A DNA stretch of 64,000 nucleotides, taken from positions 856 through 64,855 of the forward strand of contig JAURFW010000011.1 in assembly GCA_030834125.1 (NCBI GenBank). The letters are read 5' to 3'. Below the pieces are notes generated by a model that made no database searches, was not told the origin of the DNA, and was given only the letters and a program-made list of their open reading frames with translations. Below are positions 1 to 64,000 of this stretch, one piece after another. The position numbers and the translations under genes were made by a program. The DNA comes from Bacteroidota bacterium (GTDB lineage Bacteria; Bacteroidota; Bacteroidia; NS11-12g; UBA955). Position 1 is the stretch's first letter. Every line of letters starts with the position of its first letter.

Positions 1-1358
1 ACACGAAGACCCATGCGGATTGAAAATCTCCCATTTGAATTGTAATCTTCTGTTAAGTAAACTGCATTTTCAAGGGCGTATTTATTAGGAAGACTAAAGT
101 TATTTGTTCCCGCAGAGCTAGTTGCAACCGCGTTACCCGGAGTAAAAATGTAGTAAGTAGACTGACCACCAAAGCCTATTTGATTTTTTGGATTTGCGAA
201 ATAGGTAAAATCAGCTTTAAGGCTATTGTTGTTTATGTAAGAGGTCCAATTAAAGGACAAATCATTACCGTTGCTAAACTCTAAATTATATCTATATCGG
301 CTGTAGTAATAGGTTATGTTTGAGAACCATTTGTCATTGTAGACATGATTCCATCTACCGGTAACGGTGCTATTGCCCCATTTTACTCCAAACGCATTTG
401 CAGCGTAGAAAATATCATCTCCGATATAAGTTGATAGGAAAAACCTATCTTTAGCAGTTTCATAATTAACCTTTGCCGTTAAATCATAAAAGTAAAACCT
501 ACTTCCACTAAGGTCATCATTTAAAAAGGGTTTCGCTAAAACATCAATATAACTTCGTCTTCCGGCGATTATAAAACTAGCCTTATCTGTTGCAATGGGA
601 CCTTCTATTGAACCACGACTAAAAATTGTACCAATACCTCCATTTGCTTGATACTTCTTATTGTTACCATCTTTGGTGATAACATCTAATACAGAGCTTA
701 ATCTTCCACCATAATTTGCGGGTATACCTCCTTTTATAAGCTGTACATCTTTTACCGCATCAGGGTTGAAAATACTGAAAAACCCAAATAAGTGAGCAGA
801 ATTAAAAATTGGAGCTTCATCCATTAATACTAAGTTTTGATCTATTGATCCGCCGCGAACATTGAAACCGGAAGCTCCTTCACCTACTGTGGTTACTCCA
901 GGTAATAATTGAATGCTCTTTATAACGTCAGCCTCTCCTAAGAAAGCCGGGATTTTTTTAATTACTTTTCCAGTTATACTTTGTGTTGATATGTCAATTT
1001 TCTTAACATTATCATTTTTTCTTGCCCTTACATTAACCTCCTCAATTTCCTCAATTTCAGGTTTAAGAAAGAATTTTTTTGAGATAGATTCTCCAGCTTT
1101 TATAGTTATTACCGTTTCTAAATTTTCAAAGTCTTTAGAAGAAATTTTAATATCGTGTTTCCCGCTAGAAAGTATAAGACTGAAATAGCCGTAATTATTA
1201 GTAATAACCGAAGTGTTATCAGTTATTGATTGAACAACTGCTCCCTTAATTGTTTCACCCGACGAATTATCTTTAATAAATCCACTAAGCGTAGCGGTTT
1301 GGGCAATCAAATACCCTGGAAAAATCCAACTCACGAGGAGGAAAAACCGAGTCCACAT
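1..1358 (-). CDS. TonB-dependent outer membrane receptor (5' part; runs off the left end of the window)
   Basis: Not in the ORF track. Manual translation from ATG 1358 gives MWTRFFLLVSWIFPGYLIAQTATLSGFIKDNSSGETIKGA (signal peptide, then Q, then a CarboxypepD_reg-like domain). The plug motif follows: DVIKSIQLLPGVTTVGEGASGFNVRGGSIDQNLVLMDEAPIFNSAHLFGFFSIFNPDAVKDVQLIKGGIPANYGGRLSSVLDV. Confidence 0.9.
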   Translation of the reverse strand, partial: MWTRFFLLVSWIFPGYLIAQTATLSGFIKDNSSGETIKGAVVQSITDNTSVITNNYGYFSLILSSGKHDIKISSKDFENLETVITIKAGESISKKFFLKPEIEEIEEVNVRARKNDNVKKIDISTQSITGKVIKKIPAFLGEADVIKSIQLLPGVTTVGEGASGFNVRGGSIDQNLVLMDEAPIFNSAHLFGFFSIFNPDAVKDVQLIKGGIPANYGGRLSSVLDVITKDGNNKKYQANGGIGTIFSRGSIEGPIATDKASFIIAGRRSYIDVLAKPFLNDDLSGSRFYFYDLTAKVNYETAKDRFFLSTYIGDDIFYAANAFGVKWGNSTVTGRWNHVYNDKWFSNITYYYSRYRYNLEFSNGNDLSFNWTSYINNNSLKADFTYFANPKNQIGFGGQSTYYIFTPGNAVATSSAGTNNFSLPNKYALENAVYLTEDYNSNGRFSIRMGLR

Positions 1359-1367
1359 ATTAGACTA

Positions 1368-1400
1368 ACAAAAATACCTCCGAAATGGAGGTATTTTTGT
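1368..1400 (-). terminator. Intrinsic terminator hairpin downstream of gltA
   Basis: Perfect 14-bp inverted repeat ACAAAAATACCTCC-gaaat-GGAGGTATTTTTGT with T-tracts on both strands. Confidence 0.75.
1369..1376 (-). promoter_or_regulatory. Bacteroidota -7 promoter box for the TonB-dependent receptor
   Basis: TATTTTTG, 10 nt before ATG 1358, lying inside the terminator arm. Confidence 0.5.
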
Positions 1401-1447
1401 GATATATCGATTAATGCTATTAATCGAGGTACAAATGTTGTTATTAG

Positions 1448-2740
1448 TTAGGCTCTTTTATCTATTGGAATAAACTCTCTCAATGTTGCACCCGTATAAA
1501 TTTGTCTTGGGCGAGCAATAGGGTGTTTATCACGGCGCATTTCTTGCCATTGGCTGATCCATCCAGGTAGACGACCTAATGCAAACAATACAGTAAAGAA
1601 GTCAGTTGGGAAACCTAGGGCACGGTATATGATTCCAGAATAGAAATCTACGTTCGGGAATAATTTACGCTCCACAAAATAGGGATCCTTTAATGCTGCC
1701 TGCTCAAGTTCTTTTGCGATTTCCAATACGGGATCGTTAACTCCAAGTTTTTCCAATACTTCGTCTGCTGAGGTTTTAATTATTTTCGCACGAGGGTCGA
1801 AGTTCTTGTATACACGATGTCCGAATCCCATTAAACGGAATGGATCATTCTTGTCTTTTGCCTTATCGAGATATTTCTGAACATCACCACCGTCATTTTT
1901 GATGTTTTCTAACATCTCTAATACTTCTTGGTTTGCACCTCCATGAAGAGGACCCCAAAGAGCACTAATACCTGCAGAAATACTACTGTATAAACTTGCT
2001 TGGCTTGAGCCTACTACACGAACAGTACTTGCAGAACAGTTTTGCTCATGATCCGCGTGAAGAATTAAAAGCTTATTCATTGCTTTTACCACCACTGGGT
2101 CAGGCGTATAGTTAGGGTCTGCAACTTGACCAAAAGACATATTTAGGAAGTTGGTCACATAATCTAAATTATTCTTTGGATAAACAGTAGGGTGACCATT
2201 TTGCTTTTTGAAAATCATAGCGCAGATGGTTGGCATTTTTGCCATTAACCTTATTACAGTGCGGTTTATAGCTTCCTCTGGTCTGTTTGGATTTAATGCT
2301 TTAGGGTAATATAAGCTTAGTGCAGAAATCATACTGCTTAATTGTCCCATTGGATGGCTACCTGTTGGGAATGCCTTAAACATAGCATCTAACCCTTCAT
2401 TTACTAAAGTGTGTTCAGTGATACTAGTCTCAAAAGATTCTATTTCAACCTTATTAGGTAGCTTTCCGTAAAGAATCAAGTACGATACTTCAAGAAATGA
2501 ACAATTTTCAGCTAAATCTTCGATACTATATCCTCTATGACGTAGAATTCCTTTTTCACCGTCTAAAAAAGTAATTTCACTAGTTGTTGAACCGGTATTT
2601 TTATAACCAGGGTCTAAGGTTATATGACCTGTTTTACTCCTTAAGGTAGAAATGTCAATGGCTTTTTCTCCCTCGGAACCTTTGATTACGGGAAATTCAA
2701 ATTCATTTCCCTCTAGTGTAATTTTTGCAATTTCTGACAT
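1448..2740 (-). CDS. gltA: Citrate synthase
   Basis: Motifs LHADHEQNCS, GPLHGGANQ, GFGHRVYKNFDPRA and PNVDFYSG. Confidence 0.97.
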   Translation of the reverse strand: MSEIAKITLEGNEFEFPVIKGSEGEKAIDISTLRSKTGHITLDPGYKNTGSTTSEITFLDGEKGILRHRGYSIEDLAENCSFLEVSYLILYGKLPNKVEIESFETSITEHTLVNEGLDAMFKAFPTGSHPMGQLSSMISALSLYYPKALNPNRPEEAINRTVIRLMAKMPTICAMIFKKQNGHPTVYPKNNLDYVTNFLNMSFGQVADPNYTPDPVVVKAMNKLLILHADHEQNCSASTVRVVGSSQASLYSSISAGISALWGPLHGGANQEVLEMLENIKNDGGDVQKYLDKAKDKNDPFRLMGFGHRVYKNFDPRAKIIKTSADEVLEKLGVNDPVLEIAKELEQAALKDPYFVERKLFPNVDFYSGIIYRALGFPTDFFTVLFALGRLPGWISQWQEMRRDKHPIARPRQIYTGATLREFIPIDKRA

Positions 2741-2759
2741 ATCTTTTTTTGGAATTAGG

Positions 2760-2791
2760 CAAATATAGTCAGAAACAAAGGCTGTTTCAAA
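2760..2791 (-). promoter_or_regulatory. -33/-7 promoter of gltA
   Basis: TTTG-N20-TATATTTG on the minus strand, ending 19 nt before the ATG. Confidence 0.7.
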
Positions 2792-2798
2792 TGTTTGA

Positions 2799-2819
2799 AC
2801 AAACTTTACACAAACTTTA
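2799..2819. repeat. 10-bp direct repeat with 11-bp period (possible regulator binding site)
   Basis: ACAAACTTTA-c-ACAAACTTTA just upstream of the gltA -33 box. Confidence 0.45.
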
Positions 2820-3071
2820 ACGAGATTCTAATTCTTTTATTCCTTTTGCTGTGAGTTGAAATTTTACTTTCAGAATTGCATCCATATTAATAGTTAATTT
2901 CTGTTTATTCGATGAGTCTAATGCCTTGATATACCTATGATGTAGTAGCTGTTTAACTATATCAATAATTACAGGTTTGCTAAGATTAATTTCATCAATA
3001 ACTGCTTCCAATGATTCTGCATGAATCATTCTCTCCATTACTAATATTTCGTCATTACCAATTTCGAGCAT
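2817..3071 (-). CDS. Small hypothetical protein, winged-helix-like
   Basis: 84 aa, starting 5 nt after the lysS stop. Helix-rich, with a C-terminal FQLTAKG wing motif typical of wHTH folds. Confidence 0.6.
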   Translation of the reverse strand: MLEIGNDEILVMERMIHAESLEAVIDEINLSKPVIIDIVKQLLHHRYIKALDSSNKQKLTINMDAILKVKFQLTAKGIKELESR

Positions 3072-3076
3072 TTCAT

Positions 3077-4591
3077 TTAAAGTCCTTTTTCTGGTCGCAT
3101 TTGCGGAAAGAAAAGTACCTCTTGTATTGAAGACTGATTGGTTAACATCATTGTTAATCTATCGATTCCAATTCCTAAACCACTAGTAGGGGGCATTCCA
3201 TATTCTAAAGAACGAATAAAATCATGATCCATAGCCATTGCTTCTTCATCGCCCCTTTCTGCAAGCTTCAATTGGTCTTCAAAACGTTCTTTTTGGTCTA
3301 TTGGGTCATTTAATTCGGAATAGGCATTAGCTATTTCTTTTCCATTTACAAATAGTTCAAAGCGTTCAACTAAACCTTCTTTCTCTCTATGTTTTTTTGT
3401 AAGGGGACTCATTTCTATTGGATAATCTGTAATGAACGTTGGTTGAATTAAATGCCCCTCGGCTTTTGAACCAAATATTTCATCTATGAGTTTTGCTGAA
3501 CCCATATCCGAAGTAACTTCACAACCTATGCTTTTTGCAAATTGTCCAAGATCTTCTTCAGATTTACCTTCTATATCGAAATCTGCATATTTTTTAATGG
3601 CTTCAGCCATCGTAAGGCGTTGATATGGACGAGCAAAAGATATATTATTATCACCAACAGTAGCATCAGTGGTTCCGTTAACATCAATTGCTGCCTTTTC
3701 AATCATCTCTTCGACAAAATCCATCATCCAGTTATAATCCTTATAGGCTACATAAATTTCTAGACCAGTAAATTCCGGATTGTGAGTTCTGTCTATACCT
3801 TCGTTTCTGAAGTTCTTTGCAAATTCGTATACACCATCAAAGCCACCTACAATGAGCCTTTTCAGATATAGTTCATTTGCAATTCTGAGGTAAAGAGGCA
3901 TGTCAAGTGCATTGTGATGTGTTTTAAAAGGTCTTGCCGCTGCACCACCATGAATTGCTTGTAAAATTGGGGTTTCAACTTCTAGATATCCCCTTTCGTT
4001 AAATAGGTTTCTTAGACTTTGAATTAGTTTACTTCTTTTAAGAAAAATATCTTTTTTCTCAGGGTTAACAATTAAATCTACATAGCGCATTCTGTAACGT
4101 GCTTCTGGGTCGGTAAATGCGTCATATATAATGCCATCTTTTTCCTTGGGAAGTGGAAGTGGATTTAAGCATTTTGACAATAGAGTTAGTGAACTTACAT
4201 GAACAGAAATTTCACCAGTTTTGGTAAAGAAAACATAACCTTTAACTCCAATTATATCGCCTATATCGAGAAGTTTTTTGAATACATTATTGTATAAGGT
4301 TTTATCCTCATTAGGACAAATCTCATCTCTATTGACATAAATCTGGATTTTCGCACTGCTATCTTGAAGAACGGCGAAAGCGGCCTTACCCATGATACGG
4401 CGGGCCATTAAACGACCAGCAATAACTACTTCTTTAAAATTATCAGGGTTATTCTCAAAGTTCGTAAGAATTTCTTGAGCAAAAGTATTTACTGGAAAAA
4501 GTTCTGCAGGAAAAGGGTTTATACCTATAGCTTTTAATTCAGAAAGTGATTCTCTCCTCAGTCTTTGTTGTTCGTTTATACTTGGTTCCAT
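3077..4591 (-). CDS. lysS: Lysine--tRNA ligase (class II)
   Basis: OB-fold N-terminus; [31 protein letters not shown] and [16 protein letters not shown] -7 box TAAATTTG lies at 4605-4612. Confidence 0.98.
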
Positions 4592-4625
4592 GCAATATGA
4601 TTTGCAAATTTAGCCAATTTTTATA

Positions 4626-5294
4626 CTATAAATTGTTTGTGGAAGAATTATCTGTTTTAGATTCAGAGGATTGTTTTGAGAGAATTATTGACGGTGAAGG
4701 AAGGGTAAACCATTTTTGGGCTATAATCATTATTGCTACGCCAACTGTTATACAAGCATCAGCAAAGTTCCAAATTGGTGCGAAAAATACAAAATGTTCA
4801 CCGCCAATAAACGGAATCCAATCCGCAGGAACACCTTCATAAATAGGGGCATAAAACATATCTACTACGTGGCCCTCGAACCAAGTAGCGACATATCCAT
4901 TAATATCATCAAAAACAACACCATAAAAGATAGAATCAATAATATTTCCAATAGCACCTGCAAGTACCAAAGCCAAAGATATAATTAGTCCTTTATGATA
5001 GTTGCCTTTAATAATTGAAACCAAATAAACTATTCCAAAGGCTGAAACCAGTATTCGGAAGAAAGTGAGGATTAGTTTCCCTACTTTACCGCCTCCAAAA
5101 AGTTTCATTCCAAAGGCCATGCCTTCGTTTTCAATAAAGTATAACTTAAACCAATTCTCAAATAAAGTAAAAGACTCTCCGTAAATGAAGTGAGTCTTTA
5201 TATAAATTTTAATAATTTGATCGATTAATACTGCACCAATTAATACAGTAAAAGCCAATATCCAACGGTTTCTACTAGTTTTTAGAGATTCCAA
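4626..5294 (-). CDS. lspA: Lipoprotein signal peptidase (signal peptidase II)
   Basis: DQIIK, ENEGMAFG, AGAIGNIIDS, VVDM and WNFAD motifs. The TTG start is uncertain. Confidence 0.92.
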   Translation of the reverse strand: MESLKTSRNRWILAFTVLIGAVLIDQIIKIYIKTHFIYGESFTLFENWFKLYFIENEGMAFGMKLFGGGKVGKLILTFFRILVSAFGIVYLVSIIKGNYHKGLIISLALVLAGAIGNIIDSIFYGVVFDDINGYVATWFEGHVVDMFYAPIYEGVPADWIPFIGGEHFVFFAPIWNFADACITVGVAIMIIAQKWFTLPSPSIILSKQSSESKTDNSSTNNL

Positions 5295-5296
5295 AA

Positions 5297-5674
5297 TTAA
5301 CGCTTAATTTTAGCTTCTACAGTTTGGGTAGTGTGTGGAACCAGTATTAATCTTTCTTTGGGAATAAGCTTTCCAGTGGTTTTGCATACACCATAGGTTT
5401 TATTTGAAATTCTTACCAAAGCAGCCTCTAAACTTTTGATAAATTTTAATTGGTGTGCAGCCAACTGATTTAAACTTTCTTTCTCTAAGGTCTCCGCACC
5501 ATCATCTAAAGTAAGGTAATTATTATTTGAAGAATCTGCACCACTTCCATCACCATCTTTTAATTGACCCTGTAAAGTTCTAAACTCAGATTTTGCCGAG
5601 TCCAATTTCTTCATAATTATGGCTCTGAACTCTTCTAATTCAGCATCGGTGTAACGGGTTTTTTCTCTTTCCAT
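5297..5674 (-). CDS. TraR/DksA family transcription factor
   Basis: Coiled coil followed by ALVRISNKTYGVCKTTGKLIPKERLILVPHT; the ileS-dksA-lspA order is typical of Bacteroidota. Confidence 0.9.
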   Translation of the reverse strand: MEREKTRYTDAELEEFRAIIMKKLDSAKSEFRTLQGQLKDGDGSGADSSNNNYLTLDDGAETLEKESLNQLAAHQLKFIKSLEAALVRISNKTYGVCKTTGKLIPKERLILVPHTTQTVEAKIKR

Positions 5675-5692
5675 AGACTTTAAGTTTTAGAT

Positions 5693-8600
5693 TTAACTTT
5701 TTATAATTTTCAAAAATAGGGGTTTTTCGTATACTTCTGTTTGAAGTTCTGTTACTGAATCGTTAAACGAAATACTTGACGCAAGTACTTCAGAGGCAAT
5801 ATATTGCGAAAAATTAAATGCACTTTCTTGAAGCTCTGAATCACCAGAATATTCAATTTCTATATGGTCTGTAACTTCAAATCCAAGTTCTTTTCTGAGG
5901 TTTTGAATTCTATTTACCATTTCACGTGCAATACCCTCTTGTTTTAACTCATCAGTAATATTAATATCAAGTGCAACGGTCGTATCACCTTCACTACTAA
6001 CTAACCATCCTGGCATATCTTGTGTAGATAATTCAATTTCGCTAATGAGAATTTCTTGGATTTCACCGTTTACATCTATTTCAATTTTCCCTTCAGATTC
6101 AAGAATTTGAATCTGTTCTTTGTTTAACAATTGAATTGCATTTCCAACCACCTTCATTTTAGGACCAAGTTTTTTACCAAGTACCTTAAAGTTGGGTTTA
6201 ACTTTTTTAACTAAAAGTTGATTGTCTGCTGAAAGGAATTCAATTTCTTTAACATTTACCTCAGAAAGAATAATATGTTTTACGGCATTTAATTCTTCTT
6301 CCATTTTGGGATTTAAGATGGGAATTAATATTTTTTGTAATGGTTGACGTACCTTAATTTTCTCTTTTTTACGAAGTGATAATACGAGACTACTTACAAG
6401 TTGCGCCCTTGCCATTTTCGATTCTAGATCGGTATCAATCCAACTTCTATCAACTTCAGGCCAGTCTGTTAAATGAACAGATTCTACTTCACTGCCTTGA
6501 TGAATTTTATGGTTATTTAAAGCGCGGAATAACCAATCTGAGAAGAAGGGTACAACCGGAGCAATAATTTTAGAGAGGGTATTTAAGCAAGTAAATAGAG
6601 TATCATAAGCAGCGAGTTTATCTTCGTTTAATTCACCTTTCCAAAAGACTCTTCTTGACAAACGAACAAACCAGTTACTGAGTTCTTCACCAACAAATTC
6701 TTCTATCAATCTTGATCCTTTTGTTGGATCATAGTCATTCAATGAATTGGTTACCTCACTTACTAATGAGTTTAACTTACTCATAATCCATCTATCTAAC
6801 TCACTTCGATTTTCTTTATTAATTGTTCTATTCGAGTCAAACTGATAATTATCAATATTGGCATAGATTGCAAAGAATCCATAAGTATTATAAAGGGTAC
6901 CTAAGAATTTTCTTTGCGACTCTTGCACGCCATCTAAGTCGAATTTTAAATTATCCCAAGGTTGTGAATTAGTTGACATATACCAACGAACGGCATCTGC
7001 TCCAAATTTATCAACTGTGGTAAACGGATCAATTGCATTGCCAAGTCGTTTACTCATTTTATTGCCGTTTTTATCTAGTACTAGACCATTGGCAATTACA
7101 TTTTTAAATGCTACACTATCAAAAAGCATAACACCCAGCGCATGAAGTGTGAAGAACCAGCCTCTAGTTTGATCCACTCCTTCTGCTATAAAGTCAGCAG
7201 GGAAGTTAGAATTGAAAATATCATCATTTTCAAATGGCCAGTGCCATTGTGCATAAGGCATTGCACCACTATCAAACCAAACATCTATTAGGTCAGTTTC
7301 TCTTTTCATTGGTTTACCTGAAGGGCTAACCAACGTAATATCATCTACAAAAGGACGATGTAAATCGAAGGAGTCTTTATCTACAGTTTGATTTAAGCCT
7401 AATGATTGGTTTGCATTTTCAATTTCCTCAACTAATTGGTTTATACTTCCGATACAAATTTCCTCTTCTTGGTCTTCTGTGCGCCAAATAGGCAAGGGTG
7501 TTCCCCAATATCTAGATCTACTTAGATTCCAATCTACAAGATTCTCCAACCAGTTTCCAAATCTACCTTCACCTGTACTTTTGGGTTTCCAATTTATGGT
7601 TTTATTTAGCTCTACCAAACGATCTTTAACAGCCGTAGTTTTGATGAACCAACTTTCTAATGGATAGTAAAGTATTGGTTTATCTGTTCTCCAACAATGC
7701 GGATAAGTGTGCTCATAACGTTCAACTTTAAATGCTTTATTTTCAGTTTTTAGTTTAATGGCAATTCTCTCGTCAACGCTTAGGTATTTATCACGTCCTT
7801 GAATTTCAATTTCTGTATTTTTTTCGTCTTCAGATAGATATGCTTCCTTAACGAATTCACCTGCAAAATCAATTACCTCCTCTACAAATTTTCCTTCTTT
7901 ATTAACAAGGGTTAAACTACCAATTCCATTTTGCTTGCAGGTTCTAAAGTCATCTGCTCCAAAACTTGGTGCTAAATGTACAATACCAGTACCATCTTCA
8001 GTACTAACAAAATCGCCGATTACAACTCGAAATGCATCACCATCTGTAGGTTGGGTATAAGGCAAAAGTTGTTCGTATTTAGTGCCTTCTATGTCTTTTC
8101 CGATGATGGTTTTAATGATTTTCCAAGGAAGTTGTTTACTTCCAGGTTCATATTCATCAAATGATATATTTTCATTTTCAGCGTTGAAGAATTTATGAAT
8201 TAAATCCTTCGCTAATGTCACGATAATTTTATCTCCAGTGTAAGGATTAAAGGTTTCAACATCCACATATTGAATTCTTGCTCCAACTGCTAATGCTGTA
8301 TTACTTGGTAAAGTCCAGGGTGTGGTTGTCCAAGCAATGAAATATTCATTTTCTGTTCCTACTTTTTTAAACTGGGCTACAACCGTAGTGTCTTTAACAT
8401 TTTGGTAAGTACCAGGTTGGTTTAACTCATGTGAACTTAATCCCGTGCCGGCAGCAGGTGAATAAGGCTGAATGGTATATCCTTTATACAAAAACCCTTT
8501 ATCGTAGAGCTTTTTTAATAAAGACCACAGGGTTTCTATATATTCATTTTCGTAGGTTACATAAGGGTTATCTAGATCAACCCAGTAACCAATTCTTTTA

Positions 8601-9001
8601 GTTAAATCATCCCAAGTATCCTTAAACTTAAGGACATCTGTTCTACATTCTTTATTGTAATCAGCAACAGAAATTTTAGTTCCAATATCGTCTTTTCGAA
8701 TTCCTAATCTTTTTTCAACCTGAAGTTCAATTGGTAATCCATGAGTATCCCATCCTCCTTTTCGCTCTACTTTATAACCTTGTTGGGTTTTGTATCGACA
8801 GAATATGTCCTTCATTGCGCGTGCCATTACGTGATGTATACCGGGCATTCCATTAGCTGAAGGAGGACCTTCAAAGAAGGTAAATGAGCGATTTGCAGAC
8901 CGACCATTAATACTTTTTTGGAAGATTCCTTTTTCCTCCCAAAATTGAAGAATTTCTTTTTCAATTTCGGGCCAATTCATCTGCGCTAATGTTTTGTACA
9001 T
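5693..9001 (-). CDS. ileS: Isoleucine--tRNA ligase, type 2
   Basis: GPPSANGMPGIHH, GWDTHGLP, WTTTPWTLP, DQTRGWF and KMSKR motifs; long C-terminus as in IleRS2. A -7 box TATTTTTG lies at 9028-9035. Confidence 0.98.
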   Translation of the reverse strand: MYKTLAQMNWPEIEKEILQFWEEKGIFQKSINGRSANRSFTFFEGPPSANGMPGIHHVMARAMKDIFCRYKTQQGYKVERKGGWDTHGLPIELQVEKRLGIRKDDIGTKISVADYNKECRTDVLKFKDTWDDLTKRIGYWVDLDNPYVTYENEYIETLWSLLKKLYDKGFLYKGYTIQPYSPAAGTGLSSHELNQPGTYQNVKDTTVVAQFKKVGTENEYFIAWTTTPWTLPSNTALAVGARIQYVDVETFNPYTGDKIIVTLAKDLIHKFFNAENENISFDEYEPGSKQLPWKIIKTIIGKDIEGTKYEQLLPYTQPTDGDAFRVVIGDFVSTEDGTGIVHLAPSFGADDFRTCKQNGIGSLTLVNKEGKFVEEVIDFAGEFVKEAYLSEDEKNTEIEIQGRDKYLSVDERIAIKLKTENKAFKVERYEHTYPHCWRTDKPILYYPLESWFIKTTAVKDRLVELNKTINWKPKSTGEGRFGNWLENLVDWNLSRSRYWGTPLPIWRTEDQEEEICIGSINQLVEEIENANQSLGLNQTVDKDSFDLHRPFVDDITLVSPSGKPMKRETDLIDVWFDSGAMPYAQWHWPFENDDIFNSNFPADFIAEGVDQTRGWFFTLHALGVMLFDSVAFKNVIANGLVLDKNGNKMSKRLGNAIDPFTTVDKFGADAVRWYMSTNSQPWDNLKFDLDGVQESQRKFLGTLYNTYGFFAIYANIDNYQFDSNRTINKENRSELDRWIMSKLNSLVSEVTNSLNDYDPTKGSRLIEEFVGEELSNWFVRLSRRVFWKGELNEDKLAAYDTLFTCLNTLSKIIAPVVPFFSDWLFRALNNHKIHQGSEVESVHLTDWPEVDRSWIDTDLESKMARAQLVSSLVLSLRKKEKIKVRQPLQKILIPILNPKMEEELNAVKHIILSEVNVKEIEFLSADNQLLVKKVKPNFKVLGKKLGPKMKVVGNAIQLLNKEQIQILESEGKIEIDVNGEIQEILISEIELSTQDMPGWLVSSEGDTTVALDINITDELKQEGIAREMVNRIQNLRKELGFEVTDHIEIEYSGDSELQESAFNFSQYIASEVLASSISFNDSVTELQTEVYEKPLFLKIIKS

Positions 9002-9050
9002 GAAATGACTAACGATTTTTGGAAGTGCAAAAATACCACTTTTTATACCA

Positions 9051-9077
9051 AAAGAAAAGGGCCGCTCGGGCCCTTTT
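9051..9077 (-). terminator. Intrinsic terminator after the TBDR / hydrolase-fold gene pair
   Basis: AAAAGGGCC-gctcg-GGCCCTTTT hairpin; on the minus strand it ends in TTTTCTTTT. Confidence 0.75.
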
Positions 9078-9102
9078 ACTTAAATGATGTATGTAAAATA
9101 AA

Positions 9103-10620
9103 TTATTTCACAATGAGCTTGGTAGAACCAATTCCATTTTGGAATTCCATTCCTACCATGTATATGCCTGGAGTTAAGTTTATTTGATAAACATTGTGAG
9201 CACCTTGCACGTCAAGGTCTAATACCTGTTGACCATTCATATTACGAATAACAACTTTAGTTAAGTCGTTATTTTCCCAGTTGTTGTGAATGATAAGTTG
9301 ATTAGTGGCAGGGTTAGGAGCCACCGTTACGTTGCTTGCTAAATTTTCCTTAGAAATACCCATCGTTTCAATTAATCCTAAAGAAATAGCTATTCTTGGC
9401 GCAAAGTAGTTTGTGATGGTATCAATAAATTTCATTGCTCTCATTTTACTATGTAAAGGATTTGAAGCTTTAATACCACCTAAAATTGTGTTAACATCAT
9501 ATGGAGGTGATGGCAATTGCTTGATAGCCATTGTATCATACCATTCATATGGCCCAGATGCATTTTGCACACCAACAAATGGGTATAATCCATCTATACC
9601 ATCATTGACTTTATTAATTTCTGTTGTGTAGGCGTCCATGATTTTTCCTTTGTATGGAGCGGTATTACCTAATGATTCACAGCGTTTCATGATATCATAA
9701 CCTCCAGAAACCTCAACTACTTGTAAAGTAGTACCGGGCACATTTACCATACCAGTAGTGTAAGGGGCAAAAGGATCATAAACAGAATGTGCCCAAATGA
9801 ACGGAATTTCCCCTGCATCCATCCAACTAGTATCTCCCAAAGCACCGCCAATACCAAAAGCCAAAGCTGCTTCTGTAGTGTGTCCGGTGTTATTTTCTAC
9901 GTTGTAACCTGGAAATCCACCATAACCATGACGATCTCCCCAAACTGCATCGTTAACCATTGGATCACCGGTTGTAGGATCACGAAATTTATTAATTTTA
10001 ATCTCTGCTTGGTCATCCAAACTAGCAAACGCAGCAGACATGTAGCTACCCGTTCCTTGTCCACCAACTACTATCATTGTAGTGTCGATACCATAGAGGT
10101 TACCAAATAGATATTCATCCTTAAACCAACGGATACAAGCACTAACGTCTTGTACGCCTTTGTATGCAGCATTGATAATAGTACTTCTACGAACAGTTTC
10201 ATCTAATGATCTTGGATCCCAACCCATTCTATAACTCATGGATGCTACTGTGTATCCTTTTTTAGCAAACTCCATGCACATTGCTACCATTGAGCTATCA
10301 TCTTTATATCCAGTAGGTGTATTGTTTATGTAACGAGGAAGAAAACTTCCTGAATGCATTAAAATTATTAATGGTTTCGTTGAAACTGTATCGCTGCTTC
10401 CAACATAAATGTCCATCAATAAGTTTTGAAGAACGGGCTGAAAACCAGGAGTTGTTGTGTCAGCATCTCCGAATAACACAGTGTAGTTTTCTGCATACTT
10501 AACATCTTTCTCCACATAAATATCTAAATCAGTGAAGATGTTGTCTACATAGCGAGTTTGGGCATTAATAATTCCTCCCAAAAACACTGACAGACCTAAA
10601 AATAGTAAAGTTTTTTTCAT
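9103..10620 (-). CDS. T9SS type A cargo protein with a carboxylesterase/HSL-like alpha/beta-hydrolase fold and an atypical active site
   Basis: Signal peptide ending INA-Q. Fold motifs KPLIILMHSGSF, FAKKGYTVASMSYR, VQDVSACIRW and HSVYDPFAPY. C-terminal sorting domain VAPNPA...NLTPGIYMV...TKLIVK. Confidence 0.85.
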   Translation of the reverse strand: MKKTLLFLGLSVFLGGIINAQTRYVDNIFTDLDIYVEKDVKYAENYTVLFGDADTTTPGFQPVLQNLLMDIYVGSSDTVSTKPLIILMHSGSFLPRYINNTPTGYKDDSSMVAMCMEFAKKGYTVASMSYRMGWDPRSLDETVRRSTIINAAYKGVQDVSACIRWFKDEYLFGNLYGIDTTMIVVGGQGTGSYMSAAFASLDDQAEIKINKFRDPTTGDPMVNDAVWGDRHGYGGFPGYNVENNTGHTTEAALAFGIGGALGDTSWMDAGEIPFIWAHSVYDPFAPYTTGMVNVPGTTLQVVEVSGGYDIMKRCESLGNTAPYKGKIMDAYTTEINKVNDGIDGLYPFVGVQNASGPYEWYDTMAIKQLPSPPYDVNTILGGIKASNPLHSKMRAMKFIDTITNYFAPRIAISLGLIETMGISKENLASNVTVAPNPATNQLIIHNNWENNDLTKVVIRNMNGQQVLDLDVQGAHNVYQINLTPGIYMVGMEFQNGIGSTKLIVK

Positions 10621-10691
10621 ATTTGGTTTGATTTAATTTGTTGTATTGTATTCGAAATTAGGTAATTGCATTGATAAATTAATAATTTATT

Positions 10692-13553
10692 CTATATATC
10701 ATTAAGGTCAAATAGTAAACTAAAATATGCCATTCGACCAATTCTAGGTCCACCATAAACTTGCATTACCATATTGTTGGTAAGGTTTGAAGCGCCTAAT
10801 TTCAGCTGCATATTATATTTAGAAATTTCCTTCGCTAGCATCATATCTAACAAATAATATGAGTTGATTTCTCCTGTAAATTGGGGAGATCCTTCAAAAA
10901 GAAATCCTTGGACCCATTTGTAATTAATATTGAAAGACCAATGTTTAGTGTTTTTGATGGGAAAGTCATTTGCGGAAAAACTTATATTAAATTTATTCGG
11001 AGGGGTATTAAAGGCTGGAATAATAGGATCATCTTTATCTTGTTTAAACAGTTTATTATAACTGTAATTAAATCCAAAAGTATAATAGTCGCCGGCAAAA
11101 TAATTTAAACCAACGGAAAAACCATTAGTTAATACTGTACTTTTGGCATTGGTTGCTATTCGATAAACTTGACCCCCAATAATTTTTTTAATGGTAGGCT
11201 CTATGTAGGGGTCAAACCCAATAGTATAGCCAATGAAATCCTCATACTGACTGAAATATCCACTGGCGTCAACATTCAATTTATTATCGATTAAAAATGA
11301 TTTATATCCCAATTCTATACTTTGAACTTTTTCCGGAACAACTGGGTTTACATCAAAATATTTTAATAAATTTAACGATGGATTAGCGACTAGAAAATAG
11401 TCATTTAAAGATTCTAAAGTTACTAAATTTTTATAACCATTTAAATTTCCTAATAAAATTGCTCGGCCAACATTATAATATAGATATTGGTCTGCTAATG
11501 TAGGATTTCTTACACCTCGGTTTATTGATAATCTGTAGAAAGTAGTTCTATCTGGTGTGTAAACCAATGATAAGGCGGGAGAAACAATTGCGGGGAAATT
11601 GACATTTTTATCAGTTCTGAAGGTCGCATTTAGTTTCCATCTATTCATATCCCAACGTTTCTCATAACCAACATATGCTCCACCTTCGTAGTTCTGAATT
11701 ACTCTACCATTGGTATCGGAAAATATTGTTCCTGCGCTGTTTGGAGTATATAGTCTGCCACTACCTCCTATAATCAATTGTTGGGATGCCTTCCAATGAA
11801 AATGATGTTCAAATTGTATATTATATAGAGCACTTTTATCATAAAAGCCACTTCCTCCCTCTCCAAAACTCTTACGACCGGTAACCGAATTTTTTAATGA
11901 ATCAAAACGAGTTGTTCCTGGAACCAATCTATTATATGTTTCACCAAATGAATGAGGAAATCCACGGTAATCATTTGAACTATTTGCTTTATCCCTAGCT
12001 TCCTGGTGCCATTGCCTTAATAGGTCCTTATTGTTTACCAAAACATCATTTACCATTTTTCTGAAATACGCTGTATCATCGGCAGGGAAAAAGTTGGCAT
12101 CATAACCTGGTAGAGACTTCACTCTATTGGCAATTTTAGAATAATAATAATTATAGTAGTCTCCACCCCATAAATCTGAAGGTTTCGTAAGCTCTTGCAT
12201 AATCAATGCAGTAAACACGGCATCGTAGGTATTTCCAGCGTCTTCATGGGTTGAGTAAACTCTGAAGAATCCATTTTTGTGCTTGAATTCTAGTCTATTT
12301 TGAAAAAATCGGATATCATTTAAACTGTAGCGATTATCTCCTTGATAAACAGTTGTACCCATTCCAAAATTAGACTGATAAATAAACTCTGTTGATTTGT
12401 CTTTAAATGGTTTAAAAGCTAAAGTTGCAGATGTTTTTAAATTGTAGGTATTGTAGTCTACTATATCACTTTCCCAATAACCATCTCGATAATATCGATT
12501 TAAACCTGGGGTCTGGTACATGCCAGTAAGGGAGGTTTGATCGTATTCTCCTGGTCTCAATATTTCATCACCGTATTTATTAACAGCATCATATCCTCCA
12601 GGATTATCTCGTTTTACCGCGCTGCCGTATATAGGATCGGCGTTATCTGCAACCCAATCATATGCTTTTAGGTAAAAGAAGTTCAACTTAAAACCGAAAA
12701 TATCTTCTTTATTATTATTTTGAAAAACCTTTGCGTATCGAAGAGAATTCTCTATTAATTGTCTTTCACCTACTTTGAATTTATAACTAAAACCGGGTGT
12801 TTTCCATAAATTTTTGGTGGTTAAGCTAATTACCCCATTAAATGCTCCTGGACCATAAAATGCACTGCTAGCACCAACAATTATTTCTTGATTGGCGACA
12901 TCAAGTTCTGATGCACCTAGAAAGTTACCCAAAGAAAAGTTGAGGCCTGGACTTTGATTATCTACGCCATCAATAATTTGTAATGTTCTTACAGGTGAGG
13001 TTGAATTAAAACCGCGCGTATTTACAATCCTAAAACCAAGAGATGCAGCTGTTACATCCACTCCTTTTAAATGTCCAAGCGCCTCATAAAAATCAGATGC
13101 TGGAGTTGCTTTTATGCTTTGAGCAGACATGCTTTCAATAGTCAGAGGAGATTCTTTTAACTTCTCCTTTAATCTGTTTTGTTTGATGGTAACAGTCTCA
13201 ATTCTATCTATTTCTTTAGGATTTTCTGCTTTCGCGTTTTCAATCTCATAAGGGATGTAAATTATCCATGGGTCAGCATCTTCCTCATATTTAATAATTT
13301 GAGATATATCTCCAATTTTTAAATACATTATTTCACGTGCAATAGAGGATCTTTCAATTTCAAATTTTCCATTTTCATCGGTAATTGCTATTGTATTGGA
13401 GAAACGATTAACGATGGCAACATTTGGTATTGGTTTTTTCCCTGTTTGAGATTTAACGTAGCCTTCTAATAATGGTACTTGAGCAAGAACAGTGGCATAG
13501 GTGAGAACCCATAAAAATAAGAGTAATATTTTTCTCATAAATTCTAGCAGCAT
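10692..13553 (-). CDS. TonB-dependent outer membrane receptor
   Basis: Signal peptide ending VLA-Q; plug motif INTRGF-like VNTRGFNSTSPVRTLQIIDGVDNQSPGLNF; barrel end GASNLTNN...GGPRIGRMAYFSLLFD. The start could be ATG 13538 instead. Confidence 0.92.
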   Translation of the reverse strand: MLLEFMRKILLLFLWVLTYATVLAQVPLLEGYVKSQTGKKPIPNVAIVNRFSNTIAITDENGKFEIERSSIAREIMYLKIGDISQIIKYEEDADPWIIYIPYEIENAKAENPKEIDRIETVTIKQNRLKEKLKESPLTIESMSAQSIKATPASDFYEALGHLKGVDVTAASLGFRIVNTRGFNSTSPVRTLQIIDGVDNQSPGLNFSLGNFLGASELDVANQEIIVGASSAFYGPGAFNGVISLTTKNLWKTPGFSYKFKVGERQLIENSLRYAKVFQNNNKEDIFGFKLNFFYLKAYDWVADNADPIYGSAVKRDNPGGYDAVNKYGDEILRPGEYDQTSLTGMYQTPGLNRYYRDGYWESDIVDYNTYNLKTSATLAFKPFKDKSTEFIYQSNFGMGTTVYQGDNRYSLNDIRFFQNRLEFKHKNGFFRVYSTHEDAGNTYDAVFTALIMQELTKPSDLWGGDYYNYYYSKIANRVKSLPGYDANFFPADDTAYFRKMVNDVLVNNKDLLRQWHQEARDKANSSNDYRGFPHSFGETYNRLVPGTTRFDSLKNSVTGRKSFGEGGSGFYDKSALYNIQFEHHFHWKASQQLIIGGSGRLYTPNSAGTIFSDTNGRVIQNYEGGAYVGYEKRWDMNRWKLNATFRTDKNVNFPAIVSPALSLVYTPDRTTFYRLSINRGVRNPTLADQYLYYNVGRAILLGNLNGYKNLVTLESLNDYFLVANPSLNLLKYFDVNPVVPEKVQSIELGYKSFLIDNKLNVDASGYFSQYEDFIGYTIGFDPYIEPTIKKIIGGQVYRIATNAKSTVLTNGFSVGLNYFAGDYYTFGFNYSYNKLFKQDKDDPIIPAFNTPPNKFNISFSANDFPIKNTKHWSFNINYKWVQGFLFEGSPQFTGEINSYYLLDMMLAKEISKYNMQLKLGASNLTNNMVMQVYGGPRIGRMAYFSLLFDLNDI

Positions 13554-13596
13554 GCAATATAATGATTAAATGTTTTTACAAGAAGATAGTGAGTAA

Positions 13597-13619
13597 TTCA
13601 TTTAATGTTAATAAATGAA
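13597..13619. promoter_or_regulatory. Inverted repeat in a divergent promoter region (possible operator)
   Basis: TTCATTTA-N7-TAAATGAA. Confidence 0.35.
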
Positions 13620-13677
13620 CAGTTTTAGTCTGTTTTCGGCACTATTGGTTGATTATTTTGTAAAATTGCAGTCCTAA

Positions 13678-15723
13678 ATGGTAGAGAAAAAGGTTTTATT
13701 GGAGGCTTGGCGTTTGATGCAAACGGCGAGAGCAATGGCAAAAATCTACGACGAAAATCGTAGCATTACAAAATATGTGCATAGTACTTCAAAGGGTCAT
13801 GAAGCAATTCAAATTGCTACTGGAATGCACCTTAAACCAATAGACTATGTATATCCTTATTACCGTGATGAAAGTATGCTTCTTGCAATGGGGATGGAGC
13901 CTTATGAGTTGATGTTGCAATTACTTGCAAAAGCTGAAGATCCATTTTCCGGTGGTAGGACCTACTATTCACATCCCTCTCTTGATCGCCCTAAAATGCC
14001 TAAAATGCCTCATCAAAGCTCTGCAACGGGTATGCAGGCAATTCCTGCTACAGGCGCTGCGCATGGCATCAAGTTTAAAGAAAATCATGATTTATTAAAG
14101 GGTGCAGAAAAGCCGGTAGTTGTTTGTTCATTAGGAGATGGTTCTGTGACCGAAGGTGAGGTTGCGGAAGCAATGCAAATGGCTGTTTTAAAAAAACTTC
14201 CAATTATTTATTTAATTCAAGATAACGATTGGGGAATTTCAGCATCTGTTGATGAAATGAGGGCCATGGATGCCTTTGAATATGGATTAGGTTTTAAAGG
14301 TCTCAGGAGAATTAGAATCAATGGTTCTGATTTTGTTCAGTGTCACGATGAGATGAAACGGGCCATTGAAACCGTTAGAGAAAAAAGAGAACCATTATTA
14401 GTCCATGTGAAAGTACCATTATTAGGACACCATACTAGTGGTGTTAGAAGTGAATGGTATCGCGATGATTTAGAAAAGCATGAAAGAATTGATCCTCTTC
14501 CAAGATTATATAATTTACTGTTAAGTTTAGCCGAGACTGATTTGAGCCTCGATGCAATAACTGCAGAAGCTCAAAAAGCAGTGAAAGTAGCTTTTGAAAA
14601 AGCTGTCGCTGCTGAAGAGCCAAAGCCTGAAACTTTATGGGACCATATTGAAGCACCTACTGAGATCACCGAAGAAAAAGGTGAGCGCTCACCTGCGGAT
14701 CGTGAACCAGTTGTAATGGTAGATGCAGCATTATTTGCTGTAGATGAAATATTAAAATCCCATCCAGAAGCTTTACTTTATGGACAAGATGTGGGACACA
14801 GGCTTGGAGGAGTATTTCGTGAAGCTGCCACTTTAGCAGAGAAGTATGGAGAGAATAGAGTTTTTAATACGCCAATCCAAGAAGCATACATAGTTGGTAG
14901 TACTGCAGGAATGAGCGCTGTTGGATTAAAACCAATAGTTGAAATTCAATTTGCAGATTATATATGGCCAGGGATAAACCAATTAGTTACTGAATTATCT
15001 AAGAGCTCCTATTTATCAATGGGTAAATACCCTGTTTCAAGTATTATTCGTGTTCCAACAGGTGCTTATGGTGGCGGTGGACCATATCATTCTGGAACAG
15101 TAGAAAGCAGTATACTACCCATTAAGGGAATTAAGATTGCTTACCCGAGCACTGCAGCTGATATGAAAGGTTTAATGAAATCAGCTTTTTATGATCCAAA
15201 TCCTGTGATAATGTTTGAACACAAAGGATTGTATTGGAGTAAAGTTCCTGGAACCGAATTAGCCAAAACGCCTGAACCTTCAGAAGATTATGTGATACCT
15301 TTTGGTAAGGGTAGAACAGTAATAAATTGCTCTGAAGAATATTTTGAAAAGGGAGAAACTATTGGCGTTGTAACATATGGAATGGGAGTCTATTGGGCTC
15401 TTGACGCGGCCAAAAAACTAGAAGGAAAAGTAGAGATTTTTGACCTACGTACTTTAGCACCATATGACAAAGAAGGAGTATACGAGTTGATAAAAAAGCA
15501 TGGTAAACTTCTAATTATTACTGAGGAAACAATAACCAATAGTTTTGCAGAATCATTAGCGGGCAGAGTGGCTAGAGATTGTTTCCAAGACCTTGATGCT
15601 CCTGTGCAAACCATAGGGAGCGAAGATATTCCCGCTGTGCCGTTAAACATGGGGATGGAAAGCGTGATGCTACCTAATGCCGATAAAGTATTTGAAAAAA
15701 TGTCGTATTTGTTGAGCTATTAA
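13678..15723 (+). CDS. 2-oxoacid (probably branched-chain) dehydrogenase E1, fused alpha and beta subunits
   Basis: ThDP-binding motif GDGSVTEGE...IQDNDWGIS, then GHHTSG; beta-subunit motifs VFNTPIQE, EIQFADY and GGPYHS. Confidence 0.92.
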   Translation: MVEKKVLLEAWRLMQTARAMAKIYDENRSITKYVHSTSKGHEAIQIATGMHLKPIDYVYPYYRDESMLLAMGMEPYELMLQLLAKAEDPFSGGRTYYSHPSLDRPKMPKMPHQSSATGMQAIPATGAAHGIKFKENHDLLKGAEKPVVVCSLGDGSVTEGEVAEAMQMAVLKKLPIIYLIQDNDWGISASVDEMRAMDAFEYGLGFKGLRRIRINGSDFVQCHDEMKRAIETVREKREPLLVHVKVPLLGHHTSGVRSEWYRDDLEKHERIDPLPRLYNLLLSLAETDLSLDAITAEAQKAVKVAFEKAVAAEEPKPETLWDHIEAPTEITEEKGERSPADREPVVMVDAALFAVDEILKSHPEALLYGQDVGHRLGGVFREAATLAEKYGENRVFNTPIQEAYIVGSTAGMSAVGLKPIVEIQFADYIWPGINQLVTELSKSSYLSMGKYPVSSIIRVPTGAYGGGGPYHSGTVESSILPIKGIKIAYPSTAADMKGLMKSAFYDPNPVIMFEHKGLYWSKVPGTELAKTPEPSEDYVIPFGKGRTVINCSEEYFEKGETIGVVTYGMGVYWALDAAKKLEGKVEIFDLRTLAPYDKEGVYELIKKHGKLLIITEETITNSFAESLAGRVARDCFQDLDAPVQTIGSEDIPAVPLNMGMESVMLPNADKVFEKMSYLLSY

Positions 15724-15724
15724 T

Positions 15725-17104
15725 TTAGTTCAATAACCACTTTATTAGTTTTAAAGCGCCTTTAGAATGGGGTGGATATTTTTGCTTTAAATCGAACCAG
15801 TTTCCTGTTTTTACAATGCTTCTTTTATGTGAAAAAGCTTGGAATCCATATTCCCCATGGTAGGCGCCATAACCCGAATTACCAATTCCACCAAAAGGAA
15901 GTTCAGGTTCAACAATGTGCATCAGCGTATTATTAATAGACCCTCCACCAAAAGAGATTTTTTGGAGAATAGAATTCTCTAGTTTTGTATCATTTGCAAA
16001 TAAATAAAGACTTAAAGGATTCGAATTTTTTGCAATAATTGGGAAAATATCTTCCTCATTAATAAATGTGAACACAGGTGCAATTGGCCCAAAAATTTCT
16101 TCTTTCATTATGGGCGAATCTAATTCGGCCGAAACCAATGTAGGCTCTATTTTCAATTTTTCTTTTGAGTAATTTCCACCATATAGAATTTCCGTTTTAT
16201 CCAATAAGTTAATTAAACGATTAAAATGATTTTCATTAATTATACGGGTATAATTTGGGTTGTTTATACCACCATCAGCTCCATAAAAGTCACGAACTAC
16301 TTCCTTGTACATTAAGATAAAATCATCTTTTATCTTTTCATGCACAATAAAGTAATCTGGAGCGACACAAGTTTGACCGGCATTAAGGCATTTTCCAAAT
16401 ACAATTCTTTTTACAGATACTTCTAAGGATGCCGTTTTATCTAAAATACAGGGACTTTTACCTCCGAGTTCTAAAATACTAGGAACTAGGCTTTCTGCAG
16501 CTTGTTTTGCTATGATTTTTCCTACTTGAGTGCTACCTGTGAAAAATACAATGTTCGGCTCAAAATCGTTAAAAACTTGAGGAATAACGACTTTACCATC
16601 GCCCAATACAACCCTTGCTATTTTAGGATCGAAATTTTCATGAATCAACTTTTCAATAAGGTTGGCGATGTTTGGAGTAAGTTCAGAAGGTTTAAGCAAA
16701 ACACTATTGCCTGCTGCTAAAGCGGCAATCATAGGTGCAATAGTTAACTGGAAAGGATAATTCCAAGGGGCAATTATTAATGCCTTACCAAATGGAACAT
16801 ATTGAATTTTTGCCCGAGAGGGAAATAATGAAATTGAACTAATAATTTGTTTATCAGCGGCCCAGTGCGAGAGATTTTTGAGTGTAAGATTAATTTCCTG
16901 ATAAAGAAATCCAATTTCTGAAGAAAATGCTTCAAATTCTGATTTTCCTAGATCTTGATTTAACGCTTGTAAAATGGCAGATTCGTTATTCTTAATCACA
17001 TTTTTTAGATGTTTCAGAATAGTTTTACGCTCTTTAATACTAAAGCTGCCTTCTTGAACGAATGTGGATTGAAGGTTGCTTATTTCAGAAATTGTAGGAT
17101 TCAT
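15725..17104 (-). CDS. Aldehyde dehydrogenase (ALDH3 / fatty aldehyde-like)
   Basis: IAPWNYP, FFTGS, LELGGKSP, NAGQTCVAPDY, EEIFGP and PFGGIGNSG. Confidence 0.95.
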   Translation of the reverse strand: MNPTISEISNLQSTFVQEGSFSIKERKTILKHLKNVIKNNESAILQALNQDLGKSEFEAFSSEIGFLYQEINLTLKNLSHWAADKQIISSISLFPSRAKIQYVPFGKALIIAPWNYPFQLTIAPMIAALAAGNSVLLKPSELTPNIANLIEKLIHENFDPKIARVVLGDGKVVIPQVFNDFEPNIVFFTGSTQVGKIIAKQAAESLVPSILELGGKSPCILDKTASLEVSVKRIVFGKCLNAGQTCVAPDYFIVHEKIKDDFILMYKEVVRDFYGADGGINNPNYTRIINENHFNRLINLLDKTEILYGGNYSKEKLKIEPTLVSAELDSPIMKEEIFGPIAPVFTFINEEDIFPIIAKNSNPLSLYLFANDTKLENSILQKISFGGGSINNTLMHIVEPELPFGGIGNSGYGAYHGEYGFQAFSHKRSIVKTGNWFDLKQKYPPHSKGALKLIKWLLN

Positions 17105-17116
17105 GATTTTTCAATA

Positions 17117-17569
17117 TCAATAACAATCTTGAATAAAATATAGATTGTTATTCAAGATAATTTTATCACCTTTTTGTTTTCCAACTAAAAGCTTGCCCAA
17201 CGGAGAACTAGGAGAGACCGTTTTTATGGTTACTTTATTTTCAATCTTTAAATCCCCAATTGAAACACCTATAAAAATTGAAATATTAAGTTTATTAAAA
17301 ACAAGGTTTACGATGTTGCCATTTTGTATGTATTGATAATTTGGATTGAGTTCTGACACAAAAATCTGATTTTCAAGATTTGCAAGTTGTTCCTGAGTTC
17401 TAGTGATTTCTTGTTGTATCATTTCTCGTTGAGTTTCATATTTATCCCCCATGCTGCTTTTTGTTTCTTGTTGTAATGACAATTGTAAATCGTGTATTTC
17501 ATTTTTAAGTTCATTTTTTAATGAATCAAATCTGATTTTGATTTTATCAATAACTTCTCTGCGATCCAT
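17117..17569 (-). CDS. GreA/GreB-like protein (Bacteroidota type)
   Basis: Coiled coil with ETKSSMGDKYET at the tip, and a C-terminal SPSSPLGKLLVGKQKGD. ATG 17569 is preferred over TTG 17581. Confidence 0.75.
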   Translation of the reverse strand: MDRREVIDKIKIRFDSLKNELKNEIHDLQLSLQQETKSSMGDKYETQREMIQQEITRTQEQLANLENQIFVSELNPNYQYIQNGNIVNLVFNKLNISIFIGVSIGDLKIENKVTIKTVSPSSPLGKLLVGKQKGDKIILNNNLYFIQDCY

Positions 17570-17662
17570 GATTAATTGCAAATATGCATAATGTTTATCC
17601 GATAGAATGCTAGTTTGAAACGAAATAATAAATAATCTTTAATATTTGGATTAAAGGCATTG

Positions 17663-17670
17663 TACCTTTG
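17663..17670 (+). promoter_or_regulatory. -7 promoter box 4 nt before the ribBA ATG
   Basis: TACCTTTG-tact-ATG. Confidence 0.7.
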
Positions 17671-17674
17671 TACT

Positions 17675-18889
17675 ATGAGTAATGAGTCTTTTACATTAAA
17701 TACAATTGAAGAAGCAATCCAAGATATAAAAGAGGGAAAAGTTGTGATTGTAGTTGATGATGAGGATCGAGAAAATGAAGGTGATTTTTTAACCGCTGCA
17801 CGAAATATGACTCCTGAATTAGTCAATTTCATGGCTAAGGAGGGTAGAGGGCTGATATGTGTTCCATTAACAGAGGAAAGATGTGATTCTTTGGGACTGG
17901 AAATGATGGTGGGTAAAAATACGGCTACACACGAAACTGCCTTTACCGTTTCTGTAGATCTTCTCGGACATGGTTGTACCACAGGAATTTCTGCTCATGA
18001 TAGGTCAAAAACAATTTTAGCACTTACAGATGATAGTATTGATAAAAATGAGTTGGGAAGACCAGGACATATTTTCCCGCTAAAGGCTAAATCTGAAGGT
18101 GTATTGCGTAGAGCGGGACATACAGAAGCTGCAATTGATTTATCTCGTATGGCAGGATTTGAACCCGCCGGATGTATTGTTGAAATTCTCAATGAGGATG
18201 GTACTATGGCACGTTTACCTGATCTAATTGAAGTTTCAAAAAAGTTTGATCTTAAAATTATTAGTATAGAACAGTTAATAGAATATAGAATTAAAAATGA
18301 GAGTTTAATTCAACGTGAAATTTCTGTTCAGATGCCTACCCAAGTTGGCGAATTTGATCTTGTGGCTTACAAGCAAAAGGATACTCATCAAGAACACCTT
18401 GCATTAATTAAAGGTACTTGGAATGAGGATGAAGAAATTTTAGTAAGAGTGCATTCTAGTTGTTTAACTGGAGATATTTTTGGAAGTTGTAGATGTGACT
18501 GTGGGGAGCAATTAAAGAGGGCTATGGAACTTATTGAAGAAGAAGGAAGAGGCGTTATTGTCTATATGAATCAAGAGGGTCGAGGAATAGGATTGTTAAA
18601 TAAATTGCGAGCCTACAAATTACAAGAACAAGGCTTAGATACGGTGGAAGCCAATATAAAACTTGGCTTTAATATGGATGAAAGAGATTACGGAATAGGT
18701 GCTCAAATTTTAAGAGATCTAGGTGTTGGGAAGATGAGGTTAATGAGTAATAATCCTAGAAAGAGAACGGGTTTGATTGGGTATGGATTAGAAATAGTAG
18801 ATAATGTTCCGCTACAAGTTCCAGCAAATCCACACAATGCCAAGTATTTAGATACTAAAAAGATAAAAATGGGACATACATTAAAATAG
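17675..18889 (+). CDS. ribBA: Bifunctional DHBP synthase / GTP cyclohydrolase II
   Basis: [34 protein letters not shown] and QEGRGIG motifs. Start moved from TTG 17660 to ATG 17675. Confidence 0.97.
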
Positions 18890-18897
18890 TAATTAAG

Positions 18898-19740
18898 ATG
18901 AAGACAATTATTCCAGGTGAAATTCCAATTCCACAATTACATCAATTTTTAATAGGAAGTGTAGCACCACGTCCAATATGTTTTGCAAGTACAATCGATT
19001 CCCAAGGGATCCCGAATTTAGCTCCATTTAGCTTTTTTAATGTGTTTAGCGCAAATCCTCCAATTTTAATATTTGCACCAAATAATAGCGGACGCACTGG
19101 TCTGCCAAAAGACACTTTGCTTAATGTAAAACAGGTTCCAGAAGTGGTTATTAACATGGTGAATTTTGAGATGGTTGAGAAGATGAATGTGGCAGCCGCT
19201 CCATGGGATAAAGGAATAAGTGAATTTGATAAAGCTGGGTTTACTGCACTTGATTCAGATATAGTTAAACCATTTAGAGTTAAGGAATCACCAGTTCAAA
19301 TTGAATGTAAGGTTCTTGAAGTTAAAGAAATGGGTACCGGCGGAGGTGCTGGAAACATTGTGATTTGTCAGGTAGAAAAATTGCACATTGAAGAGGCTAT
19401 TTTAAATGAAGAAGGTAAGATAGATCAAAATAAGATAGACCTTGTGGGTCGTTTGGGTGGTAGTTGGTATTCTCGATCAAACTCACCCTCTTTATTTGAG
19501 TTAAAACAACCCATGCAGGCAACTATTGGATATGACGCTTTGCCCAAGTCTTTAAAAGAAAGTTTGTTGGTTTCAGCTAATATAATTGGTAAAATTTCTT
19601 CGCTGTTAGAATGGCCCTCGAATGATCAAATTACAAAGGCCAAGGAAAACTTAGAAAGCCGCTCACTGGAAGATTTAGTTAATGAATCGATTCAAAAAGA
19701 GGACTTTGTTAGTGTTTTATCGCTGTATTTAACACATTAA
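18898..19740 (+). CDS. Flavin reductase family protein (DIM6/NTAB)
   Basis: VAPRPI, NLAPFSFFN, KDTLLN, VKESPVQIEC and VGRLGGSWY. Confidence 0.9.
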   Translation: MKTIIPGEIPIPQLHQFLIGSVAPRPICFASTIDSQGIPNLAPFSFFNVFSANPPILIFAPNNSGRTGLPKDTLLNVKQVPEVVINMVNFEMVEKMNVAAAPWDKGISEFDKAGFTALDSDIVKPFRVKESPVQIECKVLEVKEMGTGGGAGNIVICQVEKLHIEEAILNEEGKIDQNKIDLVGRLGGSWYSRSNSPSLFELKQPMQATIGYDALPKSLKESLLVSANIIGKISSLLEWPSNDQITKAKENLESRSLEDLVNESIQKEDFVSVLSLYLTH

Positions 19741-19748
19741 ACTATTGA

Positions 19749-19769
19749 TTTGAGGCTTTTTGCCTCAAA
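19749..19769. terminator. Hairpin after the ribBA operon
   Basis: TTTGAGGC-ttttt-GCCTCAAA. There is no classical U-tract on the + strand. Confidence 0.4.
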
Positions 19770-19778
19770 AGTTCGTTG

Positions 19779-19786
19779 TATCTTTG
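19779..19786 (+). promoter_or_regulatory. -7 promoter box 5 nt before the yqeY ATG
   Basis: TATCTTTG-cactc-ATG. Confidence 0.7.
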
Positions 19787-19791
19787 CACTC

Positions 19792-20235
19792 ATGACATTG
19801 GCAGATAAAATCAATGAGGGTATAAAAGAGGCGATGAAAGCTAAAGATAGCGATCGTTTAAGGGCACTTAGAGGTATTAAAAGTGCATTTTTATTATTAC
19901 AAACAGCAGAGGGCGCAAGCACTATAACAGAAGATAGTTACATCAAAGCCCTTCAAAAATTAGCAAAGCAAAGAAAAGACTCAATTGAAATTTACGAACA
20001 GCAAGGTCGTGAGGATTTGGCAAATACCGAGAAATCTGAATTAAAGTTTATTGAACAATATTTACCAGCACAAATGGGTGAGGAAGAAATTCGTGCTATC
20101 ATAAAAAATATTGTCAGTGATCTAGGTATTTCAGGGCCTGCAGCGATGGGCAAGGTAATGCCAGAAGCAATGAAGGCATTAGGGGGTAAAGCAGATGGCA
20201 AATTAATTTCTCAAATTGTTAAAGAATCATTATAA
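19792..20235 (+). CDS. GatB/YqeY domain protein
   Basis: IKEAMKAKD...LRGIKSA, KQRKDSIEIY, YLPAQM, MGKVM and GKADGK. Start moved to ATG 19792. Confidence 0.93.
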   Translation: MTLADKINEGIKEAMKAKDSDRLRALRGIKSAFLLLQTAEGASTITEDSYIKALQKLAKQRKDSIEIYEQQGREDLANTEKSELKFIEQYLPAQMGEEEIRAIIKNIVSDLGISGPAAMGKVMPEAMKALGGKADGKLISQIVKESL

Positions 20236-20238
20236 AAA

Positions 20239-21777
20239 ATGTCAAGACCAGTAAGAGTCAGATTTGCACCTAGTCCCACTGGCCCATTGCATATTGGGGG
20301 TGTTCGGACAGCATTATACAACTATTTGTTTGCAAAGAAAAATAATGGTACTATGATCCTTCGCTTGGAGGATACTGATCAAACAAGGTTTGTTGAGGGT
20401 GCAGAAAAATATATTAAAGAAAGTCTTTCTTGGTTAGGAATGGAAATTCATGAAGGGCCAGACCAAGGCGGACCGCATTCCCCGTATCGTCAAAGTGAGC
20501 GTAAACCCATGTACAGGCAATATGCAGAACAACTTATTGAAGCAGGTTTAGCATATTATGCTTTTGATACTTCTGAAGAGTTGGATGAAATGAGGAAAAG
20601 ATTGGAGGCAAGTAAAATGCAACCGGCATACGACTCTGTGAGCAGAATGTCCATGAAAAATTCATTAACACTGTCTGCAGATGAAGTAAAATCACGACTT
20701 GATAACGGGGATGACTATGTTATTCGAATAAAACTCCCGAGAAAAGAAGAAGTAAGATTTCATGATATTGTTCGAGGTTGGGTAGTTGTAAGCACAGGTC
20801 AAATGGATGATAAAGTACTATTGAAAGCAGATGGAATGCCTACTTATCACTTGGCCAACGTTGTAGATGATTATCTAATGGGAATTTCTCATGTTATACG
20901 TGGAGAAGAATGGCTACCAAGCGCACCTTTACATGTAATGTTATACAAATTTCTCGGTTGGGAAGATGCAATGCCCGAATTCGCACACTTACCATTGTTG
21001 TTGAAGCCAGAAGGAAATGGTAAATTAAGTAAACGGGATGGCGATAGGTTAGGTTTTCCTGTATTTCCAATGGATTGGATTGATCCTAAAACTGGAGATA
21101 AAAGCTCAGGGTATCGTGAGTCAGGATATTTCCCTGAAGCGGTGGCAAACATGTTGGCAATGTTAGGTTGGCACCCATCTGACAATCGAGAATTGTTTAC
21201 AATAGATGAGCTTATAGATGCATTTTCACTAGAGCGAGTAAGTAAAAGTGGGGCTAAATTTGATGTACAAAAGGCATATTGGTTTAATCAACAATATCTT
21301 CAAAAAAAGAGCCCTTCCGAGGTATATAAGATGATCGAATCGATTGTTGAAGAAAATGGTTTTGATGCTTGTCAAGAGTATATTGAATCGGTAGTTGTAT
21401 TGATGAGAGAGAAGGTACAATTTGCCAAGGATATTGTATTACAGGGACAATACTTTTTTAAAGATCCTACCGAGTATGATCAAACAGTAATTCAAAAGAA
21501 GTGGAAAGAAAATACCAACCAAATATTGGGCGATATTGCAAAGAAATTCGAAACCTTATCTGAAGCAGCATCTCCCGAGGAATATGAAAATTCCTTCAAA
21601 GAAGCTTGTGAATACCATGGAGAGAAACCGGGTTCATTACTCCAACCCTTGAGAGTTGTTGTATCTGGACAAGGCGTTGGGGCTCCGATCTGGGATATGA
21701 TTGCTTTAATTGGAAGAGATTACATAATAAATCGCATTCAAACAGCAATTGGTAAAATTTCATTTTCAATTGGTTAA
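20239..21777 (+). CDS. gltX: Glutamate--tRNA ligase
   Basis: RFAPSPTGPLHIGG, LRLEDTDQ, HVIRGEEWL and KLSKR. Confidence 0.98.
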   Translation: MSRPVRVRFAPSPTGPLHIGGVRTALYNYLFAKKNNGTMILRLEDTDQTRFVEGAEKYIKESLSWLGMEIHEGPDQGGPHSPYRQSERKPMYRQYAEQLIEAGLAYYAFDTSEELDEMRKRLEASKMQPAYDSVSRMSMKNSLTLSADEVKSRLDNGDDYVIRIKLPRKEEVRFHDIVRGWVVVSTGQMDDKVLLKADGMPTYHLANVVDDYLMGISHVIRGEEWLPSAPLHVMLYKFLGWEDAMPEFAHLPLLLKPEGNGKLSKRDGDRLGFPVFPMDWIDPKTGDKSSGYRESGYFPEAVANMLAMLGWHPSDNRELFTIDELIDAFSLERVSKSGAKFDVQKAYWFNQQYLQKKSPSEVYKMIESIVEENGFDACQEYIESVVVLMREKVQFAKDIVLQGQYFFKDPTEYDQTVIQKKWKENTNQILGDIAKKFETLSEAASPEEYENSFKEACEYHGEKPGSLLQPLRVVVSGQGVGAPIWDMIALIGRDYIINRIQTAIGKISFSIG

Positions 21778-21823
21778 TCTATCGCGTATTTTCGCCCTTC
21801 ATAATAAAAAAAGAAATTAAAAC

Positions 21824-24800
21824 ATGCGTTCCTTTTCAAAACTAAATGTAATTATTGGATGGCTGATGTTTTTGGTTGCCCTTGTGGTTTATACTTTAAC
21901 ATTGGAGCCGTCGGTGAGCTTGTGGGATTGCGGAGAATTCGCTTCGGCAGCTTATAAACTTCAAGTTGTTCACCCTCCTGGAGCACCATTTTTCTTGATG
22001 GTGGGTAGGTTATTCTCATTATTGGCGACTGATCCCGCTTCTGTAGGATTTTGGATTAATATGTTATCTGCAGTTTCATCTGCGGGAGCTGTAATGTTTA
22101 CTTATTGGATTACAACATACTTCGCGGATAAATTAGTTGAGGAGGATAACGATTCAAGAAATATACTTATCTATGGAGCAGGTATAATTGCAGCATTAAC
22201 AAACACCTTTGTTGATACATTCTGGTTCAGTGCAGTGGAAGCTGAGGTATATGCAATGAGTTCCTTTTTCACTTCATTAACTTTCTGGGCTGTATTGAAA
22301 TGGTATAAAATGGATGACAATAAATATACAGATCGTTGGATTGTATTTATTGCTTTCATGATCGGATTGGCTTTAGGAACACACATGTTGAACTTACTTG
22401 TGATTCCAACTGTTTGCTTGGCTTATTATTTTAAGAAATATACCCCTACCAGAAATGGAGTTATCATGGCGCTTGGAGCTGCTGCTGTAGCATTAGCGGT
22501 TGTAATGAAGTTTATTTATCCTGGAATTCCTTGGTTGATTGCAAATTTGGATAGAGCATTTGTTAACGGTATGGGAATGCCGTTTTATTCTGGTGCAATT
22601 ACAGCAGTTGCATTAGTATTTGCCTTAGTAATTTATCTTGTACACTATACGCACAAAAGGCAAATGCATAATCTCAATGTGATAATTTTATCTGCTGGAT
22701 TTATCATATTTGGTTATTCGTCATATGCAATGGTAATTATTCGTTCAATGGCTAATACAGCGATTGATATGAATAACCCAGAAGATCCATATAAATTTTA
22801 TGGATATATCACTCGTGAGCAGTATGGAGATCGCCCCTTGGCATATGGTCCATATTTTAATGCACCTCAAACTGGATATAATAAAAAAGGAACTAGATAT
22901 TTTAAATCTGACGAGAAATACGAAAAGGGTGGAGATATAATTGAGCCAACCTTTGAGGCAGTAGACATTGATGGTAATGGAGTTCCCGATGATTACAATA
23001 CATTATTCCCAAGAATGGGTCGAAGTGGTAAGCCAAATGATGCTCGAGGATATCGTTTGTATGGTGGAATGGATGATGTACAGGCAGAAATTGATCGTTT
23101 AAATTCTAAAGCCCGTCAACAACCCTTAAGTCAACAAGAGAGGTATCAATTACAATTGTTGAATTATCAAATACCATCTTTTTCGAATAACATGAGGTTC
23201 TTCGTTAACTATCAGATTAGATATATGTATTTGAGGTATTTCATGTGGAATTTTGTTGGAAGGTTCAACGATCAGCAAGCAACTTCGGGAAATACTCAAT
23301 TGGATGGAAACTGGTATAGCGGAATTCCATTTATTGATAATTGGATTATTGGTGATGTTGAGGAGCTACCTGATTTCTACAATAATCAGAAAGCAAGAAA
23401 TGCATACTATTTCTTGCCATTAATTTTGGGTTTACTTGGTTTAGTATTCCAATACGGTAAAAAGAAAAAAGATTTTTGGTTAATCATGACCATGTTCATC
23501 TTCACAGGAATACTGATTATTGTTTATACCAATCAGCCACCATACGAGCCTCGTGAGCGAGATTATGCGGTGGTCGGCTCCTTCCAAATATTCTGTATTT
23601 GGGTTGGGTTAGGCGTGTTGTCAGTTGCGAAATGGTTAAAGAAATATGCTGGTAAAAGTGCGGCGATAATTTCCATCGGGCTTTCAATTCTTTTAGTTCC
23701 GGTAAATATGGCTGCAGAGAATTGGGATGATCACGACCGTTCTGGTAGATATATTGGAATAGATATGGCTAAAAATTTCTTAGAAAATTTAGAGCCAAAT
23801 GCGATTTTATTCTGTAATGGTGATAATGATACATACCCGTTGTGGTATGCTCAAAATGTTGAGGGAATTCGTACGGATGTTAGAATTATTAATCAATCCT
23901 TATTACCAACAGAATGGTATAGTTCAGTATTATTAGATACGGTTAATAAATCTACACCTTTGCCATTGACGCTAACTAAAAAAGATCTTCAAACGGGTAG
24001 TTTTGATTATGGCATCATGATTGATACTACAAATTATCCGCCACAAAATGCGGGAGAGATAATTAAGGGGATGTTAGCGCTTAAAGAAAAGCAAGGTGGA
24101 TTAACAGATGGAATTTCTTGGAAAGGGAAACAAATTTATATTCCAGTAGATAAAGAAGAGGCGTTAAAGTCTGGCATTGTAAATCCTTCAAATGCTAGTT
24201 TAATTGTGGATTCAATAGCTATAAGTTTAGGGGGACAAACCTACTTAGACAAGGGCGATTTATTGATGTATGATCTTGTTAATCAGGTGGCAAGGCAAGG
24301 TTGGAAAAGGCCAATATACTTTACATCTGTTTCTGGCTTTGATTTTAAAGGAATGAACGACTATCTTGAATTAGAGGGATTGGTTTATAAGTTAGTTCCA
24401 ATAAAAGGAGGTTCAAGCAATAGAATTCCGATGAGAACTAATTATGATAAGCTCTATAATAATTTGGTAAATACCTATAAATATTATCAAATGAAGGAGA
24501 AAGAAAACTTCTTTTTAGATGATAAAGCTTCTTATGTTCCTATGGATATTCACAGATTTGCATACGATTTAGCAAGTCATTATGTGCGCCAAATTGATTT
24601 AATTAATCAAATTAATGTGCAAATGGGTGTGAACGAGGCTGCCATTCGCCAAAATGCTTCTCCAGAGCCAGGCTATGCGAATGCTGGTGAATATTTTGAT
24701 ATGAATAAGGATAGTATTGAAGCGTTCAAAAATAAAGCTAAAAAAGTGCTTGACCATGTTAGAACAGAGATTCCAGAGAAAGTACTTCCATTAAATAGAG

Positions 24801-25084
24801 ATTTAAGAATTGAGTTTGCTAATCTTTATTTAAGTCTTGGAGCTGATAAGGAGGCTAAAGAATTATTTGACCTGAGTTTTGAAGAAAATCGTAAATATTT
24901 TAATTTCTATTATCAAGGTGGAAAAGGTTTAGATGAGCCATCTGATTATGTTCTAAGAGAAATTTACACCTCGAAACAATTAATTCAACGAGCCGTTCAA
25001 TTGTTGGAGTCAAAAGGAAAAAAGCAGTGGGTTACCGAATATAAACCCAAGGTTCAGAATATTTTAGATCTTAAATTACAATAA
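21824..25084 (+). CDS. DUF2723 / TMEM260-like multi-pass membrane glycosyltransferase (GT-C fold)
   Basis: WDCGEF, HPPGAPFF, FWFSAVEAEVY, EPRERDY, ENWDDHDRS and GDNDTYPLWY motifs, with many transmembrane segments. Confidence 0.9.
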   Translation: MRSFSKLNVIIGWLMFLVALVVYTLTLEPSVSLWDCGEFASAAYKLQVVHPPGAPFFLMVGRLFSLLATDPASVGFWINMLSAVSSAGAVMFTYWITTYFADKLVEEDNDSRNILIYGAGIIAALTNTFVDTFWFSAVEAEVYAMSSFFTSLTFWAVLKWYKMDDNKYTDRWIVFIAFMIGLALGTHMLNLLVIPTVCLAYYFKKYTPTRNGVIMALGAAAVALAVVMKFIYPGIPWLIANLDRAFVNGMGMPFYSGAITAVALVFALVIYLVHYTHKRQMHNLNVIILSAGFIIFGYSSYAMVIIRSMANTAIDMNNPEDPYKFYGYITREQYGDRPLAYGPYFNAPQTGYNKKGTRYFKSDEKYEKGGDIIEPTFEAVDIDGNGVPDDYNTLFPRMGRSGKPNDARGYRLYGGMDDVQAEIDRLNSKARQQPLSQQERYQLQLLNYQIPSFSNNMRFFVNYQIRYMYLRYFMWNFVGRFNDQQATSGNTQLDGNWYSGIPFIDNWIIGDVEELPDFYNNQKARNAYYFLPLILGLLGLVFQYGKKKKDFWLIMTMFIFTGILIIVYTNQPPYEPRERDYAVVGSFQIFCIWVGLGVLSVAKWLKKYAGKSAAIISIGLSILLVPVNMAAENWDDHDRSGRYIGIDMAKNFLENLEPNAILFCNGDNDTYPLWYAQNVEGIRTDVRIINQSLLPTEWYSSVLLDTVNKSTPLPLTLTKKDLQTGSFDYGIMIDTTNYPPQNAGEIIKGMLALKEKQGGLTDGISWKGKQIYIPVDKEEALKSGIVNPSNASLIVDSIAISLGGQTYLDKGDLLMYDLVNQVARQGWKRPIYFTSVSGFDFKGMNDYLELEGLVYKLVPIKGGSSNRIPMRTNYDKLYNNLVNTYKYYQMKEKENFFLDDKASYVPMDIHRFAYDLASHYVRQIDLINQINVQMGVNEAAIRQNASPEPGYANAGEYFDMNKDSIEAFKNKAKKVLDHVRTEIPEKVLPLNRDLRIEFANLYLSLGADKEAKELFDLSFEENRKYFNFYYQGGKGLDEPSDYVLREIYTSKQLIQRAVQLLESKGKKQWVTEYKPKVQNILDLKLQ

Positions 25085-25085
25085 C

Positions 25086-25113
25086 AAAAACCCCGCTGAA
25101 AGCGGGGGTTTTT
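25086..25113 (+). terminator. Terminator-like hairpin directly abutting the rlmB start codon
   Basis: AAAAACCCCGCT-gaa-AGCGGGGGTTTTT followed immediately by ATG. Confidence 0.65.
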
Positions 25114-25860
25114 ATGAAGTCTAATCAGTCATTAATTTACGGAATCCATCCAGTTATAGAAGCGCTGGAGTCAGGAAAAACTATTGATAAAGTATGGATT
25201 CAAGAGGGTTTTCAAACCGGCCAACTGGCTGAAATAATTCAACTTCTAAAGAGTAGAAGAATTATTTGGAGACAAGTTCCTTCTAGTAAATTAAATTCCT
25301 TAGTTAGAGGGAATCATCAAGGGATAGTCATTTCGCTTTCATCCGTTGATTTTGCTCGAATTGAAGATGTTATTGACGCAGCCTATTCCAAAGGTAAAGA
25401 TCCATTTATTTTAGTGTTAGATGGGATTACTGATGTTCGAAATTTTGGCGCTATTACTAGAACGGCATTGAGTGCAGGAGTGGACGGAATAATAATTCCT
25501 GAAACTGGCGCTGCACCAGTGGGCCCAGATTCAATAAAGACCTCTGCAGGGGCCCTGCTGAAAATACCAATTTGTAGAACAAATTCAATGCATCATTCAC
25601 TGAAGCATTTAAAAAATTCAGGATTAACAATTGTGGGGGCAACTGAAAAAGCGGCTCAAGGACTTTACGAAACAGATTTTTCTGGTCCATTGGCTGTGGT
25701 AATGGGTAATGAGGAGAAAGGAATTTCTTTAGACGCAACTAAAATGTGCGACTATACAATAAAAATTCCAATGGCAGAAGGTTCAATCGATTCATTGAAT
25801 GTTGGTGTGGCTACTGGTGTTGTCATATATGAAGCTTTCAGACAAAGATTAATAATGTAA
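25114..25860 (+). CDS. rlmB: 23S rRNA (Gm2251) 2'-O-methyltransferase, SPOUT family
   Basis: IYGIHPVIEAL, NHQG, LDGITDVRNFGAI, MGNEEKG and SLNVGVA. Confidence 0.93.
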   Translation: MKSNQSLIYGIHPVIEALESGKTIDKVWIQEGFQTGQLAEIIQLLKSRRIIWRQVPSSKLNSLVRGNHQGIVISLSSVDFARIEDVIDAAYSKGKDPFILVLDGITDVRNFGAITRTALSAGVDGIIIPETGAAPVGPDSIKTSAGALLKIPICRTNSMHHSLKHLKNSGLTIVGATEKAAQGLYETDFSGPLAVVMGNEEKGISLDATKMCDYTIKIPMAEGSIDSLNVGVATGVVIYEAFRQRLIM

Positions 25861-25869
25861 TTTGGGTTT

Positions 25870-26988
25870 ATGAAAGGAATTCAAATGGTCAATTTGGTTT
25901 CTCATTATAATCGGTATAAAAAGCTGATTGATGCAAGAATAAATTCGGTTTTAGAACATGGAAAATTCATACAAGGGCCCGAAGTGCGAGAATTTGAGCA
26001 TGAATTAGCTAAATTTCTAGGAGTAAACCATGTAATTACCTGCGGTAATGGCACCGATGCACTTCAAATTGCCTTTATGGCACTTAATTTAAAAGAAGGC
26101 TCAGAAGTAATCGTTCCTTCTTTTGCCTATGCAGCTTTGCCAGAAGTATTATTATTATTAAGACTAAAACCAATTTTTGTTGATGTAAACCAAGATACCT
26201 TTCTCATTGATATAAAAAAGGTAGAGGAAAAGATTACTGAAAAAACCGTTGCAATAGCTCCAGTTCATTTATTTGGCCAAAATGCCAATATGGAAGCAAT
26301 TGTAAAAATTGCAAAAGAAAATAATTTAAAAATTGTTGAAGACGCCGCTCAAAGTTTGGGTAGTTGGTATTGCTCGGAAAACATCCACGGTGCATCAGGT
26401 TGTATAGGTGATATTGGTATAACATCATTTTTTCCGAGTAAAAATTTAGGTTGCTTCGGCGATGGAGGTGCAATATTTACCAACGATTCTAAATTGGCAG
26501 AAAGAGCAAGAAAAATATCAAATCACGGTCAGTCCAAGAAATACACTCATGAAATTATTGGCTTGAATTCGCGTTTAGATACAATGCAAGCAGCAATCTT
26601 ACTGGCAAAATTACCTCATTTAGAATCATGTATTTATGGTAGAGTTAAGGTGGCTGAACGCTATCAATCAGAATTATCAAAAATAAGTTCAATTAAACTT
26701 CCTAAAAGAGATTCCAATGGAACGCACTCTTATCATCAATACACTATCAAACTAGAAAATAGTATTATCAGGGATAATCTTGCCGCGTATCTGCATTCAA
26801 AAAATATAGCATCTATGATTTATTATCCCCTACCTTTGCATAGACAAAAAGCTTATTCTGTGCTTATTGATCTATCCGTATCTGAAAATCTCTGTTCTAC
26901 AGTTTTAAGCTTACCAATTTGTCCAGAATTGACAGAAGTTGAACAATTTGAAATTATAAACGAAATAAAATTTTTCTTTAATCAATGA
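25870..26988 (+). CDS. DegT/DnrJ/EryC1/StrS family nucleotide-sugar aminotransferase
   Basis: NGTDAL, VHLFGQ, EDAAQS, SFFPSKNLG (PLP lysine) and NSRLD. Confidence 0.93.
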   Translation: MKGIQMVNLVSHYNRYKKLIDARINSVLEHGKFIQGPEVREFEHELAKFLGVNHVITCGNGTDALQIAFMALNLKEGSEVIVPSFAYAALPEVLLLLRLKPIFVDVNQDTFLIDIKKVEEKITEKTVAIAPVHLFGQNANMEAIVKIAKENNLKIVEDAAQSLGSWYCSENIHGASGCIGDIGITSFFPSKNLGCFGDGGAIFTNDSKLAERARKISNHGQSKKYTHEIIGLNSRLDTMQAAILLAKLPHLESCIYGRVKVAERYQSELSKISSIKLPKRDSNGTHSYHQYTIKLENSIIRDNLAAYLHSKNIASMIYYPLPLHRQKAYSVLIDLSVSENLCSTVLSLPICPELTEVEQFEIINEIKFFFNQ

Positions 26989-28292
26989 AAATAGCAGTAG
27001 TAGGCACAGGGTATGTTGGTTTAGTTAGTGGAACTTGTTTCGCGGAAACAGGAAACGAAGTAATTTGTGTGGATATTGATCAATCTAAAGTAGACAGATT
27101 AAGCGATGGTCAAATTACGATATATGAGCCTGGCCTTGAAGTATTGTTTAAAAGAAATTTAAAGGAAGGCAGATTAACATTTACTAAAAATCTTGATGAG
27201 GCTATTAAAGATAGTTTGGTGATATTTTTAGCATTACCAACTCCTCCAGGTGAGGATGGTTCTGCGGATTTACGTTACGTATTAGGTGTTGCTAAAAATC
27301 TTGGAAAAATATTGACTGATTACAAGGTTATTGTTGATAAAAGTACTGTCCCAGTTGGTACTGCAGATAAAGTAAAAGCTGCAATCCAAGAAAATTTCAA
27401 AGGTGATTTTGATGTTGTTTCTAATCCTGAGTTTTTAAGGGAAGGGGTGGCAGTTGATGATTTTATGAAACCAGATCGTGTTGTAATTGGTGCAGAATCA
27501 GAAAAGGCATTTGGCATCATGGATGAATTATATGCACCTTATGTACGCCAAGGTAATCCAGTGATGCATATGGATACTAGAAGTGCCGAGTTAACCAAAT
27601 ATGCTGCGAATTCATTTCTAGCAACTAAAATTTCCTTTATGAATGAAATTGCTCGTTTATGTGAGTTATTAGGGGCGGATGTAGATATGGTCCGTAAAGG
27701 TGTTGGAAGTGATGATAGAATAGGAAAAAGATTCTTATTCCCAGGGATCGGCTATGGTGGAAGTTGTTTTCCAAAAGATGTTAAAGCATTGGTTCATAGC
27801 GCCTCCGAAGTGAATTACGATTTTAAAATATTAAAGGCTGTCGAATTTGTAAACGCGGATCAAAAGAAGGCCTTATTACCAAAAATTGACTCACATTATA
27901 ACTCAATTGAAGGGAAGACAATTGCAATATGGGGCTTGGCATTTAAACCAAATACAGATGATATTAGAGAAGCTCCGGCTTTAGAGATGATAGATGAATT
28001 GAAGAAAAGAGGAGCAAATATCAAGGTTTATGACCCTGAAGCTATGTTAAATGTTAAAAATTTAATTAGCGAGAAGGTTGAATATTGTGATTCTAGCTAT
28101 GAGACTATTGAAGGCGCAGACTTTTTAATAATTGCAACAGAATGGCCTGAATTTAGAACACCTGATTTCCAGAAAATCAAAGATAAATTAAAGGAGTCGG
28201 TTATTTTCGATGGTCGAAATTTATTTGACTTAGCACTCATGAAAAAACATGGTTTTACCTACTACAGTATTGGTAGATCAACTATAAAATAA
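26985..28292 (+). CDS. ugd: UDP-glucose 6-dehydrogenase
   Basis: [32 protein letters not shown] and [10 protein letters not shown]. Confidence 0.95.
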
Positions 28293-28293
28293 C

Positions 28294-29277
28294 ATGAAGA
28301 AAGAAAGAGTTTTAATCACTGGTGCTGCAGGTTTTTTAGGTTCACACCTTTGCGATAGGTTTATTAATGAGGGTTACTACGTAATCGGGATGGATAATCT
28401 AATAACTGGTGACCTCAGAAATATAGAGCACTTATTTCATCATGAGGACTTTGAATTTTCTCATCATGATGTAAGCAAATTTGTTCATGTTCCAGGTGAG
28501 TTAAAGTTCATTTTGCATTTTGCATCTCCAGCAAGTCCTATTGATTATTTAAAAATACCCATTCAAACATTGAAAGTGGGTTCTTTAGGTACTCATAATT
28601 TATTGGGACTGGCAAAAGATAAAAAGGCTAGAATATTAGTTGCAAGCACAAGTGAAGTATATGGTGACCCGACTGTACATCCTCAAACTGAAGATTATTG
28701 GGGAAATGTTAATCCCGTAGGACCAAGAGGAGTATATGATGAGGCAAAGCGTTTCCAAGAGGCGATGACCATGGCCTATCATACTTATCATCAGGTTGAA
28801 ACTAGGATTGTTCGTATTTTCAACACGTATGGACCTAGAATGCGTCTTAATGATGGTAGAGTATTACCTGCATTCATGGGACAAGCACTTCGCGGTGAGG
28901 ATTTAACGATATTTGGAGACGGCAGTCAAACTCGAAGTTTCTGTTATGTTGATGACCTGGTAGAGGGCATTTATAGATTATTGTTATCTGATTGTGTAGA
29001 TCCGGTTAATGTGGGCAATCCTAAGGAGATTTCTATAAAAGAATTTGCAGATGAAATAATAAGGCTTACTGGTACAGATCAAAAAGTTGTTTATAAACCA
29101 TTACCAACCGATGATCCTAAACAGCGTCAGCCAAATATTGATAAAGCTAATGAAATTCTTGGTTGGGAACCAAGATATACTCGTGAAGAAGGATTGAAAA
29201 TAACTTGGGAATATTTTAAAAGCTTGCCAAAAGAACGCCTTTACGAAGAGGCGCACCATAGAGATTTTAAAGGATAG
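28294..29277 (+). CDS. UDP-glucuronate decarboxylase (UDP-xylose synthase)
   Basis: [38 protein letters not shown] and [10 protein letters not shown]. Confidence 0.93.
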
Positions 29278-30303
29278 TTATTGTTTTAATGCTAATTGTC
29301 CGCACGCGGCATCAATATCTTTTCCTCGACTTTTTCTTACATTTACTATTAAGCGTTGTTTTTCGAGGTTGCTCGCGAATTGGTCTAACCTACTCGTGGG
29401 TAAATAGTCCGCTGTACTAATAGGGTTATATTCAATTAGGTTAATTTTACATGGAAATAATTTTGCAAAAGCTGCCAACTCTTTTTCAGATTGACTATCG
29501 TCGTTAACTTTTGCAATAACGGTATATTCTAGGGTTGGTCTAATTTGAGTCTTTTCATACCAATAATTCAAAGAATCCGCTAAATCTTCTAAAGGATTAC
29601 TATCATTAATAGGCATTATGGCAGAACGTTTTTCGTTAGAAGCTGCATGTAAACTCAATGCTAAATTAGTTCGAAGTCCATCATCTGCCATTTTTTTAAT
29701 CATTTTGGTGATTCCAGCAGTTGAAATTGTTAATCTTGAAGGACTCATAGCTTGACCATCGGGTGATGTCAGAAGATTTACGCTTCTCAATACTTCAGAA
29801 TAATTCAATAAAGGTTCGCCCATCCCCATATAAACTATATTGTCTAGCTTTTTTTGATGGTGTTCAAAAGATAGTTTATTGATTAGGTTGAATTGGTCGA
29901 AAATTTCCGCAGCTTTTAAGTTTCGCTGTCTTTTTAAATAGCCAGTGGCACAGAATTTACAATCAAGGCTACATCCTACTTGACTGCTGATGCAAGCAGT
30001 AGTTCTATTTTTTGTTGGAATTAATACACCTTCAACTAAATTCTCATCCCATAATTCGAAGATTACCTTTATTGTCCCATCACTAGAGTATTGTGCTGTT
30101 TTTATTTTTGTGATGTTAAAAGTAAATTCATCCGATAGTCTATCTCTTAATGACTTGGAAATATTGGTCATTTCATCAAAAGAAGCACAGCAGTTTTGCC
30201 AAAGCCATTTATAAATTTGTTTTGCCCTGAATGCAGATTCTCCCCAATTTTCAAGGATATTTTGGATTTCTAATAATGAAAGGTCTCTAATATCTTTCAT
30301 CAT
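29278..30303 (-). CDS. rlmN: 23S rRNA m2A2503 radical-SAM methyltransferase
   Basis: CSLDCKFC, MGMGEP and DIDAACGQL. Confidence 0.96.
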   Translation of the reverse strand: MMKDIRDLSLLEIQNILENWGESAFRAKQIYKWLWQNCCASFDEMTNISKSLRDRLSDEFTFNITKIKTAQYSSDGTIKVIFELWDENLVEGVLIPTKNRTTACISSQVGCSLDCKFCATGYLKRQRNLKAAEIFDQFNLINKLSFEHHQKKLDNIVYMGMGEPLLNYSEVLRSVNLLTSPDGQAMSPSRLTISTAGITKMIKKMADDGLRTNLALSLHAASNEKRSAIMPINDSNPLEDLADSLNYWYEKTQIRPTLEYTVIAKVNDDSQSEKELAAFAKLFPCKINLIEYNPISTADYLPTSRLDQFASNLEKQRLIVNVRKSRGKDIDAACGQLALKQ

Positions 30304-31610
30304 TATTTTTTCCTGTAGAATATACTAAATGGAACACCAGTAAAGTTAAACTTTTCCCTGATTTTATTTTCTAAAAATCTCGTGTAGCTCTCAACCACAT
30401 ACTGTGGAAGATTACAGAAAAACGCAAAAGCCACTCTTCTACTTGGCAACTGGGTTACAAACTTGATTTTTACGAATTTTCCTTTCCTACTTGGAGGTGG
30501 AGTTACTTCCATAATTGGTAAAAGATAATCGTTCAATTCACGTGTACTAATTTTTGTACTGAGTGAATCATAAACTTCAACCACCGTTTCAATTGTTTGG
30601 AAGATTCGTTGTTTTGTTAATGCCGAAATGAAGAGAATTGGTACATCTACAAATGGCGCAATTTTTGTTTTTATATTCTCGGCATAATCCCTCGCGGTAT
30701 TGGTTTCCTTTTCAACCAAATCCCATTTATTCACCAAAATAACTAAACCTTTACCCAGTCGATGTGACATCCAAAATAAGTTAAGATCTTGCGATTCTAA
30801 CCCTTGTTGTGCATCAAGTACAAGTACAACTACATCAGAGTTTTCTAATGCTTTAAGGGAGCGCATTACAGAATAGAATTCTATGTTTTCACGCACTTTA
30901 CTCTTTTTTCGTATTCCTGCCGTGTCCACCAACATTAGCTCTTTGCCGTATGCCTTGTATAGAGTATCTATACTATCGCGTGTAGTACCCGCAATATCAG
31001 TTACAATATTCTGCTCTTTACCAATTAATGCATTGATAAGACTACTTTTACCCACATTTGGCCTTCCTACAATCGCAATTCTTGGATATTCCTCATCAAC
31101 TACAACTGGAGGCTCATCCTGAAGCAGATCGGTAACTTTATCCAATAACTCACCTGTACCAGAGCCGCTCGCAGATGATACTTCAAATATTTCATCAAAT
31201 CCTAGAGCATAAAATGAAGGGGCTTGAAGTCTTAAATCTTCATTATCAACTTTGTTCACACAAAGTACAACTGGTTTTTTATGTCGATGTAAAAGCTTTG
31301 CAAATTCTTCATCTAAAGGATGAATATCTGACTGTACATCAACCATAAAAACTAAAACTGCAGCTTCCTCTATTGCTATATGTACTTGTTCTCGTATTGC
31401 AGTTTCAAAAATATCAGCACTATCTGGAACGAATCCCCCAGTATCGATTACTGTAAATTCAAGACCATTCCATTCAGATCTTCCATAGTGCCTATCACGA
31501 GTAACACCACTATAGTCATCAACAATGGCCTTTCTTGCACCAGTTAATCGATTAAATAAGGTGCTTTTTCCCACGTTAGGTCTTCCCACGATGGCTACAA
31601 TTCTACTCAT
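30303..31610 (-). CDS. der: Ribosome biogenesis GTPase Der (EngA)
   Basis: Two GRPNVGKS P-loops, DTGG/DTAG, NKVD/NKWD and a KH-like C-terminus. Confidence 0.98.
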   Translation of the reverse strand: MSRIVAIVGRPNVGKSTLFNRLTGARKAIVDDYSGVTRDRHYGRSEWNGLEFTVIDTGGFVPDSADIFETAIREQVHIAIEEAAVLVFMVDVQSDIHPLDEEFAKLLHRHKKPVVLCVNKVDNEDLRLQAPSFYALGFDEIFEVSSASGSGTGELLDKVTDLLQDEPPVVVDEEYPRIAIVGRPNVGKSSLINALIGKEQNIVTDIAGTTRDSIDTLYKAYGKELMLVDTAGIRKKSKVRENIEFYSVMRSLKALENSDVVVLVLDAQQGLESQDLNLFWMSHRLGKGLVILVNKWDLVEKETNTARDYAENIKTKIAPFVDVPILFISALTKQRIFQTIETVVEVYDSLSTKISTRELNDYLLPIMEVTPPPSRKGKFVKIKFVTQLPSRRVAFAFFCNLPQYVVESYTRFLENKIREKFNFTGVPFSIFYRKK

Positions 31611-31614
31611 ACCG

Positions 31615-31622
31615 CAAAGATA
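31615..31622 (-). promoter_or_regulatory. -7 promoter box 4 nt before the der ATG
   Basis: TATCTTTG-cggt-ATG. Confidence 0.7.
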
Positions 31623-31705
31623 CGAACTTCATTACTTAGGCAGGAAAATTAATGACCTTATCAAGATTCCATCATTTGTAATCAGAGTTTTATTATTTAT
31701 TGGCC

Positions 31706-31713
31706 TATTTTTG
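31706..31713 (+). promoter_or_regulatory. -7 promoter box 4 nt before the folA ATG
   Basis: TATTTTTG-tttt-ATG. Confidence 0.65.
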
Positions 31714-31717
31714 TTTT

Positions 31718-32206
31718 ATGGGTGTATCTATTATTGCTGCTATTGGAATAAATAACGAATTGGGCGCTCAAAATGATTTACTTTGGCACTTGCCGACAGA
31801 TTTCAAGTGGTTTATTTCCCATACAAAAGGTAAACCAGTTATCATGGGAAGGAAAACAATGCTGAGTTTAGGTAAACCACTTAAAGGACGACTGAATATT
31901 GTTGTAACCCGAGGTAAATTCAACGTTGATGGTTTTCTTTTCTTCAATTCTATAAAGGAAGCCATAAAATATGCTCAACTGGAAAATGATGAAATTATGA
32001 TTATTGGCGGAGCAGAAATCTATAAACAGACAATAGATCTTGCAGATAAGTTAATTATCACACGTGTGCACGGTGCATTTGAACAAGCGGATGTTTTTTT
32101 TCCTGAGATTTCAAACTGTTGGGAATTACAGTCTCAGGTATCTCACGGGGTAGATGAAAATCATGCCTATGCGTTTGACTTTCAAATTTTCATAAAATGC
32201 GATTAA
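31718..32206 (+). CDS. folA: Dihydrofolate reductase
   Basis: LLWHLPTDFKWF, IMGRKT, PLKGRLNIV and IIGGAEIY. Start moved to ATG 31718. Confidence 0.95.
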   Translation: MGVSIIAAIGINNELGAQNDLLWHLPTDFKWFISHTKGKPVIMGRKTMLSLGKPLKGRLNIVVTRGKFNVDGFLFFNSIKEAIKYAQLENDEIMIIGGAEIYKQTIDLADKLIITRVHGAFEQADVFFPEISNCWELQSQVSHGVDENHAYAFDFQIFIKCD

Positions 32207-32236
32207 TGAGATGATTGATTACCTTTGTAAATAACC

Positions 32237-33118
32237 ATGAAAATCGGGGTATACGCAAAATCTGTAAAGGATAAAAAACATGGAGATGCCGTTCTTCAAT
32301 TGGTTGATTTATTGTCAAATCGAGGACATCGAATATGGACCACTCCACCAATTGAAGATTTTATTAGAATGCATACTGTTGATGTAGATCTAATGGTTTT
32401 TGATTCTTTTGATATTAACTATGCTCCGATAGATGTAATTTTCAGCATTGGTGGTGATGGAACTATTCTTGAGACTTTACAAATAATTAAAAATAGTGGA
32501 ATTCCAGTATTATCGATTAATACTGGAAGGTTGGGTTTTCTTGCAGGGTTTACTGAAGAGAAAATGGAAAAGGCTATAACAGAGCTGGAGAAGGGAAATT
32601 ATTCTATAGAAAAACGTTCATTATTGCATTTAGATTCAAGTAATGAAATATTCGAATTTAATTATGCATTAAATGACTTTGTGATTCATAAAAAAGAAAC
32701 TTCAAGCATGATAATTGTTCATGCCTATATTAATGGAGAGTTTTTAAATAGTTATTGGAGTGATGGATTGATAATTGCTACTCCAACTGGTTCTACAGGT
32801 TATTCCTTAAGTTGCGGCGGGCCAATTATTTTTCCTAAATCAGATAGTTTTGTTATTACTCCAATTGCACCTCATAATTTAAATGTTAGACCTGTAATAA
32901 TTCCAGATAATTCGGTAATTTCATTTGAAATTGAAGGAAGAGCAAGTAGTTATCTTGCTAGTTTAGATAGTAGAAGTGAGAGTATTACGGATGAAGTCTC
33001 TATGGCTGTTAAACGTGCTGATTTTGATTTAAATTTAATTAGGCTTAATGAGATAAATTTTTTAGATACATTAAGAGGGAAATTAAACTGGGGTTTTGAT
33101 AAGCGTTCAACAAATTGA
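32237..33118 (+). CDS. nadK: NAD kinase
   Basis: GGDGT, GRLGFL, ALND and DGLIIATPTGSTGYSLSCGG. A -7 box TACCTTTG lies at 32220-32227. Confidence 0.96.
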   Translation: MKIGVYAKSVKDKKHGDAVLQLVDLLSNRGHRIWTTPPIEDFIRMHTVDVDLMVFDSFDINYAPIDVIFSIGGDGTILETLQIIKNSGIPVLSINTGRLGFLAGFTEEKMEKAITELEKGNYSIEKRSLLHLDSSNEIFEFNYALNDFVIHKKETSSMIIVHAYINGEFLNSYWSDGLIIATPTGSTGYSLSCGGPIIFPKSDSFVITPIAPHNLNVRPVIIPDNSVISFEIEGRASSYLASLDSRSESITDEVSMAVKRADFDLNLIRLNEINFLDTLRGKLNWGFDKRSTN

Positions 33119-34233
33119 GAGTAATTATCTTTATTATAAGTATTCTATTTATTGGTATTACAAATTCTCAAATACCAAATCTAGACAGATCAGATAGATT
33201 AGATGTATTAACATGGAATATTGAATGGTTCGGTGATGCAAATAATGGACCGTTGAATGAGCAAACGCAGTTAAATAATGCCGTAAATATTATTAATAGT
33301 ACGAATTGTGATATTATTGGTCTATGTGAAATTTCAAGTATTTCGTACTGGAATTCATTATTAAATTCATGTAGCAATTATTCCGGTGTTATTAGTACTT
33401 GGTCTCAAACACAGAAAACAGCTTTATTATTTAAAAAAAGTGAGTATAAATTAGTGTATTCTAAACATATACTTGATAATTATGAATATGAATTTGGAGG
33501 AGGAAGACTTCCATTAGAGGTTTGTTTGGTGTCTAATAACAAAAATAACTCTATTGATACTTTAAGAGTTTGGGTTATTCATATGAAAGCAAACACGGGA
33601 TCGTCTTCTTCCAAAATTACCGCATATAATAGACGTTATGATGCAAGTATATTATTAAAGTCGCACCTTGCTTCTTTCGGATCTGATAATAAAGGGTTGG
33701 TTATTGGTGATTGGAATGATGATTTTGATCAAAGTATTTTAAGTGGATATAATACACCGTATGGTAATTGGTTAAAAGATACCAATTTTACGGTAGCAAC
33801 ATATAGTTTAACAGTTAACGGCGATAGATCGACGGCAGGTTACCCTAATATGATTGACCATATTGTAGCTAATGCAGGATTAAAAGGTACATGTGTGATA
33901 GATTCTTCAAGTGTATTGTATGCTAATAATTGGATTAGTGGATTTTCAAATAATACAAGCGATCATTATCCAGTATATGCAAAGTTTAGGAATGAGCGAA
34001 AACCCATAAATACGGTCAGTACATTGAAGAAAAGTCAAGGATCTATTTATCGTGATCAATCAGGACGTTGGTTTTTAAATGGAAATGATATTTCAAATTG
34101 TATTGCTTCAATTTATTTGATAGATGGTCGTAAAATATATTCTGGGAAAATAGAAAAATTTGAAAATAGATATGGAAATCAAGTTTTTCTGCTTAAAATC
34201 TCAGATAAGATTTATCGTATTATCAAAATTTAA
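33115..34233 (+). CDS. Secreted endonuclease/exonuclease/phosphatase (DNase I-like) protein with a divergent T9SS-like C-terminus
   Basis: Signal peptide followed by Q; TWNIEWF, GLCEI, HMKA, GDWND, IDHI and SDHYPV; C-terminal IYLIDGRKI...FLLKI...RIIKI. Confidence 0.85.
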   Translation: MRVIIFIISILFIGITNSQIPNLDRSDRLDVLTWNIEWFGDANNGPLNEQTQLNNAVNIINSTNCDIIGLCEISSISYWNSLLNSCSNYSGVISTWSQTQKTALLFKKSEYKLVYSKHILDNYEYEFGGGRLPLEVCLVSNNKNNSIDTLRVWVIHMKANTGSSSSKITAYNRRYDASILLKSHLASFGSDNKGLVIGDWNDDFDQSILSGYNTPYGNWLKDTNFTVATYSLTVNGDRSTAGYPNMIDHIVANAGLKGTCVIDSSSVLYANNWISGFSNNTSDHYPVYAKFRNERKPINTVSTLKKSQGSIYRDQSGRWFLNGNDISNCIASIYLIDGRKIYSGKIEKFENRYGNQVFLLKISDKIYRIIKI

Positions 34234-34430
34234 GCAATAAATAAATCGAGAAATGCTCGTTGTTTGCCCAATTTTAACTAGTGTAATCATTTTTTCAATA
34301 AATTTGGTTGTAGCTCATGACTTTTCCTATAATATTTTGCCATTAAATAATGGTAGTTTTGTCAACAAGGAGTATTGTGATTTTGATTCGAATAATATGG
34401 ATAAAGTTAATTTTAACGAGAGAACTATAT

Positions 34431-36767
34431 ATGTGGTTTAAAAAGCTAAATAAATACGGAGTAATTGGTTTGATTTTTTTTAGTACTGTTGGTATTGATG
34501 CCCAAATTATTCCTGTACGCTTAAGTCCTACTGTAACCGATATAAATTTATTAGATTATATAGATTCTGCTGATTTAGATGCTGTAGATTACAATATATT
34601 AGAGGTAAGTGATCGTACCTTGATAAACTCAACCAATTTTCAAATCGAGCGTGACAATGCAGTCATTAATATTAATAAGATAGGAACTCAATTAATGCCA
34701 ATGTATGTTTTAAGAATTAAAGCAAATGGTAAAAATAGTTTTGTACCGCTTATTAGTTCCAGCAAGAGAAACTTTATTTTTAAATTACCGGATTCCAATC
34801 ATAAGTATAAATCTGTTAAGGTTAAGGGTACATTTAATGCTTGGACGGCATCAAATCTTGAATTAACGTACGAAGGGGGTGAATGGATGGGAACTTCACT
34901 GATTTCTCCTGGAATTGAGCAATATGTATTTGTAATTGATGGGATAGAAAATATCGATCCTACGAATAAGTCAAAAGTGAACAATGGTTTTGGAGGATTT
35001 AATTCTGTTATCGAAACTAAGGAAGAAAAATTAGTAATTGAACCTTATGGTGTTAATGATAGTCAGGTAATTGTTAGTTGTAAAAATTCTGCAGACCTAG
35101 TTTCTTTATTCTGCTTTGATAGGGATTCAATTATTTTTCCTGAATTGATTTCAAATGGTGGCGATTTTTTAGCCTTATTTAGTGTCCCTAAAAAAGATGG
35201 ATACAATCAATTAAGGATTTGGGCACAATCCTCAAAAGCTTTGAGTAACGATATTTGGTCGCCAATTTTGGATGGAAGGGTTATCATTAATTCTGAGGTT
35301 TTTGGTAGAGTTAAAGATCCTCGATCTATGATCATTTACAATCCGATGATTGATAGATTTCATAACGGGAATATATCAAACGATTATAAAATTAATAGCG
35401 ATTCGGTAAATTCTAAAGTGGATTATTTTGGTGGTGATATGGCAGGAATTCAGCAAAAGTTAAAAGAAGGATATTTTAAAAAACTTGGTGTGAATACTCT
35501 ATGGATATCGCCGGTAATAGAGAACCCTTTTGAACCATGGGGACAATGGCTAAAACCAAGAACAAAATTTTCAGGCTATCATGGATATTGGCCTATTTCT
35601 TTAACCAAGGTTGATCCACGATTTGGCGGTGAAAAGGATTTTAATGAATTAATTAACTCTGTGCACCAATCAAAAATGAGAATCCTAGTAGATTATGTGG
35701 CTCATCACATACATCAAGACCACCCATTATATGAAACGCATCCCGAATGGTTTACTTCTTTAAATTTGGAGAACGGTAAGTTGAATATGCAACTTTGGGA
35801 TGAGCAAAGATTAACCACATGGTTCGATACTTTCCTTCCCACATTTAACTTTTTCAATTCAGCTGCTGTAAATGCACTTTCTGACAGTGCTATGTACTGG
35901 GTTAATTCATTTGAAATTGATGGTTTTCGTCATGACGCTACAAAACATATCCCAAATCCATTTTGGAGAAGTTTAACTTATAAGATTAAAAAATCTCAAC
36001 GTCAGAAACTAAATTTTTTCCAAATAGGAGAGACTTATGGAACTCCAGAGTTGATTTCTTCTTATTTAGGTAATGGATTACTGAATTCACAGTTTGATTT
36101 TAATATTTATGATGCCGCTGTTGCTGCTTTTAAGTCGGAAAATGGGGGGTGTAAACACTTAACACAAACCATTAATAGCTCCTTGAAGTGGTATGGTTCA
36201 AATCATATGATGGGTAATATTACTGGTAATCAGGATAGACCTCGTTTTGTTTCCAAAGCGGATGGAAGTATAAAGGATAATGAAGATGGCAAACAAGCGG
36301 GCTGGGATAATGATATAATAGTAAGAAATGATAATGCCTATGAAAAGTTACAAAACCTTATGGCATTCAATATTATGTTACCAGGAATTCCAGTTATTTA
36401 CTATGGCGATGAAATAGGAATGCCGGGAGGTAATGATCCGGACAATAGAAGAATGATGAGATTTGATTCAGCACTTACGAAACAAGAAAAAGAAAACTTA
36501 AATACGTTCACTAGATTGTTGAAAATAAGAAATCAATCAATTGCTTTGCAAGCTGGTAGTACAAAAGTTTCAAACCCTGATGACAATACCTTAATTATTA
36601 GGCGAAAATATTTTGATATCGAGGAGATCGTATTCGTATTCTACAACGGAAAAGAAAAAAGAGAATTAGATCAAATTAAAAAGAACTTTGCTTCTTACGA
36701 TATGATTTTTGAAAATCAACTTAATAATAGCTTCAGTTTTACTGCTATATATCGAACTAAAAAATAA
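34431..36767 (+). CDS. Secreted GH13 alpha-amylase family protein with a CBM48-like domain
   Basis: Signal peptide ending IDA-Q; VKGTFNAW...YVFVIDG (CBM48-like), DRFHNG, YHGYW, DGFRHDATKH, IGETY, GNQD and IYYGDEIG. Start moved to ATG 34431. Confidence 0.9.
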   Translation: MWFKKLNKYGVIGLIFFSTVGIDAQIIPVRLSPTVTDINLLDYIDSADLDAVDYNILEVSDRTLINSTNFQIERDNAVININKIGTQLMPMYVLRIKANGKNSFVPLISSSKRNFIFKLPDSNHKYKSVKVKGTFNAWTASNLELTYEGGEWMGTSLISPGIEQYVFVIDGIENIDPTNKSKVNNGFGGFNSVIETKEEKLVIEPYGVNDSQVIVSCKNSADLVSLFCFDRDSIIFPELISNGGDFLALFSVPKKDGYNQLRIWAQSSKALSNDIWSPILDGRVIINSEVFGRVKDPRSMIIYNPMIDRFHNGNISNDYKINSDSVNSKVDYFGGDMAGIQQKLKEGYFKKLGVNTLWISPVIENPFEPWGQWLKPRTKFSGYHGYWPISLTKVDPRFGGEKDFNELINSVHQSKMRILVDYVAHHIHQDHPLYETHPEWFTSLNLENGKLNMQLWDEQRLTTWFDTFLPTFNFFNSAAVNALSDSAMYWVNSFEIDGFRHDATKHIPNPFWRSLTYKIKKSQRQKLNFFQIGETYGTPELISSYLGNGLLNSQFDFNIYDAAVAAFKSENGGCKHLTQTINSSLKWYGSNHMMGNITGNQDRPRFVSKADGSIKDNEDGKQAGWDNDIIVRNDNAYEKLQNLMAFNIMLPGIPVIYYGDEIGMPGGNDPDNRRMMRFDSALTKQEKENLNTFTRLLKIRNQSIALQAGSTKVSNPDDNTLIIRRKYFDIEEIVFVFYNGKEKRELDQIKKNFASYDMIFENQLNNSFSFTAIYRTKK

Positions 36768-36911
36768 TTCGGCGAGAATGGTGTTAAGTTAGAACCTATA
36801 ATCAATTTCTGTGTATTCCATCAAGAGGTAACTGTTTCAGTGCTTTAAAAAATCAATTTTGACGATTACTTGTTCAATTCATAATTACACAAGTTAATTT
36901 TGTCTGTCGAG

Positions 36912-38171
36912 ATGTTTAAAAGTAAAGTAGTTGGTTTCATGTTTTTTGCCCTTTTGTTTATACTTCTGGATGTGTATACTTGGCAGGGAGTCAGAGTTTT
37001 AATTAAAAACTCAGAAAGTTGGGTTAAAAAATTAATAGCAATAATTTACTGGGGATATTCAGTGGCTCTGATAGTTTTTATGGGATTAATGAGATCTTCT
37101 AAGCTTGATTTGAATCCGATTACCATTAGATTTATTGCAGGATTTATCTTTAGTATTTTTATTGTGAAATTACTTTGGGTAATTTTCTTAATTCTGGATG
37201 ATGGAATAAGAGTGATAAAATGGTTTTGGTTCGATATAACTGCAAATTCTAAAATTCAAGGAGTAGAGTCACAAGCGAATGGAGGAATAACAAGGTCTAA
37301 GTTCTTAACGTATTTAGGTTTAGGAGTGGGAGCACTGTTTTTTGGATCAGCAGTATGGGGAGTATTTAAAGGTGCACACAATTATATTATCCGAAGGCGA
37401 AAGTTGAAATTAAAGAATCTTCCTGAAAGTTTTAAAGGGTTAAAAATTGTACAAATTTCTGATATACATAGTGGAAGTTTTTGGGACTGGGATGCCGTAA
37501 TTAAAGGAATTGATTTAATTAATGAACAAAAGCCTGATATGGTTTTTTTTACTGGTGATTTAGTAAATGATACTGCAAAAGAAGCTCTTCCATGGATTGA
37601 TATTTTTAAAGAAATTAAAGCACCTATGGGTGTGTACTCAATACTGGGTAATCATGATTACGGCGATTATGTTATTTGGGATAATCCTAAAGAAAAACTC
37701 AAAAACATGGAATTAATGTATCAAAATCATAAGCAATTAGGGTGGGATTTATTGCTTGATGAACATAGGGTATTAGAAAAAAATGGAGAGAAAATTGCTA
37801 TAATAGGAATACAGAATTGGAGTGAAAAAGGCCGTTTCCCTAAATATGGGAATTTAGAAAAATCTATAAAAGGATTGGATGATAATATTAACGTGAAGCT
37901 TCTATTGAGTCATGACCCTAGCCATTGGCGTGCTCAGGTACTGGAAAAAACCGATATTGATGCCACGTTCAGTGGGCATACTCACGGAATGCAGTTTGGT
38001 ATAGATTCAAAATTTTATAGATGGAGCCCTGTAAAGTATTTGTATAAAGAGTGGATTGATATATACTCGGAAAATAACCAATACCTATATGTTAATAGAG
38101 GGTTTGGTTATCTAGGTTATCCTGGAAGAATGGGTATTTATCCAGAAATAACAGTATTTACTTTAGTATAA
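36912..38171 (+). CDS. Membrane-anchored metallophosphoesterase (YkuE-like)
   Basis: N-terminal transmembrane helices, then SDIH, TGDLV, GNHD, LSHDP and SGHTHG. Start moved to ATG 36912; a -7 box lies at 36895-36902. Confidence 0.92.
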   Translation: MFKSKVVGFMFFALLFILLDVYTWQGVRVLIKNSESWVKKLIAIIYWGYSVALIVFMGLMRSSKLDLNPITIRFIAGFIFSIFIVKLLWVIFLILDDGIRVIKWFWFDITANSKIQGVESQANGGITRSKFLTYLGLGVGALFFGSAVWGVFKGAHNYIIRRRKLKLKNLPESFKGLKIVQISDIHSGSFWDWDAVIKGIDLINEQKPDMVFFTGDLVNDTAKEALPWIDIFKEIKAPMGVYSILGNHDYGDYVIWDNPKEKLKNMELMYQNHKQLGWDLLLDEHRVLEKNGEKIAIIGIQNWSEKGRFPKYGNLEKSIKGLDDNINVKLLLSHDPSHWRAQVLEKTDIDATFSGHTHGMQFGIDSKFYRWSPVKYLYKEWIDIYSENNQYLYVNRGFGYLGYPGRMGIYPEITVFTLV

Positions 38172-38190
38172 AAAAAGGGACCCTTTTTTT
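38170..38190. terminator. Possible bidirectional terminator between convergent genes
   Basis: AAAAAAAGGG-a-CCCTTTTTTT inverted repeat with a weak stem. Confidence 0.4.
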
Positions 38191-38210
38191 ATAGATTTTT
38201 TTGGTTTACT

Positions 38211-40022
38211 CTAATTGATAGAGTTTTTTACCTTTTGGATAAATCTTTCTAGATCGTTTCCAGCAAGTAAACCTTTTTCGAGTAAGGCAATATCTAAAAA
38301 GTGTTGGATATAGTTTGATTGTTCTTCAGCAGCTTTATTCAATGTATTACTCGCGACTTCACTGTTTGAATTTACCACCAGCGTTTTCTTGTTCATACCC
38401 AAGTCTCCAAAAGGCATTGATTGCCCCATTTTTGCATATTCTTCCATTCTTCTTTCCCATTCGTTCTTATGGATACTTATAAAATCTTGTTGTGGTGGCA
38501 GAGATTCGATTTTTATATCGAAAGACGCCTCATTTACTAATGATTTAACTACTTTTTCTAGTTCTTCTTGTTGTTCTTTTGATAATACACTTTCAATCGT
38601 TTCATCCTTCTCAATTAACTGATTTATTGGTGCACTATCTACGCCTTTAAATTTAACTTTCTCAAACTTTCCTTCGGCAAATCCGGCAAAATGTACATCT
38701 AGCGGTCCTTCTAATACAACAACTTCATAACCTGCATTTTGAGCAGCTTTAATACTCATGTGTTGAGCTTTTATATCAGTAGTATAAAGGATTATAGTTT
38801 CATCGTTTTTATCAGTTTGATTAGTCTTACAATGATTAATCCACTCTTCAATGGTATATAACTTCTCTTCAGTAGTTTTTACCAAGCAATAATCCTTCAT
38901 TCTATCAGCGAACTTTTCATCTGATAGCATACCATATTTTACAATGAGGTCGAGATATTCCCATTTATTTTGGTATTCTTCTCTATCAGCCTTGAATATT
39001 TCTTGTAACTTATCACTAACTTTTTTCGATATATGTGCAGTGATTTTTTTAACATTTGAGTCACTTTGTAATGCGCTTCTGCTCACATTTAATGGAATAT
39101 CAGGAGAGTCTACTACACCTTGTAATAGTACTAAAAACTCGGGTAATACATCTTTTACATCCTCAGTAACGAATACTTGATTACTGTATAATTGTACTCT
39201 ATCTTTTCTGTTATCTAATGCTTGGTTAATTTTAGGGAAATAAAGTACACCATTGAGATTAAAAGGAAAGTCGGTGTTGATATGGATGTGAAATAAAGGA
39301 GCTTCCTGCATTGGATAAAGCTCTTCAAAGAATTTTGTGTAGTCTTCAGTATTTAATTCACTTGGTTTTTTCTTCCATAGAGGATCAGGATTATTTATTG
39401 TTTCTCCCTCAAATTCAATTGGTATAGGTAAAAAACGACAGTATTTACGGAGTAATTCTTTTATTTTCCATTGCGATAAGTAAGTCTCAGAATCTTCGTC
39501 TGTTAAATGTAGAATGATATCTGTACCTCTTCTTTTACGCTTAGCTTTATCCATTGAATAAGAAGTTGTCCCATCACAATTCCATTTAACTACTTCAGCG
39601 TCTTTCTTAAACGATTTGGAGATTATAGTAACTTCTTTTGCCACCATAAAAGCTGAGTAGAAACCAAGACCAAAATGCCCGATCATTTGTTCTGGGTCTT
39701 TATCTTTCCATTTTTCTACAAACTCCGTTGCTCCTGAAAATGCAAGTTGAGTTATGTATTTTTCAATTTCTTCTTCAGTCATACCCACACCATAATCTGA
39801 TATGGTTAAGGTTTTCTTCTTATCGTCAATTTTTACTTCTACTTTCAGTTCCCCTAAATTGCCTGATGCCTCACCAATGCGATTAAGAGTTTGAATTTTT
39901 TTTGTGGCATCTACAGCATTACTTACTAATTCCCTAATAAAAATCTCTTGATCAGTGTAAAGGAACTTTTTAATGATTGGGAAAATATTTTCGGATTGTA
40001 CGGAAATTTGACCTGTTCTCAT
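38211..40022 (-). CDS. htpG: Molecular chaperone HtpG (Hsp90)
   Basis: IFIRELVSNAVDA, ISDYGVGMT, IGHFGLGFYSAFMVA and DIPLNVSRS. Confidence 0.97.
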   Translation of the reverse strand: MRTGQISVQSENIFPIIKKFLYTDQEIFIRELVSNAVDATKKIQTLNRIGEASGNLGELKVEVKIDDKKKTLTISDYGVGMTEEEIEKYITQLAFSGATEFVEKWKDKDPEQMIGHFGLGFYSAFMVAKEVTIISKSFKKDAEVVKWNCDGTTSYSMDKAKRKRRGTDIILHLTDEDSETYLSQWKIKELLRKYCRFLPIPIEFEGETINNPDPLWKKKPSELNTEDYTKFFEELYPMQEAPLFHIHINTDFPFNLNGVLYFPKINQALDNRKDRVQLYSNQVFVTEDVKDVLPEFLVLLQGVVDSPDIPLNVSRSALQSDSNVKKITAHISKKVSDKLQEIFKADREEYQNKWEYLDLIVKYGMLSDEKFADRMKDYCLVKTTEEKLYTIEEWINHCKTNQTDKNDETIILYTTDIKAQHMSIKAAQNAGYEVVVLEGPLDVHFAGFAEGKFEKVKFKGVDSAPINQLIEKDETIESVLSKEQQEELEKVVKSLVNEASFDIKIESLPPQQDFISIHKNEWERRMEEYAKMGQSMPFGDLGMNKKTLVVNSNSEVASNTLNKAAEEQSNYIQHFLDIALLEKGLLAGNDLERFIQKVKNSIN

Positions 40023-40033
40023 GCCTATCGATA

Positions 40034-40106
40034 CTCAAAGTGTATTCCAATTAATGAAGTAGGAAAAATTGTCATGATTTTAACTTTAAAATCCGAAATT
40101 ATGTCA
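40034..40106 (-). promoter_or_regulatory. Sigma54-like -24/-12 element plus two TGACA boxes upstream of htpG
   Basis: Minus strand TTGGAATACACTTTGAG (GG-N10-GA) at 40034-40050; TGACA at 40070-40074 and 40102-40106. Confidence 0.45.
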
Positions 40107-40134
40107 GTATTAACTTTTGTTTTTACTTTGTGAT

Positions 40135-40638
40135 GTGGCATGGCAGAAGAAACCTACCTTCCTAACCCCTGAAAAAGTTTTACAAAAACTTGAGAAGTAT
40201 TGCGTCTATCAAGAGCGAAGTCAATTACAAGTAGAAAATAAATGTCGTGAATATGGAATGACAGCAGAAGAAACGGGTCAAATTTTGGTTGATTTAATTC
40301 AATCTAATTTTATTAATGAGGAGCGGTTTGCTTTAGCTTATGTAAAAGGAAAGTTTAATCAAAAAAACTGGGGACCCAAAAAGATTGAAATAGGTTTGAA
40401 GCAAGCTGGGATTAGAAAGTCTCTAATAGATAGAGCCTTAAGTAGTATAGTTGATGACCAACAAGCGAATAAAATTGAGAAACTTGCTAGAAAAAAAATT
40501 AAATTAATGGGATATTCCAATGAGGGATCATTATCAGAACTTAAGTCACAATTAAACTTTTTAGAACAGCAAAAGGTTATGAAATATTTATTTCAAAAAG
40601 GGTACCTTTTGGATGAAATTAATAAGGTATTTAGTTGA
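40135..40638 (+). CDS. recX: RecX family regulator
   Basis: YCVYQERS, NFINEERFA, KNWGPKKI and YLFQKGY. GTG 40135 is preferred as start (TTACTTTG-tgat-GTG). Confidence 0.9.
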   Translation: MAWQKKPTFLTPEKVLQKLEKYCVYQERSQLQVENKCREYGMTAEETGQILVDLIQSNFINEERFALAYVKGKFNQKNWGPKKIEIGLKQAGIRKSLIDRALSSIVDDQQANKIEKLARKKIKLMGYSNEGSLSELKSQLNFLEQQKVMKYLFQKGYLLDEINKVFS

Positions 40639-41431
40639 TAGGTTTTAAGGAAGCATTATCAGAAATACTTCCACGCATGGTTAAAGGAATTCTAAACTCG
40701 CTCATCAAGAGATTTCCTGTTAATTCCATTTGGTAGAATAATTTAGTTATTAGGTTGTTATTTAAATCCACTTGAATATTACCATTAGATGTTCCTACAA
40801 CTGTTTGTTCAGACTCAACTCCAGAAAAATTAGTTTTTGTCGTGTAATCCATTTCTTGGTTAACGGTAAAATATCCAATATTAGCAACCACGCTATCGAA
40901 GGTGTAATTTATTATACCATACTGATTGTATGATGAGTCTATCCAAGAATCTCCAATGTTTCGAGCAATATCTGTATTTATGAAAACTCCGTAAGGTAAA
41001 CCTTCTTGCATACCAGAAACAGGATTAGCTTTCAATGCTTCAATTATATCTGGACTCCCTTCAACGGATTTAATTATGCCTTTTTCGCCGAGTTTTAGGG
41101 TGAAGTTTAGTTCACCCTCAAGAGGGGTGATTTGATCCATTCCTGAATCTAGATAAACTACAACATTAGTTTTTTGTGTACCTTCATGAACTGCAGTTTG
41201 TATTTGGTTTTCAATTTCTCCTGTCAAGTCAATTGTATTTCGTGTGGTGTTCTTGAATCCGTTAACAAAATCAGTACCTAAATAAAGATAGTTTGTGGTC
41301 ATATCCATAACCGTCTTTTTATAAATTTTTACTGAAGGAAAAAACCCTTCTAAAGGCTTTAATATCTTCTGTTGTGCTGATAGAATACCAGAAAATGCAA
41401 CTGCAACAACTAAACCAACAAACTTTTGCAT
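40631..41431 (-). CDS. Exported hypothetical protein, beta-strand rich (DUF6263-like by impression)
   Basis: Signal peptide ending LSA-Q; IGDSW motif and alternating beta-strands. A -7 box TAATTTTG (41436-41443) lies 4 nt before the ATG. Confidence 0.7.
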   Translation of the reverse strand: MQKFVGLVVAVAFSGILSAQQKILKPLEGFFPSVKIYKKTVMDMTTNYLYLGTDFVNGFKNTTRNTIDLTGEIENQIQTAVHEGTQKTNVVVYLDSGMDQITPLEGELNFTLKLGEKGIIKSVEGSPDIIEALKANPVSGMQEGLPYGVFINTDIARNIGDSWIDSSYNQYGIINYTFDSVVANIGYFTVNQEMDYTTKTNFSGVESEQTVVGTSNGNIQVDLNNNLITKLFYQMELTGNLLMSEFRIPLTMRGSISDNASLKPIN

Positions 41432-41508
41432 AAACCAAAATTAACTATTTTCAATCCACTCTACAAGTCATTATTGTCATAAAAGACAAAATTATCTAAA
41501 TAATTGAC

Positions 41509-42537
41509 CTATTTGAAATGATCCGCAGACATTTTCAACCATTGTAAGGCTGACGCACCTAATAATTTTTCTTGGATTATATCTGAAAATCCTGTTTCTT
41601 TTATTAATAGTCCAGGGATATCTTCACCCAATGGAAAAGGATAATCGGTGCCTAAACAAACTTTGTCTGGCCCAACTAAATCAACAATATACTCCAACAT
41701 TTTAGGATCGTGAACAAGGCTATCTAACCAAAATTGTCCCAGGTACTTTTTAGGGTTATGTATATTATCTACTGCAACTAAATCCGGTCTCGCTTTCCAA
41801 CCGTGTTCAATTCTTCCAATAGTTGCAGGAAATGCTCCACCACCATGCGCAAAAGCTACTCTTAGATTTGGTAGCCTTTCAAAGATCCCTCCAAAAATAA
41901 GTGAACTAACAGCTAAGGAAGTTTCAGCTGGCATACCAACGAGCCAGGGTAACCAGTAATCAGGCATTTTCTTTTTCGCAGAATACCACCATGGATGAAT
42001 GAATAACGCCATATCTAGATCTTGCATTGCTTCAAAAATTGGGAATAGTGATGGGTCATTTAAGTTTAAATCATTAACATGTGATCCTATTTGAACTCCT
42101 TTTAGACCTATTTTCTTGCATCTTTTTAATTCTTGAATTGCTAACTCAGTGTGTTGCATTGGAATTGTACCTAATCCCACAAATCTCCTGGGGTATTTAA
42201 CACAAATCTCAGCAATATGATCGTTTAGAAATTTGGATATTTCCAACGTGTGTTTTGGTTCTGCCCAATATGAAAACATTACTGGAATAGTACTTAATAC
42301 TTGTACATCTACCGGAACTTGGTTGCATTCATGAATTCTTTGTTCTGCACTCCAACAGTTATTTTCAATTTCTCGAAAAAACTCGCCATCCATCATCATT
42401 CTTGCGCAGCAAGGTTTATGATGCTCAAGTGATACAAATTCACCATATCCAAATTTTTCTTTCCATTGTGGTAGGTTTTCTGGTATGATGTGAGTGTGAA
42501 TGTCTATCGTTAGAAAGCGAGATTTCGATTGTTCCAT
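41509..42537 (-). CDS. 2-amino-3-carboxymuconate-6-semialdehyde decarboxylase (ACMSD), amidohydrolase family
   Basis: IDIHTH, VQVLSTIPVMFSYW, FIHPW, WLVGMPAET, AHGGG and GTDYPFPLG. A -7 box TATTTTTG (42542-42549) lies 4 nt before the ATG. Confidence 0.9.
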   Translation of the reverse strand: MEQSKSRFLTIDIHTHIIPENLPQWKEKFGYGEFVSLEHHKPCCARMMMDGEFFREIENNCWSAEQRIHECNQVPVDVQVLSTIPVMFSYWAEPKHTLEISKFLNDHIAEICVKYPRRFVGLGTIPMQHTELAIQELKRCKKIGLKGVQIGSHVNDLNLNDPSLFPIFEAMQDLDMALFIHPWWYSAKKKMPDYWLPWLVGMPAETSLAVSSLIFGGIFERLPNLRVAFAHGGGAFPATIGRIEHGWKARPDLVAVDNIHNPKKYLGQFWLDSLVHDPKMLEYIVDLVGPDKVCLGTDYPFPLGEDIPGLLIKETGFSDIIQEKLLGASALQWLKMSADHFK

Positions 42538-42596
42538 TGAGCAAAAATAAAGTAATACTTAAAAAGCTTGATTTTTTTTACGTTTTTTGAACTTGG

Positions 42597-43916
42597 ATGT
42601 CAAAACGTAATATTGGCTTTTGGTCTGCCACAGCTATTGTCGTAGCCAATATGATTGGTACTGGAGTATTTACAAGTTTGGGTTATCAGATTATAGACAT
42701 TCATCAGAGTTTTCCAGTATTAATGCTATGGATTATTGGTGGTTTTGTTGCTTTGTTGGGCGCTATTAGTTACGCTGAATTAGCATGCAGACTTCCAGAA
42801 GATGGAGGTGAGTTCTATTTTTTATCAAAGATTTTTCATCCTGCAGTTGGGTACATGGCTGGTTTTGCAAGTTCAACTGTCGGTTTTACTGCACCTGTAG
42901 CTGGTGCAGCTTTGGCCTTAGGTGCCTATCTAAAAGGGGTAATTCCTTGGATCTCTCCAAAGGAAATTGCCGCTGTTGTGATAATATTGATAACTGCAAT
43001 TCATGCGTGGAATGCAAATTATGGATTGTGGTTCCAAAAGGTATCTACTGCAGCAAAGGTTTTATTAATAGCTATTTTTATTGGATTTGGACTCCTTGCT
43101 ATTAATAATTCTCCATCACCTACTTTTAATGGTGTTACCGTTAATAGCTCATTTAGCTTTGCTGATATTTGGGATGGTCTTTGGTTTGCTCCGGCATTTT
43201 CAGTTGGACTTGTTTGGGTATCATTTGCCTACAGTGGTTGGAATGCATCGGCATACTTTGCTGGTAGCGTTAGAAATCCTCAGAAAACTTTAACATCTAG
43301 CATAATCTTAGGGACGGCTTTGGTAACTGTACTTTATGTGTTCTTAAATTATGTTTTTATGAACTCCACTAATTGGGAGAATTTGGTTTTTAAAAAAGAG
43401 GTGGGATTGATTGCCGCCGAATCACTATTCGGTATAAAATGGGGTAATATAATGGGCGGAATTATTTCGATTTTATTGATTTCTACAATCAGTTCAATGG
43501 TTTTTACAGGGCCACGAGTCTTGAAATCAATGACTGAAAAAATGGGTATTTTTAAAGCTTTATCAAGGGTAAATAGTAGTAATTCCCCAAGGAATGCATT
43601 AATATTTCAAGGTATATTAAGTATCATATTTTTGTATACCCTAAGTTTTGAGTCGCTCATTTATTATGTGGCTTTTACACTGTCTATATTTACATTACTT
43701 ACGGTTATAGGAATGATGAAGCTTCGTATTACAAATGGTAAACCAACAACCTATAAAGCTTGGGGATATCCAATCACTCCCTTAATTTTTATAATAATTA
43801 CTGCATTGGTTGCGTGGTACTTTATTATGGAGCATCCTAAGGAGAGTATTATTGGTGTAATTACCTCATTATTGGGCTTGTTACTATATTTTTTTAGTAA
43901 AAATAAGGAGATTTAA
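42597..43916 (+). CDS. APC family amino acid permease
   Basis: NMIGTGVF, YAEL, GGEF and FAYSGWN; about 12 transmembrane helices. Confidence 0.92.
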   Translation: MSKRNIGFWSATAIVVANMIGTGVFTSLGYQIIDIHQSFPVLMLWIIGGFVALLGAISYAELACRLPEDGGEFYFLSKIFHPAVGYMAGFASSTVGFTAPVAGAALALGAYLKGVIPWISPKEIAAVVIILITAIHAWNANYGLWFQKVSTAAKVLLIAIFIGFGLLAINNSPSPTFNGVTVNSSFSFADIWDGLWFAPAFSVGLVWVSFAYSGWNASAYFAGSVRNPQKTLTSSIILGTALVTVLYVFLNYVFMNSTNWENLVFKKEVGLIAAESLFGIKWGNIMGGIISILLISTISSMVFTGPRVLKSMTEKMGIFKALSRVNSSNSPRNALIFQGILSIIFLYTLSFESLIYYVAFTLSIFTLLTVIGMMKLRITNGKPTTYKAWGYPITPLIFIIITALVAWYFIMEHPKESIIGVITSLLGLLLYFFSKNKEI

Positions 43917-45277
43917 TTTTTACTTTCTCCAAAGAGTGGTTCTTTTATTCGAAGTGTTAATAACGCTGCTATAATAAAGAATACACCTCCAAGCATTACA
44001 TATTGAATTGGATAGTTCCCAAAAATATTTTTAACAATTGGGCCTCCAATTACGCCATTAATTATTTGAGGAATAACTATAAAAAAGTTAAATATTCCCA
44101 TGTAAACACCCATTTTATGTTTAGGTATTTTGTCAACCAATAACGTATAAGGAATTGATAGTATACTTCCCCATGCCAGTCCTACGCCAATCATTGGAAT
44201 CCACAGTAGTTGAGGATCATTGAATGAATACATTGAAATTAAACCAATTCCACCTGCAATCAAGGAGAAAATATGAACAAACTTTCTAGATGTAGCTTTT
44301 GCAAATTTATGAATGAAAAAAGCATAAATTGCAGATACGGCGTTGTATATACCAAATAAAATTCCAACCCAATCTCCAGCATCATTAAAAGCTTGAGAAT
44401 GATTATCCTCTGGACTTAACCCGTAATGGTGGGTAGCAATAGCGGAAGTGGTATAAACCCACATTGTAAAAAGGCCAAACCAAGAAAAGAATTGAATCCA
44501 ACCCAGTCTTTGCATTCTAATGGGCATTTTTGCAAAATCCTTCAGAATATCAGAAAATTTACTTTCTTCTTTTTCCTTTACATCGTTATATTTTTCAAAT
44601 TCTTCTGGGGGATATTCTTTAGTTTTTATAATTGTAAGTAAAACCGTTCCTAAAAGTATCACCGCACCTATGTAAAATGAATAGACTACATTGTCTGGTA
44701 CAATACCTTTAGTAGCTTTGTTTGAAACACCGAAAAAATTAGTTAAAGAATACGGTAGCCAAGATCCAATAACTGCACCAATACCTATTAAACCAGTTTG
44801 AACACCAAACCCTTGAGTGCTTTGTTCATCGGGTAGCATATCTCCTACCAGCGCTCTAAAAGGTTCCATGGCAATGTTAAAACTTGCATCCATAAATGCT
44901 AAGAATAGACCACCAATCCACAGCACTACAGAAAGGCCAAAAAGGGTGGCACTTGTATTAGATAACCCACTTGCATTAGGTAAAAAAATCAATCCTAAAA
45001 ATGCTAAAACTGCTCCCAATAAAAAATATGGCTTCCTTCTTCCAAGTGCACTCCATGTTTTGTCGCTGAAAAAGCCAATAATGGGTTGAACCAATAAGCC
45101 GGTTATCGGAGCAACCAACCAAAACCAAGACAGTTGGTGCACATCGGCACCGAAAATTTGTAGAATTCTGCTCGCATTACCGTTTTGCAATGCAAAACCG
45201 CCTTGAATACCTAAAAACCCAAATGATAAAAACCATATTTGGGAAGTCGATAATTTTGGTTTTAAGGATTTAGACAT
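43913..45277 (-). CDS. MFS/GPH sugar transporter (maltose/sucrose-type)
   Basis: FGFLGIQGGFALQ, VQPIIG..SD, GRRKPY, MEPFRALVGD and GIFNFFIVIPQ. Confidence 0.9.
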   Translation of the reverse strand: MSKSLKPKLSTSQIWFLSFGFLGIQGGFALQNGNASRILQIFGADVHQLSWFWLVAPITGLLVQPIIGFFSDKTWSALGRRKPYFLLGAVLAFLGLIFLPNASGLSNTSATLFGLSVVLWIGGLFLAFMDASFNIAMEPFRALVGDMLPDEQSTQGFGVQTGLIGIGAVIGSWLPYSLTNFFGVSNKATKGIVPDNVVYSFYIGAVILLGTVLLTIIKTKEYPPEEFEKYNDVKEKEESKFSDILKDFAKMPIRMQRLGWIQFFSWFGLFTMWVYTTSAIATHHYGLSPEDNHSQAFNDAGDWVGILFGIYNAVSAIYAFFIHKFAKATSRKFVHIFSLIAGGIGLISMYSFNDPQLLWIPMIGVGLAWGSILSIPYTLLVDKIPKHKMGVYMGIFNFFIVIPQIINGVIGGPIVKNIFGNYPIQYVMLGGVFFIIAALLTLRIKEPLFGESKN

Positions 45278-45279
45278 AT

Positions 45280-46680
45280 TTATTTATTGATAGTTAATAC
45301 TATAAACCCATTAGGTTGGATTGTGAACTTTCCATCATTTAAGTCAACACCATCGGAAACAAATTCTTCAAAACCACTTAAATCCAAATTCGAATTGTAT
45401 TCCTCTTGTCTCTTGGAAAAACTCACAGCCACTAGTACTTCGCTATTAGCACCCTTTCTAGAAAAAACGTACAAACTATTTAATGTATTAGCCGAAAGAA
45501 CTTTAGCTTTTCCACCCCATTTTCCATTTGCTAAACAATCTATTCTGTGCTTCAATGAATTCAATTTTCGATACCAGTTATACAGACTAGTATCGCCCCA
45601 CTTGATTTGATCTTTTTCAAAAAATTCTAACCTTTTTTGATTGTTTGCCTCTTCTCCGGAATATATTAGTGGGAAGCTTTGTGGAAGAGTGTAGTTTAAC
45701 ACACTCCATTTTTTCCATTCGTTACCATACTTTTCAAGAACTGTTCCATTCCAAGAATTTTCATCATGATTTGTTAAAAAATGCATTTTGAAAACGTCAG
45801 AAGGAATCTCTTCATAGTTATTTTTCATATGCTCTAAGAAATCGTTGTAGGATTTATTTCCATGTGAAATTTCATGGGATAGAAAGTGATACCCCCATGC
45901 ATAGTTTGCGTTAAATGCATTTTCAAAATATTCCTGAAAATTGGGATTAATATCTGTTTGAGCTTCCATCTCAGCCAACATAAAAACGGGTTTTATCTTT
46001 TCTAATTTTGCTCTTGTATTTTGCCAGAATTTCGCTGGAACAAGAAAGGCAACATCGCATCTGTATCCATCAATATCACAATCTTTTACCCAATATTCCA
46101 TTGCCGAGGACATTGAATCATGCAATTCTTCATTCGAATAATCAAACTTTGCAACATCAGTCCAATCAAATTGAGTAACTATATTACCCACACTATCTTT
46201 CATATAAAATTCTGGCTTTTCTTCAATCCAAGGGTTATCCCAAGCAGAGTGATTGGCTACCCAATCAATAATAACTTTTAATCCATTATCGTGAGCTACT
46301 TTAACAAGGTTTTTAAATTCATCTGTGTTTCCATATTCAGGATTAACTTTAGTGTAGTTTTGTACACTATAGTAACTTCCTAATCCACCTTTTCGGTTTT
46401 TAAATCCAATAGGGTGAATTGGCATTAACCACAATATATCTGCACCTAAAGCTTTAATTCTAGGAATATCTTTGGTAAAAGCGGAAAATGTGCCTTCCTC
46501 AGTATGTTGTCTTATATTTACCTCGTAAATGACTGCATTTTTTGACCATTCTGGTGCATAAAATTCTTTAGAATACTTAGAATCTTTTGTTTCAGAGTTT
46601 TGTGTTTGAGAGTGGGTAGTAGATAAACCTATTAGGCCGATTAGAATTAGTTGGGATAGGGTTTTATTCATATGTGTCAT
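45280..46680 (-). CDS. Exported GH13 alpha-amylase family protein
   Basis: IYEVNIRQ, DWVANH, DGYRCDVA, MLAE and TNHDENSW; signal peptide ending THS-Q. Confidence 0.92.
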   Translation of the reverse strand: MTHMNKTLSQLILIGLIGLSTTHSQTQNSETKDSKYSKEFYAPEWSKNAVIYEVNIRQHTEEGTFSAFTKDIPRIKALGADILWLMPIHPIGFKNRKGGLGSYYSVQNYTKVNPEYGNTDEFKNLVKVAHDNGLKVIIDWVANHSAWDNPWIEEKPEFYMKDSVGNIVTQFDWTDVAKFDYSNEELHDSMSSAMEYWVKDCDIDGYRCDVAFLVPAKFWQNTRAKLEKIKPVFMLAEMEAQTDINPNFQEYFENAFNANYAWGYHFLSHEISHGNKSYNDFLEHMKNNYEEIPSDVFKMHFLTNHDENSWNGTVLEKYGNEWKKWSVLNYTLPQSFPLIYSGEEANNQKRLEFFEKDQIKWGDTSLYNWYRKLNSLKHRIDCLANGKWGGKAKVLSANTLNSLYVFSRKGANSEVLVAVSFSKRQEEYNSNLDLSGFEEFVSDGVDLNDGKFTIQPNGFIVLTINK

Positions 46681-46760
46681 TTTTACACTAAGTGTTGCAA
46701 TTTAATACAATATGTGTGTTTTACAAATAAATAAAGAATCAATATTAATACCTTTGCAAA

Positions 46761-47228
46761 ATGGATTTAGTTGAACTTCAGGAGAAAGTGAAGACTGGAA
46801 TTATTTCAATGGGTCTTTCAGAAAATGAGGCACAATGGGATGAGCATGGGCAATGGGTATTATTAAAAGATGAGATCCCAGTATATATAGATGCTTGGGA
46901 GGAAACAGAAAGTACCCCTTGGAATTATGCAAATTTTGAGAAGGACAGAAGTATTTTTCAAATTACCATACCGTTTTGTTTTGGACCAACGTTAAAGCGT
47001 GATGCTTTCTTTGAGGAGCTCTTGTCAGTGAATTTAAATCTGTTGTTTGGAAAATTTTCTTTTAACTCAAAAGAAAATATTTCTGTGATCTCTTATAGAA
47101 TCCCAGGAGAAGCATTTCAGTCAACTAGTTTGCAGAGCATGATTGATCTTTTGGCTTATTATTCTGAAATGGCTTATCACGTTTTAAAGGATGAGTTTAA
47201 TCTTAAGCGTGTAAGTGCTATAAATTGA
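46761..47228 (+). CDS. Hypothetical protein, YbjN/CesT chaperone-like fold by impression
   Basis: Acidic 155-aa protein with FFEELLSVNLNLLFGKFSF. A -7 box TACCTTTG (46749-46756) lies 4 nt before the ATG. Confidence 0.55.
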   Translation: MDLVELQEKVKTGIISMGLSENEAQWDEHGQWVLLKDEIPVYIDAWEETESTPWNYANFEKDRSIFQITIPFCFGPTLKRDAFFEELLSVNLNLLFGKFSFNSKENISVISYRIPGEAFQSTSLQSMIDLLAYYSEMAYHVLKDEFNLKRVSAIN

Positions 47229-47243
47229 TTTATATTTGACACA

Positions 47244-47969
47244 ATGAAATTATTTACATTAATCGGAATTTTTGCTGCAATTTTATTTACAGCATGTGGT
47301 TCTAAATCAACTGATGAAAAAGTCACCCTAGATGTAGAAAAAGCTTACAATTTGGCTCATTCTGCTGGGGATAAGGAAACAGTAATTCAAACTTTAACAC
47401 AATGGGCTGCAATTGATTCAAGTATCACGAATTGGGTGTGGGATACGCTTGCTTATTACCATTATTTTTATAAAGTTACACCGGGTGCAGTTAGAAATCC
47501 GGGAACAGCACTATTTTATGTAAACAAGGGACTTGCAAATTCACCAAGCAATGAATTTTTAAAAGATATAAAAGCTAAGTTAGTTTTAGAAAAAGGAGAT
47601 GATACTACTGCCTATACTATGTTTGAGGAAATGTGGAATTCTACTCACAAACCAACGTATTTCTGGGATCTTACATGGTTAGAAGTTGCACGTGGGAATG
47701 TTCCTAAAGCATTGCAAATGATTGATCAGGCAATGAATGACAGCGCTATCATGAGTGGAACCGTAACAATGGAACATATTCAAGCACAAATGACAGAAAA
47801 CGTTAAGGCTGAAGCAGCATTCTTATTTCTTAAGTATCAAATTGAATTTGCTAAGCAAAATATTATGAAAGGTGCGGAATATCTCCAGAAATGTGTGGAG
47901 ATAGATCCAAATTTCTATGCTGCCAAACGGAGTATTATGGAGCTGCAGAGGTATTCTGCAGGACGATAA
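47244..47969 (+). CDS. TPR-like lipoprotein
   Basis: Lipobox LFTA-C; helical repeats ending AEYLQKCVEIDPNFYAA. A -7 box TATATTTG (47231-47238) lies 5 nt before the ATG. Confidence 0.75.
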   Translation: MKLFTLIGIFAAILFTACGSKSTDEKVTLDVEKAYNLAHSAGDKETVIQTLTQWAAIDSSITNWVWDTLAYYHYFYKVTPGAVRNPGTALFYVNKGLANSPSNEFLKDIKAKLVLEKGDDTTAYTMFEEMWNSTHKPTYFWDLTWLEVARGNVPKALQMIDQAMNDSAIMSGTVTMEHIQAQMTENVKAEAAFLFLKYQIEFAKQNIMKGAEYLQKCVEIDPNFYAAKRSIMELQRYSAGR

Positions 47970-47972
47970 AAT

Positions 47973-49067
47973 TTATTCTAGTATTTGTGATAAATCTACT
48001 GCTGCTGAAACCAAGCAGTGGTCTCCAGGAACGTTTTTTCTGCTTTTATAGGAATTGAACGTAAATGGTTCTGAAGCAAATAGGTAGTCAATTCTAAAGG
48101 ATGGAAATGGTCCTTTATAGGTGGTTTCAAACCCTTTGCCTTTTTCAACAAAAGCATCATTGAGATTTTCAGATAATTGTTTGTAGGTAAAACTTTGTGG
48201 AACGTCGTTGAAATCTCCTCCTATAATTCTTGGTTTTCTGTATTGTTCAATAGCAGTTTTGAGGAGCATAACTTGCTTGGCCCTTAGTTTGTATGCCTCC
48301 CTCATTCTCTTAACGAGGTTTTCTGTACCTATTTGGTCAAAGTCTGTATTTTCTTGCGCATTTTTCACAGTAAAATAGTCTGACTTGCTAAATCTAAAAG
48401 ATTGTAAATGAATGTTATAAAATCTGATTATTCTATTTTGGTTATAGTTGTTTATCTTGATATCTGCATACATGGCCATATTGCCAGTTTGATCATTAAA
48501 AGATATTCGATCGAAATTCTCAATAGGATATTTCGATAAAATACACATTCCATATTCTCTACGTTGGTTAAGTTTTACTATTGAAATATGTTTGAAGGGA
48601 GTTTTATCCTTAATTTGATATAATAATTTTTCAAGACTTCCCTTTTTGGAATAAACCTCTTGCAACATTGCTACATCGGAATTTTCTGTATTTAAAATTT
48701 GAACTACGCTATCTACAGTCCAAATATTTTGGTAGTAACCGAATAAATTACAATTGAATATACTAACCTTTAAGCTGTTTTTTGAACTTGTTTTAGCATT
48801 CCATTGAACATAATTTGAGATAGGTCCAAATGAAAGAATTAAAACAATTAATGGGATAATAGTTCTGATTTTCTTTTGAAAAGCCCAATAAATCAGTAAT
48901 AATAAGTTGCCAATGAATAAAATAGGTAAAGCGAGACCGAATAATGGTACATAACTAATCCATTCCGGAGATACATAGGGACTTCCTAGTGAAATTAATG
49001 TTAGTAATGTCCAAACCAGGGTTAAGGGAAAAACTATCCAATTAAATATAGCAACTAAACTCTTCAC
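47973..49067 (-). CDS. Membrane-anchored endonuclease/exonuclease/phosphatase family protein
   Basis: Three N-terminal transmembrane helices; LQEV, HLQS, GDFND, RIDY and GDH. Confidence 0.9.
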   Translation of the reverse strand: MKSLVAIFNWIVFPLTLVWTLLTLISLGSPYVSPEWISYVPLFGLALPILFIGNLLLLIYWAFQKKIRTIIPLIVLILSFGPISNYVQWNAKTSSKNSLKVSIFNCNLFGYYQNIWTVDSVVQILNTENSDVAMLQEVYSKKGSLEKLLYQIKDKTPFKHISIVKLNQRREYGMCILSKYPIENFDRISFNDQTGNMAMYADIKINNYNQNRIIRFYNIHLQSFRFSKSDYFTVKNAQENTDFDQIGTENLVKRMREAYKLRAKQVMLLKTAIEQYRKPRIIGGDFNDVPQSFTYKQLSENLNDAFVEKGKGFETTYKGPFPSFRIDYLFASEPFTFNSYKSRKNVPGDHCLVSAAVDLSQILE

Positions 49068-49888
49068 TTTTTGCTAGCTTTAAATAGCATTTCTTTTTCT
49101 TTCTTGGTTAACTTATCATAGCCCGTTTGTGATATCTTATCTAAGATTTTATCAATTTCTTCTTGTGAAGGGGTTTGCTTATTATTATTTATTGATACGC
49201 TTGCGCTTCGGCTAGGCTTTTGATTAAAACTATTCTTTTTCCAAGTGATTTTTGGGAATTTCCAAATGCCTTTTAATTCAGTTACATAAAGGGCGCCAAA
49301 AATATATCCTCCCACATGTGCTTGATTCCCACCGGCATTCATGCCGCCAAACATACCCAAAACGTCAAATACAATTTTGGCAATCACAATCCAACGCAGT
49401 TCTACAGCAATCATCCCAAATAAATAGACCCTGTAATTTGGGGTAAAAATGGCTGTGGCTAAGAGAATAGCAGAAATTCCAGCAGAGGCACCCACCAATG
49501 GAGCCTTATTATTAAAAACAATACTTAATATGTAAAATAGAATTACCCCAGAGATCCCCCCTCCGAAAAATAGTTTCCAAATATGCTTTTTCCCTATGAG
49601 ATCTTCTAAAATCATCCCTACAAAATACAGCCACAACATATTACCTAGAATATGCCAAAGTCCGGCATGAACGAATAAACTAGTTACAATACTGTAAAAT
49701 GAAAAATATAAAGGCCATGTTGGATTAAAAGCAAAAATATTAAATAAGAATCCTCCCAATGAGGTGAAAGATAAAATCCAAAGCGAGATAAAGACAATAA
49801 CATTAATCCAAATAAGATTAATAACAGCTGGATTTAATGGGGAAAGAGGTTTTGCGTTTAAATTGACAAATGGTCTATTGGTAATCAT
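49064..49888 (-). CDS. Rhomboid intramembrane serine protease with a C-terminal DUF6576-like tail
   Basis: HILGNM, GASAG and AHVGG; tail EIDKILDKISQTGYDKLT. Confidence 0.92.
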   Translation of the reverse strand: MITNRPFVNLNAKPLSPLNPAVINLIWINVIVFISLWILSFTSLGGFLFNIFAFNPTWPLYFSFYSIVTSLFVHAGLWHILGNMLWLYFVGMILEDLIGKKHIWKLFFGGGISGVILFYILSIVFNNKAPLVGASAGISAILLATAIFTPNYRVYLFGMIAVELRWIVIAKIVFDVLGMFGGMNAGGNQAHVGGYIFGALYVTELKGIWKFPKITWKKNSFNQKPSRSASVSINNNKQTPSQEEIDKILDKISQTGYDKLTKKEKEMLFKASKK

Positions 49889-50532
49889 TGATTAAATTTC
49901 TTTTTGAAAACTTGAATAAATATAAAACCAACAATTGCACCACCGATATGTGCGAAATGAGCAATATTATCACTTTCCAAATCGAGAAAAGCTAATAATA
50001 TATCCAGAGATACAATTATTGGAACCAAATATTTTGCTTTAATTGGATAAGGGAGAAAAAGGAAAATCATACTTTCATTGGGATATAAAACCGCGAAGGC
50101 AGTCATAACACCATATAGAGCACCACTGGCACCGAGCATTGGAGGATAAGGAATATATAATCCACTTTCCATACTAGGGAAAAAAGTTCCTACTTTAGCA
50201 TTTATGGATAGTCCCATCCAAATAAAATGAAGAAGAACTGCTCCGAAACCACTAATAAAGAATAACTTCAAGAATTTTCCCGTTCCCAAACGCATTTCTA
50301 CAATCATCCCGAAAGAAAAGAGAGCAATTCCGTTAAATAATATATGACCAAATCCACCATGGCAAAAGATATGTGTCACCAGTTGCCAAATTCTAAAATT
50401 AGAACTGTCAGGATAATACAAGTACCATAAATCTGGACTTATTCCAATATTTGGCAATGCAGTCTGCGCCATGGCACCTAAAACCATAATAATTAGGATA
50501 TTTTTTAGACCGGGTGGTAGGTTTCTTATCAT
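49885..50532 (-). CDS. Rhomboid intramembrane serine protease
   Basis: WQLVTHIFCH, HILFN, GASGA and AHFAHIGG. Confidence 0.93.
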   Translation of the reverse strand: MIRNLPPGLKNILIIMVLGAMAQTALPNIGISPDLWYLYYPDSSNFRIWQLVTHIFCHGGFGHILFNGIALFSFGMIVEMRLGTGKFLKLFFISGFGAVLLHFIWMGLSINAKVGTFFPSMESGLYIPYPPMLGASGALYGVMTAFAVLYPNESMIFLFLPYPIKAKYLVPIIVSLDILLAFLDLESDNIAHFAHIGGAIVGFIFIQVFKKKFNQ

Positions 50533-52367
50533 TTTTTTCTTTTGTTGAATAAATCAAAAAGGGTATCGGTGCCTATTTTAGCCATAATTGGTTGCCCATT
50601 TCGAGTAATTTGGTTTTCGTTCATTGAGAACAATTCCTCCAAGATAAACAATTGTTCTTCATAATTGATTGAATGAATTTGCTGATTTGCATATTGTTGT
50701 GCCATTCCCCATGCTATACTTTCATTTTGCTTTAATTTTGTTTCACCAGCAGTAGATTCATAATCGTTTAGAAGTGTTTCAATTAACTTTTGTTCATCAA
50801 GTCCAGAGAATTGGGGAGGAATTCCATTTACAATTAATGAGTTTCCTCCAAAATGCCCCAAGTCAAATCCAATAAATTTCAGAATATCTAAAATTTCAAG
50901 GATCATTGGCATTTGATTTGCACTTAATTCTATAGTTCTTGGAAACAGAAGTTGCTGTGATTGACAAGTTTGTCTTTCAATTTTATCTAAAAAAGCCGAG
51001 TAATGAATATGAATTAAGGCTCTTTTTATATGAATTAACAAAAGCTGACCATCAATGGAAGTGGCTAAATATTGATTGCCTAAGGGAAAAAATTCGCTAA
51101 TTTGAGGTTTTTTATTTTCAAAATTAACTGGATTGAACGAGAGAGTTTCTTCTGATTGATTTGGGTAATCATCATTCAGACTATCAATGGGTCCCAAGAT
51201 TTTTTGCCATTCCTGTTTTTCAGATCTGTGGGGTCTTGATTGTCCAAATGGATTATAATTTTTACTATCAGAGGATGAAGAAACATTATCCGTTTTAAAT
51301 TGAGACCAATTAATTGTTTCATTATTTAAAAATTCATTGAAGTTCTCTGCTCCCGAGATATCTGATTCTTTAGGTAAAAAATGTTCACTCAATGCGCGTT
51401 TAAGGGATACCTTTATAATTTGATATATGTATTTTTCATCTTCAAATTTTACCTCAGTTTTTGTGGGATGAACGTTTACATCGACTTTAGAGGGGTCAAC
51501 ATTCATATAAATTACGAAAGTTGGAAAGTTTTCTTTTTGAATTAATCCTTCATATACATTAGAGATTGCATGATTAAAGTATGGAGACTTAATAAATCTC
51601 CCGTTTACAAAGAAATATTGTTCACCTCTGGTTTTTCTAGAAATTTCAGGTGTCCCTGCAAAACCTCGAATCTTAACAATATCTGTGGTTTCTTCAAATT
51701 CAATAAAAGTATTCTTTTCTTTCGGACTTATAATGTCACTAATTCGCTGCAAAATGCTGCATTCTGGAAAATGATGAATCTCTTGGCCATTATTATATAA
51801 TACAAATTCAATGGACGGGTTTGCTAATGCTTGTCTGTAAAATTCTTCGTAAATATGTTTTGTTTCAACCGGAATTGATTTTAAGAAATTACGTCGAGCA
51901 GGAATATTAAAAAAGAGATTTTTAATAGTAATTTTTGTTCCTAAAGGTGCTTGTATTTCAGTTTGTTCAATAACTTCACTACCTTCAATTCTAATAAATG
52001 ATGCAACATCGTTATTTGCCTGCCGAGTAGTCATTTCAACCTGGGCAACTGCTGCAATGGAAGCAAGTGCTTCTCCTCTGAAACCATAAGTATTTAGCGT
52101 AAATAGGTCCTGGGCTGTGTTGATTTTGGAAGTAGCATGGCGCTCCCAACACATTCGCGCATCAATCTCATTCATTCCTTTCCCATCATCAATTACTTGA
52201 ATGAGACTACCGCCTCCATCACGAATTAAAAGTTTTATCTTTTTTGATCCTGCATCAATACTGTTTTCTAATAATTCTTTTACTGCACTTGCAGGTCGCT
52301 GAACTACCTCTCCCGCCGCAATTTGGTTAGCAACAGCATCGTTTAACAGTTTAATAATTCCAGACAA
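50529..52367 (-). CDS. mutL: DNA mismatch repair protein MutL
   Basis: NQIAAGEVVQRPAS, ERHATSK, GFRGEALASI and DVNVHPTK. TTG start; a -7 box lies at 52392-52399. Confidence 0.96.
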   Translation of the reverse strand: MSGIIKLLNDAVANQIAAGEVVQRPASAVKELLENSIDAGSKKIKLLIRDGGGSLIQVIDDGKGMNEIDARMCWERHATSKINTAQDLFTLNTYGFRGEALASIAAVAQVEMTTRQANNDVASFIRIEGSEVIEQTEIQAPLGTKITIKNLFFNIPARRNFLKSIPVETKHIYEEFYRQALANPSIEFVLYNNGQEIHHFPECSILQRISDIISPKEKNTFIEFEETTDIVKIRGFAGTPEISRKTRGEQYFFVNGRFIKSPYFNHAISNVYEGLIQKENFPTFVIYMNVDPSKVDVNVHPTKTEVKFEDEKYIYQIIKVSLKRALSEHFLPKESDISGAENFNEFLNNETINWSQFKTDNVSSSSDSKNYNPFGQSRPHRSEKQEWQKILGPIDSLNDDYPNQSEETLSFNPVNFENKKPQISEFFPLGNQYLATSIDGQLLLIHIKRALIHIHYSAFLDKIERQTCQSQQLLFPRTIELSANQMPMILEILDILKFIGFDLGHFGGNSLIVNGIPPQFSGLDEQKLIETLLNDYESTAGETKLKQNESIAWGMAQQYANQQIHSINYEEQLFILEELFSMNENQITRNGQPIMAKIGTDTLFDLFNKRKK

Positions 52368-52396
52368 ATCCTTCTTTTACTTTGGGGATCTCAAAT

Positions 52397-53257
52397 TTAC
52401 GACTCCTTTTTTAGATAACCCAAAAGCATCCATTCAGCTGATTGTTTTGTACATATACTTTGAAGGTTCAAATTTTGCGCGACTTCATCGATTAAGTATT
52501 TATCTGGTACCATAACACCACTTAAAAAAATTAATCCATTTCCCTTGGTAACCCTTGTATACTCTTTAAGGTCTGCAATAAGTACCTCTCTATGTATATT
52601 GGCCAAAGTAATATCGAAAGTATTTTCTTTAAAGTTTGTAAGGTATTCCGCTGTACCTAATTCAATTTTTGTTTTTGTGCAATTATTTAAATGAATATTT
52701 TCATTTGCATTTTCTACCACCCAATCATCAATTTCTACACCTAAAACTTTATTTGCCCCTACTTTTTCACCAGCTATTGCAAGAATACCAGAACCAGTTC
52801 CCATATCCAGTAAGTTGGAGTTCATTATTCGGCTTTGATAATCTTGAATAACTTCAAGCATAAGTCTAGTTGTATGATGATGCCCTGTTCCGAAGCTCAT
52901 TTTTGGCTCAATAGTAATTACAATTTCACTATTGCTTTCGGGATGAAATGGAGCACGTACGTGAATGTTTTTTATATCAATAGGTTGAAAGTAGTTTTTT
53001 TCCCATTCCTCGTTCCAATTTTTAGTTTCAATTTCTGCCCAATTAAGGGTTTCACAAAAGGGATTAATTAAGGCTTCAATCTCCAATTTATCTTTGTCTG
53101 AAACGCCACCTTTTTGTGCATACGCTTTTATCCATCCTGTTTCATGCTCGAAAGTATGAAATTTGAATTCGGAGATGAGTGCGATGATGATTTCTTCTGA
53201 ATCAGGTGCAATATTATTTGTTATTGCGTGCAGTTCTGTGAAAGATAATGAGCTCAT
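52397..53257 (-). CDS. prmA: Ribosomal protein L11 methyltransferase
   Basis: NWNEEWEKNY, EPKMSFGTGHH, LDMGTGSGILAI and LANI. Confidence 0.95.
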   Translation of the reverse strand: MSSLSFTELHAITNNIAPDSEEIIIALISEFKFHTFEHETGWIKAYAQKGGVSDKDKLEIEALINPFCETLNWAEIETKNWNEEWEKNYFQPIDIKNIHVRAPFHPESNSEIVITIEPKMSFGTGHHHTTRLMLEVIQDYQSRIMNSNLLDMGTGSGILAIAGEKVGANKVLGVEIDDWVVENANENIHLNNCTKTKIELGTAEYLTNFKENTFDITLANIHREVLIADLKEYTRVTKGNGLIFLSGVMVPDKYLIDEVAQNLNLQSICTKQSAEWMLLGYLKKES

Positions 53258-54438
53258 TTTTTTAGCGCCAATTGTAAATTACACTCGCCATATTGAGCAT
53301 TGTAACCAATATTAAATGGTAGTTTTTTAGGTTGCCAATCATTGTATTGTTCTGCTAAATCTTCTTGAAATCTATTACTAAAAAGTGGTATGGTACGCGT
53401 GTATTCACCTAAAAATGTAACACCAAATCCAGCAGGCTTAAAATACTCTAATTTTATTCCACTATCATCCTGTAAAATAACCTTACCGTTATTTAGGCAA
53501 ATATTTCTGATATCTGAAAAATAATCTTTATGCATTAAATATGTAGCAGCTTTGAAGAAGCAGGCAACATCTTTTTTATTATTTAAGAAATGATAAGCAG
53601 GAATTCTTTTTGAATCTTTACCGCCGGAATAACGAATTCCACTATTAGCTAAATTTTCACTAAAATATATTAACTCTTTTACCTTATTATCAGATTCGCT
53701 GGAATAGCCTATTCGGTAGCCTTTAAAGTTTTTACTATTTACATCCATCTCTTTTACATCATCAAAGTTGCCATTATCATCAAAATTGAAAGTTTTGATA
53801 TAATGAATGTTTTTTCCAAACTTGGCTAAGTAATAAAGGCAGGTATGTATGGTTCCATTCAATAAGCCTTTTTCGAAATCTACAGCCATACTTTTGGTTC
53901 TGAAAAAACCCAATTTGTGCGGGAAAAATAATGAATGTTCTAAATTTTTTAAATATTCATTTAGCTCCTCTTCTTCAACTTTTTGTGGATTAAAAATAGT
54001 TCCCGCAGGTTCTAATCCTACCATGATAATTGTGTCTTTGTTTGGGAAGAATAAACTGGCATAAAAATAATCTCCTCCAGCGAATGGATATAGCAATGTT
54101 CGAGTTGGGATGTCATTGTAGCTTTGACTCAAAACCCATTTGGATATAGGTTGGGCTAATTTACTGTTAAGCACATTCCATTTCTTTTCACTCTCATTAG
54201 CAAAGTGTATCCAAATTGCTTGATGTTTGGTTTTGCTATCCATCAAATGAGTATCACCTGCTAATAATCGGCAAAATTGATTATGAGATTCATTTAAAGG
54301 AATTTTATTTTGCTTTTCAATAGCAGTAGTATCGATGGTTTGCTGATTTTCAACTCCAGCATTATTAGTTGGTTTATGGTTATTTTGGCATGAAAAAATG
54401 CTTACTAAGAGCAGGGGTGTTAGAGCTTTAATTTTCAT
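53254..54438 (-). CDS. Hypothetical lipoprotein
   Basis: Lipobox IFS-C; LLYPFAGGD, GLEP, FKAATYLMH, ILQDDSGI and LPFNIGY. Start moved to ATG 54438; a -7 box lies at 54452-54459. Confidence 0.8.
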   Translation of the reverse strand: MKIKALTPLLLVSIFSCQNNHKPTNNAGVENQQTIDTTAIEKQNKIPLNESHNQFCRLLAGDTHLMDSKTKHQAIWIHFANESEKKWNVLNSKLAQPISKWVLSQSYNDIPTRTLLYPFAGGDYFYASLFFPNKDTIIMVGLEPAGTIFNPQKVEEEELNEYLKNLEHSLFFPHKLGFFRTKSMAVDFEKGLLNGTIHTCLYYLAKFGKNIHYIKTFNFDDNGNFDDVKEMDVNSKNFKGYRIGYSSESDNKVKELIYFSENLANSGIRYSGGKDSKRIPAYHFLNNKKDVACFFKAATYLMHKDYFSDIRNICLNNGKVILQDDSGIKLEYFKPAGFGVTFLGEYTRTIPLFSNRFQEDLAEQYNDWQPKKLPFNIGYNAQYGECNLQLALKK

Positions 54439-54470
54439 AAGTCGACAAACACAAATGTACAAGATGTAAC

Positions 54471-55178
54471 TTAGAATAACGTGGTTTGTGGGGGAATATA
54501 TTTTTCAATTGACCAAGCTGCATTTCTTTTGTTTTTAGGTGAATTTAACATTGGGTTAACTTCATGTGCAACAAGGTAGTCTGCACTATTTTCATTGGCT
54601 ATTTCAAATCTGTTTTTAGCGTTTTCACTTATCCAATCTTTAGCAAGATTATGCGGGATGATAAGAGGCATCCTTTTTTTGGTATTGTGAATTTCAGACA
54701 TAAGAGCATTGGCTTCTCGAGTAATTATACTGTATGTTCTAATCCAACGTGATTGGGTGTTATCGAACCAATCATTAAAAATCCCACCAAATAAAAGAAT
54801 TTCATTATTTTGAGGGTAAATGTAGAAAGGATATTTCTTGTTATCCCTGTGTTGCCATTCAAAAAAACCTGAAGCTAAAATTAAACATGGATTGTTATTC
54901 CAAGAATCATTAAAAGAGGGTTTAGAGTCAATTGTTTCAATTCGAGCATTTAAAGTCTTATTTGAGAATTCAATAGTTCCCGCATGATTCTTTAACCACT
55001 TTGGTATTAATCCCCATTGTGCAGTTTCAATTTTTCCTAACTTACTTACAATTGGCAAATTTGGGTGATCAAATCCGTTAAAGAAAAACCCAAGTTGTTG
55101 TGCATCTCCTGTAGGGTTTATACCTATGTCTTTAGGAGTGATCTTTCCTTGTAGGTTCACTGAATAAGAGAAACACAT
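54471..55178 (-). CDS. SOS response-associated peptidase (SRAP/HMCES/YedK) abasic-site processing protein
   Basis: Cys at position 2, WGLIP, NARIET, GFFEW and IHNTKKRMP. A -7 box TACTTTTG (55183-55190) lies 4 nt before the ATG. Confidence 0.92.
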   Translation of the reverse strand: MCFSYSVNLQGKITPKDIGINPTGDAQQLGFFFNGFDHPNLPIVSKLGKIETAQWGLIPKWLKNHAGTIEFSNKTLNARIETIDSKPSFNDSWNNNPCLILASGFFEWQHRDNKKYPFYIYPQNNEILLFGGIFNDWFDNTQSRWIRTYSIITREANALMSEIHNTKKRMPLIIPHNLAKDWISENAKNRFEIANENSADYLVAHEVNPMLNSPKNKRNAAWSIEKYIPPQTTLF

Positions 55179-55287
55179 TAATCAAAAGTAATAAAATCAT
55201 TATAATCGGTAGATATTTAATAATGTCCTACGAGAATCATGGAAACAATAAATATAATTACGAAATTTGCCGAAAATTAATTTAAGC

Positions 55288-55704
55288 ATGTCGAATCGTA
55301 CATTTACAATGATTAAACCAGATGCAGTTGCAAACGGACATTCTGGTAAAATTTTAGATCACATTATCCAAGCAGGATTTAAAGTAGTAGCGTTAAAATA
55401 CACTAAGCTTACCCAGGAACAAGCTGGAGCATTTTATACTGTTCATAAAGAGAGACCGTTTTATGGCGAATTAGTTGATTTCATGACTAGCGGTCCGATT
55501 TATGCAGCTATTTTGGAAAAGGATAATGCAGTAGCAGACTTCCGAGATCTTATTGGTACAACTAACCCAAAAGAAGCAGCTTCAGGAACTATTCGTAATT
55601 TGTATGCTAAAAGTATTGATGCAAACGCAATTCATGGTAGCGATTCTGATGAAAATGCTGCCATAGAAGGTAATTTCTTCTTCTCTTCGTTTGAGAGATT
55701 TTAA
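55288..55704 (+). CDS. ndk: Nucleoside diphosphate kinase
   Basis: [21 protein letters not shown] and NAIHGSDS. Start moved to ATG 55288. Confidence 0.97.
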
Positions 55705-55723
55705 TTATTAACTATGAATAATT

Positions 55724-55755
55724 AAAAACCTCGAATTCATATTCGGGGTTTTTTT
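55724..55755 (+). terminator. Intrinsic terminator after ndk
   Basis: AAAAACCTCGAAT-tcat-ATTCGGGGTTTTTTT. Confidence 0.8.
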
Positions 55756-55772
55756 ATGTATTTTTACTATTC

Positions 55773-56489
55773 ATGGCAAAAAGGAAATTAGCTAATATTC
55801 ATTTACTAGAAGGTCCACATAACCGATTCACCGAATTATTTTTCGGTTTCCGAGTATTAAACGAATTTTTAAAGGGATTCAGGAAGTTACATTTTGTTGG
55901 ACCCTGCATAAGTATTTTTGGTGGAGCAAGGTTTAAAACGGATTCTAAGACCTATCAACGCGCCAAAGCAATGGGTAGTCGTGTAAGTGAAATGGGATTT
56001 ACTGTTTTAACTGGTGGCGGACCAGGAATTATGCAAGCAGCAAATGAGGGAGCGAAGGCTGTTGGGGGTAAAAGTGTAGGTGTAAATATTGAATTGCCAT
56101 TTGAACAAAAGCCAAATCCTTTTCTAGATGTTTGGGTTGATATCAGATATTTCTTCGTTCGTAAAGTGCTACTATTTAAGTACTCATTCGGATTTATTGT
56201 GTTCCCAGGTGGCTTTGGTACACTAGATGAAATGTTTGAAGCATTAACATTAATTCAAACTCAAAAGGTTCCAAACTTTCCTGTTGTTCTGATTGATACT
56301 GAATATTGGAGTCCGCTTAAGAATCTTATTGAGACATTTAAAGATAAAGGGAGTATATCTCCTGAAGATACCCAATTACTTTTAATAACAGATGATTTTG
56401 ATGAGGCCTTAGAATTTATTAAGAGTAAGGTAGATAAAATGCCGCGTAAAACGAGTAGATTTAAACGTTTATGGTGGCTTGGTGAGTAA
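55773..56489 (+). CDS. LOG family (TIGR00730-like) nucleotide phosphoribohydrolase
   Basis: TGGGPGIM, LPFEQKPN, YFFVRK and PGGFGTLDE. Confidence 0.92.
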   Translation: MAKRKLANIHLLEGPHNRFTELFFGFRVLNEFLKGFRKLHFVGPCISIFGGARFKTDSKTYQRAKAMGSRVSEMGFTVLTGGGPGIMQAANEGAKAVGGKSVGVNIELPFEQKPNPFLDVWVDIRYFFVRKVLLFKYSFGFIVFPGGFGTLDEMFEALTLIQTQKVPNFPVVLIDTEYWSPLKNLIETFKDKGSISPEDTQLLLITDDFDEALEFIKSKVDKMPRKTSRFKRLWWLGE

Positions 56490-56522
56490 AATCAAAACAT
56501 ACCAGCAAAAAAATTTTGGTTG

Positions 56523-56530
56523 TACCTTTG
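56523..56530 (+). promoter_or_regulatory. -7 promoter box 4 nt before the DHS-like gene ATG
   Basis: TACCTTTG-cccc-ATG. Confidence 0.7.
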
Positions 56531-56534
56531 CCCC

Positions 56535-57506
56535 ATGAAAGGTCCTATTTCTCAGTTTGTAGAAAAACATTACAAACACTTTAATGCTGCGGCTTTAGTT
56601 GATGCGGCTAAGGGATATGAAACTCATATTAATGAGGGTGGTAAAATGATGGTAACTTTAGCAGGGGCAATGAGTACTGCGGAGTTAGGTAAGAGTTTAG
56701 CCGAAATGATACGCCAAGGGAAAGTGGATATTATAAGCTGTACGGGAGCAAACCTAGAAGAGGATATAATGAACCTTGTAGCTCACAATCATTATAAAAG
56801 AGTGCCACATTACAGAGATTTAAGTCCTAAGGATGAGTGGGATTTACTTGAAAATCATTATAACAGAGTTACTGATACCTGTATTCCGGAAGAGGAAGCA
56901 TTTCGTAGATTACAAAAGCATATTCACGGTATTTGGAAAAAGGCAGAGGACTCGGGAGAAAGATTTTTTCCTCATGAGTATATGTATCAAATATTGTTAA
57001 GTGGTGAGTTAAAACAATATTACGAAATTGACCCAAAAGATAGTTGGATGTTAGCCGCTGCAGAAAAGAATTTACCAATTGTTGTTCCTGGATGGGAAGA
57101 TTCTACTATGGGAAATATTTTTGCTAGTTACGTTATTAAAGGCGAGTTACAAGCATCCACCATGAAAAGTGGTATTGAATATATGGCCTGGTTAGCGGAT
57201 TGGTACGTAAAAAATAGTGATGGAAAAGGTATAGGCTTTTTCCAAATTGGAGGCGGTATAGCCGGCGATTTTCCAATTTGTGTTGTTCCAATGTTATATC
57301 AAGACATGGAAATGGAAAACATTCCATTCTGGAGTTATTTCTGTCAAATATCAGACAGTACAACTAGTTATGGAAGTTACTCTGGAGCTGTCCCGAATGA
57401 AAAAATAACCTGGGGTAAGTTAGATATTGATACTCCTAAATTTATTGTTGAAAGTGATGCTACAATTGTGGCTCCTTTAATGTTTGCATGGATTCTTGGT
57501 TGGTAA
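56535..57506 (+). CDS. Deoxyhypusine synthase-like protein (probably polyamine/homospermidine synthesis)
   Basis: LAGAMS, CTGANLEED, IGGG and GSYSGAVPNEKITWGK (catalytic Lys present). Start moved to ATG 56535. Confidence 0.92.
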   Translation: MKGPISQFVEKHYKHFNAAALVDAAKGYETHINEGGKMMVTLAGAMSTAELGKSLAEMIRQGKVDIISCTGANLEEDIMNLVAHNHYKRVPHYRDLSPKDEWDLLENHYNRVTDTCIPEEEAFRRLQKHIHGIWKKAEDSGERFFPHEYMYQILLSGELKQYYEIDPKDSWMLAAAEKNLPIVVPGWEDSTMGNIFASYVIKGELQASTMKSGIEYMAWLADWYVKNSDGKGIGFFQIGGGIAGDFPICVVPMLYQDMEMENIPFWSYFCQISDSTTSYGSYSGAVPNEKITWGKLDIDTPKFIVESDATIVAPLMFAWILGW

Positions 57507-57507
57507 A

Positions 57508-58029
57508 ATGGGTAGTTTAATTCCAGAACTTAAGAAAATTAAGGGTTTTATTTTTGATGTAGATGGTGTTATGACTCCCGGTCAGGTATTGATTACCGAA
57601 GAGGGTTATATGCTGCGATCAGTAAATATTAAAGATGGTTTTGCTATTCAACATGCTGTAAAGGCTGGTTATAAAGTGGGTATAATTTCAGGTGGTAAAT
57701 CTGAAGGTGTTCGAAAGCGTTTTGAAGGTCTTGGTGTAGAGCATATATATTTAGGTCAGAAGGAAAAAGTTAATGCATTCAATGAATTGATCAAAATATG
57801 GGGTATTGATTCTTCGCATATTGCATATATGGGTGATGATTTTCCAGATGTACCTGTTTTAGAATTAGCAGGTATTAGTTGTTGTCCTAAAGATGCAGCT
57901 GTTGATGTTTTGGATGTTTGTGAATTTATCAGCCCTATCAATGGCGGTCAAGGTTGTGTTAGAGATTTGATAGAGAAAACTATGAAAATCCAGGAAACTT
58001 GGTTCAACGATGAAAGCCATCGTTGGTAG
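57508..58029 (+). CDS. kdsC: KDO 8-phosphate phosphatase, HAD family
   Basis: FDVDGVMT, KDG, YMGDD..D and GGQGCVRD. Start moved to ATG 57508. Confidence 0.88.
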   Translation: MGSLIPELKKIKGFIFDVDGVMTPGQVLITEEGYMLRSVNIKDGFAIQHAVKAGYKVGIISGGKSEGVRKRFEGLGVEHIYLGQKEKVNAFNELIKIWGIDSSHIAYMGDDFPDVPVLELAGISCCPKDAAVDVLDVCEFISPINGGQGCVRDLIEKTMKIQETWFNDESHRW

Positions 58030-58056
58030 CTTCGATATATTCTTTATATTTGATTC

Positions 58057-58719
58057 ATGACAGCATCAGAATTAATTAATGAAAACATCCATGTTTTGCG
58101 CATTACTGATACTGTAGAATGTGCTATCGATTTATTGTGTCAGCAAGGCATGAGTGAATTACCGGTTGTACTAAATAAAAAGCTATACAATTATGTTCGA
58201 CTTGATTTATTGTACGCAATTGATGATAAATCTCAGGAGCTTAAAACTGTATTAAAAGAGAATCCTCATGCCGCAATTGTTATGGCTCATTCCCATATTT
58301 ATGAATTAATTCCCCTATTGGCAACTAATCAATTAACTGCCATTGCTGTATGTAATAACAATTTTGACTTCCTTGGAGTAGTTGATCAAAAGAGGATAAA
58401 TGAAATTATTACAAATTCTTTAACATACCGAGGTTTTGGTGCGGTAATTGTGCTTAATGTACCTTCATCAGATTATGCTCCATCTATTATAGCGAGATGG
58501 GTTGAAGAAAATGGAGCAAAAGTATTGGGAATGATGGTTACCCAAATGCAGGAATCTAGATTGCGTGTTAATATAAAACTTAACACAACTCAAGTACGCA
58601 GCATTATCGCTACTTTTCAGCGTCAGGGATTTCAAGTTGAGCAGGTTTATATGGCCGAAGATTCCAATGAAGATACTAGCAGAGCTGTTGATATGGCGCT
58701 GAGATTTTTCGATTTATAA
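58057..58719 (+). CDS. CBS-pair protein with a C-terminal ACT-like domain
   Basis: Two CBS-like repeats, then IARWVEENGAKVLG...IIATFQRQGF. A -7 box TATATTTG (58045-58052) lies 4 nt before the ATG. Confidence 0.8.
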   Translation: MTASELINENIHVLRITDTVECAIDLLCQQGMSELPVVLNKKLYNYVRLDLLYAIDDKSQELKTVLKENPHAAIVMAHSHIYELIPLLATNQLTAIAVCNNNFDFLGVVDQKRINEIITNSLTYRGFGAVIVLNVPSSDYAPSIIARWVEENGAKVLGMMVTQMQESRLRVNIKLNTTQVRSIIATFQRQGFQVEQVYMAEDSNEDTSRAVDMALRFFDL

Positions 58720-58741
58720 TTAGTTTTCGGGTATAGATTGT

Positions 58742-58763
58742 GGAAAAACCAAAGGTTTTTTCC
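58742..58763 (+). terminator. Hairpin after the CBS gene
   Basis: GGAAAAACC-aaa-GGTTTTTTCC. Confidence 0.4.
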
Positions 58764-58819
58764 GAAATACGATGTAGTAAACGTCCGTTTAAATATCTTT
58801 GAAAGCCTATAACAATCTT

Positions 58820-59893
58820 ATGACTGAAAAAGATTCCTCCTATCAATCAGAAAATTTATTAAACGAGAATGAAGTAAAGCCTATTACATTAGTAGGTGTT
58901 GTAAACTTCTTTTGGCGTTGGCGTAAAGTATTCATTATTAGTTCAGTGATTGCAATAATCGTTTCAATAGTTATTACCCACCCTTCTATTACCAAACCAA
59001 AATATAAAGCTCAACATATATTTTATCCAACAAAAAATAATTCAATATCAAATGCTTTATTAACAGAGTTAAATCAGCGACAACAAGACCCCCTTGAATT
59101 CGGAGAGGAGATCGAAGCCGAAAAAGCTCTACAAGTATTGCAGTCAGGAACATTATTGGGACGATTAGTTCGTAATTTTAACCTGCTGGAGCATTATGGA
59201 ATTGATCCCAAAAAGGAGAAGTTTCCAAAGTATGCCCTTGATAATAAACTTCAAGAAAATTTTAATTTTGAGCGAACTCGTTATTTAAGTATAAAAATTG
59301 AAGTTTTAGATGAAGACCCTAAAATGGCTGCTGACTTGGCAAACGGTATTGCTGATTTATACGATTCCGTAAAAACAGAAATTCAAAATCAAATAGCACA
59401 ACCTGCACTACAGATTGTGGAACGTGCACTAAATCAAAAGCGCGAAAAAATTCAGAGTATTAAAGACGAATTGCGTGAATTAGGAACTAAAGGTATTACC
59501 AACTATGAGGAACAGTCTAGAGCCCTAGCCGAGGAAATATATAAAGTACAATCTTCAGGCAGAACTTCTCAACTTTCTCAACTAATGGAGGAAAGGAAAC
59601 AATTAGTTGCAAATGGTGGTGATTTTATTGCCTTAAATGAATTAATTAAATTGGAAGAGGAGAAGGAAAGTGATTTAATGACTCAATATGAAAAACGTAA
59701 AGTAGATGTTGGGGAGAGATTAACACACAAATTTTCAGTTGAGGAAGCTACGGTTCCAGAAATTAAATTCTGGCCCAAAAGAACATTAATTCTTTTATTA
59801 TCGGTGTTTGGAACCTTTGCAGCAACCGCTGTTGCACTACTTCTGATTGAATTATTTAAAAAACCTTTATCGCGTGTCTCTAATCCTGCGTGA
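58820..59893 (+). CDS. Wzz/Wzc-type polysaccharide chain-length determinant
   Basis: N- and C-terminal transmembrane helices around a coiled coil; VLDEDPKMAADLAN and PEIKFWPKR. Start moved to ATG 58820; a -7 box lies at 58794-58801. Confidence 0.85.
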   Translation: MTEKDSSYQSENLLNENEVKPITLVGVVNFFWRWRKVFIISSVIAIIVSIVITHPSITKPKYKAQHIFYPTKNNSISNALLTELNQRQQDPLEFGEEIEAEKALQVLQSGTLLGRLVRNFNLLEHYGIDPKKEKFPKYALDNKLQENFNFERTRYLSIKIEVLDEDPKMAADLANGIADLYDSVKTEIQNQIAQPALQIVERALNQKREKIQSIKDELRELGTKGITNYEEQSRALAEEIYKVQSSGRTSQLSQLMEERKQLVANGGDFIALNELIKLEEEKESDLMTQYEKRKVDVGERLTHKFSVEEATVPEIKFWPKRTLILLLSVFGTFAATAVALLLIELFKKPLSRVSNPA

Positions 59894-61340
59894 TTTAAAT
59901 AACACTAAAAAAATTATACTTTGGATAATTCTTATTTCATTGGGAATAGGAATACCCTTTTCTGTAATTATGCAACAATATTGGGTATTGGCTATTCCCT
60001 TTGGAGTACTTACAATAGTTGCTGCGTTCATTTACACTGAAAATACACTTTTACTTGCGGGAGCAATAGCTCCATTATCGGTTAACTTTCAAGACTTAGG
60101 CAATGGATTAGGTATGTCGCTGCCTACCGAACCTATTTATATATTTCTCTTTGGATTATTAATATTCCATTCAATAAAGGAAAGGGCATTTATTGGAGAT
60201 GCATGGAAGCATCCGCTCACAATTATTGTGAGTATATATATATTTTGGTTGTGGTTCAGCTCAATTTTTTCTACCATGCCTATGGTGAGCATGAAATTCG
60301 CTCTAGCAAGATCTTGGTATATTACCTTGTTCTTTTATTTTGGGATTCGAATTTTCAATAATTATAACAAAATTCATTTCTTCATGAAATGGTTTGTTTT
60401 CTTTACCATTATTGTAGCCACATATACCTTATACATGCATTCTCAAGATGGATTTTCAAGAGCAGCAAGTTATGGAATATCCTGGCCGTTTTTTCCCGAT
60501 CATGGTATGTATGCGGCAGCTTTGGCATATGGAGTTTTTAGCTTGTTGATTTATACTTTTTACGTTCGACAATTTAATATTCAACTTGCTTGGGCACCAG
60601 TATTGTTTTTAGTTTTTACTTGGTTAATGTTTGCAATTGTAAACAGTTATACGCGAGCTACGTGGTTGAGTTTGATTATTGCAATTGGAGCCTGGTTATT
60701 GACGAAGTTTAGGATAAAATTCTTTTGGATAGTTATAGCATTTTTTATTGCATTAGGTGCGAGTTATCTAAAACAAGATGACATACAATATGCATTAGAA
60801 GCAAATAAACAAGGAAGTAGTGATGAGTTAGAGGGTCACGTGAAATCTGTATCAAATATATCTACAGACCCAAGTAATTTGGAAAGAATAAATCGATGGA
60901 AATGTGCCGCTAGAATGGTAAAGGAGAGACCAATTTTTGGTTTCGGCGCCGGTACTTATGTTTTTCAATATGGACCATTCCAAAAGTCGAGTGAATTAAC
61001 TATTATTAGCACTAATTCAGGAGACTTGGGAGATGCGCATAGTGAATATTTTTCTGCAATGAGTGAGATGGGTTTTCCGGGATTGGTGATTTGGTTAAGT
61101 TTTGTTTTTATTACCATCGGGGTTGCATTTCGAATTATTTATACCACAGAAAATTTGAAGATTAAATTAACCACCTACATGGCATTATTGGGATTAATTG
61201 CATACCATGCTCATGGTGTGTTAAATAACTACAGTCAATATGATAAGTTAGCCGTTCCTTTGTGGGCGTTTACAGCAATTATTGTTGCTTTGGATAGGAG
61301 GAATAATATGCTTTTAAATAATGTTAGGTCAAAAGAATAA
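59847..61340 (+). CDS. O-antigen ligase / Wzy_C family membrane protein
   Basis: Many transmembrane helices; SYTRATW, SNLERINRW, PIFGFGAG and DAHSEY...EMGFPG. Start uncertain (TTG 59847 or GTG 59874). Confidence 0.88.
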   Translation: MNYLKNLYRVSLILRDLNNTKKIILWIILISLGIGIPFSVIMQQYWVLAIPFGVLTIVAAFIYTENTLLLAGAIAPLSVNFQDLGNGLGMSLPTEPIYIFLFGLLIFHSIKERAFIGDAWKHPLTIIVSIYIFWLWFSSIFSTMPMVSMKFALARSWYITLFFYFGIRIFNNYNKIHFFMKWFVFFTIIVATYTLYMHSQDGFSRAASYGISWPFFPDHGMYAAALAYGVFSLLIYTFYVRQFNIQLAWAPVLFLVFTWLMFAIVNSYTRATWLSLIIAIGAWLLTKFRIKFFWIVIAFFIALGASYLKQDDIQYALEANKQGSSDELEGHVKSVSNISTDPSNLERINRWKCAARMVKERPIFGFGAGTYVFQYGPFQKSSELTIISTNSGDLGDAHSEYFSAMSEMGFPGLVIWLSFVFITIGVAFRIIYTTENLKIKLTTYMALLGLIAYHAHGVLNNYSQYDKLAVPLWAFTAIIVALDRRNNMLLNNVRSKE

Positions 61341-62355
61341 TAGGCTTTTTAAAACGGGAATTTTTATTAGCGTATCATTTACGTTGATCGGTGTTTTAGG
61401 CTATTTTTTAACTACTGATACTACTCCTAATGCAAATTTAATTAAACCTGAATGGGCAAGTTTAAAACCTGGAGCTAAAGTGTTCTTTTTTCAGGGTAAA
61501 CGTAAAACTGCTAGATCTATATTTTATGGATTTTGGGGAGATGAAAATTTAGGCGAACAGTTTAGTGTTGATCCAAGTTTTAAGGTGGCTAATGATGGTA
61601 AAAACTGGCATTATAAGTCTCTTAAAACTGGATTAGTTGAGGAAGTCGATCAAAAGTTAGTAGAAGGGGATTTACAAACTAAAACCTTTTGGCTGGGCTC
61701 AGATATTTTTGGAAGGGATGTAATGAGTAGGCTTATTATTGGTACTCGAATCTCCTTGAGTATTGGCTTGTTGTCTATGGTATTGTCCTTAGTGATTGGA
61801 ATAACAATAGGGTTATGTGCTGGTTACTTTGGAGGATGGGTTGATAAAGTTTTAAGTTGGTTGATAACTGTATTTTGGTCTGTTCCAACACTATTGCTTG
61901 CATTGGGTTTAAGTGTGTTTTTAGGTAAGGGCTATTTTCAGGTTTTAATAGCTACTGGATTAAGCACATGGGTGGAGGTAGCGCGTGTTGTGAGAGGGCA
62001 AACTTTAGAATTAAGTAAGCGTGAATTTATATTATCCTCAAAAATAACAGGATTCGGATCATTTCACATTATGTTCAAACACATTTTGCCTAACCTAACG
62101 GGAACACTTACTGTTTTGGCAACTACTAATTTTGCTTCAGCAATACTTTTAGAGGCAGGTTTAGGTTTTTTGGGTTTAGGAGTTGAACCACCTATACCAA
62201 GTTGGGGTACAATGGTGAAAGAAAATTTGGGATATCTTGTTTTAGACCAAGCTTATTTAGCAATAATTCCCGGAGTCGCAATTATGATTCTAGTAATGAG
62301 TTTTAATTTGCTCACAATGGGACTCCGAGACTATTTCTCAGAAGATTCGATTTAA
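61321..62355 (+). CDS. ABC transporter permease (OppC/DppC type)
   Basis: LGSDIFGRDVMSRL, ARVVRGQ, EFILSS, HILPN and EAGLGFLGLGVEPPIPSWG. Confidence 0.93.
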   Translation: MLGQKNNRLFKTGIFISVSFTLIGVLGYFLTTDTTPNANLIKPEWASLKPGAKVFFFQGKRKTARSIFYGFWGDENLGEQFSVDPSFKVANDGKNWHYKSLKTGLVEEVDQKLVEGDLQTKTFWLGSDIFGRDVMSRLIIGTRISLSIGLLSMVLSLVIGITIGLCAGYFGGWVDKVLSWLITVFWSVPTLLLALGLSVFLGKGYFQVLIATGLSTWVEVARVVRGQTLELSKREFILSSKITGFGSFHIMFKHILPNLTGTLTVLATTNFASAILLEAGLGFLGLGVEPPIPSWGTMVKENLGYLVLDQAYLAIIPGVAIMILVMSFNLLTMGLRDYFSEDSI

Positions 62356-64000
62356 TAAATTACCTCGAATTTTCTGCTATTGATTTCACCTTGTTCATTT
62401 TGGAAATTAATGATATATACGCCTATTTCTAGGTTAGAGGTATTAATATAACCATTAGATGGCTTTTCAAATAATTCAACAATTCTACCTTGAACATCAA
62501 TAACTTTAATCCACTTAGCATTTTTTAATCCAATTATTTGAATGGGTTGTCCTTTACTTACAGGATTGGGGAAAATGCTGATACTATTTTCTAAATTGTT
62601 AATTCCATTATGACTCACATTTACAGGTACAGTAGCTGTATCTTTGCAACCAGTTGTTGTGTGTGTTCCAATCATAGTAATATCATACTCTCCTGCCTGA
62701 TCGTAGGTATGGTCTGCACTGTTACCAGTTGTTGTATTTCCATCACCTAAATCCCATTCAATGGACATATTTGTAGTGTTTATTGGAGTACAAACTACTC
62801 TCCGTTGCCATAATAATTCCCATTGAAAACCAGCACTTGGACGATCAAGTGAATTTACTGTAATTGACATTCTATCTGATGTACAACCATTTTGAACGGT
62901 TTCGTAATAGACAGTTTTACTAGCAAATATTAAACCTAAATCTAAGGATGTACCTGAAGCAAATGATGATGTGGTAGTTTCATCCTCAAACCAATTAATT
63001 TGTCCGTAATCTATATCAAGACTAATAGATCCAGGAGTCTTGAAACAAACTGCAGGTGCATTAATGTTTTTTGCTGCTGGAGGGATGTTTACAATGATTT
63101 CTACACTATCGAAATTATCGTTAAGACAATTGCCATCATAGGTTTTAAAGTAGGCATATGATGGATTACTTTCCAGGCCGCCAACTCTGTTAAATTTACC
63201 TGTATAGTAGGGTGTAGATGATGTATTGTCATTAAACCACTTTACACCACCCCATAATGTAGAAGCCGCAATATCCGCAGAATCTCCATAACAAATTTCA
63301 TCTGAAAGTTTAGCGAATGTTGGTGGTGCTTGGCCAGCTGTGACTTTCACTGCAACCCTTCCGGATCCACAATTTCCATCCCAGGTTTCAACATAAAACG
63401 TTTTTTCTCCTCTATTTGAAATTGAAGCTTGGTATGTATTTCCCGTACCCAATGGGGTTCCACCGTTATCTACATCAAACCAACGAATTGTAGCCGATGA
63501 AGAGGTGCTTGCGTTCAAGTCTATTGTTGATGTTTGACCATTATAGCAAATGTTGGTGTCGGATAAACCTGTAGGTGCGGAAGGAGCAAAAGCACTTCCA
63601 ACAAAGGCTTGAACCATAACACGAGATGATTGATAAGCACAACCATTGTTATTTGCAGTAACATACAATGTAGTATCTGATGTAAGAGCAGAAGTTTTAT
63701 AGTTATTACCAATGAATACTGGACTTCCTCCAGAAGGTGAACTAAACCACATTGCAGTTCCATAATCTGGATTTGCTGATAGATTCGCATTTGCATTGGT
63801 ACACACCGAGTCGTTTGTTACCGAAATTTGGGTAGGATAGTTGCTTGCTGATACGTATGCAATATAGTCACGCGAAGTTTTACAAATTCCGTTAACTGCT
63901 TTTAATACAAATGTATCCGGATTTTGTATGTTTTGAATAGTGTAGGAGTTTCCTTTAAAAAACGGCGTATTGGAATTATATTGTGTATACCACTCCAGTG
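62352..64000 (-). CDS. Large T9SS type A cargo protein with tandem Ig-like repeats and a PKD domain (3' part; runs off the right end)
   Basis: The frame stays open to 64000 (LEWYTQYNSNTPFFKGNSY...). It has about 80-aa repeats of the form C...W...G...Y...GC.S.R..V, a PKD motif WDLGDG...HTYDQAGEY, and a sorting domain IFPNPV...GVYII...RKFEVIY. Confidence 0.9.
   Translation of the reverse strand, partial: LEWYTQYNSNTPFFKGNSYTIQNIQNPDTFVLKAVNGICKTSRDYIAYVSASNYPTQISVTNDSVCTNANANLSANPDYGTAMWFSSPSGGSPVFIGNNYKTSALTSDTTLYVTANNNGCAYQSSRVMVQAFVGSAFAPSAPTGLSDTNICYNGQTSTIDLNASTSSSATIRWFDVDNGGTPLGTGNTYQASISNRGEKTFYVETWDGNCGSGRVAVKVTAGQAPPTFAKLSDEICYGDSADIAASTLWGGVKWFNDNTSSTPYYTGKFNRVGGLESNPSYAYFKTYDGNCLNDNFDSVEIIVNIPPAAKNINAPAVCFKTPGSISLDIDYGQINWFEDETTTSSFASGTSLDLGLIFASKTVYYETVQNGCTSDRMSITVNSLDRPSAGFQWELLWQRRVVCTPINTTNMSIEWDLGDGNTTTGNSADHTYDQAGEYDITMIGTHTTTGCKDTATVPVNVSHNGINNLENSISIFPNPVSKGQPIQIIGLKNAKWIKVIDVQGRIVELFEKPSNGYINTSNLEIGVYIINFQNEQGEINSRKFEVIY

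Follow-up and report, generated by a model that had tools for sequence, protein, structure and literature searches.

Along a 64-kb stretch of the genome of an uncultured aquatic Bacteroidota bacterium (the window, by which we mean the whole stretch of DNA analysed), the word TAnnTTTG repeatedly stands just a few nucleotides before a start codon. What does this placement mean for the messages of these genes? Bacteroidota primary-sigma (sigma-ABfr, or sigma-A) promoters, as described in B. fragilis, F. johnsoniae (PMC6847099) and F. psychrophilum (PMC9723704), combine a -7 element TAnnTTTG with a -33 element TTTG. In the available text of the F. johnsoniae study, the box is laid out as T-12 A-11 .. 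T-8 T-7 T-6 G-5 and the start site follows 4 or 5 nt later (PMC6847099), and in that of the F. psychrophilum study it likewise occupies positions -12 to -5 (PMC9723704). An earlier note on this DNA had taken TAnnTTTG to be the primary-sigma -7 element, with transcription starting a few nucleotides after its G, and the accessible parts of both papers bear this out. With the box at -12 to -5 and the start 4–5 nt later, +1 falls on the A of the ATG.

Read from the letters of the window, TAnnTTTG followed by a 4- or 5-nt spacer and ATG was present at 11 of the 11 consensus sites listed in the earlier note, nine with the shorter and two with the longer spacer (Table 1). The near-consensus box proposed for recX was also located. 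For degT, the proposed box was found as well, but it is a weaker match close behind another gene and its membership is doubtful. The promoters of folA and der lie back to back within a 107-bp spacer. The TTG-start extensions pointed out in the open reading frame list are there too: MYLCTM (from 17660), MAYFCFM (31700) and MYLCPM (56520). Over the window as a whole, TAnnTTTG is not enriched (98 sites versus 96.5 ± 10.4 in shuffles), and what is unusual about the motif is its position only, not its frequency.

Table 1 Boxes, spacers and start codons at the sites in the window (coordinates are those of the window; the interval runs over box, spacer and start codon).
Gene	Interval	Strand	Box	Spacer	Start codon	Start position	Context
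ribBA (DHBP synthase/GTP cyclohydrolase II)	17663..17677	+	TACCTTTG	N4	ATG	17675	neighbour gene divergent
yqeY-family gene	19779..19794	+	TATCTTTG	N5	ATG	19792	same-strand upstream gene 51 nt away
degT (doubtful member)	25858..25872	+	TAATTTGG (one mismatch)	N4 (gttt)	ATG		9 nt past upstream gene
der (engA)	31608..31622	-	TATCTTTG	N4	ATG	31610	
folA (DHFR)	31706..31720	+	TATTTTTG	N4	ATG	31718	
recX	40123..40137	+	TTACTTTG (near-consensus)	N4 (tgat)	GTG		
266-aa protein, no Pfam family above cut-off	41429..41443	-	TAATTTTG	N4	ATG	41431	
Amidohydro_2 (ACMSD-like) gene	42535..42549	-	TATTTTTG	N4	ATG	42537	divergent spacer 59 nt
155-aa gene, no Pfam family above cut-off	46749..46763	+	TACCTTTG	N4	ATG	46761	
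241-aa gene	47231..47246	+	TATATTTG	N5	ATG	47244	gap to upstream gene 15 nt
SRAP gene	55176..55190	-	TACTTTTG	N4	ATG-TGT	55178	
Deoxyhypusine-synthase-family gene	56523..56537	+	TACCTTTG	N4	ATG	56535	TTG abutting box
220-aa gene, weak CBS match	58045..58059	+	TATATTTG	N4	ATG	58057	27 nt past upstream gene

Most of the gene names given earlier are backed by Pfam families: DHBP synthase/GTP cyclohydrolase II, EngA/Der, DHFR, Amidohydro_2, SRAP, the deoxyhypusine-synthase family, YqeY, DegT, citrate synthase, the class II Lys-type and class I Ile-type tRNA synthetases, and NDK. The recX product has RecX domains. The CBS match is below the Pfam cut-off (E 1.2e-4), and the proteins that had been called exported (ATG 41431) and TPR (ATG 47244), like the product of the gene at 46761, have no Pfam family above it.

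We then counted the distance from box to start codon across the genome (2.30 Mb; our own gene calls, n = 1808, with the first in-frame ATG chosen by rule). This was the check proposed in the earlier note, and it gave a sharp genome-wide peak at 4–5 nt. The box stood at spacing 4–5 before 115 of the 1808 genes, versus a mean of 2.8 after shuffling of the upstream sequences (maximum 8 in 200 shuffles). At spacing 3–8 there were 201 genes (8.3 in shuffles, maximum 19), including a shoulder of 77 at spacings 6–8, which imply leaders of 1–4 nt rather than zero, and at spacing 0–52 there were 430 (73.6 in shuffles), 262 of them at spacings 3–14. Of the perfect boxes in excess of chance in the 52 nt before a gene, about two thirds imply leaders of at most 10 nt. 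Among ATGs that open reading frames of at least 100 codons, the counts fell from 81 at spacing 4 to 57, 39, 31 and 22 at spacings 5, 6, 7 and 8; spacings 0–1 gave 2–4, and those of at least 21 mostly 3–19. ATGs that open no long reading frame showed no spacing peak genome-wide. The two gene classes hinted at in the earlier note show up only as a peak at 4–8 nt above a broad tail at 9–30 nt.

Chance, base composition or gene calling has next to no probability as the source of this peak. The chance frequency of the motif across the window is what such a reading could invoke; against it stand the excess over shuffles, the scrambled motifs (0–10 per offset), the same peak in an annotation-free count, and the presence of the spacing signal in genus-mates. 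The artefact reading was thus put to the test and was not supported.

Are the boxes promoters? They have the -7 box of a sigma-A (Bfr-type) promoter, and the positional enrichment was specific to TAnnTTTG and absent from scrambled words. A TTG directly abutting the box was enriched (26/207 versus 3.7 expected). Upstream of the boxes, where a -33 element (TTTG or TTG) would be expected some 19 nt away, TTG was not enriched at any spacer of 10–37 nt relative to boxes inside genes; this does not exclude sigma-A (Bfr-type) membership, because the -33 element is likewise weak or undetectable in F. johnsoniae, according to the available text (PMC6847099). Sigma-70-type promoter matches were below chance in 40000–59999 (60 versus 83.8). 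A perfect box alone is not sufficient for a promoter, given its chance frequency overall and the 943 sense-strand copies inside genes.

The boxes are distributed as promoters would be, ahead of transcription units and not of coupled internal genes. At spacing 3–8 they preceded 96/566 divergent genes (94–96), 54/297 genes behind a same-strand gap of 30–99 nt, 27/155 behind a gap of 10–29 nt and 24/248 behind a gap of at least 100 nt, but only 3/529 of the genes that overlap the previous one or follow it by less than 10 nt. The near absence from this last, translationally coupled group speaks against the idea that TAnnTTTG-N4-ATG is a translation-initiation or coupling signal in an mRNA whose transcription starts further upstream. 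In favour of such a signal are the boxes of genes lying only 10–29 nt behind another. Against it, the mapped -7 promoter box is the very same word, variable spacings of 9–30 nt also occur, TTG starts are lacking at spacing 4, which a signal read by the ribosome would not explain, and the Bacteroidota initiation signals in the accessible literature are A-rich rather than T-rich. We regard this reading as extremely unlikely.

At about a quarter of sites a gene on the same strand ends 10–99 nt upstream, in many cases with no intervening terminator, and this raises another possibility: the boxes may be real but weak or secondary, many of the genes being expressed mainly from upstream transcripts by the usual SD-independent internal initiation, with the leaderless transcript a minor species. 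In its favour, a same-strand gene lies 10–99 nt ahead at 81 of the 201 boxes counted at spacing 3–8, and terminator-like sites are at chance in 40000–59999 (12 versus 11.9). The box of the 47244 gene begins 3 nt past the upstream stop codon, so the rest of its promoter lies inside the upstream gene. However, the box is equally frequent in divergent genes, for which a promoter of their own is obligatory, and neither the exact spacing nor the restriction to ATG and GTG would be expected to persist for an unimportant transcript. Read-through as the main source of these messages thus seems improbable to us, though less far-fetched than a ribosomal signal.

The start codons, too, are restricted. 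At spacing 4 we counted 72 ATG, 23 GTG and 3 TTG starts. GTGs that open reading frames peaked only there, with no more than 4 at any of the remaining spacings in the range 0–20, whereas TTG starts showed no spacing peak (1–6 per spacing) and ATG starts also occurred at spacings 5–8. Beyond these GTGs, the reading frame reaches its next ATG 11–123 codons downstream. A genome from an unrelated family was alike, with 13 GTG and 1 TTG at spacing 4. GTG at spacing 4 only, together with the missing TTG peak, points to a purine at +1; the predicted messages have the AUG or GUG start with an initiating purine expected of a leaderless mRNA. The recX start matches this genome-wide class of spacing-4 GTG starts.

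It could be objected that transcription begins at these promoters but translation begins at a later codon, leaving the AUG or GUG at +1 unused and the mRNAs leadered. Nothing specific speaks for this beyond the rule by which our gene calls take the first in-frame ATG, and we consider it very unlikely. For seven window proteins (ribBA, Der, DHFR, Amidohydro_2, SRAP, the deoxyhypusine-synthase-family protein and YqeY), the Pfam alignment starts at the N-terminus, and for SRAP, DHFR, Der and YqeY it starts within residues 1–5. Residues 3–159 of DHFR match profile positions 2–158, and the SRAP profile aligns from residue 1 (M-C...), so that no later start is possible. The Der N-terminus is kept from residue 1 across 26 loci of the genus. 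Signal-peptide-like N-termini are at normal positions and equally frequent in the spacing-4–5 class (33/120) and elsewhere (357/1661). Finally, an unused in-frame ATG would not show a 40-fold enrichment at spacing 4–5. For the proteins checked by profile, conservation or signal peptide, the codon adjoining the box is the true translation start.

We therefore return to leaderless messages, for which the published +1 geometry, the purine rule, the distribution over heads of transcription units, the conservation of the der site and the start codons borne out by Pfam profiles and signal peptides argue indirectly. It is likely that the -7 boxes of ordinary housekeeping-sigma promoters have moved up to the start codon, which would yield leaderless mRNAs or mRNAs with a 1-nt leader. 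The promoters would be of the sigma-A, Bfr type, with the box T-12 A-11 n n T-8 T-7 T-6 G-5 abutting the start codon. With a 4-nt spacer, the first base that RNA polymerase copies would be the A (or G) of that codon; with a 5-nt spacer, it would be that base or the one before it. Judging from this geometry, transcription probably starts at the ATG and translation is probably leaderless, presumably by direct recognition of the 5'-terminal AUG or GUG. One point against is that these messages show no less structure over their initial 40 nt than do those of other genes that head operons (mean -3.13 versus -3.08 kcal/mol, p = 0.42).

How many transcription units are affected? Among 1111 genes that resemble heads of transcription units, a perfect box at spacing 3–8 precedes 169. 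GTG starts at spacing 4 add another 18, and 65 show a box with one mismatch at spacing 4–5 (28 expected). The predicted share is thus about 13% of heads for the exact geometry and about 20% for spacing 3–8. The earlier note had expected a large share to be leaderless; the prediction supports a sizeable one, but the window, with 11 sites where the genome average predicts about 3.2 per 64 kb, overstates it.

The arrangement is common to the whole genus and arose through shortening of leaders in the lineage. The der promoter has TATCTTTG at spacing 4 (22 loci) or 5 (4 loci) in 26/26 loci of the genus, and box and spacing were kept while the remaining upstream DNA diverged. In sister genera the spacing is 9 and 7, and among 80 other Bacteroidota loci it is 15–22 in 48 and 4 in 1. 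Elsewhere in the genome, conservation is partial: in one genus-mate, 8/15 orthologues of spacing-4–5 genes retain 4–5, one more has 3 or 6–8, and 5/15 have 9–40, while 88/94 box-less genes stay box-less. In other families of Bacteroidia the signal is far stronger. A proposed link to genome compaction was present but weak (Spearman -0.32 over 192 genomes, with moderately shorter divergent spacers).

These patterns allow a broader reading, to which we give slightly less than an even chance: leader length may be an evolvable, lineage-specific trait in the class Bacteroidia, which several families have independently brought to zero under a rule of AUG or GUG at +1. The collapse would be almost complete in our families f45 and f37, intermediate in f62, f51, f50 and part of f27, and moderate in this genus and its family; the +1 rule would resemble that of mycobacteria, AUG or GUG but never UUG; and der would record the transition, from 15–22 nt through 9 and 7 to 4–5. 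If this is true, the SD-independent ribosome of Bacteroidia is generally competent to initiate at a 5'-terminal start codon, and the textbook view that leaderless messages are rare in the phylum is valid only for a few cultured models.

The case is a real, lineage-specific instance of a known mechanism. With Bacteroidota primary-sigma promoters it shares the identical -7 box, its enrichment upstream of genes and the faintness of the -33 element. Unlike here, where the predicted leader mode is 0–1 nt, most promoters of mapped Bacteroidota lie further from the gene: leaders have a mode of 23 nt in B. thetaiotaomicron and, in the available text, a median of 24 nt in F. psychrophilum (PMC9723704) and a mean of 33 nt in F. 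johnsoniae, with 87% above 10 nt (PMC6847099). Those species have a leaderless minority with the same promoter type and the same predicted mechanism: 3.7% of 5' UTRs in B. thetaiotaomicron are below 10 nt (PMC7366714), and for F. psychrophilum the accessible part of the paper gives 5.5% as leaderless (PMC9723704). Our figure of about 13–20% of heads of transcription units is not fully comparable with these mapped values because it is a prediction from sequence, yet the layout is probably commoner in this bacterium than in those members of the phylum that have been studied.

In GeneMarkS-2 group C, described for Actinobacteria and Deinococcus-Thermus, a promoter box lies about 10 nt before operon-first genes (PMC6028130, available text). 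The present genome is alike: many first genes, but not internal ones, are preceded at a short, fixed distance by a promoter signal; in contrast, the same text assigns 408 of 450 Bacteroidetes/Chlorobi to group B (non-SD RBS). In the work of Zheng et al. (2011), 1 of 37 Bacteroidetes/Chlorobi genomes had leaderless genes, and the authors cautioned that their approach would overlook promoters of a non-Pribnow type. In mycobacteria, about 25% of mRNAs are leaderless and a 5' AUG or GUG is sufficient, the 5' RUG rule, according to the accessible text (PMC9094748). The genes studied here differ from these in sigma factor, promoter box and phylum, in being predicted from sequence, and in the limitation of GTG to spacing 4 where ATG also occurs at 5–8, but they resemble them in having ATG or GTG rather than TTG at the predicted +1 and in a gene share of similar order.

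In the window, the promoter word TAnnTTTG (the box) is not itself enriched, occurring 98 times against 96.5 in shuffled sequence; it is its position that stands out. The 11 pairings of box and ATG named in the earlier note are all exact, nine with a spacing of 4 nt between box and start codon and two with 5 nt. Across the 2.30-Mb assembly, ATGs that open ORFs of at least 100 codons have the box at spacing 4 in 81 cases, at 5 in 57, at 6 in 39, at 7 in 31 and at 8 in 22, compared with mostly 3–19 at spacings of 21 or more. ATGs that open no long ORF lack the peak. Using our own gene calls (1919 genes, 1868 evaluated, each started at its first in-frame ATG), we found the genome-wide peak at 4–5 nt that the leaderless reading implies: 115 of 1808 genes, against 2.8 expected and a maximum of 8 when each upstream region was shuffled 200 times. 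At spacings of 3–8 the count was 201 genes against 8.3, and scrambled control words gave 0–10 per offset. Two gene classes had been suggested; the spacings form a peak at 4–8 on a broad tail that reaches about 30, rather than two clean classes. Box copies are also common inside genes (943 on the sense strand), so a perfect box is insufficient for a promoter. A −33 element was looked for upstream of the boxes and was not detectable, and sigma-70-type promoter matches between 40000 and 59999 fell below the shuffled expectation (60 against 83.8 ± 10.4).

Where would transcription start? As reported for F. johnsoniae (PMC6847099) and F. psychrophilum (PMC9723704), the mapped box lies at −12 to −5, 4 or 5 nt before the start site, in agreement with its description as a −7 element followed a few nucleotides later by the start of transcription. 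By this published geometry, MECHANISTICALLY, a 4-nt spacer would make the start codon's first base the transcription start (+1). Transcription and translation would then begin at one base, and the codon found at the predicted +1 should open with a purine. Four independent lines fit such a placement: codon identity, gene context, conservation and the correctness of the starts. Taken with the geometry, they make leaderless transcription the best explanation of start codons that abut the box at spacings of 4–5, and we consider it a probable one.

Of 566 divergent genes, 96 have the box at spacing 3–8, as do 54 of 297 genes separated from the preceding gene by 30–99 nt and 27 of 155 separated by 10–29 nt. 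Where the gap is smaller still or the genes overlap, the number is only 3 of 529. This distribution is consistent with a promoter and not with a signal for ribosomes in general. Among 1111 transcription-unit heads (divergent genes, or genes at least 30 nt behind a same-strand gene), 169 carry a perfect box at spacing 3–8, 93 of them at 4–5. Eighteen further heads have a GTG at spacing 4, and a one-mismatch box at spacing 4–5 precedes 65 heads against 28 expected. The large share of leaderless units claimed from the window would amount genome-wide to about 13% with the exact geometry and about 20% with leaders of 1–4 nt included; the window itself is over-rich, holding 11 sites against the roughly 3 that the genome-wide density would give. 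Perfect boxes within 52 nt of a gene number 430 against 73.6 expected, and 262 lie at spacings 3–14, so that, with chance removed, leaders would be no longer than 10 nt at about two thirds of the recognisable promoters. At closely spaced same-strand sites, transcripts may instead be dominated by read-through from upstream genes: many sites stand close behind a same-strand gene, and terminator-like hairpins between 40000 and 59999 are not above chance. RNA folding showed 5′ ends less structured than gene interiors in all gene classes, and over their first 40 nt the spacing-4–5 genes are not less stably folded than other genes at the head of an operon (p = 0.42). A special pairing of divergent leaderless genes was considered and rejected, since double pairs numbered 8 against 8.1 under independence.

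The identity of the start codons also fits leaderless transcription. At spacing 4, the assembly has 72 ATG and 23 GTG starts, and TTG shows no peak; GTG starts number at most 4 at each other spacing. The next in-frame ATG after these GTGs is 11–123 codons away, which argues that the GTGs are the starts. An unrelated genome with a high signal (G114, family f45; 420 kb) has the same pattern, with 13 GTG and 1 TTG at spacing 4. In both genomes ATG is also frequent at spacings 5–8, unlike GTG, which is limited to spacing 4. A 5′-terminal GUG thus seems acceptable, and a GUG behind a leader of 1–4 nt does not. The preference for ATG and GTG over TTG at the predicted +1 agrees with the 5′ RUG rule reported for mycobacteria (PMC9094748).

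Most gene names in the window held by Pfam: ribBA, der, folA, an Amidohydro_2 enzyme, SRAP, a deoxyhypusine-synthase-family gene, YqeY and DegT among the box genes, and citrate synthase, lysS, ileS and ndk among those with longer leaders. The CBS match fell below the cut-off, and three proteins had no family. The SRAP profile alignment begins at residue 1 of a protein starting Met-Cys, and Pfam alignments are N-terminal for DHFR, Der, YqeY, DHBP synthase, Amidohydro_2 and the deoxyhypusine-synthase domain. Signal-peptide-like N-termini are equally common in the spacing-4–5 class (33 of 120) and elsewhere (357 of 1661). Judged by these alignments, the start codons next to the box are right. Near-consensus boxes had been proposed for recX and degT. 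The former is as described; at degT a box-like string is present, with a mismatch in its TTTG core; the site lies 9 nt after the preceding gene, and its membership is doubtful. The false TTG-start extensions are genuine entries of the ORF list, and those at 17660 and 56520 arise because a TTG abuts the box. Genome-wide, TTG immediately precedes 26 of 207 boxes at spacing 3–8 against 3.7 expected from boxes within genes, and may form an extended −7 element with G at −13.

Features located in the window, with observations on each
Coordinates	Strand	Feature	Observation
17660		ORF-list entry	False TTG start
17660-17670		TTGTAnnTTTG	TTG abuts the box
25085-25113		Strong terminator-like hairpin	CCCCGC-loop-GCGGGG then TTTTT; abuts the ATG of the gene at 25114, which therefore has no room for a promoter box and no obvious leader
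31700		ORF-list entry	False TTG start; TTG located 3 nt before the box
40123-40137		recX near-consensus site	TTACTTTG, 4-nt spacer, GTG
47973-49067	-	Gene	ORF-list GTG start at 49067 overlaps the upstream gene's stop by 4 nt; the first-ATG rule picks 48668, leaving a 395-nt gap; of the two, the GTG coupled to the upstream gene is probably correct
56520		ORF-list entry	False TTG start
56520-56530		TTGTAnnTTTG	TTG abuts the box

The geometry is conserved at der. All 26 genus loci carry TATCTTTG, at spacing 4 in 22 and at spacing 5 in 4; the Der proteins of the 25 other genus genomes are 76–96% identical to that of the window, and by eye the DNA further upstream of the box is unalignable. In sister genera the spacing is 9 and 7 nt, and in a third genus of the family and two genomes of a neighbouring family a perfect box is absent within 50 nt. 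Elsewhere in Bacteroidota, 48 of 80 der loci have a spacing of 15–22 nt and only one, a Tenacibaculum record (L064), has spacing 4, reached independently. The graded series from 15–22 through 9 and 7 to 4–5 points to stepwise leader shortening in this lineage. Pooling these 80 loci as a phylum background was rejected, the pool being dominated by der itself. A genus-mate genome (G017, 400 kb) has the same spacing peak, with 10 genes each at spacings 4 and 5, and its orthologues of spacing-4–5 genes keep the class in 8 of 15 cases.

To measure spread across Bacteroidia, we counted the pattern TANNTTTGNNNNATG against a reversed control. The assembly has 124 against 58; excesses range from 1.6- to 3.8-fold in 18 genus-mates and from 1.2- to 2.4-fold in the neighbouring family. 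The class-wide count covered 401 genomes, and 192 rows were ranked, with G116 and G192 left out. By excess per Mb the assembly ranks 14th of these 192 (28.7; median 10.0, 90th percentile 23.3). Families f45 and f37 are far stronger at 70–97 per Mb, with more such among the 207 genomes outside the ranking, and f62, f51 and f50 also exceed it. G114 has 223 hits against 16 and a second high-signal genome (G065) 357 against 75; in G114, spacing 3–8 accounts for 77 of the 105 promoter-proximal ATGs across 420 kb. In a genome from the neighbouring family (G022, 300 kb), spacings between 4 and 22 are evenly represented. The suggested link to genome compaction proved weak: the Spearman correlation is −0.32 for the 192 genomes and −0.36 when 62 family medians are used instead, overstated because kin are not independent, and within the assembly divergent spacers are moderately shorter, with medians of 124, 102 and 68 nt for no, one and two leaderless genes. 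Ribosomal protein bS21 was rejected as a correlate, being present in five of five genomes, four of high signal (the assembly, G017, G114 and G065) and one of low (G022). Its family (PF01165) matched 6 of 14 named control genomes, leaving the classic leaderless-rich bacteria Thermus, Deinococcus and Corynebacterium unmatched. The 16S rRNA gene, with the anti-SD at its 3′ end, is absent from the 94-contig assembly.

These findings bear on gene prediction. As described, the GeneMarkS-2 survey classes Bacteroidota as ‘non-SD RBS’ (PMC6028130), the genome survey of Zheng et al. 2011 is blind to non-Pribnow promoters, and two papers loosely term Bacteroidetes leaderless-rich, equating ‘SD-less’ with ‘leaderless’ in passages that carry no data of their own. 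Searches of the full-text literature, subscription journals excepted, turned up no account of a Bacteroidota lineage rich in leaderless mRNAs; five GeneMarkS-2 supplementary files did not contain the species list of Bacteroidetes outside group B, where leaderless-type members may be named. Gene finders and start-codon callers treat these genomes as ‘non-SD RBS’, and a promoter-aware model would correct starts in such lineages, resolving both the false TTG extensions and the spacing-4 GTG starts that the first-ATG rule misses. Natural series such as der offer material for studying leader loss, and for flavobacterial engineering a box-N4-ATG fusion is a candidate minimal expression signal.

The predicted mode of initiation is a known mechanism, in a lineage where it was previously unreported, and is quantitatively moderate beside other Bacteroidia families. 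It suggests that ribosomes of the phylum can begin at 5′-terminal start codons much more generally than would be gathered from the three species with mapped start sites (3.7–13% short or absent leaders). In F. johnsoniae, 13% of leaders are reported as 10 nt or shorter (PMC6847099), against about two thirds here, although our figures, predicted from sequence, and those from mapped transcriptomes can be compared only loosely. The predicted share is likewise higher than the 3.7% of 5′ UTRs under 10 nt reported for B. thetaiotaomicron (PMC7366714) and the 5.5% of leaderless transcripts reported for F. psychrophilum (PMC9723704).
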